Positions 1-64,000 of a stretch of DNA of 64,000 bases are shown here, piece after piece. The notes below the pieces were generated by a model. It was not told the origin of the DNA, searched no databases, and was given only the letters and a program-made list of their open reading frames with translations. Numbering within the stretch: the first letter of the stretch is position 1; each line of letters opens with the position of its first letter. Source of the DNA: an uncultured bacterium (GTDB taxonomy: Bacteria > Chlamydiota > Chlamydiia > Chlamydiales > Waddliaceae); assembly GCA_964635295.1 (NCBI GenBank), contig CAZWOB010000001.1, positions 47,743 through 111,742 on the forward strand, read 5' to 3'. The position numbers and the translations under genes are program-made.

Positions 1-109
1 TGAATGAAAGGTACGAACCGGTAAACAAGCCAATACGTGTTGAATTGGATGTATAGAAATTCCTTAGTGTGGGAGAAAACCTGTTCTTCCGCTATATTTT
101 TTCTCATTT

Positions 110-343
110 ATGGGGAGAAACTTTATGGCGCTTGCAATCGAGCAGTACGATCTATTCGACACCAGGTCATATGATGAAAAGCTTAGGGATGAATTGTTTC
201 AGAAAGTGGATGCTTTGAAAGCTAGCCAGGATAAAAGCCGGCGTAAGCTTTTTGGGATGGTCAACGATCTGATGAAGATTGTTATCCGTCTTGAGAAGGA
301 AAATGACAACCTGCGCCAGATGCTATTGAAAGAGGTGAAGTGA
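110..343 (+). CDS. hypothetical coiled-coil protein (plus-strand pair at left edge of window)
   Basis: 77-aa ORF with charged helical sequence (LRDELFQKVDALKASQDKSRRKL, LEKENDNLRQML). Its TGA stop overlaps the GTG start of the next ORF (GTGA at 340-343). Confidence 0.4.
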   Translation: MGRNFMALAIEQYDLFDTRSYDEKLRDELFQKVDALKASQDKSRRKLFGMVNDLMKIVIRLEKENDNLRQMLLKEVK

Positions 344-822
344 AAACAAGAACATTAATTACTAAAGAGCAAAAACTAAGGGCTTGGGGTCCGGGCCAAT
401 GGGTGGATGAACCAGATGCAGCTGAGTTTGTATCTCACGGATTAAATTGCCGTGTGATCCGAAATGGGAAGATTATTAGCGATGACCTCATTGTTGGAGG
501 AGTTTGGTGTGGATATGTTGAGGTTGATGAGTCGATGAAGAGTAAATTTGCTGACTGCGAGGTGCATGGCGGGATTACTTGGGAAGGTCCTCGCCTTAAT
601 TTGTTCAATGAAGAAGAATCATTTTGTATTGGCTTTGACTGCAACCACGCTTTCGATATATCGCCCTCTAACAATGAGGAAAAAATGTTTGCGCTCATGG
701 GTGGCGAGATTTTCCCTAAAGAGTACAGGGATTTCGATTTTGCTATTTCAGAAACAAAATATCTGGCCAAACAAATTTCTGAGATTATGGAAAAAGAAAA
801 GGAGCCTTTACAGACTCCCTGA
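340..822 (+). CDS. hypothetical phage-associated protein, Cys/His/Trp-rich
   Basis: 160-aa ORF translationally coupled to 110..343. Motifs WGPGQWVDEPD, GGVWCGYVEV, HGGITWEG, CIGFDCNHAFD. The antisense ORF 435..770 is judged a shadow. Confidence 0.5.
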   Translation: MKTRTLITKEQKLRAWGPGQWVDEPDAAEFVSHGLNCRVIRNGKIISDDLIVGGVWCGYVEVDESMKSKFADCEVHGGITWEGPRLNLFNEEESFCIGFDCNHAFDISPSNNEEKMFALMGGEIFPKEYRDFDFAISETKYLAKQISEIMEKEKEPLQTP

Positions 823-861
823 AAACACTTTTAAATAAGAATCGGAAATGAGATCTTCAGC

Positions 862-1029
862 TTAACCGTCTTCCGGTGTCAGGTCAATATCTATTCCAGT
901 GTGATGCTCGATAACATCCTCCATAGCCTCTTCAAGGGGGTGATCATCCTGAAGGCCAAGCTTGTCATTGATCACCGAGCAAGCGCCGAAGCACATCCCG
1001 ACAAACAGCATTGATAACGCAAGTTTCAT
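862..1029 (-). CDS. small acidic lipoprotein (phage moron, spanin-like or exclusion-like)
   Basis: Internal ATG at 1029 is preceded by AAGGA with 7-nt spacing. N-terminus MKLALSMLFVGMCFGAC is a signal peptide plus lipobox Cys. The mature part is about 39 aa and strongly acidic. The longer 862..1095 start lacks an RBS. Confidence 0.5.
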   Translation of the reverse strand: MKLALSMLFVGMCFGACSVINDKLGLQDDHPLEEAMEDVIEHHTGIDIDLTPEDG

Positions 1030-1197
1030 AAGTACATCCTTGTATTTGTAGAACATTTCATATCCTATGTAATTATTCATCCATGAAGTAAACATCTGAA
1101 AGCCCCACTTCTCTTAAACCTTCTCTGATATAAGTTAGATCGTAGATGAACGATTCGTTGCGTCTTCTGAAGATGAAAAATAAAGGTCCGTCCAAGA

Positions 1198-1419
1198 TCA
1201 ATAGGTCCCATTGAAATAAGCTTGTTTTTCGTCATCTGACATCGATGCGGAGCTTGCGATCTTATCCCGTGCAGAATTCATTAAGGCCTGCCTAGCCTGC
1301 TCTTCCTGTTCTGCTTGTTGCTGTATGGCTTCGTTGGCTGCCCATTCATCTCTGACAGCCTGTTCCTCTTGAAGGGTTAATTCTACTTTCCTGCCATTTA
1401 CTTGCTTATATAAAACCAT
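1198..1419 (-). CDS. hypothetical small phage protein downstream of the tail fibres
   Basis: 73-aa ORF, Gln/Glu-rich helix, last gene of the minus-strand fibre cluster. Confidence 0.45.
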   Translation of the reverse strand: MVLYKQVNGRKVELTLQEEQAVRDEWAANEAIQQQAEQEEQARQALMNSARDKIASSASMSDDEKQAYFNGTY

Positions 1420-1426
1420 GATTGAC

Positions 1427-2185
1427 CTACGATGGGGTTAAACCGTATAAACGGAATGTTCCTGACTCAATGTTTCCGCTGCTCATAAAGAACTGGATAG
1501 CATCCACAGCTTCTGCCGCCAGTCTAGCCCCTGCACTTCGATTGTTTACCAATTGATCAACATAGTTCATATAAGTTGCCCTGGCCGTCATCATTGTATA
1601 TCCTGACCCTGATGGGTTAAACAAATCTAAAATAATATTTCCACTTTCATTTGTGTCGCTTCCTAACTCAGTACCAGCTAATAGTCTAATATAAGTAAAT
1701 CCTCCAGCAAAACCATTAATATTACTACTGCTATTGGCTGATTGATAGATATATCCATAGTCATAATTTGAAGCACCTGAATCAAAAGTTGATCCATTGT
1801 CGCTGGAAGTACGAATTCTAAACTCAACTTCATCAGTTTCCGGAACTAAATCTGTTATCACCCATTGGTATTGGATATAGCTCGAATCTAAATCCGTAAA
1901 TTCAATCGTAGCATCGTTTGATGCTGTAGTCGAAGAAATGAAAGTCCACGCCCCAGAACCAGCCGCATTTGTTGCCCACTTCAATCCAGTCGATTCCCCG
2001 CTGTCAGCTGTTAAGACCTGATCGTTACTTCCCACACCAATGCGTTGATAAGCCGATCCATCGTAAACTAACAAATCACCTTTCGTCGTCAGGTCAATAG
2101 GGGTAAAACTTCCGTCGGATGGATCGAAGATTTGAAGCCCTTCACCAGTGATATTCATACTGTTTATCGTCATGCTACCGTCCAA
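1427..2185 (-). CDS. tail fibre protein
   Basis: 252 aa. N-terminal motif TTKGDLLVYDGSAYQRIGVGSNDQVLTADSGESTGLKWA is typical of phage fibre N-termini. Overlaps the upstream fibre ORF by 16 nt. Confidence 0.6.
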   Translation of the reverse strand: MDGSMTINSMNITGEGLQIFDPSDGSFTPIDLTTKGDLLVYDGSAYQRIGVGSNDQVLTADSGESTGLKWATNAAGSGAWTFISSTTASNDATIEFTDLDSSYIQYQWVITDLVPETDEVEFRIRTSSDNGSTFDSGASNYDYGYIYQSANSSSNINGFAGGFTYIRLLAGTELGSDTNESGNIILDLFNPSGSGYTMMTARATYMNYVDQLVNNRSAGARLAAEAVDAIQFFMSSGNIESGTFRLYGLTPS

Positions 2186-3327
2186 CTCCCTACTGAATTA
2201 ATTACTCTAAATCTGTTTGCATCAACACAAACGATGACCACGCTATCCCCTTGATTTAACGATTCGATATAACCCCCGGCTCCAGATGTAGAAGCCGTGT
2301 TACCGAACCGTATTTGCTGAGACGCATTTTGAGCGATTCTGACCTTGCCAGCGCCTTCCTGGTATGCAGCGAAGGCGTCATTAATGTTACACGATACAGG
2401 AAGCGTTAAAGTGACTGTTCCTGCGTTATTTGCAAAAATACCTTCATTGGCTACCAGAGTCCTGGAAGTACCCGTCTCCTCATCCCATACGAAACCGGCA
2501 CTAGCTCCCCCAGCAGGAGTTACCCATCCATCTGAGTTAACATTGAAGAAATTGGAGTCGAGCTGTACAAGTCCAACAGCATCCTTATTCCCTGGAGCAG
2601 AAGAGGAGCTTCCCGCCACCTGCAACTGTAAATCGATGTCGTCTGTCGAAGGATTTCTTGCTGAAAACAAAGGTTTGGAGTTGGTTCCATTATCGACCAC
2701 GCTTCCTGTAAGATCGATGTCGCCATTCGCATCAGCTGTTGCAGTGTTTGTATCATCCAGGGTAAAGGATGCAATGGGTGGGTTTACCGTGCTTCCTTTC
2801 AAAGACACCATTCCTGAAGTTGCATCCTGTTGGAACTGGTTCTCATTGAATGAGCAGATCCCAGCTTGGGAAGCGTCTCCTGGCGTTGGAGTCACCGTTG
2901 TGCTGATCTGTATTTCCCCGTCTTGCAGGCTAGATCCTGGCGTTCCTTTAAAATGCAGGGCTTTTGAGTTGGTTGCATTGGCTACAGTCTTACCATTGAA
3001 CGTAATCGTACCGCCAGTCGGACCAACAGCACCACCGGAGTCTCCTGTTATAGATGATACTGTACCACCTGGACTAGTCGACGTAGATATGAGCTTCCAG
3101 TCAGCAGAATTAGACGTGATGTCCGCCAGATAATAAAGGTCGCCCTCTGTTGAGCTGTCTGTAGGGTTTTTTCCTACTCTCCAAAAGTGAGGCCTCTCAT
3201 AGTATTTCGCTGTCCTTGGATCTTTGATGTCTGTCGACAAGGGAGCTCTTGAGACATTGACATAAGGACAAGTAAACTTTTCTAATCTCTGATTCGCCTG
3301 TCTGTTAAAATTATTCGGCTTAGGCAT
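2170..3327 (-). CDS. tail fibre / spike protein (Gly/Ser/Thr-rich)
   Basis: 385 aa, Gly/Thr/Ser-rich, repetitive beta-type composition, lies within the fibre cluster. The large antisense ORF 2345..3133 is judged a shadow. Confidence 0.55.
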   Translation of the reverse strand: MPKPNNFNRQANQRLEKFTCPYVNVSRAPLSTDIKDPRTAKYYERPHFWRVGKNPTDSSTEGDLYYLADITSNSADWKLISTSTSPGGTVSSITGDSGGAVGPTGGTITFNGKTVANATNSKALHFKGTPGSSLQDGEIQISTTVTPTPGDASQAGICSFNENQFQQDATSGMVSLKGSTVNPPIASFTLDDTNTATADANGDIDLTGSVVDNGTNSKPLFSARNPSTDDIDLQLQVAGSSSSAPGNKDAVGLVQLDSNFFNVNSDGWVTPAGGASAGFVWDEETGTSRTLVANEGIFANNAGTVTLTLPVSCNINDAFAAYQEGAGKVRIAQNASQQIRFGNTASTSGAGGYIESLNQGDSVVIVCVDANRFRVINSVGSWTVA

Positions 3328-3329
3328 CC

Positions 3330-3989
3330 TTAAAAACTCCTTATCGGTGGACCATCATCAGTTCGGACATTTGTAAAGGTTACAGTTCCGTTATTTCCAT
3401 TTCCGCTCAAATCTCTCTCAGGTGAATCACCAATGCATGACCAGAAACCAATAAGATTTTCCCTTACACTTCCAGGCTTATGCATCGTTTCAACAATTTC
3501 TGACTGACTTAATTGCCGATCCCAAATTTGTGGGTAACAAAAGTAACCAAGTGCGTTGTCATTCAAAGAAGCATTATTTACAAAAATTAGATCATTTCCT
3601 GAATCGCTACTGCTTGAACCTGTTGGTGCAGTTTGCAGGGAGTTGGTTAAAAGATTCCCATTATAATACAGCAACACCCTATTTGATGTTGAGCTTGAGT
3701 CGTAAACAAAAGAGAAGTATCCCCATACATTTGTCAATGAAACATCAGCTTGATCGAAATAATTTGTGCCACTAAATTCTTGAACGAAAAAAACCCTGTC
3801 AGTTCCAGTAACCGTGTAAGAAAAGTTCCACCCATTGTTTTTTTCAAAGTAATATCCGGATGATGCCGTTGGCCTAGCCCAGAAACAAACGGTTCCTCCA
3901 CCAGAAAAAATATTCGTTAGAATAGAATCCGAACCGAAATTGATGTTCGGCGATCCAATCGAATTAGCGATGTATCTGCTACACCCCAT
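3330..3989 (-). CDS. LamG / concanavalin-like jelly-roll domain protein (receptor-binding accessory)
   Basis: 219 aa. GGGTVCFWARPTASSGYYFEK ... RVLLYYNGNLL ... IWDRQLSQSEI resembles the LamG-type lectin fold pattern. Confidence 0.5.
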   Translation of the reverse strand: MGCSRYIANSIGSPNINFGSDSILTNIFSGGGTVCFWARPTASSGYYFEKNNGWNFSYTVTGTDRVFFVQEFSGTNYFDQADVSLTNVWGYFSFVYDSSSTSNRVLLYYNGNLLTNSLQTAPTGSSSSDSGNDLIFVNNASLNDNALGYFCYPQIWDRQLSQSEIVETMHKPGSVRENLIGFWSCIGDSPERDLSGNGNNGTVTFTNVRTDDGPPIRSF

Positions 3990-4693
3990 TATGCCCTCGG
4001 TATCTCTACTGAAAAACCCACTACGTATAAATCACCATTCAGGTTAGTACCTGAAGGTGCTATTCGTGACAATCTAGCCATCACGAAATCATCAGCCGAC
4101 CATCCAAGATTGCTGACCGTTTCTGTCCATGTCGCCTCTGTAATATCATCTTGCGTCCCGTCAATTGCAAGATCCCCCGAATCAACACTTGTGTAAGAAC
4201 CGTCCCATGATTCGGAATTATCTACCGCTCTGTGATCGAAGGCAAGTTGTACAAATCGGGAAGCCACAGCAGTCGCCGCATACATCCAAACCCGAAACGT
4301 TACTGTTCCTGAAGTGTCAATATCCGATGGTGCTTTGAAAGAAAAATTCACGAACTCCTCAATTGTGTCATTAAAAGCTCTGGATAATATCCGGGAAGTT
4401 GAACCATTATCCTGATTTAAAGGAGCAAAGTTTGTCTCTAAAGCGTCGAAATCAGATGCCTTATAATAGTACACCTTATCAGGAATAGTACCCCCACTCT
4501 CTGCCGCCCACGAAGGAATTCCAGAAGCCAGCTTCAATACCTCACCGTCAGAGCCGGCAGCTAGCTTAGAAAGAGTAGTAGAATCCGAAGCATAAAGAAT
4601 ATCTCCAGCGTTATAACTTGATTGTCCCGTACCACCATTATCTGCCGACACAGGCGTAGATAGACCAGAACCTCCACTTATCGTTCCATCCAT
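3989..4693 (-). CDS. tail fibre protein
   Basis: 234 aa. N-terminus VSADNGGTGQSSYNAGDILYASDSTTLSKLAAGSDGEVLKLASGIPSWA is the same fibre N-terminal motif class as 1427..2185. Confidence 0.6.
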   Translation of the reverse strand: MDGTISGGSGLSTPVSADNGGTGQSSYNAGDILYASDSTTLSKLAAGSDGEVLKLASGIPSWAAESGGTIPDKVYYYKASDFDALETNFAPLNQDNGSTSRILSRAFNDTIEEFVNFSFKAPSDIDTSGTVTFRVWMYAATAVASRFVQLAFDHRAVDNSESWDGSYTSVDSGDLAIDGTQDDITEATWTETVSNLGWSADDFVMARLSRIAPSGTNLNGDLYVVGFSVEIPRA

Positions 4694-5028
4694 TAAAACC
4701 TCTTCACGTTAAAGATAATATCCCCTGATGTACCTGCACCCGTCACCTGCTTAACCTGCACCTGAGCCCCTCCAGGTAGGCAGTACCTGCTGTCTTCAGA
4801 CCTTCCGTCCCAGTTATCCCTGTTGTCTGAGAAAGATCCGCCAGCTGGTATGACAGGGCCATTTGTCGCACCATCATCGAAAGAGCTCTGTACAGACACA
4901 TCTGAGTCATTGAAAATCACAAAACCATATGCAGCGCTTTCAAGAACAGATCCCAGGTCCTGATAGCTTCCTGTTAGACTGGTAGAATCAAATGATCTCG
5001 CTGGGTCGTAAATAGGTAATCTAGCCAT
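4693..5028 (-). CDS. hypothetical virion protein
   Basis: 111-aa ORF tightly packed in the structural operon (shares its boundary base with 3989..4693). Confidence 0.45.
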   Translation of the reverse strand: MARLPIYDPARSFDSTSLTGSYQDLGSVLESAAYGFVIFNDSDVSVQSSFDDGATNGPVIPAGGSFSDNRDNWDGRSEDSRYCLPGGAQVQVKQVTGAGTSGDIIFNVKRF

Positions 5029-5038
5029 CTACTCCCCC

Positions 5039-5617
5039 TTAAATTGACTGAACAACGTAGTAAACGCGAACAGAAACAGTGTTGTCATTGGCAGCGTTTC
5101 CGGCTATCTCGCCATCTCCGGTATTGTGCAATACCAACGCCTGGTTTTCTGCTGAAGCGGCAGCTACGATTGCATCTGATGCCGGCTCACCGTTGGTGTA
5201 GGTGTCGGCAGTGGCATCGATGAAGTTAGTGGATTCAATTGTACCGGAGACTGCTACACCAGACCCATTGGTATACTTGATAGCAAGGTTATCAGCACTT
5301 TCTGTAAAAGCGTTTGAGCCTCCGTAATTCAGTTTAAGCAATGCTCCCATGAACTTAATCGCAGATCCTGCACCTTGTGCAGCGACGAGGGTTTGAGGAG
5401 TGGCGCGCAGGGCTTTTACCTCAGCGGAAGTAAGCGTTACATCAGCGTGTTGAAGGAAACCTGCTTGACCGAGATATGTTGTTAATGACTTTGGAGACAG
5501 GTAAACATCGTCTCTTGTCTCGTCTACAGCCTCGGTTGCAGTGGCGAATCTGGCTATCCCTGCTCTCGTTTCTCTAGCCTGCTCTACCATCGCTGTTCTG
5601 TTGGGGTACTTTGGCAT
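5039..5617 (-). CDS. virion structural protein (fibre/collar-like N-terminus)
   Basis: 192 aa. Strong RBS AAGGAGGAAGTA before the ATG. FATATEAVDETRDDVYLSPKSL resembles the conserved fibre/collar N-terminal motif. Confidence 0.5.
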   Translation of the reverse strand: MPKYPNRTAMVEQARETRAGIARFATATEAVDETRDDVYLSPKSLTTYLGQAGFLQHADVTLTSAEVKALRATPQTLVAAQGAGSAIKFMGALLKLNYGGSNAFTESADNLAIKYTNGSGVAVSGTIESTNFIDATADTYTNGEPASDAIVAAASAENQALVLHNTGDGEIAGNAANDNTVSVRVYYVVQSI

Positions 5618-5685
5618 TACTTCCTCCTTGAAGTAAGAAATTCATTTAAGTTTTCTAAAACACTAAGTTTTAGTACAATAAAAAT

Positions 5686-5850
5686 ATGAACGCAATTGAT
5701 CGAAGAAAAAAACAATTAGAAGAAGAAACTGCAAAGCGTAAGGCGAAAAACGTAAAGTTTTTCTTGTTTTGCGCCTTTCTAACATTCTTTTACCTTCCTC
5801 TAGGGATTGTAGGAATGTTTTATTGTTTGCTGTTTCTTGACTACTCCTGA
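5686..5850 (+). CDS. small tail-anchored membrane peptide, antisense to the structural operon (not in the supplied ORF track, under 60 aa)
   Basis: Translated by hand: MNAIDRRKKQLEEETAKRKAKNVKFFLFCAFLTFFYLPLGIVGMFYCLLFLDYS (54 aa). TACAAT box lies 5-10 nt upstream of the ATG. The 3' end overlaps the stop of 5841..8342 by 10 nt. Confidence 0.4.
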   Translation: MNAIDRRKKQLEEETAKRKAKNVKFFLFCAFLTFFYLPLGIVGMFYCLLFLDYS

Positions 5851-8342
5851 TCATTTTTCAACTCTTCTTCAATTAATTTATTGAGTTGTAAAATCGTTGT
5901 TTCCATTGCCTTTGGGCTGGGATTTGCCTTCAAGAATTTTAATCTGGATAAAATGCGTTTATTCTTTAAGAGCCTGGGCAAAAGCTTGGAAACAACATGC
6001 GCCCCAACCACACCTTTAAATATAGCAGGTGCTATACCTAGTGTTTTCAGTAAGGCAGCACCATAAACTGCCTCTTTTCCATGGTGTCTTAACCATCCAG
6101 CAGGATCTTCTTCAAATACCGGTTCAGCAGGTTCTGGTGCCTTAGCAGCTCCTTTTACCTTTCTCTGTTTCTCAGCAAATGCTTTTCTGGAAAAGGCATC
6201 CTGTATTTTTTGGTCCGTAGCTTTAACCACAGATTCAATATCTGCCAGGGTATTAAATGCGGTATTTCCATCTATGGATCTAAGAACACGCATCAAATCG
6301 TCATTTTTCAAAACTTCTTTAAGTTTTTGGTATTCAATCAATCCATCTTTACTTAAGAATCCATCATAAATTGAATTTACAATCCCTCTTTCAACAGATT
6401 GAAGGGCATTTCTGCCTTGGACGCTTCCTCTTAGAGCTTCCCTGACAATTCCCAACCCCTGAGGTGTTTGCCCAAGTTCAATGGCAAATTTAGGAAGTTG
6501 ACCAGTTTCAGAGGCTTCAAATACAGAATCTAAAACCCTTTTTTTCAATACAGGACGTTTGGATACTAATGGATCATTTTTCTTTTCTATGAATTCCAGA
6601 GCATCTTGTGACCTTTGAGACAAACTTGGTCTGATATCCTCAGTAATTCTTTGATTGCCTGGCGTCGTTGTACGGTTGTTTATCTCTTCAAGGACCAGTC
6701 TTTCTAAAGTATTTACTTGTGGAGCAAAGCCTTCCTGATTTTTAACCTGAAGCGCGTTTTTAAGAGCCTCAAACTCTGCCGGATTTGTCACGTCACCAAT
6801 GATATTTAATGGAGACTCACCCCTTTGAAGCTTGACGACAACATCCCTTCCGAAAGTCTCAGCATCTTGCTGATGGGACCTCTCAGCCTTCCTAAACTCT
6901 ATAAAGGCATCTCTGTCAAGAGACCTGATAGCGTTGTTCAAGTCTTGTTTAGCCGCGTTTCTAACCGGCGAGACCAATCGTTTATATGTTTTCTTTGCCT
7001 GCAGATCAGGAAACTCAAAATCTGTGAAATTGTTACTATTTTGCTTCAACTTGATCGCATTGCGAACACTGATTGATCCATCTTCATTAAAAAGTTCAAG
7101 TTGATCACTGAAATGTTGACGGATGGAATTTTGAGCGCTAGAAGGGATACCGCTAGTCTCAATCTCATCAGCCAATCTGGCTGACTCTGTAAGATAATCA
7201 TCCAATCTAATCAGTGATTCTCCGATCATGGCATCAACATTATTATAGAGGTTTGATGTAACCGCTTTGTGCCTGGTGAATTGCTCGCCGATTCCATTTT
7301 TGATTGTTTGTAAGGACTGTTTTCTAGTCCTTTTTATGGGGTCTATCTGATCTAAAAGCCTAGGTACTTCACCCTGTATTACCTGTCTGGCTAACTGTTG
7401 ATCAGATATAGGCTCAATCTTTACCTTAGGTGTCTGCACACGATCTTTAACAGAAAACCCCAGAGGTTCGGAAGCGTCTTCAATGATAGGATTAATCGCG
7501 CTCCTTAATTGACTTGTCTTTTGTTTTGTAAGCTGTTTCTTAAACTTGGGTGCTTCTGGTCCTACAGGATCTCTTTTTAATGCAGATGGTTTTACCGGTT
7601 CGAAAGAAGTTAGACTTAAAGCCAAATCAGCTACGTTGGCAACCCCTTCCGGTGCATCCATTTCCCTGAGTCCTTGACCACTTACCCCTCCCAAAGCAAA
7701 CTGTCTTCCTACACCTGCACCAAATAAAGGGAAAGATTCTCCAAAACGTCCGGTTCCCTCTTGGACAACCCTACCTATTGGCGTTTGAGCTGTTAAATCC
7801 AATCCTGTTGCCTGTTCAACGCTTTGTCTCAACTCTTCCCTGTTTGGCCCCTGTGCAACTGCAGGAATGTCTGTAAACCCAGACAATGTGCCAGGATCGG
7901 GTTGAAAGAGTCCGGAAACGAAATCATCGAACTGATTTAAACCAGTACTCTCCAAAATTTGACCCGCTCTATCTCTTCCTACTAACGATTCCAAGGGTGT
8001 CTTTCTGTCTAAAGGTTCAAAACCTAAAAGCTGACGAGTAGCGTTTAAAGGATCTTTAACAAAATCCATTACACCAAGAGCGCCCCTTGCTGCAGCTGTT
8101 GGAGAAGTCACCGCTCCAAACGCCAGTTCAGGCGCCGCAGTTGCTATGATATCCTCTCCTGTATCTCGCTGACGATCTTCTTTTAAAATATTCAAAATAT
8201 CATCATCGGAGAAGTTATTGCTCCTTGCCTCTTTAATTCTCTCACCAAATTCAGGTGCATTTTCTGCAATAGAGTCCAGTATTTGTTTACTGTTAAAGTC
8301 TTTTTGAGCACTCTCAATTGCCGAAAAAGTTGGTAGACTCAT
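5841..8342 (-). CDS. large virion protein, internal/ejection-protein-like by position
   Basis: 833 aa with no obvious enzymatic motif. Last of three consecutive overlapping large ORFs after the nozzle-sized gene. C-terminal hydrophobic segment AVYGAALLKTLGIAPAIFKGVVGAHVV. Confidence 0.45.
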   Translation of the reverse strand: MSLPTFSAIESAQKDFNSKQILDSIAENAPEFGERIKEARSNNFSDDDILNILKEDRQRDTGEDIIATAAPELAFGAVTSPTAAARGALGVMDFVKDPLNATRQLLGFEPLDRKTPLESLVGRDRAGQILESTGLNQFDDFVSGLFQPDPGTLSGFTDIPAVAQGPNREELRQSVEQATGLDLTAQTPIGRVVQEGTGRFGESFPLFGAGVGRQFALGGVSGQGLREMDAPEGVANVADLALSLTSFEPVKPSALKRDPVGPEAPKFKKQLTKQKTSQLRSAINPIIEDASEPLGFSVKDRVQTPKVKIEPISDQQLARQVIQGEVPRLLDQIDPIKRTRKQSLQTIKNGIGEQFTRHKAVTSNLYNNVDAMIGESLIRLDDYLTESARLADEIETSGIPSSAQNSIRQHFSDQLELFNEDGSISVRNAIKLKQNSNNFTDFEFPDLQAKKTYKRLVSPVRNAAKQDLNNAIRSLDRDAFIEFRKAERSHQQDAETFGRDVVVKLQRGESPLNIIGDVTNPAEFEALKNALQVKNQEGFAPQVNTLERLVLEEINNRTTTPGNQRITEDIRPSLSQRSQDALEFIEKKNDPLVSKRPVLKKRVLDSVFEASETGQLPKFAIELGQTPQGLGIVREALRGSVQGRNALQSVERGIVNSIYDGFLSKDGLIEYQKLKEVLKNDDLMRVLRSIDGNTAFNTLADIESVVKATDQKIQDAFSRKAFAEKQRKVKGAAKAPEPAEPVFEEDPAGWLRHHGKEAVYGAALLKTLGIAPAIFKGVVGAHVVSKLLPRLLKNKRILSRLKFLKANPSPKAMETTILQLNKLIEEELKNDQE

Positions 8343-9556
8343 CCACCTCTCCTTGGAAAAAGAATATTCTTTAACTTACCTGTATCTTGTGAGAAATCAG
8401 ATCTGATTTGACCTATCAAAGATTGTTCCCTGGCTTCCATTGCCTGGTCTAAGATGCTATTTACCTGTGAAGCGGGAACCCCTCTATCAAGAAGCTCGTT
8501 TTTCGTTTTTTCCCTGTCTATTGCTAAGTCATTTGCAGCCCTTAAGTTGTTAACTAAACGCCTATTCCCCTCTTCTGTCTGAAGCACGGAAATGTTTCTA
8601 TCTAATATCGTTTCAAATTCTGTTTTAATCCTTGGAAGTGTTTCGAATTGATCACGAATCACATCGAATACGATACCTTGCGCTTCTTGTTCATCAGGTG
8701 TAAAGATCCCTTCTTTGACACGAGCCCGATCACTTGCTTTAAATGGATTCACAACCCTTCCAGCAACAGTAAGAGGTTGTCCTTTAGAAATTTTAGGAAT
8801 GAGCTGTTCAAGCCGGTCAATCTTTGGCTGTAAATTCCTGGCCCTTCTGGCTGTCTTAGTGATTTCACTCAGATCCTTTCTATCCTCTTGCGATACATCC
8901 CTAAGGTTCTTTAGCTTCTCTTCCCGATCCTTTATCCTGGAATCCAATATCTTCAGATTCCGGTCTTTTGCCTTATCGGATAGGCGCGGATTTGCAGATA
9001 TCTGATCAATCTGTGAGTTGAACCCCTCAATATCCTGCTGAAGACGATCTATTGTATTCAAAGTACCCTTAACACGTGGATTCGAGTCTATAAATTGATC
9101 AAGAGGATCCACTTGTTCCTGTTCAGTCTGTAAACGTTGACCAATCCCAGTTTGCTGTATCTGTTCAAGTATTGGCTGACCAATAGATGGGGCAGATTGA
9201 CCAGGCACACTTTGATCCTGAGGCATTGATCCGGCAGTACCTCTCTGTATCCTGTTTAGCTCTTCATTTTCAGCAAGTATCGACCTTTGGTCTGCCAGGC
9301 TTTTGTTGTTAGCTGAAATTAACGGCGCAAACCTCTGGATTGCCTCTAATCCCTCTTCTACAGATGCCCCGCTTCCCTGCAAGCCCGAGAGGAGATTGCT
9401 CAACAAATCGCCTTCTTGATTCATTGCATTGCCAATCACCTGATCAAGGATGTCAGATGACTGCCGGCGTTGAAAACCCTGTTGTATCCCTTGTGACAAA
9501 CTATCGCTTATAGCTTTAAAAGGACGCCTTGGCTCTGGTCTAAACTGAATAGTCAT
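8339..9556 (-). CDS. coiled-coil virion protein, internal-protein-like by position
   Basis: 405 aa, Gln/Arg/Asp-rich helical protein with 4-nt overlaps at both ends. Confidence 0.45.
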   Translation of the reverse strand: MTIQFRPEPRRPFKAISDSLSQGIQQGFQRRQSSDILDQVIGNAMNQEGDLLSNLLSGLQGSGASVEEGLEAIQRFAPLISANNKSLADQRSILAENEELNRIQRGTAGSMPQDQSVPGQSAPSIGQPILEQIQQTGIGQRLQTEQEQVDPLDQFIDSNPRVKGTLNTIDRLQQDIEGFNSQIDQISANPRLSDKAKDRNLKILDSRIKDREEKLKNLRDVSQEDRKDLSEITKTARRARNLQPKIDRLEQLIPKISKGQPLTVAGRVVNPFKASDRARVKEGIFTPDEQEAQGIVFDVIRDQFETLPRIKTEFETILDRNISVLQTEEGNRRLVNNLRAANDLAIDREKTKNELLDRGVPASQVNSILDQAMEAREQSLIGQIRSDFSQDTGKLKNILFPRRGG

Positions 9557-10101
9557 CTGCTTTGTCCCCGTCTACCTTGATTTCCTCCCCTTGAAAAGAA
9601 TCCTGCCGCGCTCTTACCTAATTGATTTCCAAAAGGAGCTGCAAAACCCGAACCAACACCAGAAAATAGTTCACCAAATAAACCTGTAGACCCCGGGTCC
9701 TGTACGTTTTGGAAAGCCTGTGTGCCTAGTCCTAACCCTAATCCCTGCATAGCTCTTCCCTGAGCCTGGTTAATCAATCCTGCAAGCGTTTGGTTAAGCT
9801 GTCCCTGAACATCAGCTCCTGCGCGTGTGAGAGTGTCCTCAGCGCTTGAGCTTCTAGCGCCGCCCGAGGCAATAAACCTCTGTTGAATAGCAGGCGCTGT
9901 CCTGTTATTGAAAGTGTTCATCGCAGGATCTACAAATGACTTTTGAAAAGATTCCTGATCCACCCCAAAAAGACCAGACAGAGGGCCTTGCCCACCTATA
10001 CCCGATATTAATTGCTGTAAGAGTTGCTGCTGCTCTGGTGTAAGTGTGCTGAACTGCTCGTTGGATGGTCCTGAACCAAATAAACTGCTAAAAAATGACA
10101 T
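9553..10101 (-). CDS. Gly/Gln-rich virion protein, internal-protein-like by position
   Basis: 182 aa, low-complexity G/Q/S/F composition, overlaps the next gene. Confidence 0.45.
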   Translation of the reverse strand: MSFFSSLFGSGPSNEQFSTLTPEQQQLLQQLISGIGGQGPLSGLFGVDQESFQKSFVDPAMNTFNNRTAPAIQQRFIASGGARSSSAEDTLTRAGADVQGQLNQTLAGLINQAQGRAMQGLGLGLGTQAFQNVQDPGSTGLFGELFSGVGSGFAAPFGNQLGKSAAGFFSRGGNQGRRGQSR

Positions 10102-10111
10102 CCTTGTCTCC

Positions 10112-10381
10112 TTAATTCAACGCCGTCCAAGAGGCCGTTGTCGAATTGCTTTTAGAATCTAAAATATATAATTTTTTCGTGTTCTGGTTAAGCCAAAAAG
10201 TACCCACAGGATATCTGTAATCCGATGATGCTGGATTTGCACTTTCACGGATAACGATTCGAGGTTTTGTGTTAGCATTTTCAGCTATGTCTCGATACAT
10301 CTCATCTAAAGTTTCGACAACGCGAGGCTCATTCTCCTCCATTTCCCTGCCGAAATTATAGTCTTCAGAAAGGAAACTCAT
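10112..10381 (-). CDS. hypothetical small virion protein
   Basis: 89-aa ORF with a 4-nt overlap with 10378..12585. Confidence 0.4.
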   Translation of the reverse strand: MSFLSEDYNFGREMEENEPRVVETLDEMYRDIAENANTKPRIVIRESANPASSDYRYPVGTFWLNQNTKKLYILDSKSNSTTASWTALN

Positions 10382-12585
10382 CTCACAAGCCTCCCAACCG
10401 GCTCAAACCAGAACTTGAATTCATGAAACGCACCGTTCACTGCTGTATCTTTTTGCCTTATCCTCATGGAATGGAAATTTGCCACCTGGTTCACAGTGAG
10501 CGTTTTCCATACCTTTTGTTGACCTGGTATCTCAGCTGTTGTGTTAAGTGTCACACTCTCTTTCCAGGGGTCTGGATTTTGATCAGTGAAGAAGTCAACT
10601 TCAAACGTTCCTGAATCAGCATTAACAAAGAACTGCACCTTTTTAAGCCTTGCCTTCTTACCTTGCTCTACAAAGGGGTTTAAAGGCTTTGTCTTGGATA
10701 GAAACTCAAAGCCTTTGACCACATACCCACCAGATGAATATGCGCTTGCGCTTGAGCTGTCGAGGTTTATCGTGATCGTATTTCCTGAAACCGCTGTGAC
10801 GGTGAACTCTTTGTCATTGATCACACTCTCGCCGTTTTCCTCAACTCCTGACACGCCGTCAATCAAAACGACATCACCTACCTCAAACAAATCATCTTCA
10901 ACAGTGACAACTGCGCCATTTGCCTGTGTAACTCCAGTGATCTGTGTCAGCTGGTCATTGGCGTCTTCTACAAGATTGTAGACAATGCCGTTTGCATCTC
11001 CAACTAAGGTAATAAACGCATCATCTTGCCAGGACAACTCATCCCAGACATCCTCTGTCGTATCCCATTCAGCCCATGTCGGATCATTGCAGTTGTCCGG
11101 GTCTGTCGGATCGCAGTGAACGTCGTCCCAGGATATTTCTTCAGTGCGCTTGAAGTATCCTACCACGTTGCAAGGGTAGCGGAATATCGACCAGGACTGC
11201 TCTTCAAAATTTCTTACTAAAATCCTAGATGATGTCGTAGGATCATCCAGTGGATCAGGGTACGGCCACCAGAATTGAGAATCCTCAAACGCAAGACCAC
11301 CTGTGATGAGATTGAAGTCGTTTTGCTGGACCCTTTCCTCAGTAAACTTTGGAAGCTTGTCATCGATGCGAGATGCCTGCCTTCCATCTGATGAAACTAT
11401 CCCATGTCTTCCGATGGCTATCGCTTCACCAAACCAATTGACCCCGGAATAAGGAGCTTGAGACCCTCTGAATTGAGAAGCGCCAATCTTACGAACACGG
11501 AAAGGCTCATCAACGTCTGCTGTGATCGAGACCATCCAAATATTTTCTGTCGTCCAGATCGTGATCTCATTGTGCTCTTGTTTGGCCGCCCTTATTACCC
11601 CCTGGTCTGATATATCTAAAAACCCTGAACTTGGTGCGTTGTAGTCATCTCCATTGCCAGAGTTATCTAAGATACCAGACCAAAGAAGACGTCTTGGAAA
11701 AAGAACGCTACCAAGAGTCGGAGAAAGCCATAAAAGCCTCTCGTTAATATAGAACACATGAAGGGCTTTGTTGATATCGCCATCAGCCGGAGCATTATAG
11801 TCAGGGTTGTCTGTAGTGTTGTTATACCCCTTTATCTCCCCTGTATCATCAAAGAACACAGGCTTGTCAATGTTGTTTGTAAGGATCAGCCTTGGAGTTA
11901 CAGGCTTGTTTGACCCATTCCTTCCGAAGTACATCGTCGAAGAGAAGAAATTCGTTTTATCTCCAGTAAACGTCGTTAAGCTCGACGCTGAAGAAAACGG
12001 CAGTCCATCAAAGTAGTTGCGAGACGCGTTGTATTTGTTAACCACGTCCTGATCACAAACGATCAGCTCTCTTTCGCCGTCTTCTTTTATAAAGTTGAAG
12101 ATACCCATGATAGGCTGGGCGCTTTCAGTCTGATAGATTACAGTGATCGGGTCTGTTGTTGCCGCATTGAATTCCGCTTGAATCTGACCAGTATCGTAAT
12201 CAACTGAATTAGTTCCACCCAAGTTGACATCACCTGAGAAATTCCCGTTATGGTCGATTGTAATTTGCAACGGACCGCCGGATGCATCAGTCAATGTGAT
12301 CGTTCGCCTGGACAATGGGGTATTTGCCATCGTCTCATTGAAAGTTGTGCTGGTGCTGATATTGAAGTTCTCTGACCTTGACCTCTGTGTCTTTGAGTCG
12401 TCATAGCGTGTGTTAACCCTTACACCGCCTGTGGCAAACCTTCTAAACCCCCTCCTTGGACGAAGTACACCCCTATATACGAATGCGTCGAAAAGCTCTG
12501 TAAACGCGTCCTCTGGCGTTAGCCATGGCTGAAGCTCTTCATCTAAACCCGTTCGGAAGTTAGAGATGGAAAAAGGCTGTGCCAC
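10378..12585 (-). CDS. large tail protein (nozzle / tubular-B-like by size and position) with an inserted beta-domain
   Basis: 735 aa. Follows two ORFs of about 215 aa after the capsid module. Contains ITGVTQANGAVVTVEDDLFEVGDVVLIDGVSGVEENG...AYSSGGYV, a domain shared with 14505..15215. Confidence 0.5.
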   Translation of the reverse strand: MAQPFSISNFRTGLDEELQPWLTPEDAFTELFDAFVYRGVLRPRRGFRRFATGGVRVNTRYDDSKTQRSRSENFNISTSTTFNETMANTPLSRRTITLTDASGGPLQITIDHNGNFSGDVNLGGTNSVDYDTGQIQAEFNAATTDPITVIYQTESAQPIMGIFNFIKEDGERELIVCDQDVVNKYNASRNYFDGLPFSSASSLTTFTGDKTNFFSSTMYFGRNGSNKPVTPRLILTNNIDKPVFFDDTGEIKGYNNTTDNPDYNAPADGDINKALHVFYINERLLWLSPTLGSVLFPRRLLWSGILDNSGNGDDYNAPSSGFLDISDQGVIRAAKQEHNEITIWTTENIWMVSITADVDEPFRVRKIGASQFRGSQAPYSGVNWFGEAIAIGRHGIVSSDGRQASRIDDKLPKFTEERVQQNDFNLITGGLAFEDSQFWWPYPDPLDDPTTSSRILVRNFEEQSWSIFRYPCNVVGYFKRTEEISWDDVHCDPTDPDNCNDPTWAEWDTTEDVWDELSWQDDAFITLVGDANGIVYNLVEDANDQLTQITGVTQANGAVVTVEDDLFEVGDVVLIDGVSGVEENGESVINDKEFTVTAVSGNTITINLDSSSASAYSSGGYVVKGFEFLSKTKPLNPFVEQGKKARLKKVQFFVNADSGTFEVDFFTDQNPDPWKESVTLNTTAEIPGQQKVWKTLTVNQVANFHSMRIRQKDTAVNGAFHEFKFWFEPVGRLVR

Positions 12586-13245
12586 CTACCCTCCTATCAC
12601 ACTAATCATGCCAACAAGGGGATCTCTTAGTCCACCTGCATCTGTTGACGCAAAAGAGACTTTCACTAGGGACTTAGTCATTGAACTCGATTTAGAAGCT
12701 GCCCCTTGTACTGAAGTAGCAAGGATCGCGTCTGTTGAACCTCTCATATTGCTTCCCTGAACGATGTAGTTTTCTGTAGGCAAATCAGTCGAAAAGTTAA
12801 TTGTATACTGGCCTTGTGCTGTGCGGGTCACAGAAGAAACATTATGTGAGTATTTGATCGTACAACTGCCATTAGTAGATCTACCATCGAACTGCACCAT
12901 AGCCCTACAACCAAGCTGCATAATTTGATCGTTGGTACCGTCATTCATTTTGGCAAAAGGCTCTACAGTCTGTAAGTCAGGCGCTTCTGTCGAAGTCTTT
13001 TCCCTTGAGTAGTAGACCAAGTCCATATCGGTGGCAATTGCAGGATCTGCAGGGTTACCTCCAGACTCGTACTTCGGCATCTGGTTGAACTGATGATGAC
13101 CATCCAAGTTTGAATTTCCTTCAGGTGACCAAAAGTGATCATTTTTCATAGTGTCTTCTATATATTTAAAAGACCCATTGATCCTGGGTTTATTATCTTT
13201 TACAGATTTATCACCATCAACAGTGCCATTACCAAGCCATGTCAT
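12586..13245 (-). CDS. virion/tail protein
   Basis: 219-aa ORF immediately upstream of, and abutting, the 735-aa gene. Confidence 0.45.
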   Translation of the reverse strand: MTWLGNGTVDGDKSVKDNKPRINGSFKYIEDTMKNDHFWSPEGNSNLDGHHQFNQMPKYESGGNPADPAIATDMDLVYYSREKTSTEAPDLQTVEPFAKMNDGTNDQIMQLGCRAMVQFDGRSTNGSCTIKYSHNVSSVTRTAQGQYTINFSTDLPTENYIVQGSNMRGSTDAILATSVQGAASKSSSMTKSLVKVSFASTDAGGLRDPLVGMISVIGG

Positions 13246-13259
13246 CTCTTTACTCTCTC

Positions 13260-13898
13260 CTATAGGGCCGGCAGCGGCCTTTGAGTTAATTGTTGAACAG
13301 CAGTCCTTGTCAGTACCAGGGAGCGGTAACGCTGGTAGACAGGAAATACTTTCTCGTAGGTTTCAAAATCTGAAAAGTCAGCCAGATAATCCAGGGCAGC
13401 TCCATACGCTATGTACCTCAGCCAATAACTTTGTTGTAGTTCAGATGAACCATCGTTCACTTCAGGAAGGTCTTTGTAGCCTTTAAGTTTGATCTCATAC
13501 ACCTGATCAGGTACTGGGCGTAAAAGAATCTCGTTATTGTAGAAAAGCATATCCGTCGGACGGCCTGTTGTGCTCGTTGTATCCACCGTGTCTGGCCATA
13601 TGTCGTAAAACCTGTCTGGGCTTTCCCAGTAGCGCATGTCGTTGCCATCCGCCCTTGCTCTTGGAAAAATATTTGTGAATCCCTGGTCTTTGAATGCATA
13701 TGTATCCTGGTTAGCTACCGTATTGAAGGTGAACCAGGAATACAGGTCCACGCTCTTTATATCCTGGCCCATAATTAACGAAACAAAATCGCTTAAATAG
13801 GTGAGCAAAAGATCGCCTGTAGCGTCAGGATCGTCGCCATCGTTTTGGCCGATCACACGTCTCATAATATCTCTTGCATCACCGTAGGTCTTAGACAT
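13260..13898 (-). CDS. head-tail adaptor-like protein
   Basis: 212 aa. Judged by position and by the pattern TGRPTDMLFYNNEILLRPVPDQVYEIKLKGY, typical of connector/adaptor families. Confidence 0.45.
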   Translation of the reverse strand: MSKTYGDARDIMRRVIGQNDGDDPDATGDLLLTYLSDFVSLIMGQDIKSVDLYSWFTFNTVANQDTYAFKDQGFTNIFPRARADGNDMRYWESPDRFYDIWPDTVDTTSTTGRPTDMLFYNNEILLRPVPDQVYEIKLKGYKDLPEVNDGSSELQQSYWLRYIAYGAALDYLADFSDFETYEKVFPVYQRYRSLVLTRTAVQQLTQRPLPAL

Positions 13899-14386
13899 TA
13901 CCCCTCATAGTGCGGTTGGCATGAAAATCTGGGATCTGAATGGCTGTACACAGTATCTGATGTGCCGTCAGAGTGTTTTACCTGTTTGTAACGATCCACC
14001 TGCCTGCTGTTGATGTACTCGATCACAGGGATTGGAAGGTCTAAAACTTCCCCGTCTGCAATCTCTGCTTTGTAATCAAGCAAGTGCTTGCCTGACCTGA
14101 ACCTGATCTTTGCAGGTGATCCTTTCTGATTATCCACACGACGAAACTTCACCCTTTGCATCGGGTACATATCGTGAGGGATGAATCTTATTGGACGTCT
14201 TTGCTTTCTAGCCTCTACGGCATAGTTTTGATAATCCTCAATTGTCTCAAGTGGAAGCTCTGAAAGGTCGACGACATCTTTTACCTCAACGTTGACAATC
14301 TGCTGGTTTTTTTGTGGCAAACTTCGGACCTGGGTTTGATCGTCCAAGACCTGAGTTTGATCTTTCTTTTGTCTGCCTCGTGGCAT
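13898..14386 (-). CDS. hypothetical structural-module protein
   Basis: 162 aa, basic N-terminus, preceded by the ACCCCTCAT repeat region. Confidence 0.45.
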   Translation of the reverse strand: MPRGRQKKDQTQVLDDQTQVRSLPQKNQQIVNVEVKDVVDLSELPLETIEDYQNYAVEARKQRRPIRFIPHDMYPMQRVKFRRVDNQKGSPAKIRFRSGKHLLDYKAEIADGEVLDLPIPVIEYINSRQVDRYKQVKHSDGTSDTVYSHSDPRFSCQPHYEG

Positions 14387-14410
14387 ATAGCCTCCATGCT
14401 ATTAATTTAT

Positions 14411-14472
14411 ATGAGGGGTTTCCTATCTAATATGAGGGGTAACCCGTCATATAAAATTGTTAAATGAGGGGT
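14411..14472 (-). repeat. three direct copies of ACCCCTCAT(W)T(W)A on the minus strand
   Basis: Plus-strand ATGAGGGGT occurs at 14411-14419, 14432-14440 and 14464-14472, in the 118-bp gap between 14505..15215 and 13898..14386. Confidence 0.7.
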
Positions 14473-14493
14473 TGGCCTCCTTGCCTTCCCCTC
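14451..14493 (-). terminator. putative intrinsic terminator after the capsid/decoration genes
   Basis: Minus strand GAGGGG-aa-GGC-aaggag-GCC-aa-CCCCTC (plus 14466-14493), followed by ATTTAACAATTTTAT. The T-tract is weak. Confidence 0.4.
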
Positions 14494-14504
14494 TAGAAAT
14501 TTAT

Positions 14505-15215
14505 CTAGGCGTCGATATCACCCAAATCTTCATATTTGTTGTATCCAAAGACCTCGAAATAGATCTCATCGCCGTCGGCACCTACAACACCTGTACCAAG
14601 AGTTAGTCGATAGACTGGTGGATCGTAAAGAACCTTGTCATCGCCTGTCTTGTTCAGGTTGTTGAACTGACCACCTGAGCTGTAAGCTGTGAAACCGCTA
14701 CTATCGATCGCATTACCGTTGAGGTCATACAAAGCAAGAGTAGTAGAGCTTAGAGCTTCGGCAAGGTACGGGTTGCGAGAGACATCATTGAGCTCTGTCA
14801 TCCCCAATACCTTTGTGATCCTGGATCTCACTCTTTCTCCCACAGTGATACCGTGAGCCGCAGTCGTGATCACACAGGGACTAGCCTGAGTGGCACCCGA
14901 GATTGCCAAATGAGTATCTGTTACGCCACCATCTGTGTTGTTGGTGGTAAAACCATTTGAGGTCAACAGATCCAAACTCTGACGGTCAGATCCGCCATCG
15001 TTTTCAATCACAACCTTTACAAGGGCATCAGCCGCAGGAAAGTCCTTAAACCAGATGCACTCAGCGTTTGTTCCGTCAGTACCGTACTTCGTGTAGTTGT
15101 ACAGCTTGATGCAATGGGGCTCGAAAGGAACCACCAAATCGTATGCGCCTCCATCAGACTCAAAGTGTCCGGCATAGGAGCGCATGTAGTTTTCATTAAA
15201 GTTAGAAGCGGTCAT
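14505..15215 (-). CDS. capsid-associated (decoration/head-fibre-like) protein
   Basis: 236 aa, directly after the major capsid gene. Carries the domain ATQASPCVITTAAHGITVGERV...LGMTELN...AYSSGGQF, paralogous to a segment of 10378..12585. Confidence 0.5.
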   Translation of the reverse strand: MTASNFNENYMRSYAGHFESDGGAYDLVVPFEPHCIKLYNYTKYGTDGTNAECIWFKDFPAADALVKVVIENDGGSDRQSLDLLTSNGFTTNNTDGGVTDTHLAISGATQASPCVITTAAHGITVGERVRSRITKVLGMTELNDVSRNPYLAEALSSTTLALYDLNGNAIDSSGFTAYSSGGQFNNLNKTGDDKVLYDPPVYRLTLGTGVVGADGDEIYFEVFGYNKYEDLGDIDA

Positions 15216-15226
15216 CTATACCTCCC

Positions 15227-16165
15227 TTAAGTTGATGCAATTGCACGTAGGTTAGCCATCTTGCCATCGTCGATGATACCGACCCCATAAAGAGCCTTCC
15301 AACCCATCGTCTGTCTTTGGTCAAGATAATCCTCGCCAAATCCTAAAGGCTTGATGATCATCTCTGTGGCTACATCATCGATGTCAGCCATGGCATAAGC
15401 ATTCTGTCCAAACACGAAGTTTGAGTAGATGTTCGTAGAAGACTTGAAAGCTTCAGTGGTGTACACCCATCGCATGTAGTTGGTCGAACCAAGCTCATTC
15501 TGCAGAGCTTCTCTTGGAGTTGAGTACTGAGACTTGCGGACAAAAGACGATAAAGCCTCTAAGTCTTTTCTCAAATCAGAGTGAATGATCGCCCAGTAAG
15601 AAGCATCGATCGGACTTGTCTGAATCCCTGTGGAAGCATCAAGAGATGGTGTCATCCTCAATGCGTTGTTTCCAAATAAGTGATCCAACACCTCGTCGAT
15701 ATCAAGCTCTGTCAATTCAGTCACACCGCTGATTGGTGTGGCATTACCGTTCATGCAGTCGAACTGCGTTGCTGTGGATTGCAGTGTATTTCTTGTGACC
15801 TTGTCCAGCATGGCGAACATATTCTGAGAAAGCATATCTGCAATTTCCTCAGCGGTCTCATCCTGAACTTCGATATTCACTCTATCGGAAATCGCAACCG
15901 CTTTACCAAATTGCTGCAATCCAATTTCAATGTCGTTTTTGGTGACATCATCTAAAGCCGGAGTGACTCCTTCGGTCAAACTGGCTGGTGTGTCATCTAA
16001 ATTGTCGTATTTTCTCGCTACCAGCGTAGAGCTGTTTTTCATTGGAATCTTGCGAACCTGACCAAATAGCAAGTGTGAAAACCACTGCCTGTCACGGTCA
16101 ATTAGCACACCATCCCAATACTTATCAACCTCTGGATTGATATCAGCTGTTGTTGAAACGCCCAT
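15227..16165 (-). CDS. major capsid protein (HK97-fold type expected)
   Basis: 312 aa. Lies after the scaffold-like gene and before the decoration-like gene, with capsid-like composition. Strong RBS GGAGG. Confidence 0.7.
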   Translation of the reverse strand: MGVSTTADINPEVDKYWDGVLIDRDRQWFSHLLFGQVRKIPMKNSSTLVARKYDNLDDTPASLTEGVTPALDDVTKNDIEIGLQQFGKAVAISDRVNIEVQDETAEEIADMLSQNMFAMLDKVTRNTLQSTATQFDCMNGNATPISGVTELTELDIDEVLDHLFGNNALRMTPSLDASTGIQTSPIDASYWAIIHSDLRKDLEALSSFVRKSQYSTPREALQNELGSTNYMRWVYTTEAFKSSTNIYSNFVFGQNAYAMADIDDVATEMIIKPLGFGEDYLDQRQTMGWKALYGVGIIDDGKMANLRAIAST

Positions 16166-16177
16166 ATAACCTCCCTG

Positions 16178-16807
16178 TTATAGAATGTTAGGCTGTCTCC
16201 CCCTGAGCTGTGCGCGATAGTGCGAGAATTCACGACGATTTTTCTTCATCCGATCGAGCATCTCAGACTTTCCAATCCCTCCGGCCTTTCCGGTAGAAGC
16301 CGGAGAGCCAGGTTTTTTGCTGGAATCCTCGATCTTTTTCTTCACACTTTCGCTTGCAGCCTTAGGAGAATACTTCTCAATTAAATCCATCGCCGCCTCA
16401 TACCTGTTCTCCGCATACTGGATCGAATAGGCTAGGTGCGGCTTCTGCTGAAGGATCGGCGCAAGCTTAGTTTCAATAGCGTGGGCAGCTTCCGGATGAC
16501 TGGCTAAGAACTGTTGCTCAGACTTATTCTGAAGCTCCTGTCTTAACTCCTGACGAATCTCCTGCTTAATCTGCTTGGTGTATTCGTCTTCATCCTGCTC
16601 AGGCTCTTGTTTTGCCTGAGAAGCCCTAGCTATCTGTTCCTGGTACCACTTAGCCTGGTACTCAGCTTCTTGACGCTTTTTCCTTTCAGCTTCCAAAGCC
16701 TCAAGAGGAACTTGTTTCTTCTCCTCTTTCGGCTCTGTTTGCGACTCCTCTTTTGGAGCCTCTTGTGTAGTTTCGGCTTCGGCGGCAGCCTCAGGTGTGT
16801 CTGACAT
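16178..16807 (-). CDS. scaffolding protein
   Basis: 209 aa, highly charged Glu/Lys/Gln helical protein immediately upstream of the capsid gene. Confidence 0.6.
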   Translation of the reverse strand: MSDTPEAAAEAETTQEAPKEESQTEPKEEKKQVPLEALEAERKKRQEAEYQAKWYQEQIARASQAKQEPEQDEDEYTKQIKQEIRQELRQELQNKSEQQFLASHPEAAHAIETKLAPILQQKPHLAYSIQYAENRYEAAMDLIEKYSPKAASESVKKKIEDSSKKPGSPASTGKAGGIGKSEMLDRMKKNRREFSHYRAQLRGRQPNIL

Positions 16808-16823
16808 TTAAACCTCCATGTTT

Positions 16824-16931
16824 AACGCCCAAAAATTACGCCCTTCAAAGTCGGCGACACTTGTGAAAACGCCCGTTCACCATTTCCGTGGAGTCACGAA
16901 AAAGGTCCGGTCGGCGACACCATAAACGCCC
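16824..16931 (-). repeat. intergenic direct repeats (GTCGGCGACAC x2, AACGCCC-type x4)
   Basis: GTCGGCGACAC at 16850-16860 and 16910-16920. AACGCCC at 16824, 16868 and 16925, and TACGCCC at 16838. Lies upstream of the scaffold/capsid genes. Confidence 0.7.
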
Positions 16932-17324
16932 TTAAGATGGCGGCTCTTTCACCCGTAAGATGTCTTTACAAGACTCAGCAAAAGTCTTGTTGAAGATCAC
17001 CTTCTTATCGGGAGTAACCCTCCAGAGCCAAGTGATCAGCCCTCTTGAGTTGTCTACCCAGAAAACCATCGTCCGAGTGATAAACGGTGGCTTCATCTCG
17101 AAATACTCAAGTGTTGCAGAAATCTTGTTGGGGTCAGCCCCAACCATGTGGGTACCCTGGTTGTTTGCCTTCATTAAGATGAAGTAAGGGTGGTCAATAT
17201 GCTGATGATCGTCTAAGAAACGATCTACCTGCTTATTAACCCTTGCTTTAAGCACACCCTTATCACTTAATTTTTTCTCGGCATACTTCGAGGGAAGTAT
17301 TAACCCACTACATTCCGCGACCAC
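16932..17324 (-). CDS. hypothetical head-module protein
   Basis: 130-aa ORF between the portal and the scaffold. Overlaps 17308..17520 by 17 nt. Confidence 0.45.
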   Translation of the reverse strand: MVAECSGLILPSKYAEKKLSDKGVLKARVNKQVDRFLDDHQHIDHPYFILMKANNQGTHMVGADPNKISATLEYFEMKPPFITRTMVFWVDNSRGLITWLWRVTPDKKVIFNKTFAESCKDILRVKEPPS

Positions 17325-17520
17325 GTTGATTTTCCGCCTTTGCTTCCTGTTTCATCATTTCTCTAACCTTCATGGAACCTTGACCCTGAAGCTTAGATCT
17401 GTTGTTCAACTGAGAACCTTTCATAGGCACTGGCGCCGGGCTGTTTGGCGAATTAACGCTGTACATACCGCGACCTTTACCCTGAGGAACTGCTGAACCG
17501 TAGCCTTTATTAGCTCCCAT
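17308..17520 (-). CDS. small basic Gly-rich protein
   Basis: 70 aa, disordered basic composition. Its start abuts the portal stop. Confidence 0.4.
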   Translation of the reverse strand: MGANKGYGSAVPQGKGRGMYSVNSPNSPAPVPMKGSQLNNRSKLQGQGSMKVREMMKQEAKAENQRGRGM

Positions 17521-19598
17521 TACAGACCTCCCTGTTGTTGTGGTTGTTGTGGTGACTCTTGATCGATAGCGCTAAAAACTTCGATGTTCTTCGCGCGATT
17601 TTCTTGAAACTCTGATTGCTCTTGCTGCCTTAAGAACTGAAGGAAGGAAACGATCTTCTGAATGTTGTCAGCTTTTAAGCCTTCAATTTCTGCAAGCGTC
17701 TTAGCTCTATCGAGATTTGCCTGAGCGATATTTTGTATTTGTTCAGACTCTCTTTCCCCTTCTAGACCTAAATTTGCAAGACCTCTTGTATCTCTTTCGT
17801 TAGCCGTTGATTTGTTCAGGTCAATCTGTGACTGGACAAGCTCCAGCTGTTGTTGGATCTGCTGAATCTGCAATTGCTGTTGTTGCAGATCTATCTGCTC
17901 TTGCTGTTGATTAACCTGCTCGATGCGCTCCATCAACTCTGAGTGGCCGACCATCGGCATGTTTTCAATGATCAGATCGACAGGGATCTTTTCTGGACCG
18001 AAAAGCTCTACTGCCCTTAGAAGCTCAAAATAGAAAGCGTCTCTTTGAGACTGAGACTTCACACCCTGCTTGATCACAGCATCGTAACGCTCAAAAGACT
18101 CGTCATTGAACTGCTGTGTCGGCTCTTCATTGATAATACGAGCGACTTTGCCAGGTCCCCAGTTTAGTTGTACCGTGTACATTACCTTTTTAGTGAGATA
18201 GCGTTGCGAGCGCTCGAAATTATCGAAAATCGCACGATTCGCTCGTAAACCGTTAGCAGCCCTTACCTCTGCAAGTCTTCCTGAAACCTGGGTATTACCA
18301 CCTTCATCGTCACCGAGCATCGACTCGTTAACGCCTGAAATTCCGTTGAATAGCGTGTTAATCGTCTGAGCGTACTCAAGCCAGCCTGGAGGCACCTGAC
18401 CCATCTGGATAGGCTTAAAGTCACGGTCAAGGTCTGCCTCGTCACGAGCCGGAATATTTCCGACACCAACACGATTCATTGCTTTCTCATCAGCGACAGC
18501 ACCAACTTTGTAGAGCATCCCGGTATTGAGGCTGGTATCCATGATGTCTTGTGCTCTTAGAAGACGCCTGTTAAAGCTCCTCTGAGCAGGGATAAGAGGT
18601 TGGACAAAGCCTTGTATCTTTAATCCAAAGTCATCAAGCTGAGGCTCAAAATAACCGGCCACAAGGGTGAGTGGGTAATCATCAAGACCAGTTGGATCTT
18701 CACCGGAATAGACAGCACGGCCGCCAAGTAGAACATTCAGCTCAACATACTGCTTGCTACGATTCATGATCTCGGCATTAATACCGCCTTCTCTTGCAAT
18801 GGCAACTAGCCTTTCATGCTCTTCCGTCTCGGATGGACTACCGTTTCTAAGCAGGATGTCTCCGGTAGACATGTCGACGATCTCTTGTACCTGCCTTGAT
18901 GTACGTCTGTAGTAGCTATCGTAGGTGATCAAATCATCTGAGTCGAAACGGTTCTTATTTGGCCTGTATTGCTGGAACTTGTTGTCGAATGTAGCCGTCG
19001 GAGTCTGATCGATCACTTTAGGATCGACAAAAGGCAAAAGAGCCTTAGCGTCTTCACGTGTAAGGAAGTCCCTTAGAAGCACTTCGGATGCGTCAGACAA
19101 ATCCAGACGGGTAAAGTTAGGGTCGATAATGAAAGAGTTGTACGAGCGCTTATAAAACTTGATATCCCCAAAGACAGGATCTTCTGAGTAATCGATCCAA
19201 AGACCGACAAGAGAAAGGCCTGTTTTCAAAGCATCGTCAAAGCCTTGCAATAGGAACTGGTCACCATCTCCCTTGTCGAATACGTACTTAACAACCGTGT
19301 TGAGCTGATCGGCAGTCTTCTCGTCAGAACCCTCCATCGGAGCGATCACTGTAGATTTTATGTTGTCTCGAGCGTAACCAGAGAAGAAGTTTACGGTTGA
19401 GCGAATGAGGTTGTATTCTGAAGGATCGCGACCTTCATCCAATAGACGTGAAATCTCATTGGACGTCCATGTACGGCCTGTATAGGCCTGCAAGCTTTTA
19501 AGGGCATTGGAAGTATAGTTTACCCAATACCTTTCTGAACGCTGCCAAAAATCATTGTAGTCTTGTTCGATCGAGGCGAAATCTGCCATCCGTGGCAA
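17520..19598 (-). CDS. portal protein
   Basis: 692 aa. First large gene after the terminase, upstream of scaffold and capsid. C-terminal Gln-rich coiled coil (QQQEQIDLQQQQLQIQQIQQQLELVQSQ), as in some podovirus portals. Confidence 0.7.
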   Translation of the reverse strand: MPRMADFASIEQDYNDFWQRSERYWVNYTSNALKSLQAYTGRTWTSNEISRLLDEGRDPSEYNLIRSTVNFFSGYARDNIKSTVIAPMEGSDEKTADQLNTVVKYVFDKGDGDQFLLQGFDDALKTGLSLVGLWIDYSEDPVFGDIKFYKRSYNSFIIDPNFTRLDLSDASEVLLRDFLTREDAKALLPFVDPKVIDQTPTATFDNKFQQYRPNKNRFDSDDLITYDSYYRRTSRQVQEIVDMSTGDILLRNGSPSETEEHERLVAIAREGGINAEIMNRSKQYVELNVLLGGRAVYSGEDPTGLDDYPLTLVAGYFEPQLDDFGLKIQGFVQPLIPAQRSFNRRLLRAQDIMDTSLNTGMLYKVGAVADEKAMNRVGVGNIPARDEADLDRDFKPIQMGQVPPGWLEYAQTINTLFNGISGVNESMLGDDEGGNTQVSGRLAEVRAANGLRANRAIFDNFERSQRYLTKKVMYTVQLNWGPGKVARIINEEPTQQFNDESFERYDAVIKQGVKSQSQRDAFYFELLRAVELFGPEKIPVDLIIENMPMVGHSELMERIEQVNQQQEQIDLQQQQLQIQQIQQQLELVQSQIDLNKSTANERDTRGLANLGLEGERESEQIQNIAQANLDRAKTLAEIEGLKADNIQKIVSFLQFLRQQEQSEFQENRAKNIEVFSAIDQESPQQPQQQGGL

Positions 19599-19735
19599 TC
19601 CGTTCCTTCCTTGGAGTTAGTTAATAACTTTCCCCCGTTAGGAAAAGGACGGCGTCGCCACTGTAACGGCAGTGTGAGGGTGATCAGCCCGACGACGCAC
19701 GCTTGTCAGCGTGCTAAATTTTTAGTGTAGATATA

Positions 19736-20011
19736 TTAACTAGATTTTTCAATAGTTATTTCGATAAAAGATTTCATCATTTTATCAAGAGTATCAAGGA
19801 TGTCGTCACTCGGTTTAACAACAAATAAATCAGAGTGTTTATCATTCCAAAAAGCCGGGTATTCTTTCAAATCCCTTCCCATAGCCTCTTTACCAAAAGC
19901 CCATTCATGAAACGCCTCTACGAGATCGCTCGATCCAAGAGCAATAGCGCAATAGTTTGAGACGCATAATATCCTTTGGCTTTTCCTTGCCCCTGCGATA
20001 TCAAGCTTCAT
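19736..20011 (-). CDS. hypothetical protein
   Basis: 91-aa ORF with a 4-nt overlap with 20008..20550. Confidence 0.4.
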   Translation of the reverse strand: MKLDIAGARKSQRILCVSNYCAIALGSSDLVEAFHEWAFGKEAMGRDLKEYPAFWNDKHSDLFVVKPSDDILDTLDKMMKSFIEITIEKSS

Positions 20012-20550
20012 TTCATCATTGCCATTGTTTCTTTTTTAACCCATTCAGGCGGCTCAGGATGTGGCGACCAATCCGTTACACCTATAAGAGCTACATCGGT
20101 TTTTCCAAGAAACCATCTTCCATCTTCATGGCGACCCTTATCATAATTCTCACCGTTTGATAAAGGTTTTCCAAAAACCCATACCTCATCGCTATGAAGA
20201 GGAGGGCTTGACTCAGCGTCTATCCAATTAAAACCCTGAACCAGAAACACCCTGGATGCTTCTACTTTTCTATGATAGTCTTTCAAATTATAGAAAGAGG
20301 GATAACCAGATTCATCATCACCATAAAAAACAACATCCCAAAAACCACTCCAGTCAAACTCTTCCAGACTCTGAAGTAAAACAGGAACAGAACCCCATTT
20401 CTTTCTAAATTTAATGAATGTCATGGGAACAGAAATCTCTTTTTCCATGCTATAGTCTGATAACCTCGATGAAACCTCCTGAACCCTTTTCTCGACACCA
20501 CAACCGTCATAATCAAAAATCATTAAAAAACCATGCAAGTAATCACTCAT
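20008..20550 (-). CDS. hypothetical protein with C-terminal DUF551-like domain
   Basis: 180 aa. WIDAESSPPLHSDEVWVFGK...GVTDWSPHPEPPEW matches the DUF551 pattern (W-I-x-x-x-D-x-P ... W-x-P-x-P-x-P-P). Confidence 0.5.
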   Translation of the reverse strand: MSDYLHGFLMIFDYDGCGVEKRVQEVSSRLSDYSMEKEISVPMTFIKFRKKWGSVPVLLQSLEEFDWSGFWDVVFYGDDESGYPSFYNLKDYHRKVEASRVFLVQGFNWIDAESSPPLHSDEVWVFGKPLSNGENYDKGRHEDGRWFLGKTDVALIGVTDWSPHPEPPEWVKKETMAMMK

Positions 20551-21347
20551 ATCCTATTCCTTCGATACCGATCCATTCTGTCTAAATGCTCTTTGAGAGC
20601 TTTATCAGACGTTCCACCAGATATTAACTGCTCAGCCCTTCCAAGGTATCTAAAAGCAGATGCCCCATGAGATGCCCAGTCATGCAACTCTCTTTCCACG
20701 TAGCACTGATTCTTCTCTGACCACTCTTTGCGGTAGTTCTCCAAAGCCTTGATCCCCTGAGCGCATTTATCCTTATCAAACCAGCATCGATCCAGCATCG
20801 ATCGTGCGTAGTTGGTGGCCGGGATGATGTCATTTTCCCTTTCAAGCTTGATCAATTTGATTCCAAGATCCCTGGCAAAGTCTACCAGAGACCGGCCAGT
20901 CTGAAACGACTTTATTCCTGCATCGTGTGGGACATAGTGTTTCCCATAGATGTAGTTTCTTTGCCTAAGGACGGTGATATAATGGGATATGTCCTCAAAA
21001 TTGTTTTCGTAGTAGTCGATTAACCTGATCTCTTTTCCAACCAATTGAAAGAACCAGATGGCCGTAGGGTCACGTCTGCCAAGATCCCAAGCCGTATGCA
21101 CCTCAGATAAACGCTCATACGGCACAGAGCATATACACCCCTCACTGTGAGCTTTAGAGATGCCTTTTCCGTACCATAGGCCGTCATTTGCGACCTCCCA
21201 GCACTCATCAAGTGTGGAGGGGTATTGCGTCTTCATACCATCGCCGAGCGTTGAGGCCTTTTTGATATACCAGTTCTTTTGACCTTGCGAAAGCCTAATG
21301 TCGTGATCTTTGCATAGCTTGTCGAAATAGGCTTGGTAGTCTTTCAT
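20547..21347 (-). CDS. terL: terminase large subunit, C-terminal nuclease half only
   Basis: 266 aa. LSQGQKNWYIKK, QYPSTLDECW, HTAWDLGRRDPTAIWFFQ (first acidic nuclease motif), VPHDAG, HDWASHGASAFRYL. These are characteristic C-terminal TerL blocks. No ATPase motifs are present. Confidence 0.8.
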   Translation of the reverse strand: MKDYQAYFDKLCKDHDIRLSQGQKNWYIKKASTLGDGMKTQYPSTLDECWEVANDGLWYGKGISKAHSEGCICSVPYERLSEVHTAWDLGRRDPTAIWFFQLVGKEIRLIDYYENNFEDISHYITVLRQRNYIYGKHYVPHDAGIKSFQTGRSLVDFARDLGIKLIKLERENDIIPATNYARSMLDRCWFDKDKCAQGIKALENYRKEWSEKNQCYVERELHDWASHGASAFRYLGRAEQLISGGTSDKALKEHLDRMDRYRRNRI

Positions 21348-21529
21348 TTAATCTGAAGCAAAGCCCTTACTTTAATGTCTTCCGGCTCAAACCTGGCATT
21401 TGACAAAGCCTCATTGATGCAATGCTTAACCACTGGGTCATCAGCTAAGAACTTGTATTCATCGTACATCAGAAACTTTTGCTTGTAGGTCTGTTCCACG
21501 ACTTTAATCGTGATCGTTAGCTCTGTCAT
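21344..21529 (-). CDS. hypothetical small protein (insert block)
   Basis: 61-aa ORF with a 4-nt overlap with the terL-C start. Confidence 0.4.
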   Translation of the reverse strand: MTELTITIKVVEQTYKQKFLMYDEYKFLADDPVVKHCINEALSNARFEPEDIKVRALLQIK

Positions 21530-21586
21530 AAACGTCCTTGTTTATAGTAAGTTATACATGTTTATACCTGGAACCAGATATAACCC

Positions 21587-21772
21587 TTAGTTTACTGGAA
21601 GTGAAAAATGTACCAAACCATTGCACTGATCACACTCCACCCATACATCAGTATAGTATTCAGGATCATTGTCTTCCTGCGCGTAGACCTGAAATTTATT
21701 TCCACACTTGCAGTCCTCACTATATAAGCACCGACTTTTAAGTATGTGTTCACGTGATAGCTCACTTCCCAT
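21587..21772 (-). CDS. small Cys-rich zinc-ribbon-like protein (insert block)
   Basis: 61 aa with CxC and CxxC pairs (CKCGNK ... CDQCNG). GAGGAG RBS lies 9 nt upstream. Preferred over the overlapping frame 21592..21789. Confidence 0.45.
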   Translation of the reverse strand: MGSELSREHILKSRCLYSEDCKCGNKFQVYAQEDNDPEYYTDVWVECDQCNGLVHFSLPVN

Positions 21773-21785
21773 TCAATAAAACTCC

Positions 21786-22166
21786 TCAAAGATAATCATC
21801 AGGTTTTCTTTTAAATTTCATGGCATATGTGCTTTTTGTTTGAAGTGGATCACAATACATAGGGGGGCGATGTATAAATTGAACATCCTCCCCTAAGTAT
21901 AATTTTTGGAGTGCCCAAGTCAAGAGATCCAAAGTATTTTCATAATCTGTTTTTAGCAGATATTCTGCATACTTTTTAAAAAATCTATTATTCATCTTTT
22001 CGATGGCGTTTTCATCAAAATCGCCTTCTTCTAAAATGTAAGCGAAGCCTTCATCAAGGGGATGGATCTCTCCGTTTTTTATAAGCATTCTTAACTCACC
22101 AAGATCACTTTCCAAAGCCAAGCCACAAAACCGACCCCAGCAACGAAAAGGAGCCAGCAACAGCAC
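21786..22166 (-). CDS. hypothetical protein (insert block)
   Basis: 126-aa ORF. Confidence 0.4.
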   Translation of the reverse strand: MLLLAPFRCWGRFCGLALESDLGELRMLIKNGEIHPLDEGFAYILEEGDFDENAIEKMNNRFFKKYAEYLLKTDYENTLDLLTWALQKLYLGEDVQFIHRPPMYCDPLQTKSTYAMKFKRKPDDYL

Positions 22167-22192
22167 ATTAGAAACACCTCAGACCAGTGCAT

Positions 22193-22435
22193 TTAGCTTA
22201 CAACCCCACATGTAGGGCATTTCAGCTTTGGAAGCGGTATCCAGTGTGTTACACAATCGTCTATTGCATTTTTCCACAAGCCATTAAATTGACGACAATC
22301 TTCAAAATAAACAACCTCATCACCGTCCTCTACCCTCACCAATACTTTCACATTAAAAGGAGGTGGATCTTCCCTTACAGAACTCCATTTCAGAGTGCTA
22401 ATTCTCATCTTGATACCTCGGCGCTTTTTCGCCAC
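22193..22435 (-). CDS. DUF551-like protein with C-terminal CxxC (insert block)
   Basis: 80 aa. WSSVREDPPPFNVKVLVRVEDG...VTHWIPLPKLKCPTCG. The start may be the internal Met at 22408. Confidence 0.5.
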   Translation of the reverse strand: MAKKRRGIKMRISTLKWSSVREDPPPFNVKVLVRVEDGDEVVYFEDCRQFNGLWKNAIDDCVTHWIPLPKLKCPTCGVVS

Positions 22436-22754
22436 AAAAAGGGCAATATTTAACCATCAGATTCCAGAGGTTTGTTCCAGACGATGAAACATAAAAGTAT
22501 CCCTCTTTTTCTTTACAAATGTAGGGTTTAAGGTACCCAACACCACAAAAATGCAACTTAACTGGAGGCTCAGGCAAAGGCATCCATCCCAAAATACTTG
22601 ACTCATTCCACCTATCAAACTTGCCACTCAACCAGAAATTGTTTTCCTTGTCCCAAGATATTAAATTATATCCCTTAAAGTTTAATCCATCTATATAGAC
22701 GAGAATTTCAGATCCGTCTTTGGGAGCTGTCTCTATTGGTTGCCACTCAGTCAT
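22398..22754 (-). CDS. DUF551-like protein with C-terminal zinc ribbon (insert block)
   Basis: 118 aa. WQPIETAPKDGSEILVY...ILGWMPLPEPP, then CGVG...CPFCG. Confidence 0.5.
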   Translation of the reverse strand: MTEWQPIETAPKDGSEILVYIDGLNFKGYNLISWDKENNFWLSGKFDRWNESSILGWMPLPEPPVKLHFCGVGYLKPYICKEKEGYFYVSSSGTNLWNLMVKYCPFCGEKAPRYQDEN

Positions 22755-22799
22755 CTGAATCCCTCGTACACCATTTTCTCTTTAAATTCTAAGAACTCC

Positions 22800-22985
22800 T
22801 CAGGTGTCATCGTCATCTCCATAAACTAACTTTCTTGTGAATTTAAACTCGAAAAGAACAATGGATATCGAACAGCCTAAGCACCCATATGCACCCCAGC
22901 GTTTTAGCACCTCAACACCTTCAAACTGCCCTATCAAATACAAAGACAGAATTAAGAAAAATACACCGATCGGCTTTGAAATCAT
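22800..22985 (-). CDS. small membrane protein (insert block)
   Basis: 61 aa with two hydrophobic segments (IGVFFLILSLYLIGQF, GAYGCLGCSISIVLF). Confidence 0.4.
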   Translation of the reverse strand: MISKPIGVFFLILSLYLIGQFEGVEVLKRWGAYGCLGCSISIVLFEFKFTRKLVYGDDDDT

Positions 22986-22988
22986 TTC

Positions 22989-23216
22989 TCAAATCTCCCA
23001 CACATGAAAACAAAAAGGATGCACATCTACGTACTCCTCATCGGGTGGGAGTATGATTGCTGCATACTTTACTTGAGGTAGGTACTTATAACGAGCCTCC
23101 TTTATCTCAGACCACGTTGGTGGTCTTGATCCGTGCGATATAGACAAGTGCATCCGGCCGTTGTCCTTCGGTATTTCTTGGTAGCATTTGCCGTCTACTT
23201 CGATAATGTTTTCCAT
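22989..23216 (-). CDS. hypothetical phage protein (insert block)
   Basis: 75 aa. The HLSISHGSRPPTWSEIKEARYKY pattern is seen in prophage orphan families. Confidence 0.45.
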   Translation of the reverse strand: MENIIEVDGKCYQEIPKDNGRMHLSISHGSRPPTWSEIKEARYKYLPQVKYAAIILPPDEEYVDVHPFCFHVWEI

Positions 23217-23245
23217 TTAGTTCCTTTAAATTTCGTAACCTTTCG

Positions 23246-23323
23246 TAAGCCGAGGAGGGATTCGAACCTTTGTACCATTAAACCACAAGGTAAAACTCGG
23301 TGTTTTGCTAAGCTGGTACACCG
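23246..23323 (-). other. tRNA-like remnant / structured RNA (T-arm and acceptor 3' strand, no anticodon arm)
   Basis: Minus strand reads CCGAG-TT-TACC-TTGTGGTTTAAT-GGTA-CAAAGGTTCGAATCCCTC-CTCGG-CTTA. It contains the canonical GGTTCGAATCC T-loop box. An upstream hairpin CGGTGT-N14-ACACCG is also present. A full cloverleaf cannot be drawn. Confidence 0.35.
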
Positions 23324-23329
23324 ATTCAA

Positions 23330-23575
23330 TTATTTTTCCCCCAACAAACAAAGCATCTTGATCGCATACATTTGCGATTGCTCAAGATGAGTCAATGCCT
23401 CTTCAAATACACGCATACAGCTTCCCAGATCTTCATCCACTAACAAAGGGAAAGCCTCTGAAACGTAATTTTCCAATTCAATATATTTTGAGCGCATGTC
23501 AGACATTTTCTGAATTATTTCTTCATCAAAATCTGATATGTAATCTAGTCTGAATGAGCTTTTAGTCATTTTCAA
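23330..23575 (-). CDS. hypothetical protein (insert block)
   Basis: 81-aa acidic helical ORF. Confidence 0.4.
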   Translation of the reverse strand: MKMTKSSFRLDYISDFDEEIIQKMSDMRSKYIELENYVSEAFPLLVDEDLGSCMRVFEEALTHLEQSQMYAIKMLCLLGEK

Positions 23576-23808
23576 TCCTCATTTAAATAATCCCTTTCAA
23601 CCTCTTGAATGATCCACTGAATTTCTGATTCGCATTTGTCGAGTGTGCGTGTTAATGACTCAAGACGTAAAAGCACTTCATAAGGTACCTTGTTTATCTC
23701 ATACGCCTCTCTTACTAGGCGGTAAAGACTGCTGGCTATCATAGAAACGTCTGTTTCTCTCCCTTCAATAACATCCTTTGATTGACCTCTTTCTTCCAGC
23801 CAAGTCAT
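23572..23808 (-). CDS. hypothetical protein (insert block)
   Basis: 78-aa ORF with 4-nt overlaps on both sides. Confidence 0.4.
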   Translation of the reverse strand: MTWLEERGQSKDVIEGRETDVSMIASSLYRLVREAYEINKVPYEVLLRLESLTRTLDKCESEIQWIIQEVERDYLNED

Positions 23809-24098
23809 GCCAAATACTCCTTCATCCGGTTAAGCGGCTTCGGCGGTTTTGGATTCGGCATCCAGTAATCAATCTTTCCTCCGATGCAATCAACAAAATT
23901 TCCGTACCTATCAAAATAGACAGAAGTATATCGCACCCTTTTACCGTCAAACGTCATAACCATTTCACCATAATCAGGTAGATCGTCCTCTACACTGATC
24001 CATCCAGGCGTATACTCGACGTATTTTATCTCGCGATTGAAAGCATAATAGACATTGATAGCAGCTAACAGTGCCAATAAAAAAATAAGAGCCATCAT
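23805..24098 (-). CDS. membrane-anchored DUF551-like protein (insert block)
   Basis: 97 aa. N-terminal TM segment MMALIFLLALLAAINVYYAF, then WISVEDDLPDYGEMVMTF...IDYWMPNPKPP. Confidence 0.5.
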   Translation of the reverse strand: MMALIFLLALLAAINVYYAFNREIKYVEYTPGWISVEDDLPDYGEMVMTFDGKRVRYTSVYFDRYGNFVDCIGGKIDYWMPNPKPPKPLNRMKEYLA

Positions 24099-24099
24099 T

Positions 24100-24468
24100 T
24101 CACCTTTCTTTTGTTTCTTTTTTTACTTTCTCAATCCTGTCGCTAAAGACTCTGTGCAAAAATATTCTTATGAACTCTTCAAGAACATTTTCATGAAAAA
24201 CCATATGATCGGAACAAAACATATCTGATTGATGATCTCCCACCTTTAAACGAACAACTGTTTGACATTCTTCTGGAGATTGCTTGTAAAGAAGTGAAGC
24301 CTGCCTTGGAACTGTCCAGCTGTTTCTTGAAAAACTATCTTCAAAATCAAACGTTTCGATCGGGTTGTTTACTTCAAATTGATTTCTGAGCTTTTCATTT
24401 TCATATAGAAGTCGTCTAATTTCAGACTCTAAATAATCGGTGTATCGTTTTGTGTATTCACTGATCAC
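24100..24468 (-). CDS. hypothetical protein (insert block)
   Basis: 122-aa ORF. Confidence 0.4.
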   Translation of the reverse strand: MISEYTKRYTDYLESEIRRLLYENEKLRNQFEVNNPIETFDFEDSFSRNSWTVPRQASLLYKQSPEECQTVVRLKVGDHQSDMFCSDHMVFHENVLEEFIRIFLHRVFSDRIEKVKKETKER

Positions 24469-24809
24469 TTTTTGTCCCTTCTCTCTTGTACAGGGTGTCT
24501 GCCGACATACTTACCGGCAGGGTGTCCCTGGCTTTCTGGGTAGTAGGCTTGCAAATACTCGTTTTGACGGATGGCTAGCAGAACATTGCAAAGCGTCTCT
24601 TCAACGATCTCAAACTGCTTTTGTGACAGCCTAAGCGCCTCATCGTACTTCTTTAGCGACTTCTCAACTTTAAGAAGACATCCATTAAGCTTACTAAGCT
24701 TTTGCTCCTGTACCTGCCCGTACTGCGTTAGAAACCGCTGATTCTCTCTTAACATCTCTTTGATAAGATTGGTGTGGAACGCTCTTTCATCTTTTGCTTC
24801 GTTGCCCAT
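24465..24809 (-). CDS. hypothetical coiled-coil protein (insert block)
   Basis: 114-aa ORF that starts 8 nt after the terL-N stop, with a GGAGAA RBS. Confidence 0.4.
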   Translation of the reverse strand: MGNEAKDERAFHTNLIKEMLRENQRFLTQYGQVQEQKLSKLNGCLLKVEKSLKKYDEALRLSQKQFEIVEETLCNVLLAIRQNEYLQAYYPESQGHPAGKYVGRHPVQERRDKK

Positions 24810-24817
24810 TCATTCTC

Positions 24818-25567
24818 CTAATTTAATGTGTATGTGGATTCCTTCCACCAAGGGAAAAAGAACAGCTTGTAATCCATCTCACCTGGCTCCTCTCCCTTAA
24901 CAGCCTTTTCCTGCGCCTGCTTGCAAATGTCGTAGAAATACCCGCCTCTCCCCTCACTCGTTGACTCGATAGTCACCTGCTGACCTATCGCAACCGTCTC
25001 AAGCGCCCCTTCAATGATCTCTTGCGCTTTTGCTGGGTATTTGGCGCATATCTTTCCAAATTCGCTGATATGAAGCCTCTGGAACGTTCCACCGCGTGGA
25101 GCGGTATCTACCACGTAGCTTGACCCATTTGCCCATCTAAGCATTCGCGTTGAATCCTTGGAAGCTGGGTTTAGCTTGGTTACCCAATCAGGCATCCGCT
25201 CCCAGGCAAACTTGACCTTGTTCTCAAAGATAAGTTCAGCGTTTTCTCTTCTGTCAGCAATAAACGTCGTGTCGATCGGAGTTTCATTGAAGATGCAGTC
25301 ATCGATGTAGTTAATGGCGTAGAATGTAGTCACGCCAAGCTGACGGCTTTTGGGGATGATCTTCAGCGGGTGAGGGTCTTTCAAGAGCTCAATTTGCGCC
25401 CAGTTGGGTTCAAAAAGCACAGGCTTTCCGTCTTTACCCTTTATCCAATAAAGCCCAGACTTCTTTGATAATCGCCACTCTTTATCTAAAAGCTTTGGAT
25501 TATCCTTGGCGTATATCTCAACAACTTTTCTAAAATCTGAAGTCATGAGATGGAACATAAACGACAA
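24818..25567 (-). CDS. terL: terminase large subunit, N-terminal ATPase half only
   Basis: 249 aa. NWAQIELL...IIPKSRQLGVTTF (Walker-A-like), RLHISEFGKI (Walker-B-like), TIESTSEG (coupling motif). Ends in FFFPWWKESTYTLN at the usual ATPase-nuclease linker. Confidence 0.8.
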   Translation of the reverse strand: MSFMFHLMTSDFRKVVEIYAKDNPKLLDKEWRLSKKSGLYWIKGKDGKPVLFEPNWAQIELLKDPHPLKIIPKSRQLGVTTFYAINYIDDCIFNETPIDTTFIADRRENAELIFENKVKFAWERMPDWVTKLNPASKDSTRMLRWANGSSYVVDTAPRGGTFQRLHISEFGKICAKYPAKAQEIIEGALETVAIGQQVTIESTSEGRGGYFYDICKQAQEKAVKGEEPGEMDYKLFFFPWWKESTYTLN

Positions 25568-25613
25568 TTAATAATTTATGAAAGAAAAAGAATTATTTAA
25601 CATGCTGATTATA

Positions 25614-25643
25614 TTGACTTTATGTCATTCATTGACATATAAT
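25614..25643 (+). promoter_or_regulatory. sigma70-type consensus promoter for the plus-strand moron cassette
   Basis: TTGACT (25614-25619), 18-nt spacer, TATAAT (25638-25643), about 40 nt upstream of the ATG at 25682. Confidence 0.6.
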
Positions 25644-25681
25644 ATAATCAAGATAAACAATAAAACAGAGACTTTAGCTCA

Positions 25682-25942
25682 ATGCCTGAAATCAGCCGAT
25701 TCCTGGGAATTATTATCAGAATGTACTATGTAGACCACCCTCCTAAGCATTTTCACGCACACTACAAAGAGTTTGTTGGTTTAATCTCTATTGAGTCTTG
25801 CGAGATGATTGAGGGAAATCTTCCAAAAAGAGCGCTTAAGTTGGTGCTTGAGTGGGCTTCTATTCACAAAGAAGAATTGTTGAGCAATTGGGAGCTGGCT
25901 GAAAAGCGAAAGCCTCTGAATAAAATTGAACCCTTGGAGTAG
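25682..25942 (+). CDS. DUF4160 family protein
   Basis: 86 aa. MPEISRFLGIIIRMYYVDHPPKHFHAHYKEF is the hallmark N-terminus of this family. Confidence 0.75.
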   Translation: MPEISRFLGIIIRMYYVDHPPKHFHAHYKEFVGLISIESCEMIEGNLPKRALKLVLEWASIHKEELLSNWELAEKRKPLNKIEPLE

Positions 25943-25944
25943 TG

Positions 25945-26199
25945 ATGCATACTGTGAGCAGGTTTTTTTATCTTAAAGATTACAAGGTGCTTTTGGAGTT
26001 TGATAATGCAGAATTTAAGATTGTAGATCTTGAGGAGATCGTGAACCAGGGTGGTGAAGTTTTTTCGTCCCTTAAAGATTTAGAATATTTTAAAACATTA
26101 TCTCTTGATGATCCTGATTACCCTAGCAGTATCTGCTGGCCTAATGGGGCTGATATCTGCCCCGACATTCTCTATGAAATGGGGAGGGATATTAGATGA
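25945..26199 (+). CDS. DUF2442 family protein
   Basis: 84 aa from the ATG at 25945 (the track uses the GTG at 25942). YKVLLEFDNAEFKIVDL ... ICWPNGADICPDILY is the family pattern. This is the usual partner of DUF4160. Confidence 0.65.
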   Translation: MHTVSRFFYLKDYKVLLEFDNAEFKIVDLEEIVNQGGEVFSSLKDLEYFKTLSLDDPDYPSSICWPNGADICPDILYEMGRDIR

Positions 26200-26438
26200 G
26201 TGCTTTTTTTAGTGCTGACGAATTTCATGAAGAAGTGTTTGGTGGTAGACCAAAGGGATCTGTTTGTCTTGCTGGCGCAAGGAAAAGGGAAGATCTTACC
26301 CAGGCACAGCTTGGCGAGATGATCGGCGTATCACAATACAATATTTCAAAGATGGAGAGGGGTCATAGACCTATTGGAAAAGACATCGCTAAGCGTTTGG
26401 CTAAGGTATTTAAGTGTGATTATAGGGTGTTTCTTTGA
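26196..26438 (+). CDS. XRE-family helix-turn-helix protein
   Basis: 80 aa. LTQAQLGEMIGVSQYNISKMERGHRPIGKDIAKRLAKVF. ATGA overlap with the previous gene. Confidence 0.7.
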   Translation: MSAFFSADEFHEEVFGGRPKGSVCLAGARKREDLTQAQLGEMIGVSQYNISKMERGHRPIGKDIAKRLAKVFKCDYRVFL

Positions 26439-26442
26439 AGGG

Positions 26443-26868
26443 CTAGTTTTCCTTTCCCATGTCTCTTTGAGCCTGCTGACCTGCTAAGAAAGCTTTCATG
26501 AGGTCGCCCTCTTTCTCAGCCCTTTTCATCTCTTTAAGCATAGCTCGATGCTCATCGTCGTATGTAGCTAGAGACGCTTTTACAATGCCGGCATCTACAT
26601 CGCCTCTTAGTCCCATTTTCTCTCTTCTTACTCCGACATTACACCTGGCAATTTTAAGAGCTTCGGAAAAGGTGGGGGATTTGTCGGCTAAATAGGTGAG
26701 CCATTGTGGCCCGTACCCCCTCGATGCAGGAAACTCTCTTAAGATAATTGCGTCGTCTGTTTTAGACCACTCAATGAGCTGTTCTGCTTCTTTTTCAATT
26801 AAATCAGCCGTCCATTTTTCAGGCCTTCCAATGCCATGGCCACCATGTTTACTTTTCTTGTCTGCCAC
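26443..26868 (-). CDS. terS: terminase small subunit
   Basis: 141 aa with a GTG start preceded by AAGGA. GRPEKWTADLIEKEAEQLIEW ... FSEALKIARCNVGVRRE resembles the small-terminase pattern. Lies upstream of terL. Confidence 0.6.
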   Translation of the reverse strand: MADKKSKHGGHGIGRPEKWTADLIEKEAEQLIEWSKTDDAIILREFPASRGYGPQWLTYLADKSPTFSEALKIARCNVGVRREKMGLRGDVDAGIVKASLATYDDEHRAMLKEMKRAEKEGDLMKAFLAGQQAQRDMGKEN

Positions 26869-26927
26869 TTCGTCGTCCTTGACGCTTGGTTATGAAAGCT
26901 TATTTTTGCTGAGCATGAATAAAAAGA

Positions 26928-26980
26928 AAAGCCCTCTTTCCTTAATTTGAACCATTAGGAGGTAGAGGGCCTGGAGGATT
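26928..26980 (-). terminator. putative intrinsic terminator between the early region and the packaging module
   Basis: Minus strand GCCCTCT-N26-AGAGGGC (plus 26941-26980), followed by TTTTCTTTTTATT. The loop is long, so support is moderate. Confidence 0.35.
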
Positions 26981-27031
26981 CATATGAAATTCAAATGGAA
27001 AAAAATGAAGTTCAATTACTTGATCACCATT

Positions 27032-27232
27032 TCAACATAGCGGAAGATTGGTTTTTGTTGAAGGGTCATCTACGATAAAAAGTATTTCCTTCGAAGCGTC
27101 CAGTCTTTCAATCTTTATCCCTGAGAGTCGTCTGCCAGCTGTTCCGAGCTTGTTCGCTTTTCTGACAAGGTACTCAAGATCTTCTTTCTTCAGCTCTCCG
27201 ATCAGTGATAAGGCATGCTCTTCAATCATCAT
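27032..27232 (-). CDS. hypothetical protein
   Basis: ORF 27032..27268 trimmed to the internal Met (MMIEEHAL) to limit overlap with 27222..27536. Confidence 0.35.
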   Translation of the reverse strand: MMIEEHALSLIGELKKEDLEYLVRKANKLGTAGRRLSGIKIERLDASKEILFIVDDPSTKTNLPLC

Positions 27233-27536
27233 CTTCTCTTTGCTTTTCTGTTTTGTAGAAAGCCCCATCGATCAGGTTGATGTCGTCTTTGACCTGCTCC
27301 ACCATGTCTTTGGGCTGAATCTTTCCATCGTCGTCGAAATAGTATATTTGCTCAAAGGCTTGAAGCGAGTCAAGGAAAAGCATCTCACAGATAGCCTTGA
27401 AAGACTCTCGATATAGTTTTTTATCCTTCTCAAGACATAGTAAAAAAATCTGCTCAAGACCTGTTGTCAATGTGTCTTTAGCAATATTTAATAGCCTTAC
27501 ATCTTCAATTGAAAATGGATTATCTTTTTTATTCAT
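27222..27536 (-). CDS. hypothetical protein
   Basis: 104-aa acidic ORF with a 4-nt overlap with the DUF1064 gene. Confidence 0.4.
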   Translation of the reverse strand: MNKKDNPFSIEDVRLLNIAKDTLTTGLEQIFLLCLEKDKKLYRESFKAICEMLFLDSLQAFEQIYYFDDDGKIQPKDMVEQVKDDINLIDGAFYKTEKQREDDD

Positions 27537-27856
27537 ACTTTATTTACCACGTTAATTTGGATTGGAAACAGGCTTTCGACCTGTTTTCTTTTCGTTTTTG
27601 AGACAGGCGTGTCAATGCCTTTGACGTCCGTGAACACTACATCGCCGTTTTCCCAGAACTCGATGAAGTCGATCACGTAGCGGATGTTGCCTGGTAGGTG
27701 GAAAGGTGCCTGGCGAAGGAAAAAGATGAGGTCTCCTGCTTCCTCAGCGCGTTTCAGCTTCTGGTAGTAGCGAGCTTCAAGTTTTGAGTCGAAGCGGAAG
27801 GAGTCAATTTCTGTGCGTTTTGCGCGGTATTTGTGTTTGATCGGTTTGAATGCCAT
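27533..27856 (-). CDS. DUF1064 family phage protein (nuclease-fold, replication/recombination module)
   Basis: 107 aa. KYRAKRTEIDSFRFDSKLEARYYQKLK ... YVIDFIEFWENGDVVFTDVKG ... KRKQVE matches the DUF1064 pattern. Confidence 0.65.
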   Translation of the reverse strand: MAFKPIKHKYRAKRTEIDSFRFDSKLEARYYQKLKRAEEAGDLIFFLRQAPFHLPGNIRYVIDFIEFWENGDVVFTDVKGIDTPVSKTKRKQVESLFPIQINVVNKV

Positions 27857-27964
27857 TCCGGAATTACCTCTCAGGCTTATTTTAAGCGTGTCTGAGACGA
27901 CTTTATAGCTTCTTAATGGTAAGAGTCCAGTTAAAAATTTTAGAGGTCTTAAAAGGCTTTAAAA

Positions 27965-28291
27965 TCAGTCTTGGTTTTGATTTGTTGGGATGAATCTTGA
28001 AATAACAACGCTGAAGGATGAAAAAATCAGGGTTTCAATCCATGACCTTGCTGTATCGATGCATTCACTTGAACTTCCCAAGTAGATTTGAAGAATAAAA
28101 ACTAAAATCCAGATGAAGGAGAAAAAAATTGCGAAAAAGAATGCGGCGCCCTGAAGGTCGTCGGCAGTTCCAAACTTCATGAATTTAAAGTTTATGAGGA
28201 AGGATCTCTCGGCAGCATTTTCTCCAGTGTAGTCGTCTTTTTTTTCCGCATCAAGGACATTTCCCGGATCGGGATCTCGAAGTGTTTTCAA
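27965..28291 (-). CDS. small two-TM membrane protein, candidate toxin partner of the Panacea protein (copy 1)
   Basis: 108 aa. Hydrophobic segments GAAFFFAIFFSFIWILVFILQIYLG and IETLIFSSFSVVISRFI. 4-nt overlap with the upstream DUF4065 gene. Confidence 0.5.
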   Translation of the reverse strand: MKTLRDPDPGNVLDAEKKDDYTGENAAERSFLINFKFMKFGTADDLQGAAFFFAIFFSFIWILVFILQIYLGSSSECIDTARSWIETLIFSSFSVVISRFIPTNQNQD

Positions 28292-28755
28292 TGTTCGGTT
28301 CCCAGCATTTTTTCAAAATATTCCTGGATATATTCGTTGGGGATTGTCTGGTTGCGGTAGTGGGTCCCTGATCCGTTCACAATACGATCCCAGGGCCCTC
28401 CACGCTCATGCGTCCAGTTCGATAGCTTTTCTGCTGGAAAATCTGCGTAGTTGTCCCAGATAAACTCCAAAATCTCGCGGATTTTTGGATCGTCAATTTG
28501 CGCATTAAACTTGGGAATTTGCCTGTCAATTTTCTGGGAAACATGCCTCTTGAATGCGTGGTAAATTGAGGGTAAAACTGGACCAAATTTCCAGGCCTCA
28601 AAAAGCTCGTTGACGAGGGGCTTGCCTTGATAAACCAGGCAATAAGCGTGAGCGAGATAAATCAGCTTTTGCATTTTCATGGGTGAAATGCTTTTGTTGC
28701 TCATCGAAGCATGCTTGAGAAAGCAATTGGCAATTGTTTCAGCGCGGTAGCACAT
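28288..28755 (-). CDS. Panacea / DUF4065 (SocA/GepA-like) domain protein (copy 1)
   Basis: 155 aa. ISPMKMQKLIYLAHAYCLVYQGKPLVNELFEAWKFGPVLPSIYHAFK is the hallmark of DUF4065. Confidence 0.75.
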   Translation of the reverse strand: MCYRAETIANCFLKHASMSNKSISPMKMQKLIYLAHAYCLVYQGKPLVNELFEAWKFGPVLPSIYHAFKRHVSQKIDRQIPKFNAQIDDPKIREILEFIWDNYADFPAEKLSNWTHERGGPWDRIVNGSGTHYRNQTIPNEYIQEYFEKMLGTEH

Positions 28756-28763
28756 GGTTCCCC

Positions 28764-29708
28764 TCAGTAACAGCCAGCGTGGAGTTTCGTTCTCTCAACC
28801 GCTTCCATCTTCTCGTCAAGTCGGCGTATAAGCTCTTGTCCTCTCATGAAAAGAGGAATTTCCGTCCCTGGCATGTTGGGGATGATAACAAAGTTTCCGT
28901 TTTCCTGGAATTCATAGAAATTATTTTGCCTCTGCCACTGCCTGAAAACCTCCCTGCCAAACTCAACACCGGGAGGTGTGGCCTCGATGTTCTGTCGGCA
29001 AATCTGGAGAAAAGTTCCCGCGCAATTGGTCATCTCCCTCCCCTGCCTTCGGTATCGGTCGGCTCTTTGCCGAAACGCCTCGATGAAGTTTTCCACTCGA
29101 TCCAACGGATGACTCCTGCAAAGATCCAGAGCTGTCTTTTCGTTGAACGACTCGCCTTTGTGGTTTTTGAGGTTCATGGCCAGGATTTTTTCGTATGCCA
29201 CCCGCTGATTCGGCGTCAAGTTTTCTGAGTTATGAACAATTTTAGAGCAGGGAGCAGCCCTTTCCTGCTTTTTCTTGCTTTCTGAAGATATACCTTTAGG
29301 TATATCTGAAGATTGTAGGTCACTTTTGACCTGCCCGTTGGAGGTGGTCACTTTTGACCTGCCCGCAAATTTTTTGAATTTGTTTTTGTCGATAAAAATT
29401 TTTCTTGATTCTTTCCATCGAAGTTTTCCGTTTTTCTGGTAGGGTGTATTTTCTTGAGTGATGAAGGCATATCCATGGTCAACGAGACTTTTTACCCGTC
29501 TTTGAAAAGTCGATACGGAGCACCCGACAATTTCGGCCAGCTCTTCATTTGAAGCCCAGCAGTAATCTTTCTTTTTGCAGAATACGACCAGGTACGGGTA
29601 AAGATTTTTTGCTCCATGGTTAATTCTCTTATCACGCATTAACTTCATTGGGACTGGCGGAATTGATTCAGGAGCCTTAAGTTTTTGACGATCTGTTGTT
29701 TCGGTCAT
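28764..29708 (-). CDS. replication-initiator-like winged-HTH protein
   Basis: Start set at the ATG at 29708 (MTETTDRQ); the track's 29777 start is TTG. NLYPYLVVFCKKKDYCWASNEELAEIVGCSVSTFQRRVKSLVDHGYAFI is a replisome-organiser-type HTH. Iteron-like repeats lie inside the linker region. Confidence 0.5.
   Translation of the reverse strand: MTETTDRQKLKAPESIPPVPMKLMRDKRINHGAKNLYPYLVVFCKKKDYCWASNEELAEIVGCSVSTFQRRVKSLVDHGYAFITQENTPYQKNGKLRWKESRKIFIDKNKFKKFAGRSKVTTSNGQVKSDLQSSDIPKGISSESKKKQERAAPCSKIVHNSENLTPNQRVAYEKILAMNLKNHKGESFNEKTALDLCRSHPLDRVENFIEAFRQRADRYRRQGREMTNCAGTFLQICRQNIEATPPGVEFGREVFRQWQRQNNFYEFQENGNFVIIPNMPGTEIPLFMRGQELIRRLDEKMEAVERTKLHAGCY
29281..29400. repeat. iteron-like repeats plus AT-rich tract (candidate phage origin)
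   Basis: GGTCACTTTTGACCTGCCCG occurs at 29318-29337 and 29346-29365. It is preceded by TCTGAAGA-TATACC-TTTA-GGTATA-TCTGAAGA (29281-29312) and followed by an A/T-rich run (29366-29400). Confidence 0.55.
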
Positions 29709-29827
29709 CCTTGACCTTTCAGATTTTGGGATTGGAGGGAGCGTGCACGAAAATTTCCGTTTTTTCGTGTTGCACAAATCGCCATAGGCGTGCTATTTTT
29801 TTTCATATCTATAAAGTTATGTTTAGG

Positions 29828-29855
29828 GCTGCCTCATCTAGAGGCGGCTTTTTTT
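29828..29855 (+). terminator. plus-strand intrinsic terminator upstream of (antisense to) the initiator gene
   Basis: GCTGCCTC-atcta-GAGGCGGC is an 8-bp stem including one G-T pair, followed by TTTTTTT (29849-29855). Confidence 0.55.
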
Positions 29856-30039
29856 ATGCCCTGGGGGGCGAAGTTTCTAAATATTTTCTAAGAGTTGTCT
29901 GTGTGAAGAAAGTGCTGTAAAGCACTCATTAAGAAGGGTTTTAATTCAAAAACCGTGTCTGGGAATGTATGTTATGTTGCATTTACAAACATCCTCAATG
30001 CCTACCAGTCCAAGCGTCCATTGGCTTATCTTCGTCACT

Positions 30040-30100
30040 TCACGGTAAAGGACACGTCGCCGTTTCTCCAGAAGACGATGAAGTCGGTTTTGAAACGATT
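30040..30100 (-). pseudogene. remnant of a second DUF1064 gene
   Basis: The minus strand translates KTDFIVFWRNGDVSFTVK-stop, homologous to VIDFIEFWENGDVVFTDVKG of 27533..27856. The 5' two-thirds of the gene are missing. Confidence 0.6.
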
Positions 30101-30140
30101 TTACAGCCTCATAAGGGCTTAGGGTCTTAGGAGGAAAGAC

Positions 30141-30473
30141 TTAAAGTGAGTCTTGAGATTGTTTTGTTGGGATGTATCTTGAGATAACCACGCTGAAGGA
30201 TGAAAAAATTAAATTTTCAAGCCATGACCTTGCAGTATCGATGCAGTTGCTTGAAGTTTCGCATTTGAGTTGGAAACAAAAAACTAAAATCCAGATAAAA
30301 GAAAAGAAAATTGCAAAAAAGAATGCAGCACCCTGAAGGTCGTCACGTGTCCCAAACTTCATAAATTTTAAGCTGATAAAGAAAGATCGCTCTGAAGCAT
30401 TGTCTCCTGTGTAGTCGTCTTTTTTTTCTGCATTAATTACATTTTCCGGATCAGGATCTCGAAGCTTTTTCAA
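30141..30473 (-). CDS. small two-TM membrane protein, candidate toxin partner (copy 2)
   Basis: 110 aa, clearly paralogous to 27965..28291 (MKKLRDPDPENVINAEKKDDYTGDNASERSF..., identical core GAAFFFAIFFSFIWILVF). Confidence 0.5.
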   Translation of the reverse strand: MKKLRDPDPENVINAEKKDDYTGDNASERSFFISLKFMKFGTRDDLQGAAFFFAIFFSFIWILVFCFQLKCETSSNCIDTARSWLENLIFSSFSVVISRYIPTKQSQDSL

Positions 30474-30937
30474 TGTTCGGCTCCCAACATCTTTTCAAAA
30501 TACTCCTGGATATATTCGTTTGGAATGGTCTGATTCCGATAATGTGTTCCTGACGCGTTCACAATACGATCCCAGGGTCCTCCGCGTTCATGCGTCCAGT
30601 TTGAGAGTTTTTCTGCTGGAAAATCAGCGTAATTGTCCCAGATAAACTCCAAAATCTTGAGGATTTTTGGATCGTCAATTTGTGCATCAAATTTGGGAAT
30701 TTGCCTGTCAATTTTCTGGGATACGTGCCTCTTGAATGCGTGGTAAATCGAAGGTAAAACTGGCCCAAACTTCCATGCTTCAAAAAGTTCGTTTACAAGG
30801 GGTTTTTTTTGGTAAACGAGGCAATAGGCATGAGCAAGATAAATCAACTTTTGCATTTTCATTGGCGAAATGCTTTTATTGCTCAGTGAAGCAATATTGA
30901 GAAAGCGATTGGCGATTGTTTCAGCCCGGTAGCACAT
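30470..30937 (-). CDS. Panacea / DUF4065 domain protein (copy 2)
   Basis: Start set at MCYRAE (30937) by comparison with copy 1. By hand count, 10 substitutions over 155 aligned residues. Confidence 0.75.
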   Translation of the reverse strand: MCYRAETIANRFLNIASLSNKSISPMKMQKLIYLAHAYCLVYQKKPLVNELFEAWKFGPVLPSIYHAFKRHVSQKIDRQIPKFDAQIDDPKILKILEFIWDNYADFPAEKLSNWTHERGGPWDRIVNASGTHYRNQTIPNEYIQEYFEKMLGAEH

Positions 30938-30961
30938 GGTTCCCCCAGTTACTGCAGGCAT

Positions 30962-31110
30962 AAAGTTTCATTCTATTAAAAGGTTTCATCTTCTCTTCAA
31001 GTCTGTGCGTGAGTTTTTCACATCTGATGAAAATCTTGATCTCCGTTCGTTAGATGGTAGATAATGTAACAAAGTTTCCGTTTTCCCGGAACTGCAAGAA
31101 ATTTTTACGA
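30962..31110 (-). pseudogene. decayed 3'-end remnant of a second initiator gene
   Basis: Nucleotide similarity to 28756-28926 (for example aacaaagtttccgttttcc(t/c)gga). No intact reading frame. Confidence 0.55.
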
Positions 31111-31242
31111 ATAAATCTGAGCATCACCCACCCACCCTTATCTTGCTTGTACCCCCAAAAAAATTGAATTTGATGCTTGATCAAATCTCGCGATTTGAGT
31201 TAAACAATTGATTTCTTTTTTTTTAACAAAAAGTACAGTCCC

Positions 31243-32376
31243 ATGATCCACAAAATTGCCCTCTCTCTACTGATCCTATGCTCTTTTACCTCCTGCTCCA
31301 ACAAATTGAATGAATTTCCGGTCCAAGGTGAGTTCGAAGGAATTAAAACCGTTTTACAAAACCAGAACTGCGTAAACGTCGTTATGATCCATGGGATGGG
31401 GGGCTTTTCCGAAGGCGATCCTCAAACGCTGAAATGCGCCGTTGTCAACTGCCTGCGCTTGCGCAAAACAGCACCCGACTGCGTTAGAGAAGTGATTGGA
31501 GAGCTCTCAGGTCAACCCTATTACTATGGAAATTTAAAACGAGAAGAATACAGAGATCCCTGCTCCTCAAAAACTGTGCGTTTTTACACCATCGATTGGC
31601 ATCCGACCGTTGACACACAGAAACAGCGATTGATCGAAATGGACAAACCGATGATCACATGCCGGGAAAAATCGATCCAGACTCTTAAAGAATCTGTGAT
31701 CAACAATACAACCGCCGATACTTTCCTGTACTTTTCTTCATTCCGATCTGAAATGGAGCATCCGATCATCCAATCGATCCGCTGGATCGTTGAAGACTCC
31801 TGCAATGAATCAGAAACGGAAAATCTTGTCGTCGGCTACAGCATGGGCGGCAATCTTTTGATCAATTCTCTTATCTCCATGCTATACAATAAGACTGATG
31901 AATCAAATACCAAGATCGCAAAAACATTTATCGACGATACAGCTGCCGTATATTATCTCTCAAATGGCTTCCCTCTTGCGGAACTGGTCGAAGACCATCC
32001 TGAAAAGCAATATGACTATGACGATGACCAGCACTGCGAGCTCGCCCCCGATACAAGAAATTTACAGGAAGACGTCTGGCACTGGAATAAATCTCCATTA
32101 GGCTTGTTCGTCAACGAAAAAAGGAAGAACTCCCCCAATTTTCAAATCGTTTCTTTCAACGATCCCAATGACCCCTTCAGCTACAATGCCTCAAAATACC
32201 CTGTCCCCAACGGAAGCAACACCCTTAACGCATTTTTAAATGAAAACGTGCGCAATGTTCAAAGAGCAACATTGGGCAATGTTGACCCTGCGGAAGCACA
32301 TACCGGTTATGGGAAAAACCCAAAGGTGATCGGACTTATCATTAATGGACTGCGTTCTCGAAACGTTTGTTATTAA
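31243..32376 (+). CDS. lipoprotein alpha/beta-hydrolase (lipase/esterase-like)
   Basis: 377 aa. Signal peptide plus lipobox (LLILCSFTSC). VVMIHGMGG (oxyanion HG), VVGYSMGG (GxSxG nucleophile elbow), late NDPNDP and AHTGY as candidate Asp and His. Confidence 0.6.
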   Translation: MIHKIALSLLILCSFTSCSNKLNEFPVQGEFEGIKTVLQNQNCVNVVMIHGMGGFSEGDPQTLKCAVVNCLRLRKTAPDCVREVIGELSGQPYYYGNLKREEYRDPCSSKTVRFYTIDWHPTVDTQKQRLIEMDKPMITCREKSIQTLKESVINNTTADTFLYFSSFRSEMEHPIIQSIRWIVEDSCNESETENLVVGYSMGGNLLINSLISMLYNKTDESNTKIAKTFIDDTAAVYYLSNGFPLAELVEDHPEKQYDYDDDQHCELAPDTRNLQEDVWHWNKSPLGLFVNEKRKNSPNFQIVSFNDPNDPFSYNASKYPVPNGSNTLNAFLNENVRNVQRATLGNVDPAEAHTGYGKNPKVIGLIINGLRSRNVCY

Positions 32377-32497
32377 TACAGGTCTTTGCGCCAATTCCAC
32401 ATTTATCGAATATAGGGTGGAAATCCCCCTATTTATACGGTATTTTAATATTTATTTACCTTATAAAATATTAATAAATAAAATACATGTAAATAAA

Positions 32498-33322
32498 ATG
32501 AATATAAAAAACAGTTGCTTAAGTTATTTTAACGGTTTAAATAATTTATTTTCTAACACAAAAACTTATAAAGATCGTTTAATCTGTAGTTTAAAGATAA
32601 TTTCTTTAGCCACGATCATTATTCCATTATTTGTAGGAATTTCTTATTCGATTTGTATAGGGATAGAGCGCATAAAAGGACGAGTGAAAGTTATCCAGCC
32701 TGATAACAATGGTAATGAACACGCCGAACAAGCAAGAAGAGAAACGTCGGATAACAACAATCCTGTGAGACCAACAGCACAGAGCGTATCCAGCGGTAAC
32801 ACCACTAATACCGTCGAACGTGTAAGAAGACAAACATTTCAGAATACCACCAATATTGGATATGGGAATCTTAGCAAGGCAGAACTAGAGAGGAAATTTT
32901 TCCAGGAGGTTAGATCTGGAAATATCAATGAAGTCGGGAAATTACTACGGCACAACAAAGACCTTGTTCAATGTCGCGATCACAATGGGATGAACGCCCT
33001 TTTTTATGCTGAGACCTCTGAAATGCTTGAATTTCTATTAAAGAGAAATGTTAACCCAAACCAAAAAGCGGATTATGGTTGTAATGGTAAGACCCCTCTT
33101 ATCCATTTTCGCACAAATACAGCATTTATTAAACTCCTATTGAGTCATGGAGCTGATAGAGACATAGCAGATAATAATGGATGGACTGCATTAAGATGGG
33201 CGAGGCGCGATGCAGCTTGGGGAGGTGATCGTTCTATTCGAGATTATGGCCAAAATAATGATGGAGAAGAGTGTCACGAAAATATCAGGCTTCTCAAGCA
33301 CTTTTATCCAGAGACGGTGTAG
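32498..33322 (+). CDS. membrane-anchored ankyrin-repeat protein
   Basis: Start moved to the ATG at 32498 (MNIKNS), because the track start at 32345 overlaps the upstream gene and crosses an AT-rich spacer. TM segment LKIISLATIIIPLFVGISYSICIGI. ANK repeats NGMNALFYA...LLKRNVNPN, GKTPLIH...LLLSHGADRD, NGWTALRWA. Confidence 0.65.
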   Translation: MNIKNSCLSYFNGLNNLFSNTKTYKDRLICSLKIISLATIIIPLFVGISYSICIGIERIKGRVKVIQPDNNGNEHAEQARRETSDNNNPVRPTAQSVSSGNTTNTVERVRRQTFQNTTNIGYGNLSKAELERKFFQEVRSGNINEVGKLLRHNKDLVQCRDHNGMNALFYAETSEMLEFLLKRNVNPNQKADYGCNGKTPLIHFRTNTAFIKLLLSHGADRDIADNNGWTALRWARRDAAWGGDRSIRDYGQNNDGEECHENIRLLKHFYPETV

Positions 33323-33398
33323 TACTCGTCCAGAAACTGAAGGTTGCGGTTAAGAGCGTCATTTGTTAGGGTCGTTGCTAAAAATACACTCCTGATCA

Positions 33399-34163
33399 AT
33401 GATCTCCATCAAAAATATCCGCAAAACATATAATAACGGCCAAACCTATATTGTCGATAATGTCAACCTGGAGATCCCTGAAGGAAAAACTGTCGTCCTT
33501 CTAGGATCCTCCGGATGCGGAAAGACAACTCTTCTCAAAATGATCAATCGCTTGATTGAACCGACGTCCGGCGATATCGTCATCGACAACAAAAACATCC
33601 TCGAATATGACCCGATTACGCTGAAACGTACGATTGGCTACGCATTTCAAGGTGTCGGCCTGTTCCCCCACCTCACCGTCAGCGAAAATGTTACCATTGT
33701 TTTAAAACTGATGGGAATGGATTCAAAACAAATTGAGGAAAGGGTCCTTGAGCTTTTGACAACTGTCAACCTGAATCCCCAAGTCTTTTCCAATCGCTAT
33801 CCCGATGAGCTCTCCGGAGGACAACAGCAACGCGTTGGCGTCGCCAGATCACTCGCTACCTATCCCAAATATCTCCTGATGGATGAACCGTTCGGGGCCC
33901 TGGACGCGATTAACCGGGATGCGATGCAAGAGGAAATGTCAGGGATCAGGGATAAGTTCCATACAACAATCCTGTTTGTCACCCACGACATTTTCGAAGC
34001 TGTCAGATTAGGAGACCTCATTGCTGTCATGAATCAGGGAAAGGTCGAACAGATGGGAACTGCCTCAGAACTGATCAATCATCCCAAAACACCGTTCGTC
34101 GAAAACCTCTTTCTAAAACCTCTGGAACAGCTCAAACTCTACAAAGAGGAGCTGCAAACTTGA
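33399..34163 (+). CDS. ABC transporter ATP-binding protein (osmoprotectant/choline-betaine type)
   Basis: 254 aa. Walker A GSSGCGKTT, signature LSGGQQQRV, Walker B LLMDEPFGALD. Confidence 0.85.
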   Translation: MISIKNIRKTYNNGQTYIVDNVNLEIPEGKTVVLLGSSGCGKTTLLKMINRLIEPTSGDIVIDNKNILEYDPITLKRTIGYAFQGVGLFPHLTVSENVTIVLKLMGMDSKQIEERVLELLTTVNLNPQVFSNRYPDELSGGQQQRVGVARSLATYPKYLLMDEPFGALDAINRDAMQEEMSGIRDKFHTTILFVTHDIFEAVRLGDLIAVMNQGKVEQMGTASELINHPKTPFVENLFLKPLEQLKLYKEELQT

Positions 34164-35671
34164 ACAGCACGCTTTTTTTCACAAAACTTTATGAACAATG
34201 TATCCTTGTCGGCTTAACAACACTAATGGCCATCGGAATTGGGATTCCACTTGGTATCGCTTCGTACAAAGCCTCAAAACTCAAGCCGTGGATCTTCTCT
34301 TTCATCAACATTTGCCAGACAATTCCAAGCCTCGCACTGCTCGCTTGCTTAATTCCCCTTTTGGGAATCGGAATGAAACCAGCCTTGCTGACCATGACTC
34401 TGTACGCCATCATGCCAGTTGTTGTAAATACGTTTTCAGGCTTGGAAGGAATTCCCCCTGAACAGATTGAAGCAGCAGATGGTCTGGGTTTCACTCCCCT
34501 TCAAAAACTTCGCATCGTTGAACTTCCTCTGGCATTTCCGATCATGATTGCAGGCATGCGGACTGCAGCTGTCATGAGCGTCGGCATCGCTACGATTGCA
34601 TCATTCATCGGCGCGGGAGGACTCGGAGACTTTATTTTTCAAGGGATAGCGACGAACAACATCCAGGTCGTCCTCTATGGAGCTGTACCTGCTGCATTGT
34701 TGGCATTGCTCATCGATTATGTGTTCCGAAGAATAGAGTCTTATTGTCTGACTTCACATGAAACGATCGGCAGATCAATTGCAAAGATCGCCGCCGTTTT
34801 TCTACTCTTAATGACCCTTGTCACGATCAGCCAATATGGAAAAAAGTCTGCTGAATATCCACCGATCACAGTGGCGTCCAAAAATTTTACGGAACAATAT
34901 ATTCTCGGAGAAATGATCGCACAGTTAATCGAGGCGAACACCCCCTATCCTGTCAATCGCAAGTTCAGTTTAGGAGCAACGGACCTGTGCCACCAGGCGA
35001 TGCTCAACGGTGAGATCGATATCTATCCTGAATACACGGGTACGGCTCATCTGTTGATTTTAAAAGAGAAAAACATCAACTACTCTCCCGATGAATTATT
35101 TGAATTTGTCAATCAAAACTATAAAGATAAATTTAATATCGAGTGGCTGCCCCCTTTAGGATTCAACAACACAGAATCCCTTGCCGCAAGAATCGATCGC
35201 GCTGATGATCAGAAATGGGAATCCATCAGCGATGTGAAAGAAAATGCACATCAACTCACGCTTGGGACATTTGCGGAATTTTACTCAAGACCCGATGGTT
35301 ACCCTGTTTTTAATGAAATATATGGCATTGAATTTGGCAAAGTTGTCCTCCTGGAACCTAGTTTAGTTTACGAAGCTGCCTTACATGGGGAAGTTGATCT
35401 CATTACCGGATTCTCCACCTCAGGCAAGTTGATGGAATATCCTCTTGTCGTCCTTGAAGACGACAAACAAGTATTCCCCCCTTATCATGCAGCAATTTTA
35501 ATTAGACAAAAGCTAGTCCAATCTAAACCTGAGATAAAGGAAATTTTGACTCAACTCTCGGGAATCATTAACGAAGAAGAGATCAGGAACCTTAATTATC
35601 AGGTCGACGTAGAAAAGAAAAACTACGCTGATGTCGCCCATCATTTTTTATTAAGACACGATCTACTTTAG
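34160..35671 (+). CDS. fused ABC permease plus substrate-binding protein (OpuB/OpuC-like)
   Basis: 503 aa. The N-terminal half has several TM segments with an EAA-like loop (EAADGLGFTPLQKLRIVELP). The C-terminal half is a periplasmic-binding-like domain (KNFTEQYILGEMIAQL..., IYPEYTGTA). Confidence 0.8.
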   Translation: MNSTLFFTKLYEQCILVGLTTLMAIGIGIPLGIASYKASKLKPWIFSFINICQTIPSLALLACLIPLLGIGMKPALLTMTLYAIMPVVVNTFSGLEGIPPEQIEAADGLGFTPLQKLRIVELPLAFPIMIAGMRTAAVMSVGIATIASFIGAGGLGDFIFQGIATNNIQVVLYGAVPAALLALLIDYVFRRIESYCLTSHETIGRSIAKIAAVFLLLMTLVTISQYGKKSAEYPPITVASKNFTEQYILGEMIAQLIEANTPYPVNRKFSLGATDLCHQAMLNGEIDIYPEYTGTAHLLILKEKNINYSPDELFEFVNQNYKDKFNIEWLPPLGFNNTESLAARIDRADDQKWESISDVKENAHQLTLGTFAEFYSRPDGYPVFNEIYGIEFGKVVLLEPSLVYEAALHGEVDLITGFSTSGKLMEYPLVVLEDDKQVFPPYHAAILIRQKLVQSKPEIKEILTQLSGIINEEEIRNLNYQVDVEKKNYADVAHHFLLRHDLL

Positions 35672-35799
35672 CAAATACTTTCATATTAACATAATTATAT
35701 TAGTTTAAAGTAAAGTAATTGTAAATTTATTATTTACAAGAAAATTCCAATGAAATGTATAGTTGTGTTAGGATGAGGGTATCCAAAAAAAAGGAGTAA

Positions 35800-36387
35800 A
35801 TGATGACGGCATTGCTTATTATCATCGGTATTATTGCCATATTGGCCATTTGGGTTATCGGTATTTACAACGGCCTCGTTAGATTGCGCAACCAGGTAAA
35901 AAATGCTTGGGCGCAGATCGACGTTCAACTCCAACGCCGCTATGATCTTATCCCCAACCTTGTTGAAACGGTCAAGGGATACATGGCACACGAAAAAGGA
36001 ACGCTTGAAGCTGTGATCAACGCAAGGAATCAAGCATCCCAGGCGCGTAAAGATGTTGGCGGAGTTCCCCAGGAAGGACAGCTCAAGGACCTGATGGGAG
36101 CTGAAACAGCACTGAGAGGTGCTTTAGGAAACTTTTTTGCTTTAGCGGAAAGTTACCCGGACCTGAAAGCAAACACGACGATGCAAAATCTTCAAGAAGA
36201 GCTGAGCTCAACGGAAAACAAAGTGGCCTTCTCAAGACAGTCATATAATGACCAAGTGCTTCATTACAATACGATGCAGCAACAATTTCCCGCCGTCATG
36301 TTCGCCTCGGCTTTTGGTCACTCACCTGCCGACCTTTATGAGGTGGAAGAACCCGAAGCGAAAAAAGCGGTGAAAGTGGCGTTCTAA
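35800..36387 (+). CDS. lemA: LemA family protein
   Basis: 195 aa. N-terminal TM, then NGLVRLRNQVKNAWAQIDVQLQRRYDLIPNLVETVKGY. Confidence 0.85.
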   Translation: MMTALLIIIGIIAILAIWVIGIYNGLVRLRNQVKNAWAQIDVQLQRRYDLIPNLVETVKGYMAHEKGTLEAVINARNQASQARKDVGGVPQEGQLKDLMGAETALRGALGNFFALAESYPDLKANTTMQNLQEELSSTENKVAFSRQSYNDQVLHYNTMQQQFPAVMFASAFGHSPADLYEVEEPEAKKAVKVAF

Positions 36388-37367
36388 TGGACTTTTGGGC
36401 TGCTCAGCACAGGGCGAGAAAGAAAACAAAAATTTATCTCGCCGCCTTTCTCCTGATCACATTCGGCATGGCATTCTTGCTGGAAGTGATCATGCGGGAC
36501 TCTTCGCCAAATTACGCGCAATCGTTCCCTATTATCGGTCCGCTATTTTTGGCGATCACCTTCTGTGTTGCAGGATTTCAATATTTGATGTACAGCTCTA
36601 AGGGAGGTGCCTACGTTGCCGAGTCTGTCGGGGCGAGGCGTGTTGACTCCAAGACAACCAATCCTATAGAAAGAAAACTGCTTAACATTGTAGAAGAGAT
36701 TGCTATTTCTGCCTCTCTTCCCGTACCTCCGATCTATATCATCCCTGCATCCCAGATCAACGCTTTTGCTGCCGGTTTATCACCTGACAATGCCGCGATC
36801 GCGATCACGGAAGGGGCATTGATGAAACTCGATAGAGATGAGGTTCAGGGAGTAATCGCTCATGAATTCGGACATATCTACAATGGAGACATGGGGATCA
36901 GCCTGCGTCTTGCAGCGATGGTGATGGGGTTCTTTTTTGTGCTCTATTTTGCCCTGAGAATTTTTCAATTTGCCTCGCTGACGGGGAGAAGCCGAAACAA
37001 TCAGAAAGGAGGCGCCCCGATCCTTCTCGTTGCATTGCTGTTGATGGGAGCGGGGATATTCACTTGGTTTGCAGGGTCTGTCCTTAAGGCGATGGTCAGC
37101 CGCGAACGGGAATATTTAGCTGACGCCTGTTCCGTTCAATTTACGAGAAACCCCGATGGGATAGCGAGCGCCCTTAAAAAGATAGCGGTCGATCAAACAC
37201 AAGATATGCCGAAACAGGGAATGGCCTATTCCCACATGTACCTGGATAACCACTCTGGGTTTTCCGCCCTCTTCGCGACCCACCCCCCTTTAAAGAAAAG
37301 AATAGAGGCCATTCTGGGCAAAACCTATATGCCCGATGAATGGCCCCCGCGACCACACCAACAATAA
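36387..37367 (+). CDS. htpX: M48 family zinc metalloprotease (HtpX-like)
   Basis: 326 aa. HEFGH zinc motif with TM segments. Abuts the lemA stop (TAATG). Confidence 0.8.
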   Translation: MDFWAAQHRARKKTKIYLAAFLLITFGMAFLLEVIMRDSSPNYAQSFPIIGPLFLAITFCVAGFQYLMYSSKGGAYVAESVGARRVDSKTTNPIERKLLNIVEEIAISASLPVPPIYIIPASQINAFAAGLSPDNAAIAITEGALMKLDRDEVQGVIAHEFGHIYNGDMGISLRLAAMVMGFFFVLYFALRIFQFASLTGRSRNNQKGGAPILLVALLLMGAGIFTWFAGSVLKAMVSREREYLADACSVQFTRNPDGIASALKKIAVDQTQDMPKQGMAYSHMYLDNHSGFSALFATHPPLKKRIEAILGKTYMPDEWPPRPHQQ

Positions 37368-37820
37368 CTACTTTTTGGAAAAGGCTCTTTCTAAAATGTA
37401 ATCGACAGAAATTTTTCCAGGACCGAAACAGAGAACTGTTAACGAAGTTAACAAATAGTTGAACGGTGTCTGATTGATGAATCGTTGAGGATTTTCCAAT
37501 ACGCCGAAAGTCGCATCGCCATGAGCAGTCAACAATGCGACAATCATTGTGACAGCCAATGGGATCGCTACAAGCCTGGAGGCAAAACCGGCAAGAAGAC
37601 AGATTCCTCCGACAGCCTCGACCCAGCCGACCATAGGCGCCATGATCTCAGGAAAAGGGATCCCCAATGAGCTAAAAAAATCGATGACCGGTGCCGTGTT
37701 TTGTATCTTTCCAAATCCCGCTTGAAAAAAGGAATAACCCCAATAAAGCCTTAAGGCTAAAAGGAAGTAAGTTTGCAAAAACTCTCCTAAACAGACAATT
37801 TTATCATAAAGCGAACGCAT
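37368..37820 (-). CDS. DoxX family membrane protein
   Basis: 150 aa. LRLYWGYSFFQAGFGKI ... VEAVGGICLLAGFASRLVAIPLAVTMIVALLTAH. Confidence 0.75.
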   Translation of the reverse strand: MRSLYDKIVCLGEFLQTYFLLALRLYWGYSFFQAGFGKIQNTAPVIDFFSSLGIPFPEIMAPMVGWVEAVGGICLLAGFASRLVAIPLAVTMIVALLTAHGDATFGVLENPQRFINQTPFNYLLTSLTVLCFGPGKISVDYILERAFSKK

Positions 37821-37904
37821 GTTTATCTCCCATTTGATATTGAATATTTAAATTTATCTATTCATCCATGTTTTGACAAGCAATTTTTTCTTGAGAAGAA
37901 ACAG

Positions 37905-38120
37905 GTGAAAGCGATATGTATTAATAATATGGACAACACTAAACCAATCTTCGAAAAGAAAGGGTATCTGATCGCCCTGCTTACCTTTGTTGTCACCTTT
38001 TTTCTCTTCTATGCCTGGACGAGCGAGCTCCTCTGGTGTTTGATCGCTTCGATCATCAATGCTGCCATCATGTGGGGAACATATATCGTCATCCGTATGT
38101 GTTATCTTGCTTCCCGTTAA
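37905..38120 (+). CDS. possible small membrane protein
   Basis: 71 aa with two hydrophobic segments. It competes with the antisense ORF 37854..38123, so coding status is uncertain. Confidence 0.3.
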   Translation: MKAICINNMDNTKPIFEKKGYLIALLTFVVTFFLFYAWTSELLWCLIASIINAAIMWGTYIVIRMCYLASR

Positions 38121-38240
38121 CAAACAATATCATACGACTTACCTTTATTTTTTTATAAATTTTGTGTTTTAAAAAATGACATCGATCCTGTAAATATTAA
38201 AAATTATTCCTTAACCAAGCCCCCACAAGGAGGTATATCC

Positions 38241-39767
38241 ATGAGCGCAGTACAAAGAACAGATGAGGCTGCCGGAAGAGTAGAAGCTGCTGCTTCTTCA
38301 TCCGATTCAAAAATCACAACAGCAGTTCCTGCCATTGTTACGACAATCAACCGACTTCAAGCTGAAATTCTTAAAGCCGGCACTCTCGAAGAAGCTCGCG
38401 CAAAAGCACGCGAACTCGATAAAGCATTGGGAACGATTACGGATGGGTATTCAGAACTCTACCGCGCTGCAAGCGATGTCTCTGAACTGGCTTCCCCATT
38501 TTTAAGAGGTGAAAAACCTCAATTCCCTTCCAAAAGGGAAGGTGTGCAAGCACGCAAACAGGCGATGGAAGCTGTACGCGAACTCGATACTGTCCGTCAA
38601 AGAGTTTCTGGGGATGTGGTCGAAAGAGAAGTGACTGTAACACCAAACTACCTCCCTGAAGTTCAAGGGATTTCGGCTTCCCTTAAAAAATTAAGCGGAT
38701 CGTTGCATGCACTTATGACCGATGCTCTCAACCCGGATAAGCAAGCGGATATTGAGTCTTTGAAATCACAATTAGCCGACCATCGGGGACAATTCGAGGA
38801 ATTAGGCGCCCATGCGGCAAGTTTGCAAGAGCCGGTAAGCGACAAAGCTGTCGCCCTTGATAAATTTATTGAAGACACCCGAGACCATACGGCAAAAATT
38901 GCAATTGCAAGAGCTGTATGCGACTGGGAACTGGCACGTATCGATATTTTCGCTAACGCACTTGCTAACCTCGATGCCCTTCAGCAAAACATTGCCGGAC
39001 TTAATCAGGATGTAGAAGACCTCAAATCTTATCTTAGGGAAAATCCATACAAGGATGTCGATCCCGTCAAGTTGGCCATTCGTGCAATTTTAGACAATCC
39101 TGGTGAAAGAACCCTGAAAGCTGTTGAAGAAGATATTGCCGCGCTAATCGCCCAGTATCCGGAATCTGCTCCAGGAGCTATTGTTGAAGCTTTAAGCACA
39201 CAATTAAAAGAAGCTCCGGAAACGAAAATTTCAGACGCAGCAGACAATATCCGCGCAGTTCTTGCTAAGTTGCCTGAATCTGCAATTGACAAGGCAACAA
39301 GAGATTTTGCAGCCATCGTTAGAAAATATAATGAATACAAAGGGTTGGCAGAAGAGCATAGAGATGCGGCTGAGGCTGCGATCGCCTCTATCATCAAAAT
39401 GCTGGGCGATGCGGAAAAAGATCTTATTGCTGATGTCAATAAGATCCCATTCCACGATCCCGATGTTCAGAGCCTGGCCGAAAAGGAGATGAAGCAAGAG
39501 ATTGCACGCATGCAGTCAGAAAGGGAGTCTCTTCTTTCTACATTGAGACAAAAATGGAAAGTGATTACCGATCAGCTGACTAATAATTCCAGAGATCATC
39601 TGCTCTACGAAGTCAATCGTGAAGGGTATGCGATTTTTGTCAATCGTGGTCAACCTCCAAAAGACTTCACATTTAACATGTGGGGCTTTGGCTGGAATCC
39701 AGAACAGTATGTCAAGGCAATGGCGCCAAAAAAAGATGAAGGAGCTGCTTCTTCTTCCAGTCAATAA
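38241..39767 (+). CDS. orphan Ala/Glu-rich all-helical protein
   Basis: 508 aa. Good RBS AAGGAGG. No recognisable motif. Several antisense shadow ORFs indicate biased composition. Confidence 0.55.
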   Translation: MSAVQRTDEAAGRVEAAASSSDSKITTAVPAIVTTINRLQAEILKAGTLEEARAKARELDKALGTITDGYSELYRAASDVSELASPFLRGEKPQFPSKREGVQARKQAMEAVRELDTVRQRVSGDVVEREVTVTPNYLPEVQGISASLKKLSGSLHALMTDALNPDKQADIESLKSQLADHRGQFEELGAHAASLQEPVSDKAVALDKFIEDTRDHTAKIAIARAVCDWELARIDIFANALANLDALQQNIAGLNQDVEDLKSYLRENPYKDVDPVKLAIRAILDNPGERTLKAVEEDIAALIAQYPESAPGAIVEALSTQLKEAPETKISDAADNIRAVLAKLPESAIDKATRDFAAIVRKYNEYKGLAEEHRDAAEAAIASIIKMLGDAEKDLIADVNKIPFHDPDVQSLAEKEMKQEIARMQSERESLLSTLRQKWKVITDQLTNNSRDHLLYEVNREGYAIFVNRGQPPKDFTFNMWGFGWNPEQYVKAMAPKKDEGAASSSSQ

Positions 39768-39784
39768 TTTGACATTTCCAGTGT

Positions 39785-39800
39785 CCGGGCTTCGGCCCGG
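39785..39800. terminator. short GC hairpin between convergent genes
   Basis: CCGGGC-TTCG-GCCCGG lies between 38241..39767 (+) and 39816..40778 (-). No clear U-tract. Confidence 0.35.
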
Positions 39801-39815
39801 GCATTAGAGCGGCTC

Positions 39816-40778
39816 TTATCTTTTACTGACAGGCCCGCCTCCCCCGCCAACTTGATTAAATCCTTCCTCAATTGCATTTTTCGCTTTTATCCAAAGACGC
39901 TCCATCTGCTTGATGTGCGGACCTTGATAAAGGATATAGACACGCCATCTCCAGGGTTCTAATCTCACTGCGAGAGGCAGTGGACGTTTTCCTACATCTC
40001 TTTCGGGATGGTTGAATGCATAATGATAGCCATACATCCGCTGCCTGAACTGCTGGCATGTTTCTCCGATCAACCATTTTCCGTCATCCCTGCGGAATCC
40101 ATAGACGACATGAGTTTTTTTCGCACCACTTGGAGAGGAATCGACAAACAACCTCGCCCGGCGTTTAAATTGCCGGCTCTTAATCCGATAACCTTTTTCA
40201 GGGGTCTGAAACGAGGTCTTAGGCAAATCGTCAGGGTTTACTGGCTCGTCGTCTGCGATCGTTCCACCACCGCCGCCTTTCACCTTGTTAAAACCATTTT
40301 CCAATGTATCGTGGTCCAACATCACTTCAGTTTCCAGATCGCCTTCAAAATCATCATATTTAGTGGTAGGCACTACCCCCATCACGTACTTATTCGGAGA
40401 GCGCCTCATAGCCTCATATAACTCGCCCTGGCCACGATCAGCTTCAGCATGACGGGCACAGTACAAATGTTGCTGCATCCGTCGGCGAAAATCTTGCCTA
40501 GTCACTCCGACTTTTCCCTCGCCAGTACCCCTGTGCTTTATTTTATAGATCTTTACCTGTCCGCGACTGTGCTCTTTTGCTCCGGGAGTAAAGGCAACGG
40601 TCAAATTTCTTCTGACAGGATAATAGCGTAAAGGACTGGCAAATTTTCTTGTTTTTGCAACCTCGTCAGTTTTTTGAACCTGATTGGGATCCCGGTTTTC
40701 ATCCGCTCCCCTAACTGGGGTTGCAGGAGAAAAAGAATAATCGGTTTTTAAAGTTGCTTGAGGGATTGGTGATGTCAT
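39816..40778 (-). CDS. protein with two tandem GIY-YIG-like domains
   Basis: 320 aa. Domain 1 is KIYKIKHRGTGEGKVGVTRQDFRRRMQQH ... ENGFNKVKGGGGG. Domain 2 is VVYGFRRDDGKWLIGETCQQFRQRMYGYH ... EEGFNQVGGGGGP. Confidence 0.5.
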   Translation of the reverse strand: MTSPIPQATLKTDYSFSPATPVRGADENRDPNQVQKTDEVAKTRKFASPLRYYPVRRNLTVAFTPGAKEHSRGQVKIYKIKHRGTGEGKVGVTRQDFRRRMQQHLYCARHAEADRGQGELYEAMRRSPNKYVMGVVPTTKYDDFEGDLETEVMLDHDTLENGFNKVKGGGGGTIADDEPVNPDDLPKTSFQTPEKGYRIKSRQFKRRARLFVDSSPSGAKKTHVVYGFRRDDGKWLIGETCQQFRQRMYGYHYAFNHPERDVGKRPLPLAVRLEPWRWRVYILYQGPHIKQMERLWIKAKNAIEEGFNQVGGGGGPVSKR

Positions 40779-40927
40779 AGGTATAAAATAAATTACAAAT
40801 TTAATTTTTTAATTTTAGCATAAAATATTTATAATGTCAATTTAATTATAGTTTATCCGAACAATGAATACCTGATCGAAAGACATCTTAACGATAACAG
40901 GGATATAAGATTAGTAAGGATAAATAC

Positions 40928-41866
40928 TCACTGAACAGACACCCTCTTATATGTAAAATGGATCTTTTGACCGAAAACATGTCCAAGTCCCAATTCCATC
41001 TCATCGATCAGCTCTTGCCGATATTCAGGAAAATGAGAGGAGACCCACTGCTCCATACTTTGGCAAACTCTGACCAAATGTTCAATCTGTGCTTCCTTGG
41101 ATTGAACGGACTCATCGACAATCAGATCTTCCACGCCGAAATGGACGGGCTTTTCACCGACAAACCCATTATTGTTCATCACATCTTTTTCCCAATCATG
41201 GATACCAAGAGCATACTGCCTTAAATAAAGCGCAATGGTTTGGCGGATCCGTTTCTTCGCCCTTCGCACATTATCTCGGCTCAGCAATTGGTCCATCTCA
41301 TCACGCAAAGGAACAGCCCGCTGTTGAATGACGAAAGCGAGCGGATCAAGATCCACAGTCCATTCCCTCCCTAATTTATCAGTTACGGAAACTGCTCGGT
41401 TCAATCTCTGCGAGTTATTAAAATGCATATACAGACATCCGCTTTCGGGGCGGTAAACATCATACGCAAGTTTATAGGAATTGAGAAGGCCTTCTAATTG
41501 TTGCCTCTTTTCCAGTTCAATAGACTGTTTATATTCCTGCAGCTTTCCGACAGAAGGGATAAGGGTAAACAACGGCGATGGCTTAAGGTGTTTCACAATA
41601 AACATCTTTAACACCCACTTTCCATCTTCGCTCAAGAACGCGTAGCACTGATCGCCTTTTCCCAGATAAGTGAAATGCTGATGCAAGATATGATTTAAAA
41701 GGTGTTTTTGCACAGGGGCTAAACTCTCTACTTCCCATTCTGGGTGATAGGGAACTTCATATTGAACGTTGGAAATGCGAAAATCGTCGGTGTTTGCGAC
41801 AGACCATTTAGTGACAATGAAAAGAATGACAAAAACTGAGATGAGAAGCAAAACGCGCCAATTCAT
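40928..41866 (-). CDS. signal-anchored orphan protein, possibly an atypical kinase fold
   Basis: 312 aa. N-terminal TM. YLGKGDQCYAFLSEDGKWVLKMF (Gly-loop plus Lys-like) and GIHDWEKDVMNNNGF (HxD...N-like). Confidence 0.4.
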   Translation of the reverse strand: MNWRVLLLISVFVILFIVTKWSVANTDDFRISNVQYEVPYHPEWEVESLAPVQKHLLNHILHQHFTYLGKGDQCYAFLSEDGKWVLKMFIVKHLKPSPLFTLIPSVGKLQEYKQSIELEKRQQLEGLLNSYKLAYDVYRPESGCLYMHFNNSQRLNRAVSVTDKLGREWTVDLDPLAFVIQQRAVPLRDEMDQLLSRDNVRRAKKRIRQTIALYLRQYALGIHDWEKDVMNNNGFVGEKPVHFGVEDLIVDESVQSKEAQIEHLVRVCQSMEQWVSSHFPEYRQELIDEMELGLGHVFGQKIHFTYKRVSVQ

Positions 41867-41899
41867 AAAGGATGGTATAAAGGAAAACTAACGCAGATG

Positions 41900-42841
41900 T
41901 CAATGATCATCTGGATAATAGGGCTCGATATGTACCGTGACTTCACGCACTGACGGCCACGCTTTTTGGATATTTCTCCTCACTTTTTGACTAATGCGAT
42001 GAGCGGCATCGACAGGCAGCTCTGGAGAAACCTCCACGTCTATATCGACGTGCGCATCGGGTCCATATAACTGTATGCGGATTTTTTCTGTTTCAAGGAC
42101 TCCGTCAACATCTCTGGCCGCCTTGTTCACCACATCAAAATAATCATCGTGAGGAACCTTGTCCATCAATTGATGGATATTGCTTCTTGCCGCAAAAGAT
42201 CCGACGACGACCATAAGGCCTGCAATGATAATCGCGCCAACGTGGTCGATCACGACACTCCAATCGGGAATCCATGCGGCAACAATCAGAGTGACAGCGG
42301 CTAGCAGGCTTGTCAACGCGTCCATGCGGTAATGAACGGCATCCGCTCCAAGGGCCGGGCTGTTCTGCTGTTTAGCTACCCTGGAAACGATATGATAGCA
42401 AATTTCAAGCAACAGCGTCGCAACCAGAGGAATGATCCACACATAGGAATCGATTGGTCGATTTGGCGTATACTCAGCAAGTTGAAACAGCTGCTGCCCG
42501 ATCATTCCCAGTCCAATCAATACCATGAAAAGCCCCAGCTGAAGTCCTGCCAGGGGTTCATAACGTCCATGTCCAAAGGGATGGTCATCGTCGGGCGGCC
42601 TTGCCGCTAATTTGATGAAAACAATAAGGATCAAGCTGCAGGCGATGTCTAACGAACTTGCAAGAGCATCCATCAACAACGCGGCGCTTCCTAAAAAAAT
42701 GACTCCCAATAGTTCAATGGAAATAATTGCCAGCCGGATCAGCACTCCCCAACGGGCAGCGCGAATGAGATGGGTGTTCCTCTTTTCACGGGCGGGACGA
42801 ACACTGTCTGGCAACGGAAGGGGGTCGGGAAATTGGCTCAT
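41900..42841 (-). CDS. cation diffusion facilitator (CDF) family efflux protein
   Basis: 313 aa. ALLMDALASSLDIACS ... DDDHPFGHGRYEPLAG and a C-terminal cytoplasmic domain. Confidence 0.85.
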   Translation of the reverse strand: MSQFPDPLPLPDSVRPAREKRNTHLIRAARWGVLIRLAIISIELLGVIFLGSAALLMDALASSLDIACSLILIVFIKLAARPPDDDHPFGHGRYEPLAGLQLGLFMVLIGLGMIGQQLFQLAEYTPNRPIDSYVWIIPLVATLLLEICYHIVSRVAKQQNSPALGADAVHYRMDALTSLLAAVTLIVAAWIPDWSVVIDHVGAIIIAGLMVVVGSFAARSNIHQLMDKVPHDDYFDVVNKAARDVDGVLETEKIRIQLYGPDAHVDIDVEVSPELPVDAAHRISQKVRRNIQKAWPSVREVTVHIEPYYPDDH

Positions 42842-44811
42842 GGATTAAATAACTGGTCTGTGTGCGCAAGGTTTTCTTTAGTTCCGATCACAACCACTTG
42901 ATCCCCCGCTTCCAGTGTCGTCGAGGCATCAATATGGTAGATCGGAATATTCTCTCTTTTTATGACGATCACTGTCAATCCCCAATTTCTTCTTAAATCG
43001 CAATCTTTTAAGGTCCTTCCTGCAAATGGACTGTTGTCACGCAGATGAATAGTCTTAACGCCGACATCCTCAAGATATTCTTTAAGGTCCGAAAAAATAG
43101 TTGTTTCCCCGTAGCGTGGCCGAATCATCTCATACCCCTCTTTTCGCAGAGCTTCCACAAGCTGCTCGAGTTTTTCAGGAGGCACCTTGTACCGCAATAA
43201 GACCCGGGAAAAAATTTCGACAGTTGATCCAAGCTCATCGGGAATCACTTCGTCCGCACCCAGTTGGTAAAGGGCTCTCATCTCCTGAAGGTACCGGGTA
43301 CGTACAATAATATACACCGACGGATTAATGTTTTTGGCCTGTTCAACGATCCTTAGCGCAGCGATCGGGTCGTTGATCAGAATGGCAAGGACAGAAGCAT
43401 CTTTGATGTTAGCGTGCTTCAACACCCTTTCTCTGGTCGCATCTCCGAAAGTGATCGGCTCTCCCCTCTGCCTCTGTTCCCTGACGGTTTCCGGATTCAT
43501 ATCGATCACGACATATGAGACTCCGGCCTCTTTAGAGGAACGAGCAAGGTTACGCCCGCTGAACCCAAAACCGATGATGATCACATGGTCTTTTTTTTCT
43601 GTACCGATGAGCCCCGCTTCCAAGCCGGTTTTCAAAGATGAAGCAAACGGCAAATTCAGCATCAAGTTAGCAATTCTCGGTGAAGCATGAACTACATACG
43701 GTGTAATTCCCATTGTAAGAATTGCGACAGCAATGAACATCTCATGAAGATAGACTGTTCCTATTCCATTGAGTATCCCATAGGAGGCCAGGACAAAGGA
43801 AAATTCTCCCACCTGACTTAGAGACAGCCCTGCCAAGGCCGCAGTTCGGACAGAAGCGCCCGTCATCAGCCCGACTAAAAAGACAACAACGCTCTTCGCA
43901 ATGAAAATAGCGGCGGTCAATCCAAGAATGCCAAACGGGTGGGTGAGAACAAAATTGATATCTAACAACATACCCATGGAAACGAAGAAAAAACTTGTGA
44001 AAATATCCTGAAAGGGTAAGAAGTCTCCGATCGCATGCAAACTGAATTCCGATTCGGAAATGATCAAACCTGCCAGAAAAGCTCCCAAAGCAAGAGATAG
44101 ACCGATGCTCGAGGTGATCCAGGCAACTCCAAAACAGAGGACGAAAATCGTCAGAATGAACAGTTCTCTGCTTCTGGTCTTAGCAACATAAAATAGCAGA
44201 GGAGGAACAAATTGAACGGCGCTTATAAAAATCAGCGCTAAAATGATAAACCCCTTCGCCAATTGCCATAAAAGAAACAGGTCCACCTGTTCCCCTCCAC
44301 TTCCTAGAAAAGGAGTGACAAGCATCATGGGAACGACAATGACATCCTGAAAGATTAAAATCCCTATGACCATTCTACCGTGGGGAGAATTGGTTTCCGC
44401 TCTTTCCTGTAGAATTCTGATGACAATTGCAGTAGAGCTTAACGAGATAATGAATCCGAGAAAAATCGACTCTCCAGGAGGCCTTCCAAAAAGCAGCCCT
44501 GCCAGGATGCCGCATACCGTTGTGATCCCCACTTGGAGCGGACCTGCAAGAATAAAATAGCGGATATTTTCAATTATTTTTTTAATCGAAAATTCAAGCC
44601 CTACGGTGAACAGGAGGGAAATGATCCCGATTTCAGCTAGCACCTTGACTTCTTCAACAGCTTTGACAACACCGAATCCCCCCGGGCCGCAGATAATCCC
44701 TGTGATCAAAAATCCGACCAAAGATGGAATTTTCAGCCGATGACAGCCGAGCAGGACCAGAATAGACAGGCCGAAGATAATGACGATATCTCTAAGAAGA
44801 GGAATTTCCAT
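42838..44811 (-). CDS. Kef-type monovalent cation:proton antiporter with TrkA-N/TrkA-C domains
   Basis: 657 aa. Polytopic N-terminus, Rossmann motif IIIGFGFSGRNLA, C-terminal RCK_C-like segment. 4-nt overlap with the CDF gene. Confidence 0.85.
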   Translation of the reverse strand: MEIPLLRDIVIIFGLSILVLLGCHRLKIPSLVGFLITGIICGPGGFGVVKAVEEVKVLAEIGIISLLFTVGLEFSIKKIIENIRYFILAGPLQVGITTVCGILAGLLFGRPPGESIFLGFIISLSSTAIVIRILQERAETNSPHGRMVIGILIFQDVIVVPMMLVTPFLGSGGEQVDLFLLWQLAKGFIILALIFISAVQFVPPLLFYVAKTRSRELFILTIFVLCFGVAWITSSIGLSLALGAFLAGLIISESEFSLHAIGDFLPFQDIFTSFFFVSMGMLLDINFVLTHPFGILGLTAAIFIAKSVVVFLVGLMTGASVRTAALAGLSLSQVGEFSFVLASYGILNGIGTVYLHEMFIAVAILTMGITPYVVHASPRIANLMLNLPFASSLKTGLEAGLIGTEKKDHVIIIGFGFSGRNLARSSKEAGVSYVVIDMNPETVREQRQRGEPITFGDATRERVLKHANIKDASVLAILINDPIAALRIVEQAKNINPSVYIIVRTRYLQEMRALYQLGADEVIPDELGSTVEIFSRVLLRYKVPPEKLEQLVEALRKEGYEMIRPRYGETTIFSDLKEYLEDVGVKTIHLRDNSPFAGRTLKDCDLRRNWGLTVIVIKRENIPIYHIDASTTLEAGDQVVVIGTKENLAHTDQLFNP

Positions 44812-44891
44812 ACAGGAGTCTGGCTTTTAATCAACCGTATAAACTTTTTACGAGTAAAATTAAAGCGCTTATGCTATAGTAAAATCCCGTT

Positions 44892-45629
44892 ATGACACAT
44901 AAAATTATTGGAATGATTCCCGCCCGTTTTGGAAGCTCGCGCTTTCCAGGCAAACCACTCGCTAAAATATCCGGAAAATCTTTAATCCAAAGAACTTACG
45001 AAAACGCAAAGCGTTGTCCCCTCTTACAGGAGATTTATGTCGCCACAGATGATGAGCGGATTTTTTCCCACGTAGAGGATTTTGGCGGAAAAGCCGTGAT
45101 GACCTCACCTGACTGCCCGACCGGCACCGAACGACTGGCAGAGGCGATCCATCTGAATTTCAGTGAAGTGGACATCGTGATCAACATTCAAGGGGACGAG
45201 CCTTTGCTCGAACCTGAGGTGATCCAGGATGTCGGCGAGATCCTCCTCAATGATCCGGTCGCCGTCATGTCGACAGCAGCAGTCCCGATCAGATCCCAGG
45301 AAGAAGCTGACAGCCGCTCTGTCAATAAGTGCGTGATCGATACGAGCGGCAACGCTCTTTACTTCAGCCGCTCCCTGATCCCCGGCGGACACTCCGAAAA
45401 GTGGGATCCTAATATCACCTATTATAAACATTTAGGAATCTATGGTTACAGAAGGGACTTCCTCATTCACTATGCCGAGCTGGATCCCACCCCTCTTCAG
45501 ATGGCAGAGGATTTAGAGCAGCTTAAAGTCCTTGAACATGGGTTCAGAATCAAAGTCGCGGTTGTCGACAGCCAATCAATTGGTGTAGACACCCCTGATG
45601 ATGTGAGAAGAGTCGAGCAAAAACTATGA
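44892..45629 (+). CDS. kdsB: 3-deoxy-manno-octulosonate cytidylyltransferase (CMP-KDO synthetase)
   Basis: 245 aa. IIGMIPARFGSSRFPGKPLAKISGKSLIQRTYENA, NIQGDEPL. Confidence 0.9.
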   Translation: MTHKIIGMIPARFGSSRFPGKPLAKISGKSLIQRTYENAKRCPLLQEIYVATDDERIFSHVEDFGGKAVMTSPDCPTGTERLAEAIHLNFSEVDIVINIQGDEPLLEPEVIQDVGEILLNDPVAVMSTAAVPIRSQEEADSRSVNKCVIDTSGNALYFSRSLIPGGHSEKWDPNITYYKHLGIYGYRRDFLIHYAELDPTPLQMAEDLEQLKVLEHGFRIKVAVVDSQSIGVDTPDDVRRVEQKL

Positions 45630-47239
45630 ATACAAAATATATATTTTTTACCGGAGGCGTCTGTTCCTCATTAGGAAAGGGATTGACCGCAGCCTCAGTC
45701 GCACTGTTGCTGGAGAAGAAAGGGCTCAGAGTCGCCATGCTCAAACTCGATCCTTATCTCAATGTTGACCCGGGAACGATGAACCCCTTCCAACACGGCG
45801 AGGTTTACGTCACAGACGATGGTGCGGAGACCGACCTGGACCTCGGGCACTATTATCGATACAGCAACTCCCCTCTTTCAAAAGCCTCTAATGCGACTTC
45901 AGGGCAGATCTACAACACCGTGATCAGAAGGGAAAGAAAAGGCGACTACCTTGGCAATACTGTACAGGTGATCCCGCACATTACCGACGAGATCAAAAGA
46001 CGGATCATCGATTGCGCCCGCCAGGAACCGGATATTGACATTCTGATTGTTGAGATCGGAGGAACGGTCGGGGACATCGAATCGCTTCCTTTCCTTGAAG
46101 CGATCCGCCAGTTCCGCAATGAGAACGAAAAAAACTGCATCAGCGTCCACCTCACCTATGTCCCGTACATTAAAGCAGCCGGAGAGGTCAAGACTAAGCC
46201 TACGCAACATTCCGTGCAAAGTTTAAGGGAAATCGGTCTCTATCCTGACATCATTCTTTGCAGGTCTGAGATGACATTGCCTGACAGCGTGAAAGACAAG
46301 ATCAGCCTGTTTTGCAACGTCAACCGCCGAGCGGTCATTGAAGAGGTTGATGTTGAACACTCGATCTATGAGGTGCCCCTCGAACTGAAAAATCAAAGGC
46401 TCGATTCCATGATCATGGAGCTTTTGCACCTCGAGGATAAACAGATCGAACTTCCTGAATGGAAAAAAATTGTTGAGACAATCAAACATCCTAAAGGAAA
46501 GATCACAGTCGGCGTGGTTGGAAAGTATGTGAAGCATCAGGATGCTTACAAATCCGTCTTCGAGGCATTGGACCACGGAGCTTTGGCCCACGGCTATGAA
46601 CTGGAGATCAAAAAATTCGAAGCTGACAAGGTTCTGAGCACATCTGACCTCAAAAAAACCCTCGGCGGTTGCGATGGCTACCTGATCCCGGGAGGGTTCG
46701 GCGAGAGGGGTTGGGAAGGCAAAGTCCAGGCAGCCAATTATTGCAGAGAAAATCGAATCCCCTATTTTGGCATCTGCCTTGGCATGCAGGTCATGTCTGT
46801 TGAATTTGCAAGAAATGCGGCGAAAATCGAAGATGCGAACACAACCGAAGTCGATCCTGGTACAAATGCTCCTGTCATCTCTTTGTTAAGCGAACAGCAC
46901 CATGTTTCAGATATGGGCGGAACCATGCGCCTTGGCGCACAAGACTGTTTGATTGAAAAGGATTCCATAGCATTTGAAGTCTACCGCTCTGAAAAGATCA
47001 GCGAAAGGCACAGACATCGCTATGAATTCAACAACAAGTACATCGAGCAAATGGAAAAAGCTGGATTACGCATTTCAGGCAGGCATGCCGAGACCGGTCT
47101 TTGTGAAATTGTAGAGGTCGTCGACCACCCCTGGATGGTAGGCGTTCAGTTTCATCCGGAATTTAAATCGAAACCAACTGCCCCCCACCCTCTCTTCCAT
47201 TCCTTTATCGGCGCTGTGATCAAAGGCAAGAAAAACTGA
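45626..47239 (+). CDS. pyrG: CTP synthase
   Basis: 537 aa. KYIFFTGGVCSSLGKG, GEVYVTDDGAETDLDLGHYYRY, GICLGMQ, and HRHRYEFN of the GATase domain. Confidence 0.95.
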   Translation: MNTKYIFFTGGVCSSLGKGLTAASVALLLEKKGLRVAMLKLDPYLNVDPGTMNPFQHGEVYVTDDGAETDLDLGHYYRYSNSPLSKASNATSGQIYNTVIRRERKGDYLGNTVQVIPHITDEIKRRIIDCARQEPDIDILIVEIGGTVGDIESLPFLEAIRQFRNENEKNCISVHLTYVPYIKAAGEVKTKPTQHSVQSLREIGLYPDIILCRSEMTLPDSVKDKISLFCNVNRRAVIEEVDVEHSIYEVPLELKNQRLDSMIMELLHLEDKQIELPEWKKIVETIKHPKGKITVGVVGKYVKHQDAYKSVFEALDHGALAHGYELEIKKFEADKVLSTSDLKKTLGGCDGYLIPGGFGERGWEGKVQAANYCRENRIPYFGICLGMQVMSVEFARNAAKIEDANTTEVDPGTNAPVISLLSEQHHVSDMGGTMRLGAQDCLIEKDSIAFEVYRSEKISERHRHRYEFNNKYIEQMEKAGLRISGRHAETGLCEIVEVVDHPWMVGVQFHPEFKSKPTAPHPLFHSFIGAVIKGKKN

Positions 47240-47682
47240 TGGGAACACGAATACTTGGAATCGACTATGGAATGAAAAGGATAGGTCTCGCCATCTCTGA
47301 CGAGACCCATCTCATTGCAAGCGCCATCGAAACGTTTGACGCTTCAAAGAAAATGGAAGAGACCATCGAACTGCTTGTCAGGCGGTTAGACGGCCATCAG
47401 AAAGAGAAGGGCTACATGCTTAAAGAGATTGTTGTTGGCCTTCCTCTTAAAATGAGCGGTGAAATGAGCTATATTTCCGATGAGGTCGTTCTCTTTGCGG
47501 ATCTTCTCTCTAAAGCGCTTCCTGTTCCTGTGATCAAATGGGATGAAAGACTGACAAGTGTGCAGGCTGAGCGGGCGATGATGGAGGGCCCTTACTCCAG
47601 AAAAAAACGAACGAAAAAGCTTGATCAGATCAGCGCGGTGATCATTTTACAAAACTATTTGGACTCTAAGAATTTAGTATGA
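47239..47682 (+). CDS. ruvX: Holliday-junction-resolvase-like YqgF/RuvX
   Basis: 147 aa. ILGIDYGMKRIGLAISDE, WDERLTSVQAER. Confidence 0.85.
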   Translation: MGTRILGIDYGMKRIGLAISDETHLIASAIETFDASKKMEETIELLVRRLDGHQKEKGYMLKEIVVGLPLKMSGEMSYISDEVVLFADLLSKALPVPVIKWDERLTSVQAERAMMEGPYSRKKRTKKLDQISAVIILQNYLDSKNLV

Positions 47683-48137
47683 ACTATTGGTTGATGAAAT
47701 CCGAGCCGGAGACGTACTCGATAGACGATCTCCAAAAGGATAAAAAGTCGGACTGGGAAGGGGTGAGGAATTACCAGGCACGCAATTTTATGCGGGACGA
47801 CATGAAGGCTGGAGACCTGGCGCTTTTTTATCACTCGAATGCAAAGCCTTCAGGTATCGCCGGGATATGCAGGATCACCAAGACAGGGATTCCTGACTAC
47901 ACGTCCTGGGACCCGAATAGTAAGTATTACGACCCAAAAACAGATCCCGATAGCCCCCGTTGGATCATGGTTGAAGTACAGTTTGTCAAAAAATTTCCTG
48001 AAGTCATCCCACTTTCCGACCTTAGAAACGATCCTAGTCTAAAGGAAATGTTGATCTTGCAAAAAGGGTCTCGATTATCGATTACCCCTCTGAAAAAGAA
48101 AGATTTCGATCATATCGTGTCAAATTTTCACCCTTGA
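47679..48137 (+). CDS. EVE (PUA-like) domain protein
   Basis: 152 aa. NYWLMKSEPETYSIDDL...WEGVRNYQARNFMRDDMKAGDLALFYHS. Confidence 0.8.
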   Translation: MNYWLMKSEPETYSIDDLQKDKKSDWEGVRNYQARNFMRDDMKAGDLALFYHSNAKPSGIAGICRITKTGIPDYTSWDPNSKYYDPKTDPDSPRWIMVEVQFVKKFPEVIPLSDLRNDPSLKEMLILQKGSRLSITPLKKKDFDHIVSNFHP

Positions 48138-48932
48138 CTGCAATGAAAATGGCACAGTTTCTATATTAAAGTCTTCGTCAACCAGCATGATGGTATTGTT
48201 CTTCATTTCATCCCATTTCGGTGAGTCCCAGAGTTTTTCAGAAGAAAAGAGAATTAACTCTTCATCCCTGTAAACATACAAAGAAAGCTTGTCGCTAGTA
48301 TCAGGGTAAAAGACCCTGCATGCCAACATCCGGATCCCATCTGTCAGCAACAGGTTGATGCGGTAGCCATTTTCCAGCCCCAGCTCTTGCTGCCAATAAT
48401 GGAAATCGGAGATTGCCCTTGATAATGAAGTGGGAAGATCTGAAATCCCTTGCCGGCCATGATGAGACAACAACAAGTGGAACAGGTATTCAGAATCTGT
48501 CTGACCTCTAATTTTTTGAAAGAGGTCCAACGGAATACTTGAAACGGCACGCTGTTTGATTTTATCAAACTGATCAATGGTGCCATTATGCACAAAACTC
48601 CATCTCTGATGGTGGAAAGGGTGGCAATTTTCCCTGCTTACACTCCCCACGGTCGCAGAACGCACATGGCCGAGCAAACAATGAGTTTCAATTTTAGAAA
48701 CGATGCTTTTGAGGTTTTCATCGTTCCAGGCTGGCTGCGTGGATTTGAAGATCGCAGGCACCGGGTCCAACAAGCGGTGATTGTACCAGGCGATTCCAAA
48801 ACCGTCTCCATGCAGCCCAAAATGTCCTTCTTGGGATTTTTTGCTTTGCTTGATTAATGAATTTTCCGGAAGATCTAAAAATTTAGATAATAAAAAATCC
48901 TTTTTGGATAAAGCTCCTACAAACCTGCACAT
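48120..48932 (-). CDS. class II (Ntn) glutamine amidotransferase, YafJ/EgtC-like
   Basis: 270 aa. N-terminal MCRF catalytic Cys, GDGFGIAWY, GHVRSATVG...NCHPF, FVHNG. Confidence 0.8.
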   Translation of the reverse strand: MCRFVGALSKKDFLLSKFLDLPENSLIKQSKKSQEGHFGLHGDGFGIAWYNHRLLDPVPAIFKSTQPAWNDENLKSIVSKIETHCLLGHVRSATVGSVSRENCHPFHHQRWSFVHNGTIDQFDKIKQRAVSSIPLDLFQKIRGQTDSEYLFHLLLSHHGRQGISDLPTSLSRAISDFHYWQQELGLENGYRINLLLTDGIRMLACRVFYPDTSDKLSLYVYRDEELILFSSEKLWDSPKWDEMKNNTIMLVDEDFNIETVPFSLQSRVKI

Positions 48933-48940
48933 ACCCCCTC

Positions 48941-49849
48941 CTATTCAGGCAAAGTCGTTAAAATGTAATCAATGATCTGCTCAGCGATTTGCTTCCCTTG
49001 AGCGATCTCCATCCCTTTAAATCCCGGGGATGAGTTCACCTCGCAGATCTTATAGTTATCATCATCACAAAAAAGAACATCGATTCCGGCGATATCCAGG
49101 TCGACCAGACGGATCACTTCGGATGCCAGCCATTCAAGTTTAGTGTTCAAGGTGTAGGGTTCCACAGATCCGCCCAGGGTAAAGTTCGCCTTGAACCCTT
49201 TATTCGCCTTTCTCCTCATTGCGCCAATCGCCTTGCCTCCAACCATAAAAATACGTAAATCTACTCCACAGCTGCTGGCTATATACTCTTGTAAAATAAT
49301 ATTAGCGCTCTTGTTGTTTGAATAGATGAGGTCCATGATATCTTCGAAATCATTCTCATCTTTGCATAAATAGATCCCCTTCCCTTCTGTTCCTACAATG
49401 TTTTTGATGACGACCGGAAAGCCGATCTCATCAACTACGACTTTCGGATTGACGGGGAATTTGACAAGCATTGTTTTAGGGGTTGGCAGATTACTTTGAG
49501 CTAGCAGTTGGTGCATATGAAGCTTGTCTTTGACGATTTCAATCGAATTCGGGGTATTGCACAAGTAAACGCCCATGTGCTGCAAGTGGCGCAGAATTGC
49601 CAAGGCATAGTAGGTTGTTCCCGAACCCATTCGCGGGATGACGAAATCAGGAAGCCTTTCCTGCTTTCCATCGATCAGTATGCTCTCTCGATCGCTTCTG
49701 TTTACGATTAATTCAAATTGCTCCGGAGCGTAGACCTTCAGCTTCACTCCCTTTTTTTGAGCTTCCTCTCTCAGTCGATTGACCCCGTAATCTACAGATG
49801 TCAATTGCGACTCTTTTTTAGAATAAATAATCCAACCTAGTTTCATCAT
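48941..49849 (-). CDS. RimK-family ATP-grasp ligase
   Basis: Start set at MMKLGW (49849). FPVVIKNIVGTEGKGIYLC, ILQEYI, DLRIFMVGGKAIGAMRR, CEVNSSPGFKGME. Confidence 0.8.
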   Translation of the reverse strand: MMKLGWIIYSKKESQLTSVDYGVNRLREEAQKKGVKLKVYAPEQFELIVNRSDRESILIDGKQERLPDFVIPRMGSGTTYYALAILRHLQHMGVYLCNTPNSIEIVKDKLHMHQLLAQSNLPTPKTMLVKFPVNPKVVVDEIGFPVVIKNIVGTEGKGIYLCKDENDFEDIMDLIYSNNKSANIILQEYIASSCGVDLRIFMVGGKAIGAMRRKANKGFKANFTLGGSVEPYTLNTKLEWLASEVIRLVDLDIAGIDVLFCDDDNYKICEVNSSPGFKGMEIAQGKQIAEQIIDYILTTLPE

Positions 49850-49968
49850 TGTCAACAACCTATTGATAACATTAAGCACTGAATTATAAGTTTCAGGGCA
49901 ATAATTTAGCTAAAGAAAATACATGGGGACTAAAAAAAAAATCTGTCCTGCGGCGTAGGCCTATTATC

Positions 49969-49996
49969 TTGACTATTAACCCTGTATTAATATAGT
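49969..49996 (+). promoter_or_regulatory. candidate promoter of the mevalonate operon
   Basis: TTGACT (49969-49974), 16-nt spacer, TATAGT (49991-49996). RBS AGGAGA lies before the ATG at 50038. Confidence 0.45.
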
Positions 49997-50037
49997 CTTA
50001 AGCATAAATTTTGACAGAATTCTAACAGGAGAACAGG

Positions 50038-51327
50038 ATGTCAACAGACGTCAAAGTTGGCATTAGTGATATCGCCATCTATCTGCCACGTCTCAAAATT
50101 ACACTTGAGGCGATCATCAAAAAAAGGGTCGCGGAATCCGAAGGGAAGTCCCTGGAAAAAATCCTTAAGAGGACCCTGGAAAAAACCGGGCTGTTTTCCA
50201 TGCATTTCCCCGAGACATGGGAAGATTCCGTTACGATGGCTGCGCAGGCTGCATTGAAGCTGATCAACCGTAAACAATTCAATTTAAATGCGCTCCGATA
50301 TTTAGTTTCCGGGACAGAAACCGGAGTCGACCACTCAAAGCCGCTGGCGTCCTACGTCATCGGAATCCTAAAAAAAGCAGGGATTCCCATTCCCCAATCA
50401 ATCTCCTCTTTTCAGACACAGCATGCTTGTGCCGGAGGCACAGTTGCCTTGATGGCTGTTTCTGCGTTGCTGGGCTTTACCAATGCTCCAGGCGAATCGG
50501 GAATCGTCCTCTGTTCCGATATCGCGCGATATGGAAAATGCACATCTGCAGAGATGACACAGGGAGCAGGCGCGATCGCCCTGCTGACTGAAACCAACCC
50601 TAAACTTGTTGAGCTCGATCTAAAGACTGCCGGATACAGCTCCAAAGACGTTGACGATTTTTTCCGTCCGCTTGGATCAGAGATCGCGAAAGTGAAGGGA
50701 GGGTTCTCCATCCGGTGTTACATGGAAGCGATGGACTCTGCCCTTGTCGATCTCGCCTCCCGCGCAGGTACAACGCCGGAAGAGCTGCTAAGGTCTGCCG
50801 ACATGTACGCGCTGCATGTACCCTACCCTAAATTGCCGACAGATACGATCAAGTATCTTCTTGGGAAATACTGTGAGGAAGATGATGACACCATCGAAAG
50901 CACCCTGAACGAAAAAGGGTTTTATGAAATGACGGCACCCGCTTCCAGAAGCGGAAATATCTACACCGGTTCGATGTTCATGTCGTTGGCCTTTCTCCTT
51001 AAAAACCGCTATGAGCTCATGGGTGACGCGATTATTGGTAAGAAGGTCCTGATGGGCTCTTACGGATCGGGTAACACAATGGTCTTTATGTCCGGAACGA
51101 TCGCGCCAAATGCGCCTGAAGTGATCAAAAACTGGGACCTTGAAGGAATATGGGACCACCAGGAATCGACCATACAGGATTATGAGACCTGGATCTCCTC
51201 CAACGGGACGACAGCGGAACAATACGCTTTAGGAATGGAGTCTAAACGGTCCGCCATTCAACCGAACACATTCTTCCTGGACCGAATACGCGAGGACGGA
51301 TACCGTGAGTACAGCTACACCGAGTAA
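50038..51327 (+). CDS. mvaS: hydroxymethylglutaryl-CoA synthase
   Basis: 429 aa. VGISDIAIYLP, SGTETGVDHSKP, QHACAGGT (catalytic Cys context). Thiolase-fold length. Confidence 0.8.
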   Translation: MSTDVKVGISDIAIYLPRLKITLEAIIKKRVAESEGKSLEKILKRTLEKTGLFSMHFPETWEDSVTMAAQAALKLINRKQFNLNALRYLVSGTETGVDHSKPLASYVIGILKKAGIPIPQSISSFQTQHACAGGTVALMAVSALLGFTNAPGESGIVLCSDIARYGKCTSAEMTQGAGAIALLTETNPKLVELDLKTAGYSSKDVDDFFRPLGSEIAKVKGGFSIRCYMEAMDSALVDLASRAGTTPEELLRSADMYALHVPYPKLPTDTIKYLLGKYCEEDDDTIESTLNEKGFYEMTAPASRSGNIYTGSMFMSLAFLLKNRYELMGDAIIGKKVLMGSYGSGNTMVFMSGTIAPNAPEVIKNWDLEGIWDHQESTIQDYETWISSNGTTAEQYALGMESKRSAIQPNTFFLDRIREDGYREYSYTE

Positions 51328-52378
51328 CATACCCAAAAGAAAACAGGATCATCTAGATGCGTGCATGAATCAACCGGTCGAAGGGACCGGTTCTCCTTTT
51401 TTTGAGGACGTGATGTTTGTGCATCGCGCGCTCCCTGAACTCAACGTTTCCGAGATCGATACGCAATGCGAATTCCTTGAAAAACAGATCTCGCTACCTC
51501 TTTTCATTTCCTGCATGACCGGAGGGTCGGAGCAGGGAAAAAATGCTAACCGCGAACTCGCGAAGGCCGCACAGGAACTGAATATTCCCATTGGATTGGG
51601 ATCGATCCGCGTTCTATTCAAAAATCCTGAGAGGGCTGAAGATTTTCAACTGCGTCAACACGCGCCGGATGTGCCAATTATTGCAAACATCGGAGGAGCG
51701 CAGCTTTTGGAGACCTCCATACATGAGATCCGTGAATGGCTGGAAAAACTGGAAGTGGACGCTCTGGCCGTTCACCTGAACTGCGGGCAGGAGCTTTTCC
51801 AGGAAGGCGGCGACACCAAATTCCGCGGCATCCTCGACGCGATTGAAAAGACCATAGACAACCTCTCGCACCCGGTCATTGTCAAAGAAACAGGATTCGG
51901 GATCAGCCCCCGGGAAGTCAAAGAATTGATCGGTATAGGAGCTCACTATGTCGATATAGCTGGAGCCGGCGGAACAAATTGGGTGACAGTTGAAATGCAT
52001 GGAAATCCCTCTGAAGACTTTGCCGGCAGCAGCTTCATGGACTGGGGAACACCTACCGCCGTACTGCTTGATACCGTCAGGGAACATCAGGGAAAAATTC
52101 TAAGTTCCGGCGGACTCAGATCCGGAATGGACCTGGCAAAATCCATTGCCCTGGGCGCTGTTGCCGGAGGGATGGCACTCCCCTTTATTCAGGCCGCGAT
52201 CGATGGTGGAAAAGATGAAGCGGTTGTTTTTGGAAGGACGATTGAAAAAGTCTTGAAATCCACTATGCTCCTCACAGGGTCGCAAACAATTGAAGACCTG
52301 CAAAGACAGCCCTTGATCAGATCGAGTGAATTCGAACACTTCGTCAAATCGCTAAAACAGATCGACTCCTCGACATGA
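51305..52378 (+). CDS. fni: type 2 (FMN-dependent) isopentenyl-diphosphate isomerase
   Basis: 357 aa. KRKQDHL, FISCMTGGS, GLGSIR, VKETGFGIS, DIAGAGGTNW. Confidence 0.85.
   Translation: MSTATPSNIPKRKQDHLDACMNQPVEGTGSPFFEDVMFVHRALPELNVSEIDTQCEFLEKQISLPLFISCMTGGSEQGKNANRELAKAAQELNIPIGLGSIRVLFKNPERAEDFQLRQHAPDVPIIANIGGAQLLETSIHEIREWLEKLEVDALAVHLNCGQELFQEGGDTKFRGILDAIEKTIDNLSHPVIVKETGFGISPREVKELIGIGAHYVDIAGAGGTNWVTVEMHGNPSEDFAGSSFMDWGTPTAVLLDTVREHQGKILSSGGLRSGMDLAKSIALGAVAGGMALPFIQAAIDGGKDEAVVFGRTIEKVLKSTMLLTGSQTIEDLQRQPLIRSSEFEHFVKSLKQIDSST

Positions 52379-64000: not shown

Follow-up and report, generated by a model that had tools for sequence, protein, structure and literature searches.

Elements that exploit the Xer system of their host (IMEXs) include the filamentous Vibrio phages CTXphi, VGJphi and TLCphi, the dif-type double-jelly-roll vibriophages, gokushovirus and microvirus proviruses at dif, and the gonococcal genetic island (PMC12715192, PMC4246890, PMC3091885, PMC7062461). 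A Vibrio survey of December 2025 discussed only non-tailed IMEXs and contrasted them with tailed phages that encode an integrase. The chlamydial phages Chp1, Chp2, CPAR39 and phiCPG1 (Gokushovirinae, Microviridae) are tail-less, have ssDNA genomes of about 4.5-5 kb, and have relatives in other phyla that likewise use dif (PMC3091885, PMC7062461). Koestlbacher et al. (2021) reported a terminase and a tail tip protein on two chlamydial plasmids, of P. massiliensis and Criblamydia sequanensis, as 'phage group' genes of a putative prophage (PMC7846284). The fragments are siphovirus-like (tail tip protein L) and lie on plasmids, not at dif, and a complete prophage was not described there (PMC7846284).

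The window analysed here (the whole stretch of 64,000 nt) and overlapping contigs to its left harbor a 35.7-kb podovirus-type prophage in the chromosome of an uncultured Waddliaceae bacterium, apparently an intact temperate podovirus. It shares tailed-phage genes within the Chlamydiota with the 'phage group', and the host phylum but not a single gene with the chlamydial microviruses. The likeness to IMEXs comprises the lack of an own integrase, a predicted attP that resembles dif, its XerC and XerD arms flanking a core of 6 bp, insertion at the putative chromosomal dif, hybrid junctions of which one would regenerate a good dif, and a tendency towards arrays or remnants. In contrast, the known IMEX phages are smaller than about 16 kb and are tailless ssDNA or double-jelly-roll phages, other IMEXs are non-viral islands, and their hosts are Proteobacteria or Bacteroidota, whereas the present element is a 35.7-kb tailed dsDNA podovirus of a member of the Chlamydiota. 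An RstR/XafT-type module was also not detected in the window phage, and a XafT-type (DUF3653) Xer activator was not found in the prophage. A free relative is represented by JBDLIP010000006.1 and a Logan contig, which are circular permutations of one 35.8-kb genome. The features are, in window coordinates:

1..29982, minus strand: part of the prophage inside the window; the remaining 5.7 kb extends leftward beyond the window to attL
1..822, plus strand: 3' end of a converging early operon in three ORF pieces (last 56 nt of the Metallophos gene, an ORF of 72-77 aa, an ORF of 160 aa with phrog_2164)
1427..5617, minus strand: tail fibre/receptor-binding module, ORFs of 192, 111, 234, 219 (LamG), 385 and 252 aa
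5841..10101, minus strand: overlapping trio of 182, 405 and 833 aa, between nozzle and fibres
10378..12585, minus strand: tail nozzle (hub), 735 aa (AlphaFold model, pLDDT 82, pTM 0.79)
13260..13898, minus strand: tail adaptor (gatekeeper), 212 aa (AlphaFold model, pLDDT 84, and Foldseek)
14505..15215, minus strand: Ig-like (FCCH) domain protein (weak PF16190 match; the homologue of the free relative carries PF16190)
15227..16165, minus strand: major capsid protein (phrog_1357, 1.6e-37)
16178..16807, minus strand: presumed scaffolding protein, from its position between portal and capsid
17520..19598, minus strand: portal, P22-like family (Pfam PF16510, P22_portal, 3.3e-65; phrog_156, 3e-71)
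20547..21347, minus strand: C-terminal nuclease half of TerL (phrog_2472, 1.9e-51)
21348..24817, minus strand: 3.4-kb insert splitting terL, 12 small ORFs (DUF551, DUF7694 and others)
24818..25567, minus strand: N-terminal ATPase half of TerL (phrog_26724, 2e-53; phrog_2, TerL, 1.6e-17)
25682..26438, plus strand: opposite-strand cassette of DUF4160, DUF2442 and HTH_3 between terS and the N-terminal half of TerL (precomputed Pfam in L008, L009 and L011)
26443-26868, minus strand: terS, small terminase subunit, assigned by position
27533..27856, minus strand: DUF1064, Holliday-junction-resolvase-like (phrog_190, 1.7e-24; PF06356)
27965..28755, minus strand: toxin-antitoxin-like pair (phrog_1281, 2.3e-40; precomputed PF13274)
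28764..29777, minus strand: replication initiator, HTH_36, DnaD/O-like (Pfam HTH_36, 1.7e-11; replication-initiation PHROGs, about 1e-9)
29955..29982, plus strand: attR, dif-like, GTGTCTGGGAA-TGTATG-TTATGTTGCAT
29983..31106, minus strand: older related prophage remnant just outside attR (PF13274 SocA_Panacea, phrog_1281)
31243..64000, no strand assigned: Waddliaceae host chromosome (NCBIfam matches; gene order as in W. chondrophila CP001928 1,177,296-1,198,912)

The near-uniform minus-strand block of phage genes is present, as the first-pass annotation had described it. The extent of 1-31110 given there was wrong, since the true ends are attL, to the left of the window, and attR. Three contigs (L006, L007 and L023) overlapped the window at 100% identity and supplied the leftward extension of the prophage; the proposed search in this direction for att sites and an integrase recovered attL at window position -5756..-5729 (L006 3905-3932) and no integrase. 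Up to attL, the extension encodes Metallophos, a YqaJ exonuclease, a 253-aa SSB-like protein, HTH_3 regulators and DUF29. The right phage/host junction was found in five assemblies (JGI, ENA, Logan) at 99.9-100% identity and the left junction in at least three. The metagenomic origin and the contig breaks inside the prophage in some assemblies might suggest an assembly chimera or a phage contig contaminating a chlamydial bin. However, these breaks fall on a 980-nt internal duplication and not at the junctions, and independent assemblies contain both junctions with 99.9-100% identity, which makes this explanation hardly credible.

The host genes in 31243..64000 encode an ankyrin protein, an OpuA-type ABC transporter, LemA, an M48 peptidase, kdsB-pyrG-ruvX, mevalonate pathway genes and zwf. 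Over 16.6 kb the host part aligned to CP001928 with about 73% nucleotide identity and conserved gene order, and pyrG was 90% identical to the W. chondrophila CTP synthase. Synteny with W. chondrophila comprised the left flank (ribBA, an 864-aa gene, BrkB, Bro-N) as well as the right flank (ABC_tran, OpuAC, LemA and M48 through kdsB-pyrG-ruvX). Judged by these genes, the host is an uncultured member of the Waddliaceae, phylum Chlamydiota, and a relative of Waddlia. Placement by the flanking housekeeping genes, as suggested earlier, is chlamydial, but the Waddliaceae are a Chlamydia-related family and not Chlamydia itself. TerL-bearing islands are present in other chlamydial MAGs, too. Non-chlamydial host markers, structural genes without matches and a chimeric assembly had been named in advance as evidence against the first reading; all three were tested and none was found.

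The order portal, scaffold, capsid, adaptor, nozzle, three internal proteins and fibres resembles that of T7 and P22 (counterparts T7 gp8/gp11/gp12/gp14-16 and P22 gp1/gp4/gp10/gp7-20-16). The terS gene, the split terL, the portal and the capsid were identified at the places first assigned to them, the latter two with family matches. Homologues of terS, 26-37% identical, immediately precede TerL in 16 of the 21 tabulated relatives (GTDB loci) and also in several IMG/VR relatives. The ATPase half of TerL aligned to the first 250 or so residues of contiguous TerLs and the nuclease half to their C-terminal half with the conserved motifs retained, which places the split point in the inter-domain linker. 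No homing endonuclease, recombinase or flanking repeats were found in the insert at 21348..24817; at its position the free relative, whose TerL is also split with all motifs kept, has a single 147-aa ORF. The portal, in a P22-like Pfam family, also matched portal chains in the PDB (best 1.3e-10). The presumed scaffold had no family match in PHROGs and was 76% identical to its counterpart in the free relative. The capsid matched Pfam Phage_capsid_4 with 1.6e-5, slightly under the cut-off, and was 24-28% identical to capsids of cultured phages (Paenibacillus, Bacillus and Xanthomonas hosts). The product of 14505..15215 is possibly a capsid decoration protein. Identity of the window phage to any cultured phage was at most 28%, with about 22% for the portal to Burkholderia BcepIL02-like phages, and megablast gave no matches.

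The adaptor and nozzle models resemble the solved podovirus tails of VP1, Pa223, SU10 and cyanophage A4. For the adaptor, Foldseek returned VP1 (6e-9, TM 0.66), T7 gp11 (TM 0.53), Pa223, GP4, SU10, A4 and N4, and for the nozzle Pa223 (1e-23), SU10, VP1, T7 gp12, P22 gp10 and Sf6 gp8. At the level of predicted folds, this confirmed the 212-aa and 735-aa proteins as podovirus tail adaptor and nozzle, as had been guessed from gene order. The positions reported for the pair of 212 and 219 aa, the 735-aa protein, the overlapping trio and the fibre/LamG ORFs were likewise correct. Because of its location between nozzle and fibres, as for T7 gp14-16 and P22 gp7/20/16, the trio is presumed to represent internal or ejection proteins. 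It had no meaningful family matches in PHROGs and Pfam, and its members were 79, 46 and 34% identical to those of the free relative (182, 405 and 833 aa, respectively). A marginal SbcC match of the 405-aa protein looks spurious. The fibre module matched PF13385 (Laminin_G_3), tail-fibre PHROGs and PHROGs of unknown function, and has homologues in IMG/VR relatives with up to 64% identity. Sheath, tube, tape-measure and baseplate genes, reported absent before, were not detected in the prophage by PHROGs and Pfam either. The window phage differs from T7 in lacking a phage RNA polymerase and DNA polymerase, from P22 in lacking a P22-type tailspike, and from T7-like and P22-like phages in being temperate, with a lambda-style early region and a split TerL.

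The toxin-antitoxin-like pair consists of a Panacea-domain antitoxin (28288-28755) and a 108-aa partner (27965-28291), and the DUF1064 protein was 53% identical in L014, a further related contig, and 69% in the free relative. The first-pass annotation had found no integrase, holin, endolysin or CI-type repressor. With Pfam, PHROGs and precomputed Pfam, none of the ORFs of the prophage and its left extension was recognised as an integrase, a resolvase or a transposase, and holin and endolysin were not recognised in the prophage by PHROGs and Pfam; HTH_3 regulators, however, are encoded, one of them in the window (26196-26438) and two immediately to its left. The absent integrase and unrecognised lysis genes, together with the identical sequence in several samples, could point to an element domesticated by the host, gene-transfer-agent-like or tailocin-like, and no longer a virus. 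This is highly improbable, since the replication module is complete, recombination genes, regulators and toxin-antitoxin pairs are retained, the free circular relative has a swapped replication module, which is mosaicism typical of phages, and the syntenic site in W. chondrophila lacks the prophage.

Two 28-bp sites in direct orientation and with identical core flank the prophage, attL (ACGTCTGATAA-TGTATG-TTATGTTGCTT) and attR, which form a direct repeat of 17 bp (exact) or of 24 bp with 2 mismatches. In attR the XerC arm is degenerate and phage-derived, and the XerD arm is canonical and host-side. We compared the arms with the predicted chlamydial dif sites in the supplement of Kono 2011. attR scored 18/22, and attL and attR were the only two sites with at least 18/22 in 83 kb, versus 0.025 per shuffle. 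The host-derived halves of both sites rebuild a perfect chlamydial-type dif (ACGTCTGATAA-TGTATG-TTATGTTGCAT). The XerC arm of this rebuilt site agrees at 11/11 positions with the dif predicted for C. abortus, Protochlamydia and W. chondrophila, and its XerD arm, shared with attR, at 11/11 with the dif predicted for C. caviae and C. felis. W. chondrophila CP001928 has a dif-like site, ACGTCTGATAA-TATATC-TTATGTTGTAA, at 1,177,644 (55.6% of the chromosome) between hicA and the OpuA transporter, the position equivalent to the insertion. Motif and synteny argue for the insertion site being the terminus dif; GC skew over 10-34 kb of flank showed no clear sign change there.

Since the phage has no integrase of its own and lies exactly at the host dif, we propose that it enters and leaves the chromosome by the host XerC/XerD at dif, as a tailed member of the IMEXs. 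We consider this reading likely, and integration at dif would explain the missing integrase. The circular phage genome would carry a dif-like attP, GTGTCTGGGAA-TGTATG-TTATGTTGCTT, in the non-coding stretch that separates the replication initiator from a small HTH gene. Crossover between this attP and the chromosomal dif, by the host XerC/XerD, would take place across the central 6 bp, which are identical in both. The resulting attL, with host XerC arm and phage XerD arm, is a near-perfect dif and presumably continues chromosome-dimer resolution. The other product, attR, in which the XerC arm is the degenerate one of the phage and the XerD arm that of the host, is a weaker site that would limit Xer-driven loss of the prophage. 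Gene content, tail type, the lack of a recognisable recombinase, the flanking sites with their hybrid arms, and the dif-like sites in W. chondrophila and in unintegrated relatives are observations; we infer XerC/XerD catalysis, the order of strand exchange, the route of excision and which junction acts as dif, and the prophage may still be active. An attP or empty-attB junction of the exact window phage was not recovered.

Beyond attR, the sequence 29983-31106 is the leftover of an earlier related prophage and not part of the present element. It contains a piece of DUF1064 at 30054-30086, an ORF for a toxin-like protein of 110 aa (30141-30473), an antitoxin with a Panacea domain (30470-30961) and, at 30962-31106, the 3' end of a rep gene. 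It shares gene order and 82.5% nucleotide identity over about 980 nt with 27952-28926. Such a decayed phage would fit serial integrations at dif.

The dif-like site of W. chondrophila at the same spot and the dif-like attP sites of relatives were counted in favor of the Xer reading. The free relative, 87.5% (capsid), 84% (nozzle) and 80% (portal) identical to the window phage and with a swapped replication module, carries GGGTCTGATAA-TGTATG-TTATGAAGTCA in the gap that precedes rep, and an integrase match was not obtained for it. In L014 early genes are joined to replication and packaging genes across ACGTCTGCCAA-TGTATG-TTATGTTGCAA, the attP layout predicted for the window phage, and again an integrase was not detected. 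These data bear on whether the prophage is a decayed, formerly integrase-dependent one that lies next to dif by coincidence in a variable terminus region, as the unrecognised lysis genes, the two-piece TerL and the neighbouring remnant might indicate. Yet both relatives lack an integrase and have a dif-like site at the predicted attP position, the hybrid arms of attL and attR are exactly those expected if strands cross over inside the dif core, none of the structural ORFs is truncated against the free relative, and the TerL split recurs there with intact motifs. We regard such decay as very unlikely; the prophage may be defective, given the unrecognised lysis genes and the split TerL.

At least 119 IMG/VR viral contigs contain a chlamydial-type dif-like motif (search pattern GTCTGATAA-N6-TTATGTTG). 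The dif consensus was enriched at positions outside the search pattern (AC in 32/119, CAT in 15/119), and 30 of the 44 best sites fall outside ORFs of at least 80 aa. Homologues of genes of the window phage, mostly podovirus portal and terminase, are carried by 55 of these contigs. Among 83 ORFs lying no more than 5 kb from the sites at 31 loci, no integrase family was present in the 25 families listed, which leave aside 8 single-member Pfam families. In some relatives the dif-like site may serve multimer resolution of an episome instead of integration: L014 encodes a ParA/MipZ-type ATPase beside its site, and ParB_N domains occur in two IMG/VR relatives. With the close relative recovered in circular form, this could mean that the phage is a phage-plasmid, usually a circular episome, whose site acts mainly in Xer multimer resolution (cer/psi-like), so that the chromosomal copy is an occasional by-product and not the normal lysogenic state. 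Against this, the window phage and its close relative lack ParA and ParB, the integrated form is found in at least five assemblies at 99.9-100% identity, the earlier remnant at the same site argues for repeated integration, and in some IMG/VR relatives, e.g., L165, a perfect site adjoins a host-like gene. We consider a mainly episomal life unlikely, and it would still exploit Xer, with a different emphasis and the same chemistry.

The element is best read as the first near-complete tailed temperate phage traced to the Waddliaceae. Xer-exploiting integration has so far been described for tailless phages, and here it would be used by a tailed podovirus. The puzzle of the missing integrase is the most informative part of the finding.

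Contigs of other assemblies were 100% identical to the window where they overlapped it and continued leftward. Outward from the window, this left extension carried phage genes (Metallophos, YqaJ exonuclease, a 253-aa SSB-like protein, HTH_3 regulators, DUF29, and an antitoxin-like gene) and, beyond them, host genes (a P-loop protein, two 294-aa paralogues, DUF378, RHS/CAP, Bro-N, BrkB, and ribBA). The window proteins were found on one 137,359-bp NCBI contig, which also encodes the proteins of the left host flank, and in JGI, ENA, and Logan assemblies. Source samples are JGI 3300029267, 3300029258, 3300017987, and 3300017989, ENA ERZ27256778, and SRR14699967, SRR14699969, and SRR6963311. A chimeric assembly, which the first-pass annotation had named as one threat to its reading of a podovirus-like prophage at 1-31110, was excluded because the phage/host junctions recurred in independent assemblies.

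The same annotation had found no integrase and proposed to look for one, and for att sites, further to the left. We compared the left extension with window positions 29.5-33 kb. One direct repeat was outstanding (an exact match over 17 bp, or 24 bp if two mismatches are allowed), with copies at 3914-3930 of L006, a contig extending the window leftward, and at window 29964-29980. Both copies are intergenic. A tRNA scan of the window found no tRNA, so that a tRNA attachment site was ruled out within the window.

Attachment sites of the window phage
attL, 28-mer: ACGTCTGATAA TGTATG TTATGTTGCTT
attR, 28-mer (window 29955-29982): GTGTCTGGGAA TGTATG TTATGTTGCAT
attP junction predicted for the window phage: contains CCGTGTCTGGGAATGTATGTTATGTTGCTTTTTGAAGC
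empty attB predicted for the host: contains CAACGTCTGATAATGTATGTTATGTTGCATTTACAAAC

No integrase was present in the left extension, and Pfam, PHROGs, and precomputed Pfam searches of all ORFs of the 35.7-kb element revealed no integrase, resolvase, or transposase. The lack of a self-encoded site-specific recombinase is a feature of integrative mobile elements exploiting Xer (IMEX).

The att sites resembled dif, the chromosome-dimer resolution site for XerC/XerD. Kono et al. (2011) predicted dif in every genome examined for some phyla, Chlamydiae among these (PMC3025954), and listed ACGTCTGATAATATGTATTATGTTGAAT for C. abortus, ACGTCTGATAACATATGTTATGTTTCTT for Protochlamydia, TGGTCTGATAATATGTATTATGTTGCAT for C. 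caviae, and AGGTCTGATAATATTCATTATGTTGCAT for C. felis (PMC3025954, supplementary file 2). attL carries a host-derived left arm and attR a host-derived right arm. Joined, these two halves rebuild the site ACGTCTGATAA-TGTATG-TTATGTTGCAT, which matched the arms of these chlamydial sites at 11/11 and 11/11 positions. attL matched at 21/22 and attR at 18/22 positions, with mismatches only in the phage-derived XerC arm. Sites of at least 18/22 occurred in the 83-kb composite only at attL and attR, compared to 0.025 per shuffle. As in IMEX, attL and attR look like hybrids, one of which would regenerate a functional-looking dif. The attP of the window phage, deduced from attL and attR, would likewise be dif-like, with two 11-bp arms and a 6-bp central region; in two relatives such an attP was observed rather than deduced, and its place in the genome was the same.

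In the Kono table, which covers several hundred genomes, GTCTGATAA was counted 19 times and TTATGTTG 14 times, and among the matching passages listed, all were chlamydial except for Acidobacterium capsulatum (PMC3025954). The motif is therefore not strictly chlamydial, since this species is listed with the XerC arm. Most or all of the XerC arm, (AC)GTCTGATAA, was also present in six GC-rich contigs (L013, L016, L111, L114, L132, and L169), with 63-67% GC where computed; L013 and L016 were judged high-GC from their flank sequence. L013, L016, and L111 also carry the TGTATG core.

The genes to the right of the phage allowed the host to be placed. The CTP synthase (pyrG) of the window was 90% identical to WP_013182178.1 of W. 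chondrophila and shares a 90% cluster with it. The gene order at 33.4-56 kb equals that of W. chondrophila CP001928 1,177,296-1,198,912 (OpuA transporter, LemA, M48, DoxX, cation efflux, kdsB-pyrG-ruvX-EVE, RimK, and mevalonate genes), and the host part showed about 73% nucleotide identity to CP001928 over 16.6 kb. From these sequences we assign the host to a Waddliaceae MAG, which is Chlamydia-related and not Chlamydia. The flanking housekeeping genes thus agree with the chlamydial host proposed earlier and narrow it to Waddliaceae. Window 40928-44811 holds a 657-aa KefC-type K+ efflux gene together with an ORF of 312 aa; neither was present at the corresponding W. chondrophila position.

W. 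chondrophila carries ACGTCTGATAA-TATATC-TTATGTTGTAA at CP001928 1,177,644 (55.6% of the chromosome), 435 bp upstream of the OpuA transporter gene. HicAB and transposases lie on the other side, followed by Bro-N, BrkB, an 849-aa gene, and ribBA. Bro-N, BrkB, this gene, and ribBA were also found beyond the left flank of the prophage in the MAG. Since conserved genes are present on both sides of the dif-like site, the prophage occupies the syntenic dif locus. Published dif predictions together with this synteny indicate integration at the host chromosomal dif, as is typical of IMEX. The few kb nearest to dif differed completely between 1-3900 of L006, or the contig L023, and 10001-14700 of the W. 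chondrophila stretch L022. In the MAG, a P-loop 367-aa protein, two secreted 294-aa paralogues, DUF378, and an RHS/CAP toxin-like protein are encoded there, and in W. chondrophila HicAB and transposases; the outer flanks of both genomes are syntenic. This stretch resembles a plasticity zone close to the terminus. In the flanks available for the MAG and W. chondrophila, GC skew was noisy without a clear switch, and the Waddlia genome paper contains no numeric terminus coordinate. Uninterrupted sites with the TGTATG core were present in other metagenome contigs, one of them adjoining a chlamydial-type PFK gene 52% identical to that of the MAG.

The right boundary first set at 31,110 had to be revised. 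The element ends at attR, and the stretch beyond it is an older remnant. Window 30135-31106 was 82.5% identical to 27952-28926, a duplication of about 980 nt that holds a small toxin-like ORF, a Panacea-domain antitoxin, and the 3' end of rep; 30054-30086 is a DUF1064 fragment. Because of the duplication and this fragment, we regard the stretch from attR to 31,110 as the degraded right end of a previous prophage related to this one, which fits repeated integration at dif. A search near 31.1 kb for a third dif-like site, which would bound the remnant, gave only a weak half-site, GATAATGTA, at 31060. Some assemblies break contigs at about 27,810, near the 980-nt repeat. The original observation and its interpretation stand once the boundaries are corrected and the host is specified more precisely.

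Two relatives were found in the unintegrated arrangement. The first is L014 (WUUC01119901.1), in which the genes and the dif-like site are arranged as in the circular junction predicted for the window phage.

Order of features in L014
TerL-N, terS, DUF1064
DnaB, rep-like
dif-like site, ACGTCTGCCAA-TGTATG-TTATGTTGCAA
ParA-like
DUF29, HTH
SSB-like, YqaJ

The XerC arm of L014 is degenerate at the same two positions as that of the window phage, and no integrase was found in L014. The second relative, the free relative, is represented by JBDLIP010000006.1 (35,891 bp; from a MAG labeled 'Pseudomonadota bacterium' at NCBI) and the Logan contig SRR27843388_221267 (35,822 bp), which are circularly permuted copies of a single genome of about 35.8 kb. 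It has the whole structural and early modules in common with the window phage (identity of 87.5% for the capsid, 84% for the nozzle, 80% for the portal, 80% and 77% for the TerL halves, and 66% for YqaJ) and a different replication module. Its dif-like site, GGGTCTGATAA-TGTATG-TTATGAAGTCA, is located upstream of rep in a gap of 556 bp; with respect to the phage genes, this site has the opposite orientation to that of the window phage. The search for an integrase in this genome gave no match. That the free relatives lack an integrase counts against the window phage being an ordinary prophage that lost its own.

IMEX-type lysogeny is the simplest account of the window phage. Chlamydiae have XerC, XerD, and FtsK. 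Host XerC/XerD would recombine the dif-like attP with dif across the identical core, resulting in the hybrid junctions observed. attL would remain an almost perfect dif, and attR, through its degenerate arm, should dampen prophage deletion driven by FtsK. We infer that integration and excision are both catalyzed by host XerC/XerD. No Xer activator of the XafT/DUF3653 type was found among the small genes beside attP. For part of the family it is possible that the phages are phage-plasmids whose site mainly resolves multimers, as ParA and ParB are present in some relatives; the entry of the window copy at dif is unaffected by this explanation. In L014, a ParA/MipZ-type ATPase is encoded at 3488-4372, about 570 bp from the dif-like site. 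Its N-terminus weakly matched the FtsK gamma domain, which activates XerD, with an E value below the significance threshold (7.6e-4).

The gene content of the phage block was established by family searches, which confirmed the genes listed in the first-pass annotation (terS, split terL, portal, capsid, and others). Between about 0.86 kb and about 31.1 kb, the ORFs lie almost uniformly on the minus strand, and plus-strand genes were seen only at 110-822 and 25682-26438.

Features of the window phage
15227-16165, minus strand, major capsid protein (phrog_1357, 1.6e-37)
17520-19598, minus strand, portal (Pfam P22_portal, PF16510, 3.3e-65; phrog_156, 3e-71)
20547-21347, minus strand, TerL nuclease half (phrog_2472, 1.9e-51)
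24818-25567, minus strand, TerL ATPase half (phrog_26724, 2e-53; phrog_2 TerL, 1.6e-17)
25682-26438, plus strand, cassette of DUF4160, DUF2442, and a small HTH_3 protein between terS and TerL-N
26443-26868, minus strand, terS (homologues directly upstream of TerL in 16/21 tabulated relatives)
27533-27856, minus strand, DUF1064 resolvase-like gene (family search)
28764-29777, minus strand, replication initiator (HTH_36)

Two pairs of a Panacea-domain antitoxin and a small ORF are among the upstream genes. At the position matching 25682-26438, the free relative has a different two-gene opposite-strand cassette.

Structures of the tail proteins were predicted from alignments of database homologues (22 and 21 sequences). 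The AlphaFold model of the 735-aa protein (pLDDT 82, pTM 0.79) matched podovirus nozzle/tail-hub proteins in Foldseek with E values of 1e-23 to 1e-10, namely those of Pa223 (1e-23), SU10, VP1, and cyanophage A4, as well as T7 gp12, P22 gp10, and Sf6 gp8. The model of the 212-aa protein (pLDDT 84) matched the adaptors of the same podoviruses and T7 gp11 (TM 0.53-0.67). According to these models, the short tail consists of an adaptor ring (212 aa) and a nozzle (735 aa). As the two models match those folds, the adaptor and nozzle initially guessed from gene order are verified. PHROGs and Pfam searches of the structural module matched no tape-measure, tube, sheath, or baseplate families, in agreement with the earlier view; the sole 'major tail protein' match was a 70-residue Ig-like domain inside the nozzle. 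The three overlapping ORFs of 182, 405, and 833 aa had no meaningful family matches and are presumed, by position alone, to encode ejection proteins. The portal gave weak to moderate matches to solved portal chains, and a PDB sequence search revealed nothing meaningful for the capsid, the 162-, 212-, and 219-aa proteins, or the 212-aa family profile. The predicted HK97-type capsid, the portal, the large terminase, and the short tail characterize the phage as podovirus-type Caudoviricetes.

The absence of a holin and an endolysin, noted before, was also seen in the PHROGs and Pfam searches, in which neither was recognized in the window phage or the free relative. The only lead for a lysis or spanin-like function is therefore a 77-aa ORF at 862-1095, just after the fibre genes, whose product has a single hydrophobic segment and an FGAC motif resembling a lipobox.

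Even the nearest cultured phages are only very distantly related. The portal was about 22% identical to those of Burkholderia BcepIL02-like phages and the capsid 24-28% identical to capsids of several cultured phages; a megablast search with 17 kb from the structural region found no match among 50,697 phage records. TerL was about 44-45% identical to TerLs of enterobacterial prophages. Only the portal family and TerL are common to the window phage and P22-like phages (Lederbergvirus etc.). The window phage does not share the P22-like core proteome (coat, gp4, gp10, gp26 needle, tailspike), and no nucleotide or capsid similarity to P22-like phages was found.

The break in terL falls within the linker that joins the ATPase domain to the nuclease domain; only about 6-8 residues of this linker are missing, and the conserved motifs are intact. 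The halves lie 3.4 kb apart with 12 small ORFs between them. In the free relative, terL is cut at the identical point, with a single 147-aa ORF (0.5-kb insert) between the halves. That the split is kept in a free genome suggests that the two-polypeptide terminase works. TerL is one contiguous gene in all GTDB relatives examined and in the IMG/VR relatives. No homing endonuclease, recombinase, or flanking repeats were found around the 3.4-kb insert.

Other chlamydial TerL loci were rejected as the same kind of phage, since they have only terS and TerL in common with it. The chromosome OY970369.1 ('uncultured Chlamydiae bacterium', L035) has an island at 1,364,776-1,385,426, adjoining waaA and leuS, with two tyrosine integrases, a DUF3987/DUF5906 primase-helicase, terS, and a contiguous TerL. 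No capsid genes were found nearby, and the island looks like a phage satellite or remnant. Similar TerL loci were present in five other chlamydial MAGs (L037, L039, L041, L046, and L091).

We also searched IMG/VR. The exact att pattern gave 0 matches, and a portal-based search gave only one relative, with 22% identity. A scan with GTCTGATAA-N6-TTATGTTG resulted in at least 119 contigs; by a rough estimate, chance matches would be in single figures. Among the 119 matches listed, the positions not specified by the pattern were enriched for the dif consensus, with AC before the site in 32/119 and CAT after it in 15/119. Of 44 listed sites with at least 20/22 matches, 30 were outside any ORF of at least 80 aa, compared to 37 of 75 weaker sites. 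Not every motif match could be accepted as a dif-like site, as several are coincidences within coding sequence, either at the conserved start of one gene (MSDKHDYVG) or in a different conserved gene. At least 55 contigs, many of them 34-41 kb with a GC content of 0.32-0.49, carried homologues of window-phage genes (portal, TerL, capsid, nozzle, adaptor, YqaJ, Metallophos, DUF29, DUF1064, and fibre proteins). In a Pfam census of 83 ORFs (170-560 aa, at most 5 kb from the sites, 31 loci), we found terminases, PD-(D/E)XK, YqaJ, RecT, ERF, DnaB, ParB, and methylases. The 25 families shown, which leave out eight single-member families, included no integrase, resolvase, or transposase. The core TATATC of W. 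chondrophila was present in the IMG/VR contig L181. L165 (3300042562_003535) and L144 (2617271244_000001) have perfect (22/22) dif-like sites, and their left flanks are similar. L165 has a cation-efflux gene on one side and fibre-gene homologues (42-53%) on the other, and is probably another integrated prophage junction. The motif points to Chlamydiota as putative hosts of the IMG/VR set.

A 2024 paper stated that no bacteriophages are known for Waddlia (PMC10880633), and a 2021 study reported a 'phage group' (terminase, tail tip protein L) on two chlamydial plasmids (PMC7846284). In the literature we found no described phage for Chlamydiota beyond the ssDNA microviruses of Chlamydia. IMEX surveys up to December 2025 cover filamentous, double-jelly-roll, and microvirus elements and contrast them with integrase-encoding tailed phages (PMC12715192, PMC3091885, PMC7062461). 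In a word-based search of incomplete literature, neither a tailed IMEX nor a tailed prophage of chlamydiae was found. New here are the explanation for the missing integrase and the evidence for a family. We consider the chances about even that tailed dsDNA phages can do without an integrase by using host XerC/XerD at dif, and that the window phage belongs to a widespread, previously unrecognized lineage of 34-41-kb podoviruses of environmental Chlamydiota, with dozens of contigs in IMG/VR and in some cases a two-polypeptide terminase.

Xer-exploiting integration, so far described for filamentous, double-jelly-roll, and microvirus phages and some genomic islands, would be extended to tailed phages. 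Prophage finders and boundary tools that depend on an integrase would miss or mis-delimit such elements. The conserved two-piece terminase would be a natural test case for the cooperation of the TerL ATPase and nuclease domains. For Chlamydiota, a tailed temperate phage would become available that is nearly complete and whose attachment site is defined. The group is notoriously hard to manipulate genetically; with the defined site, and with a core in L181 that equals that of the dif of the cultivable W. chondrophila, a dif-targeted vector or a search for infective phage becomes concrete. The findings also point to phage traffic into obligate intracellular bacteria, at the 'plasticity zone' of the terminus.

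What the first reader, a model, noticed from the sequence alone, without database searches (positions are those of the whole stretch)
20547..25567. Terminase large subunit split at the ATPase-nuclease linker by a 3.45-kb, 12-ORF insert
**Seen:**
- 24818..25567 (249 aa) contains only the ATPase half: KSRQLGVTT, LHISEF, TIESTSEG. It ends in FFFPWWKESTYTLN-stop.
- 20547..21347 (266 aa) begins with the segment that normally follows in TerL (LSQGQKNWY, QYPSTLDECW). It carries only the nuclease half: WDLGRRDPTAIWFFQ, VPHDAG, HDWASHGASAFRYL.
- Together the two halves add up to a normal TerL of about 515 aa.
- Between them lie 12 tightly packed same-strand ORFs, with RBSs and 4-nt overlaps at both junctions, plus a tRNA-like remnant.

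**Inference:** there are two readings.
- TerL may function as two polypeptides. The polished junctions argue against a recent disruptive insertion.
- Or the prophage is packaging-defective and domesticated.

The insert is far too gene-dense to be a simple group I or II intron or an intein.
Basis: partly seen in the sequence, partly recalled or inferred. Interest (0 to 1): 0.8.

Follow-up and report, generated by a model that had tools for sequence, protein, structure and literature searches.

The report
Two-piece phage terminase holding a gene island
A prophage's DNA-packaging enzyme gene (terL) is really cut into two separately translatable genes with 12 small accessory genes in between; relatives share the cut, often with a homing-endonuclease gene there, so it is most likely a working two-chain enzyme.

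Summary
The split is real. ORF 24818..25567(-) is the N-terminal part of a T4-type large terminase. ORF 20547..21347(-) is the rest. They are colinear with hundreds of intact TerLs and lie 3,470 nt apart, with 12 same-strand ORFs between them. Independent assemblies show the same layout.

Three details of the finding are wrong:
- The break is not at the ATPase-nuclease linker. It lies about 75 residues upstream, in a loop between the RecA-like ATPase core and the helical lid, so the C piece is lid plus nuclease.
- No tRNA-like remnant was detected.
- Only the 3' junction has a 4-nt overlap.

The same loop is broken in many metagenomic relatives (40-80% identity), scattered among intact ones.
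- Distant split relatives carry one free-standing HNH endonuclease gene, packed with overlapping stop and start codons.
- The window's own clade carries 1, 8 or 12 unrelated small ORFs.

No intron, intein, recombinase or flanking repeats were found. Both halves keep their catalytic motifs, and non-synonymous change is low while synonymous sites are saturated.

Best reading: a gene fission that began at a homing-endonuclease target site. It left a two-polypeptide TerL whose gap became an accessory-gene slot. This is a new variant of the known "genes-in-pieces" phenomenon. Function is inferred, not shown.

The parts
24818..25567 (-). terL-N: N-terminal segment plus RecA-like ATPase core of the large terminase. 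Carries Walker A KSRQLGVTT, Walker B/catalytic Glu LHISEF and C-motif IESTSEG, and ends FFFPWWKESTYTLN-stop. The likely true start is ATG 25558 (246 aa).
   Evidence: motif residues invariant across 28 split homologues; aligns to T4 gp17 127-305
24465..24809 (-). Insert ORF1 (114 aa, unknown function). It starts 8 nt after the terL-N stop, with an AGGAG overlapping that stop. It is the only insert gene shared with the 80% relative L001 (53% identity to L001's single insert ORF).
21344..24468 (-). Insert ORFs 2-12:
- 24100-24468
- 23805-24098 (DUF551)
- 23572-23808
- 23330-23575
- 22989-23216 (DUF7694)
- 22800-22985
- 22398-22754 (phrog_924, DUF551-like)
- 22193-22435 (DUF551-like)
- 21786-22166
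- 21587-21772 (Zn-ribbon-like)
- 21344-21529

None is a homing endonuclease, reverse transcriptase, recombinase or known defence protein.
   Evidence: Homologues of 22398-22754 lie in L093's insert; the homologue of 22193-22435 lies downstream of terL-C in L001.
20547..21347 (-). terL-C: helical lid subdomain of the ATPase (aa 1-~68) plus the RNase-H-like nuclease domain (from ~aa 80; WDLGRRD, PHD, HDWASHG). Its own ATG sits in an ATGA overlap with the preceding ORF.
   Evidence: AF2 pLDDT 88; Foldseek hits to TerL nuclease domains cover only ~170-200 of 266 residues
19736..20550 (-). Two more accessory ORFs (20008-20550, DUF551-like; 19736-20011) between terL-C and the portal gene. This is the usual accessory-gene position in relatives.
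17520..19598 (-). P22-type portal gene, immediately downstream in the same operon.
   Evidence: PF16510, 3.3e-65

Best explanation
terL of this prophage is a gene in pieces: two separately translated polypeptides are proposed to assemble without a covalent link into a working terminase.

The pieces:
- TerL-N (about 28 kDa): the N-terminal segment plus the RecA-like ATPase core.
- TerL-C (about 31 kDa): the ATPase lid plus the nuclease.

Proposed history:
1. The break sits in a non-conserved surface loop just after the highly conserved FFFPWW strand.
2. In other lineages of the same TerL family, a free-standing HNH homing-endonuclease gene is inserted in exactly this loop. The fission therefore most likely began as a homing-endonuclease insertion that the enzyme tolerated.
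3. In the window's lineage no endonuclease gene remains.
4. The new intergenic gap, inside the late operon, has become a slot that collects small accessory genes: 1 in L001, 8 in L093 and 12 here. Some are of the same families as the genes that sit between terL and portal in relatives.
5. The twelve genes and terL-C are probably co-transcribed with terL-N. terL-C is probably translated by coupling through its ATGA overlap.

Shown: the split and its position, its recurrence, the HNH genes in relatives, the absence of splicing or rearrangement signals, and the sequence constraint.

Inferred: the endonuclease origin in this lineage, co-transcription, non-covalent assembly and enzymatic activity.
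For: 1. Real and reproducible. The halves are colinear with intact TerLs. The same architecture occurs in independent assemblies.

2. Shared and old.
- 28 N-only proteins at 40-80% identity all end just after the FFFPWW..Y.L motif, at most about 24 residues past it.
- Many C-only proteins start with Met within about 10 residues, just before the YF..L helix.
- The window clade (window, L001, L093; L094 where the contig allows) is split throughout, with different cargo.

3. Recurrent.
- Split and intact alleles interleave in a neighbour-joining tree of N halves. Intact L003 and L007 sit inside the HNH-split clade.
- About 6 of the 150 best 50%-identity cluster representatives (4%) are clearly N-only, and up to 11 (7%) if five longer 274-298-aa proteins are counted.
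- 3 of 76 informative metagenome loci are split.

4. Endonuclease origin. L083, L085, L182 and L202 carry one HNH gene in the gap. In L182 and L202 the stop and start codons overlap or lie within 22 nt on both sides, which leaves no room for a ribozyme.

5. No alternative repair route.
- Rfam finds nothing intron-like in the window at E<=1, nor in the HNH inserts at E<=10.
- The fragment ends are flush with the homologous sequence, so there are no intein pieces.
- The insert has no flanking repeats and no recombinase.

6. Constraint.
- pN is 0.15-0.20 and pS 0.79-0.90 for both halves.
- The Walker A, Walker B and C-motif residues and the nuclease Asp/His residues are invariant.

7. Structurally tolerable.
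- The fused AF2 model has pLDDT 87.9, with only residues 247-251 (the junction) and the N-terminus below 50.
- It matches full-length T4 gp17 at E 2.7e-16.

8. Expression context.
- No minus-strand terminator-like site lies inside the insert.
- The gene junctions are tight.
Against: - No experiment shows that the two proteins are made, associate or package DNA.
- No endonuclease gene or recognisable remnant is present in the window clade. The endonuclease origin there is inferred from other lineages, and an independent insertion event is possible.
- The Shine-Dalgarno signals upstream of terL-C are weak in the window, L001 and L093.
- The covalent link between ATPase core and lid is thought to matter for force transmission in TerL motors (my own knowledge of the T4 and P74-26 models). 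A split there is therefore not obviously neutral.
- Splicing cannot be excluded by covariance models alone.
- The prophage may be domesticated or defective for reasons unrelated to terL.
- Purifying selection was measured between lineages that are all split, but dS is saturated, so no numerical dN/dS can be given.
Confidence: 0.7

Rival explanations
1. The intervening 3.47 kb is removed at the RNA level by an unrecognised or very degenerate group I or II intron, or by another splicing route. This would restore one continuous terL mRNA, as in the intron-split terL of ICP1, Bastillevirinae and Jug phages.
For: - terL is a classic intron target, and splicing has been shown in other phages (PMC10055350, PMC11878797, PMC12880540).
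- Covariance models can miss divergent ribozymes.
Against: - No Rfam intron family matches in 19500-26500 at E<=1, nor in relatives' inserts at E<=10.
- The insert is almost fully coding, with 12 ORFs, several of which have homologues elsewhere.
- In all eight split loci that contain both halves, terL-C has its own ATG at the junction.
- In L182 and L202 the HNH ORF overlaps or abuts both exon-like pieces, leaving no ribozyme space.
- The inserts of close relatives (531, 2141 and 3470 nt) share no common ends.
Confidence: 0.06
2. The split inactivated terL. The prophage cannot package DNA: it is a decaying or domesticated element, or it depends on a helper terminase.
For: - The element is integrated next to host genes.
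- Split alleles are a minority, at about 4-7% of clusters.
- No biochemical data exist.
- The break lies inside the ATPase domain.
Against: - Both halves stay open, keep every catalytic motif and evolve under strong constraint across relatives whose synonymous sites are saturated.
- The same break persists in many lineages on 33-39-kb phage-sized contigs.
- The rest of the morphogenetic module looks complete.
- No second terL is seen in the window.
Confidence: 0.15
3. The insert is excised at the DNA level before packaging, as a programmed rearrangement like the skin element in sigK. Or the protein is rejoined by a split intein, the 'fractured gene' arrangement.
For: Both mechanisms are known ways to repair interrupted genes (PMC2677866 for fractured genes; skin/sigK from my own knowledge).
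Against: - No direct or inverted repeats of 14 nt or more lie at the borders.
- No integrase or recombinase is among the twelve ORFs, all of them 126 aa or shorter.
- No Hint or intein domain is present, and the fragment ends align flush with intact TerL without extra intein-sized segments.
Confidence: 0.03

Closest known systems
Genes-in-pieces created by a free-standing homing endonuclease: Aeromonas phage Aeh1 nrdA split into nrdA-a and nrdA-b by mobE (Crona et al. 2010, PMC3045599). From my own knowledge: Friedrich et al. 2007, and the T4 gp39/gp60 topoisomerase split.
   Same: - An essential phage enzyme gene is cut at a site where homologues are continuous.
- The pieces are separately translated with no RNA or protein splicing.
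- Relatives carry an HNH endonuclease gene in the gap.
- Function is presumed to be restored by non-covalent assembly.
   Different: - The target is terL, not nrdA.
- The window clade has no endonuclease gene. It carries 1-12 unrelated accessory genes instead.
- The window fragments have almost no insertion-derived tails. In Aeh1 such tails are essential for assembly.
- Activity has not been tested.
Intron-fragmented terL: group I introns in ICP1 (PMC10055350), Bastillevirinae (PMC11878797) and Jug phages (PMC12880540).
   Same: terL is annotated as two or more ORFs, conserved motifs are targeted, and homing endonuclease genes are often associated.
   Different: In those phages a ribozyme is detectable and splicing restores one ORF. 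Here no ribozyme is detected, the C piece has its own start, and the insert is a 12-gene block.
Inteins and 'fractured genes': split inteins with an intervening endonuclease gene (Dassa et al. 2009, PMC2677866); TerL inteins such as those of cyanophage Mic1 (PMC7156551).
   Same: A selfish element interrupts an essential phage gene, and an endonuclease gene may lie between the two halves.
   Different: No intein sequence lies at either fragment end. One distant relative (the P0006 contig) does seem to carry an intein in its C piece.
Moron or accessory-gene islands of lambdoid and P22-like phages (DUF551-type small genes between conserved late genes).
   Same: Small, low-GC, variable ORFs, with homologues that move between positions in related phages.
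   Different: Here the island lies inside what is elsewhere a single coding sequence.

Membership tests
Large terminase (TerL), T4 gp17-like ATPase plus RNase-H-like nuclease | ASCE ATPase with Walker A, Walker B/catalytic Glu and C-motif | tested here: met
   - KSRQLGVTT, LHISEF and IESTSEG are present, with key residues invariant in 28 homologues.
- hhalign to T4 gp17 residues 127-305 gives probability 94.5%.
- phrog_2 TerL hit at 1.6e-17.
Large terminase (TerL), T4 gp17-like ATPase plus RNase-H-like nuclease | C-terminal RNase-H-fold nuclease with conserved acidic residues | tested here: met
   - AF2 model with pLDDT 88.
- Foldseek hits to D6E, G20c, SPP1, P22 and T4 terminase nuclease domains, from E 2e-09.
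- D88, D93, D142 and H222 are invariant in 40 sequences.
Large terminase (TerL), T4 gp17-like ATPase plus RNase-H-like nuclease | Single polypeptide carrying both activities | tested here: not met
   Two ORFs lie 3,470 nt apart. This is the finding itself.
Gene split by a free-standing homing endonuclease (genes-in-pieces) | Homologues are continuous across the break, and the fragments are flush with them | tested here: met
Gene split by a free-standing homing endonuclease (genes-in-pieces) | A homing endonuclease gene lies between the fragments | tested here: not met
   None of the 12 window ORFs hits an endonuclease family. The feature is met in relatives L083, L085, L182 and L202, which carry HNH_3.
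Gene split by a free-standing homing endonuclease (genes-in-pieces) | The downstream fragment has its own translation start | tested here: met
   - ATG in an ATGA overlap.
- Met at the junction in all eight split loci that contain both halves.
- The Shine-Dalgarno signal is strong only in L083 and L085.
Gene split by a free-standing homing endonuclease (genes-in-pieces) | The fragments assemble into an active enzyme | not testable with these tools
   Only indirect support: purifying selection on both halves and a confident fused model with a disordered junction loop.
Group I or group II intron | Ribozyme core detectable; a reverse-transcriptase or maturase ORF for group II | tested here: not met
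   Rfam 15 finds nothing at E<=1 in the window or at E<=10 in relatives' inserts. No reverse-transcriptase ORF is present.
Group I or group II intron | Spliced mRNA | not testable with these tools
   Needs RNA data.
Intein or split intein (fractured gene) | Hint-domain blocks at the C-end of the N fragment and the N-start of the C fragment | tested here: not met
   No Pfam intein hit. The fragment ends align directly to intact TerL.
Programmed DNA excision element (skin-like) | Site-specific recombinase plus flanking repeats | tested here: not met

The most novel reading that the evidence does not exclude
This is a natural, evolutionarily stable two-chain packaging motor. The covalent connection between the RecA-like ATPase core and the lid-plus-nuclease module is dispensable. 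The resulting gap inside an essential late gene has been co-opted as a hypervariable slot for late-expressed accessory genes, carrying 1, 8 or 12 genes in close relatives.
Probability: 0.55. Interest if true: 0.7.

Novelty: new variant of a known kind. Interest (0 to 1): 0.6.

Why it matters
Current models of TerL motors place force transmission in the movement of the lid (N-subdomain II) relative to the ATPase core.
- A lineage in which these parts are separate proteins would be a ready-made natural test. It would show whether chain continuity is needed, and it marks a permissive split site for engineering.
- An endonuclease-made fission can outlive the endonuclease and turn an essential gene into a landing pad for accessory genes. 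That is a route to new intergenic space in tightly packed phage genomes.
- There is a practical annotation point. PHROG families 26724 and 2472 ('unknown function') are terL fragments, and pipelines that expect one terL ORF will miscall such phages as lacking a terminase or as defective.

Tried and rejected
- tRNA remnant: ARAGORN and Rfam find nothing.
- Introns: Rfam at the gathering threshold and at permissive E-values, on the window and on five relatives, finds nothing.
- Flanking repeats or terminal inverted repeats: only short chance-level matches, none at the borders.
- Defence or anti-defence identity of the cargo: no PADLOC hits. The only signal is a weak Acb2/Tad1-hairpin Pfam hit (E 0.009) for 23330-23575, below the cutoff.
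- T4 gene-60-style ribosomal bypass for the 55-nt gap in relative L088: a GGA take-off codon precedes the stop, but the only downstream GGA lands out of frame. Dropped.
- A second split site at Walker A: this was suggested by 420-436-aa hits that cover only 60-68% of the N piece. In the alignment, some start inside the ATPase core and look like truncated ORF calls. Others are shorter TerLs with a divergent N-terminal part. Dropped.
- PDB sequence searches with the single halves found nothing significant. A profile and fold comparison were needed.
- Closer relatives: the GTDB genome scan and the JGI metagenome scan gave no relatives closer than about 50% identity. The window clade is known only from the protein collection.
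- Literature searches for 'split terminase' found no report of a two-polypeptide TerL. Absence from the held library is not proof.


Full report
OBSERVATION

ORF 20547..21347 (266 aa) carries the nuclease motifs.

Pfam finds nothing for either piece. PHROGs gives these hits:
- The N piece hits phrog_26724 (2e-53; a 192-position family labelled 'unknown function') and TerL phrog_2 (1.6e-17).
- The C piece hits phrog_2472 (1.9e-51; also labelled 'unknown').

tblastn against 50,697 phage records places the two pieces head to tail on single annotated terL genes. In Erwinia phage vB_EhrS_49, N aa 26-249 maps to 543..1199 and C aa 7-240 to 1233..1958.

Across three scans (80 IMG/VR loci, 80 GTDB genome loci and 80 metagenome loci), 229 loci have both matches contiguous and in one frame. 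Intact proteins have only 5-6 more codons at the junction than N+C joined. Neither ORF alone is a full-length terminase.

Exactly 3,470 nt lie between the N stop and the C start, holding twelve minus-strand ORFs. The same arrangement occurs in an ENA assembly (78-kb contig) and a JGI assembly (70 kb); two short Logan contigs show terL-N followed by the first insert ORFs. It is not an assembly artefact. The insert is lower in GC (0.36-0.43) than the halves (0.47-0.50).

Three details of the finding fail:
- No tRNA or tRNA-like element is detected.
- The 5' junction is an 8-nt spacer (TAG GAGAATGA ATG), not a 4-nt overlap. Only the 3' junction is an ATGA overlap.
- The position of the break is not the domain linker (next section).

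WHERE THE BREAK IS

- A profile of intact homologues aligns to T4 gp17 residues 127-305, with IESTAEG opposite gp17 ~283-289. By extrapolation, the FFFPWW strand falls at about gp17 313-318 and the break at about 315-330. From my own knowledge of the gp17 structure papers, that is the border between N-subdomain I and N-subdomain II, whereas the ATPase-nuclease hinge is near residue 360.
- An AF2 model of the C piece (pLDDT 88.2) has four helices in residues 4-68 before the first nuclease strand at 83.
- In Foldseek, isolated terminase nuclease-domain structures (G20c, SPP1, P22; 177-194 residues) match only ~170-200 columns of the 266.
- A fused N+C model (pLDDT 87.9) matches full-length T4 gp17 (E 2.7e-16, 507 columns). 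It has one internal low-confidence segment, residues 247-251, which is exactly the junction.
- Independently, Stx-phage TerLs align continuously with fused residues 25-325, and one group of Vibrio-phage TerLs with residues 25-299. They run across the junction and diverge only afterwards. The evolutionary ATPase module therefore extends 50-76 residues into the C piece.

The split is core|lid, inside the ATPase domain.

RELATIVES

A word-indexed protein search with the N piece returned mostly 229-250-aa proteins. In an alignment of 28 of them (40-80% identity), all end shortly after the FFFPWW..Y.L motif, at most about 24 residues past it. The C-piece search returned many 257-295-aa proteins that begin with Met within about 10 residues, just before the YF..L helix.

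| Locus | Identity of the N piece to the window | Content of the gap |
|---|---|---|
| L001/L002 | 80% | one 147-aa ORF (531 nt) |
| L093 | 74% | eight small ORFs (2.1 kb); portal follows terL-C directly |
| L094 | 73% | starts with a different 157-aa ORF; contig ends before terL-C |
| L083, L084-86, L182, L202 | 46-48% | a single HNH_3 endonuclease gene (543-768 nt) |
| L087, L088 | 46% | 139 nt (holding a called 64-aa ORF) and 55 nt between the two ORFs |

In L182 and L202 the HNH ORF overlaps or abuts both flanking pieces. The layouts are N 3833-4588 / HNH 4585-5088 / C 5063-5899, and N ..6890 / HNH 6913-7623 / C 7620-... . This leaves no non-coding space for a ribozyme.

At codon level, intact L003 and L007 read ...GYR-E-[G/S][S/G]-E-[E/S]-I-[I/V]-V-S-K-E-T.... 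Their split sisters end ...YR[I/L](K)-stop and resume M...[I/V/T]-[V/I]-S-K-E-[T/I]. The insertion point is thus defined to about 5 codons, in the same loop as the window's break.

A neighbour-joining tree of N halves interleaves split and intact alleles: P0045 with L006, P0032 with L009, P0049 with L027, P0008 with L017, and intact L003/L007 inside the HNH-split clade. This indicates repeated gain and/or precise loss.

Frequency estimates without the word-index bias agree:
- 3 of 76 informative metagenome loci are split.
- About 6 of the 150 best 50%-identity cluster representatives are clearly N-only, and up to 11 if five longer 274-298-aa proteins are counted.
- None of the 80 IMG/VR loci carries an insert at this site, and none of the 80 GTDB loci does either. 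A few GTDB loci are truncated, frameshifted or cut by a contig end.

The window's cluster is the only one above 51% identity to the query, and every member seen is split.

THE CARGO

- Window insert ORF1 (24465-24809) is 53% identical to L001's only insert ORF.
- 22398-22754 has a homologue inside L093's insert.
- 22193-22435 (DUF551-like) has its homologue downstream of terL-C in L001.
- Four ORFs are DUF551/phrog_924-like, one is DUF7694, one is Zn-ribbon-like, and the rest are unknown.
- None hits an endonuclease, reverse transcriptase, recombinase or PADLOC defence model.
- In relatives, the stretch between terL-C and portal is itself a variable small-ORF island.

The gap behaves as a second accessory-gene slot.

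WHAT RESTORES FUNCTION?

| Mechanism | Evidence |
|---|---|
| RNA splicing | No Rfam intron family at E<=1 in 19500-26500, at gathering thresholds in five relatives, or at E<=10 in the HNH inserts |
| Protein splicing | No Hint or intein domain; fragment ends are flush with intact homologues |
| DNA excision | No border repeats and no recombinase |
| Ribosomal bypass | Impossible over 3.5 kb; rejected also for the 55-nt gap of L088 |

What remains is separate translation and non-covalent assembly. This is the solution shown for Aeh1 NrdA split by mobE (PMC3045599).

In support:
- Both halves keep their invariant catalytic residues.
- Pairwise pN is 0.15-0.20 while pS is 0.79-0.90 (saturated) for both halves among window, L001, L093 and L094.
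- The break lies in a disordered, non-conserved loop.
- No minus-strand terminator-like site lies inside the insert.
- terL-C starts in an ATGA overlap.
- The surrounding prophage has portal, major head, tail-fibre and replication genes, and no other terL-like ORF.

Caveats:
- Shine-Dalgarno signals for terL-C are weak in the window clade.
- No expression or activity data exist.
- The endonuclease origin is inferred from other lineages.

COMPARISON WITH WHAT IS KNOWN

- terL fragmentation by group I introns (ICP1, Bastillevirinae, Jug phages) and by inteins is well documented.
- Homing endonuclease genes cluster at terminase genes.
- Gene fission by a free-standing endonuclease, with function retained, is documented for nrdA.

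I found no report of a two-polypeptide TerL in the held literature.

The window therefore fits the genes-in-pieces kind, with two differences. The enzyme is the packaging motor, cut inside its ATPase domain. In this lineage the endonuclease is gone and the gap holds a multi-gene accessory island.

VERDICT

| Item | Assessment |
|---|---|
| Observation | Real, with three details corrected |
| Defective prophage | About 0.15 |
| Cryptic splicing | About 0.06 |
| DNA excision or split intein | About 0.03 |
| Novelty | New variant of a known kind |
| Interest | 0.6 |

Noticed in passing
window 25682-26438 (+), between terL-N and the TerS-like ORF 26443-26868 (-): An opposite-strand three-gene cassette (DUF4160, DUF2442, HTH_3/HTH_31) sits inside the packaging module. 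A DUF4160/DUF2442 pair is also found just upstream of terL-N in L093. It resembles a small toxin-antitoxin or regulatory module. The 141-aa ORF 26443-26868 looks like a small terminase by position only, with no Pfam or PHROG hit.
   Followed up: partly
PHROG families phrog_26724 and phrog_2472: Both are labelled 'unknown function' but are terL fragments. phrog_2472 also matches N-piece residues 202-248, so its members start about 50 aa upstream of the window's break. This hints at a second break site near the C-motif in some sequenced phages, or at truncated ORF calls.
   Followed up: no
contig of P0006 (ENA ERZ1426815, no DNA available): In this split relative (52% identity), the N piece is followed by 225-, 123- and 79-aa ORFs. 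Then comes a 600-aa protein with a weak Intein_splicing hit, apparently a C piece that also carries an intein.
   Followed up: no
phage records H74-H100: Stx-converting phages and a group of Vibrio phages share the ATPase core plus lid (fused residues 25-299/325) with this TerL but have an unrelated C-terminal part. This marks a domain-swap boundary just after the lid.
   Followed up: no
L087 8750-8889 versus L088 8750-8806: Two phages that encode the same split-terL N piece (P0045) differ by 83 nt in the gap. A 64-aa ORF is called in the gap in one of them, so the gap is still being remodelled.
   Followed up: partly
window 31243-35671 and beyond; L089/L090 1-4316: The host flank encodes an ankyrin-repeat protein and an OpuAC-type ABC transporter. 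The nearest intact TerL relatives in GTDB include Rickettsiales, Parachlamydiaceae and Chlamydiae MAGs. The 80% relative is from a 'Pseudomonadota bacterium' MAG (GCA_039714795.1). The host may be an intracellular or amoeba-associated bacterium.
   Followed up: no
window 23805-24098, 22398-22754, 22193-22435, 20008-20550: Four DUF551/phrog_924-like paralogues lie within 4 kb: three inside the terL gap and one after terL-C.
   Followed up: partly
window 23330-23575: An 81-aa insert ORF gives a weak hit to the Acb2/Tad1 hairpin domain (PF24729, E 0.009, below the cutoff). It is a possible anti-defence sponge-like protein, but this is unverified.
   Followed up: no

Follow-up and report, generated by a model that had tools for sequence, protein, structure and literature searches.

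A Waddlia-like chlamydia probably carries, among the replication genes of a P22-like prophage, a type II toxin-antitoxin cassette of the PanA-PanT kind in two diverged copies. Each copy consists of panA, coding for a standalone Panacea (DUF4065) protein as the putative antitoxin, and panT, coding for a small protein that would be a membrane-acting toxin. Both panA and panT are real genes under purifying selection. PanA pairs with dozens of unrelated toxins, of which, to our knowledge, just three membrane PanTs have been validated; we also know of little exploration of toxin-antitoxin and phage-defense biology in the Chlamydiota. Systems of the PanAT kind are themselves already known, and what sets this member apart is the defined family of putative toxins, the duplicated arrangement and the unusual host.

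The duplicated cassette and its Panacea protein

The analyzed stretch of 64,000 nucleotides (the window) comes from a metagenome contig, ENA ERZ27256770. Its CTP synthase falls into one cluster (at 90 % or more) with the Waddlia chondrophila enzyme, and the closest named homologue of PanA is from Candidatus Anoxychlamydiales, which marks the host as Waddlia-like and a member of the Chlamydiota. The prophage occupies the minus strand at about positions 1-31000 of the window and is recognizable by its P22-like portal, its major head protein and pieces of the terminase. In the direction of transcription, panA-B and panT-B are followed by the relic of a DUF1064 gene, the replication initiator, panA-A, panT-A, a DUF1064 gene and the packaging and structural genes (Table 1). 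The original prediction, made for copy A, had located the pair in the phage early region, and this is borne out by its flanks, with the replication initiator on one side and the DUF1064 gene on the other, and by its position upstream of the P22-like portal and capsid genes. Because just 8 nt separate the stop of the replication initiator from the start of panA-A downstream, these two genes are probably co-transcribed; no promoter-like or terminator-like site was found between them on the minus strand, and the promoter scan did no better than shuffles.

Table 1. Features of the two cassettes and of the adjoining phage genes, in window coordinates.
Feature	Position	Strand	Basis
DUF1064 / Holliday-junction-resolvase-like gene downstream of cassette A	27533..27856	-	DUF1064 E 4e-17; phrog_190 E 1.7e-24
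panT-A, small membrane protein of 108 aa, putative toxin, TTG start overlapping the panA stop	27965..28291	-	ORF, omega, family, AF2
PanT-A TM helix 2, residues 83-99, with small-xxx-small motif	27995..28045	-	hydropathy, AF2, family
PanT-A TM helix 1, residues 48-70	28082..28150	-	hydropathy, family mean, AF2
PanT-A conserved cytoplasmic juxtamembrane motif, residues 20-47 (DYTG..A..R..IN...K.GT.D..QGAA), putative PanA docking site	28151..28234	-	conservation, AF2
TTGA stop/start overlap of panA-A and panT-A, 4 nt	28288..28291	-	junction read; same TTGA in copy B
panA-A, standalone Panacea (DUF4065) protein of 155 aa, putative antitoxin	28288..28755	-	Pfam, PHROG, AF2, omega
phage replication-initiator gene between the cassettes	28764..29777	-	Pfam HTH_36 E 1.7e-11; PHROG replication initiation / DnaD-like
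DUF1064 gene relic (DFIVFWRNGDVSFTVK) downstream of copy B	30038..30086	-	direct repeat D3 at 85 %, alignment and translation
panT-B, paralogous small membrane protein of 110 aa, same TTGA junction	30141..30473	-	identity, dS, omega
panA-B, paralogous Panacea protein of 155 aa from the ATG at 30937	30470..30937	-	Pfam, identity, dS

In Pfam, Panacea is the sole domain detected in PanA-A, which matches PF13274 (SocA_Panacea) with an E-value of 5.7e-19 and 69.5 bits against a gathering score of 25.7; it also matches phrog_1281 in PHROGs with an E-value of 2.3e-40. The AF2 model built from an alignment of 23 homologues has a pLDDT of 90.7 and is composed of seven helices and a β-hairpin at residues 52-60, which is the Panacea architecture described by Ernits et al. 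2023 (PMC10440598). The hairpin bears the G58-P59-V60 motif, and W55, G58, P59, V60 and H116 are invariant in the 22-23 aligned relatives. Neither Foldseek with the PanA model nor PDB sequence searches found a solved structure resembling Panacea. Comparison of panA-A with panA-B gives an omega of 0.04, indicative of purifying selection. The earlier reading of a 155-aa DUF4065 protein overlapping a 108-aa ORF by 4 nt is upheld by the ORF list, the junction as read and the PF13274 match. On the minus strand, this junction reads CAT-TGA in one frame and TTG-AAA in the other, and the TTG start of panT-A is preceded by a weak Shine-Dalgarno. The overlap suggests that translation of panA and panT may be coupled, with PanA being made first. 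In L006, a close relative, the junction has no ATG, GTG or TTG start.

The second copy (30141-30961), of which the original prediction makes no mention, lies 2.2 kb from copy A. Its Panacea protein matches PF13274 with an E-value of 1e-17 and 65.5 bits and is 94 % identical to PanA-A in amino acid sequence, with a dS of 0.86, and PanT-B is 79 % identical to PanT-A, with a dS of 0.69; judged by these dS values, the two copies are old. The similarity between them is confined to the two genes, the flanks being about 25 % identical, as random sequences are. Because a DUF1064 relic follows copy B and the order panA-panT-DUF1064 recurs in the related contig L006, the block that was duplicated or recombined is suggested to have comprised all three genes. 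The pair panA-panT itself moves as a two-gene unit. An upstream ATG at 30961 would extend panA-B to 163 aa, while the gene caller chose the form of 155 aa.

The small membrane protein and its family

PanT-A has a charged N-terminus and two hydrophobic stretches, the first strongly so (residues 48-70, Kyte-Doolittle 19-mer up to 2.79) and the second more weakly (residues 83-100, about 1.3). Its AF2 model, from an alignment of 47 family members, has a mean pLDDT of 81 and places helices at residues 45-71 and 76-100, preceded by a disordered region (residues 1-30) and a β-hairpin with strands at 31-34 and 39-42. Hydropathy and model both accord with the predicted charged N-terminus and two hydrophobic helices, the second of which is convincing only at the level of the family. 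Between panT-A and panT-B the omega is 0.18, and over the first 37 codons it is 0.14, compared to 1.6 and 2.0 in the two shifted frames, so the N-terminal part of panT from the TTG is coding. A chance ORF in place of panT is ruled out by dN/dS and synteny. The small protein had not been recognized as a characterized PanT, and this too stands: it has no family-library match in Pfam, PHROGs, NCBIfam or PADLOC, and no detectable homology to the T3 or T12 representatives of the published PanT clusters. Furthermore, tblastn found no PanT match in phages or plasmids, a word-index protein search returned nothing beyond the two window paralogues, and Foldseek with the PanT model recovered generic helical hairpins, none at E<=0.001.

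When both paralogues served as queries, an exhaustive HMMER search uncovered 33 further representatives of 79-129 aa, and a profile search for the family gave 36 clusters; its members are about 90-130 aa long. One repetitive 579-aa match in the HMMER search was taken as spurious. None of the small proteins of the family has an NCBIfam match at E<=1. They share the motif D-Y-T-G..A..R-x-l-x-I-N-L-G-f-x-K-Y-G-T-x-D..Q-G-A-A, in which the positions equivalent to D20, T22, R29, N34, G41, T42, D44, A49 and A50 are either invariant or conserved to at least 89 % among 47 PanT sequences. The motif is followed by a 23-residue TM helix with a mean hydropathy of 2.62 and essentially no charges in these 47 sequences, a short acidic loop, and a second helix ending in G-V-A-I-G-R with a mean Kyte-Doolittle value of 1.57. 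This second helix contains a GxxxG motif in 45 of the 47 sequences; both window copies instead have SxxxS (SVVIS in PanT-A) where those 45 relatives have GVAIG. Since the charge distribution of the family obeys the positive-inside rule, the protein is predicted to be an N-in/C-in hairpin whose conserved motif faces the cytoplasm.

A small phage-encoded protein with two TM helices might also be a phage lysis or membrane protein, of the class II holin or spanin-like type, in which case its adjacency to PanA would be incidental operon packing. Two relatives do show weak, non-significant holin-like matches in Pfam (E 0.06-0.11). However, no holin family is significant in Pfam or PHROGs, the gene lies in the replication module and not beside an endolysin, and the same pair is found at non-phage chromosomal sites in genomes of 33-70 % GC, but in just two of the 80 best IMG/VR PanA loci. 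This origin of the small protein is therefore very improbable, and a holin identity was rejected on synteny.

Linkage to Panacea genes and relationship to published PanT clusters

The panA-panT pair is strictly linked across distant bacteria. In all seven independent contexts reached via the small protein, a Panacea gene lies immediately upstream on the same strand. These PanT-anchored contexts, made up of five distant clusters and two more, lie on contigs of 33-70 % GC and extend from chlamydiae to Alphaproteobacteria. In the five loci measured and the window, the spacings between the two genes are -29, -23, -11, -4, +5 and +58, with -23, -29 and +5 belonging to L009, L017 and L011. The surroundings are unrelated: a type I R-M system in an Anoxychlamydiales MAG (L007), a TIR gene and a terminase (L009), pheST and lysA-like housekeeping genes, phasin genes, and an IS1595 element. 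When approached from the other side, by searching one genome for each GTDB species with a PanA alignment, the PanT family is found downstream of six of the seven closest PanAs, the carriers being members of the Coxiellaceae, Leisingera, Thermodesulfobacteriota, Hyphomicrobiales and Acetobacteraceae and a gammaproteobacterium. Nearly all of the other 70-odd GTDB PanA loci code for a downstream protein of 105-175 aa whose N-terminus is charged and which has one or two TM helices. The downstream partners of this PanA clade fall into different sequence families. Partners other than the PanT family also accompany PanA in plasmid matches from Rhizobium, Microvirga, Azospirillum and Salinibacter and in Rhodobacter phage RC1 and a Halomonas phage. 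The candidate PanA-PanT pairing that had been proposed is supported by the standalone Panacea protein with its GPV motif, the A-then-T order, the overlapping genes and the retention of the pairing in unrelated contexts.

The same contexts bear on a reading in which there is no toxin. Ernits et al. 2023 proposed that Panacea is primarily a sensor (PMC10440598), and the small protein could be its non-toxic membrane anchor or effector partner in a membrane-associated phage-defense or superinfection-exclusion complex that acts only on infection. The cassette is prophage-borne, some loci are near defense genes, namely the type I R-M system of L007 and the TIR gene of L009, and several of the tested PanTs were not toxic in E. 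coli (PMC8832971). On the other hand, many loci of the family are located among housekeeping genes outside any defense context, PADLOC gives no match, and the strict two-gene mobility, the gene overlap and the decay of the small gene while PanA is kept are the behavior of a toxin-antitoxin module. We consider such a sensor complex unlikely.

Three of the published clusters offer the nearest comparisons for a membrane-acting toxin. The charged N-terminus and the two TM helices of PanT-A constitute the architecture of the validated pore-forming PanTs of T3 and T12 (PMC8832971), and the gene order, with Panacea first and the membrane protein second, is confirmed as originally described and matches the ‘A|T’ order of the published membrane PanT clusters in Dataset S1 of Kurata 2022 (PMC8832971). 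T3, typified by the E. coli STEC O31 PanA-PanT (PMC8832971), likewise has a standalone Panacea antitoxin, with the antitoxin gene first, and is one of the partner families of this PanA clade (42 non-redundant sequences). Its PanAs are close relatives, 33-40 % identical, and it is often prophage-borne, as in the PanA/PanT annotated in Escherichia phage PhiR47_1 and in 30 of the 80 best IMG/VR PanA loci; the T3 list also includes Larkinella soli and L. rosea, at an identical spacing. The T3 toxins differ in being longer (120-180 aa) and in lacking both the DYTG...KYGT.D..QGAA motif and the GVAIGR helix. Against the E. coli PanT and the 42-sequence T3 profile, the PanT family scores an hhalign probability of 0.6-0.9 %, and this profile recognizes the PanT annotated in phage PhiR47_1 at 94.7 %. 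T12, or NetFlax D11, the cluster of the Bartonella apis/choladocola PanT, is similar in toxin size (about 110-115 aa), charged N-terminus, TM helices and overlapping A|T genes. The single T12 sequence compared, D11S_2262 of Aggregatibacter phage S1249, gave an hhalign probability of 0.4-1.5 % with the PanT family. By eye, a third partner family of the PanA clade resembles this T12 member.

The HMM comparison with published PanT families that the original prediction had put forward thus finds no detectable homology to T3 or T12, and gives for T52 a probability of 76 % and an E-value of 2.2e-5 over 68 columns at about 16 % identity. T52, a predicted cluster exemplified by Pseudomonas gingeri WP_017127004.1, is the second partner family of this PanA clade (nine sequences, with a spacing of -1 in P. 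gingeri) and shares with the PanT family its size, PanA clade and gene order. In the alignment, INLGF.KYG falls on QNLG.LGKFFG and the second helix falls in register on SAL.FIFGA; T52 has neither the DYTG and QGAA elements nor the GxxxG motif. A shared TM composition is not enough to explain the score, because the comparisons of T3 with T52 and of T3 with the PanT family score <=3 %. From these alignments, the PanT family is a probable, though unproven, remote homologue of T52. As homology to the validated T3 or T12 toxins is not detectable, toxicity is argued from architecture and synteny only.

SocAB of Caulobacter crescentus, a type VI system with SocB in cluster T10, presents a different kind of relative, since SocB is reported to be a clamp-binding replication inhibitor that is degraded by ClpXP via SocA. 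It has in common with the window pair a Panacea antitoxin, the A|T order, overlapping genes and a small toxin. Were the small-protein family to be T10, its motif would target a machine such as the β sliding clamp, and PanA would be mainly a proteolytic adaptor (for ClpXP or FtsH) and not a stoichiometric inhibitor. Taxonomic range and gene spacing are the points in its favor: T10 is mostly alphaproteobacterial, including Leisingera, has the A|T order and shows overlaps of -23, -29 and +5, and the PanT family, whose range overlaps that of T10, occurs in Leisingera, Hyphomicrobiales, Acetobacteraceae and Methylobacterium with the same three spacings (L009, L017 and L011). Moreover, the cassette adjoins a phage replication initiator, and SocA_antitoxin (NF047745) is the best NCBIfam match of PanA-A. 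This match, however, reaches 118.9 bits against an equivalog cut-off of 190, the related PanAs score 72-121 bits, and the linked alphaproteobacterial ones are lower, at 72-95 bits. The small proteins themselves have no counterpart in NCBIfam at the threshold given above, and long overlaps such as -23 occur in T3 too. The hydrophobicity of TM1 equals that of a genuine membrane span, which is a poor fit with a soluble clamp binder; PanT-A is predicted to be an integral membrane hairpin. In the pairs tested by Kurata, neutralization by PanA also required neither ClpXP nor Lon (PMC8832971). Homology of the PanT family to the SocB family, compared by taxonomic range and gene spacing, is a possibility that we do not favor, and a SocB-like mechanism is less likely than that; the full type VI reading, with PanA as a proteolytic adaptor, appears rather unlikely.

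A further, quite doubtful idea is that the PanT family represents the membrane-embedded face, or a sister, of the SocB cluster T10. Its cytoplasmic β-hairpin motif (R..INLGF.KYGT.D) would then be a membrane-tethered docking peptide for the replication machinery or another core machine, and the two insulated copies flanking the phage replication initiator would couple the arrest of host or competitor replication to the early program. If true, this would connect two classes of Panacea-controlled toxins, the replication inhibitors and the membrane disruptors, and would add the first description of such a system from a tailed prophage in the Chlamydiota.

Proposed action, decay and distribution of the cassette

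Returning to the type II cassette with a membrane-acting toxin, PanA would be translated just ahead of PanT from the overlapping TTGA junction, and PanT would enter the inner membrane as a helical hairpin in the N-in/C-in orientation. Its sequence suggests that it could oligomerize via the small-xxx-small motif of helix 2. By analogy with the validated membrane PanTs, it would dissipate the membrane potential: the E. coli and B. apis proteins depolarize and permeabilize the membrane, and the tested PanAs bind their toxins (PMC8832971), although eight of the PanTs tested by Kurata 2022 were not toxic in E. coli (PMC8832971). In B. choladocola, Panacea touches the toxin at its unstructured N-terminal region and at a short helix that immediately precedes the TM region, and the substitutions Y56A and H120E abolish neutralization (PMC10440598). 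By analogy, PanA may neutralize PanT through direct binding of the cytoplasmic motif at residues 20-47, which adjoins helix 1, and the PanA positions equivalent to Y56 and H120 would be around W55/F57 and H116. As to the role of the cassette, we can only speculate that it stabilizes the prophage or that, as a switch released by titration or degradation of PanA, it brings about abortive infection or superinfection exclusion.

A hint of toxicity comes from five related loci in which an interrupted panT stands beside a full-length panA. In L024, an in-frame stop separates the two helices, L026, L028 and L156 have frameshifts, and in L040 an IS3-family element is inserted after the DYT motif. Loss of panT where panA stays whole is the pattern expected of a toxin gene, in a sample that is biased in this respect because the five loci were retrieved by PanA similarity. 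Some of the frameshifts may be assembly errors.

The family defined here adds a further, widely distributed group of membrane proteins to those linked to PanA, and its sharply conserved cytoplasmic motif offers a ready target for mutating the interface between PanA and PanT. At least four look-alike families of hairpin toxins, established or putative (the PanT family, T3, T52 and the T12-like family), are partners of the closest PanA clade, which makes this clade a good system for studying partner swapping. In the window, a tailed prophage of a Waddlia-like chlamydia harbors the cassette twice, and if PanT is toxic, the two paralogous pairs, with their 94 % identical PanAs and 79 % identical PanTs, would be a natural test of cross-neutralization and insulation. 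No RNA run contains the locus; the prophage is present in DNA runs from sediment and seawater, and the same prophage, with both cassettes identical, is found in four other assemblies.

A second cassette copy and the fate of panT in relatives

The prophage carries a second panA-panT cassette (copy B), which is whole and diverged and lies on the far side of the replication-initiator gene from copy A. The putative antitoxins of the two copies, both Panacea (DUF4065) proteins, share 94% amino acid identity, and the putative toxins, both small two-helix membrane proteins, share 79%, with a dS of about 0.7-0.9 between the cassettes. The two copies offer a ready-made pair for cross-neutralization comparison.

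Across the related GTDB loci (L022-L101), members of the nearest PanA clade are almost always followed by a small protein combining a charged N-terminus with a transmembrane hairpin. These hairpin proteins fall into at least four sequence families: that of the window panT, and the T3, T52 and T12-like families, named after the PanT toxin clusters of Kurata et al. (2022). All of these may belong to a single, very divergent superfamily of hairpin toxins.

Several relatives show disruption of the panT frame. In a Pseudomonadales MAG (locus L040), an intact panA precedes a panT homolog interrupted by an IS3-family element; panT has an in-frame stop in L024 and is frameshifted in L026, L028 and L156. 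A different situation is seen in a close relative from a Logan contig (L006), where the panT reading frame runs without interruption from the stop codon of panA and the junction reads CTGA, as against the TTGA overlap of copies A and B. No ATG, GTG or TTG occurs in this frame before codon 35; its panT may use a CTG or ATT start, depend on re-initiated translation, or represent decaying expression.

Features of the window and of related loci
Feature	Location	Strand	Remarks
panA-panT cassette, copy B	30141-30961	-	
Two perfect 20-nt direct repeats, GGTCACTTTTGACCTGCCCG	29318-29337 and 29346-29365		28 nt apart, within the replication-initiator gene
DUF4160, DUF2442 and HTH_3 (Xre/cI-like) regulator genes	25681-26438	+	overlapping genes
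377-aa protein and 325-aa ankyrin-repeat protein	31243-33322	+	prophage border, immediately past copy B
IS3-family element (orfA and 380-aa transposase)	L040:2958-4703		OZ242357.1
Cassette close relative	L006:880-1228		SRR31655988; PanA 82% identical

The prophage, its host and its border

The tailed prophage that occupies about 1-31000 encodes a P22-like portal; to our knowledge, there are few reports of tailed prophages in Chlamydiota. Genes of the host side (33399-64000) point to a Waddlia-like chlamydia, the CTP synthase among them sharing 90% or more identity with its W. chondrophila counterpart. No integrase was found among the scanned genes. At the border, the 377-aa protein, which has no family match, and its ankyrin-repeat neighbor may or may not belong to the phage; bacteria with an intracellular lifestyle typically carry ankyrin proteins.

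Other modules within the prophage

The direct repeats resemble iterons, which would place an origin inside the initiator gene, as in lambda O. Elsewhere, phrog_2472 matches two separate ORFs on the minus strand: its positions 9-55 correspond to the C-terminal end of 24818-25567, which also matches the terminase large subunit, and its positions 67-307 to 20547-21347. These seem to be parts of one interrupted gene, and the roughly 3.5 kb of small ORFs separating them may represent an intron-like island or the insertion of a mobile element. Also within the prophage, on the strand opposite to its other genes described here, the three-gene DUF4160-DUF2442-HTH_3 unit may be a further small moron, a toxin-antitoxin-like module or the phage repressor region.
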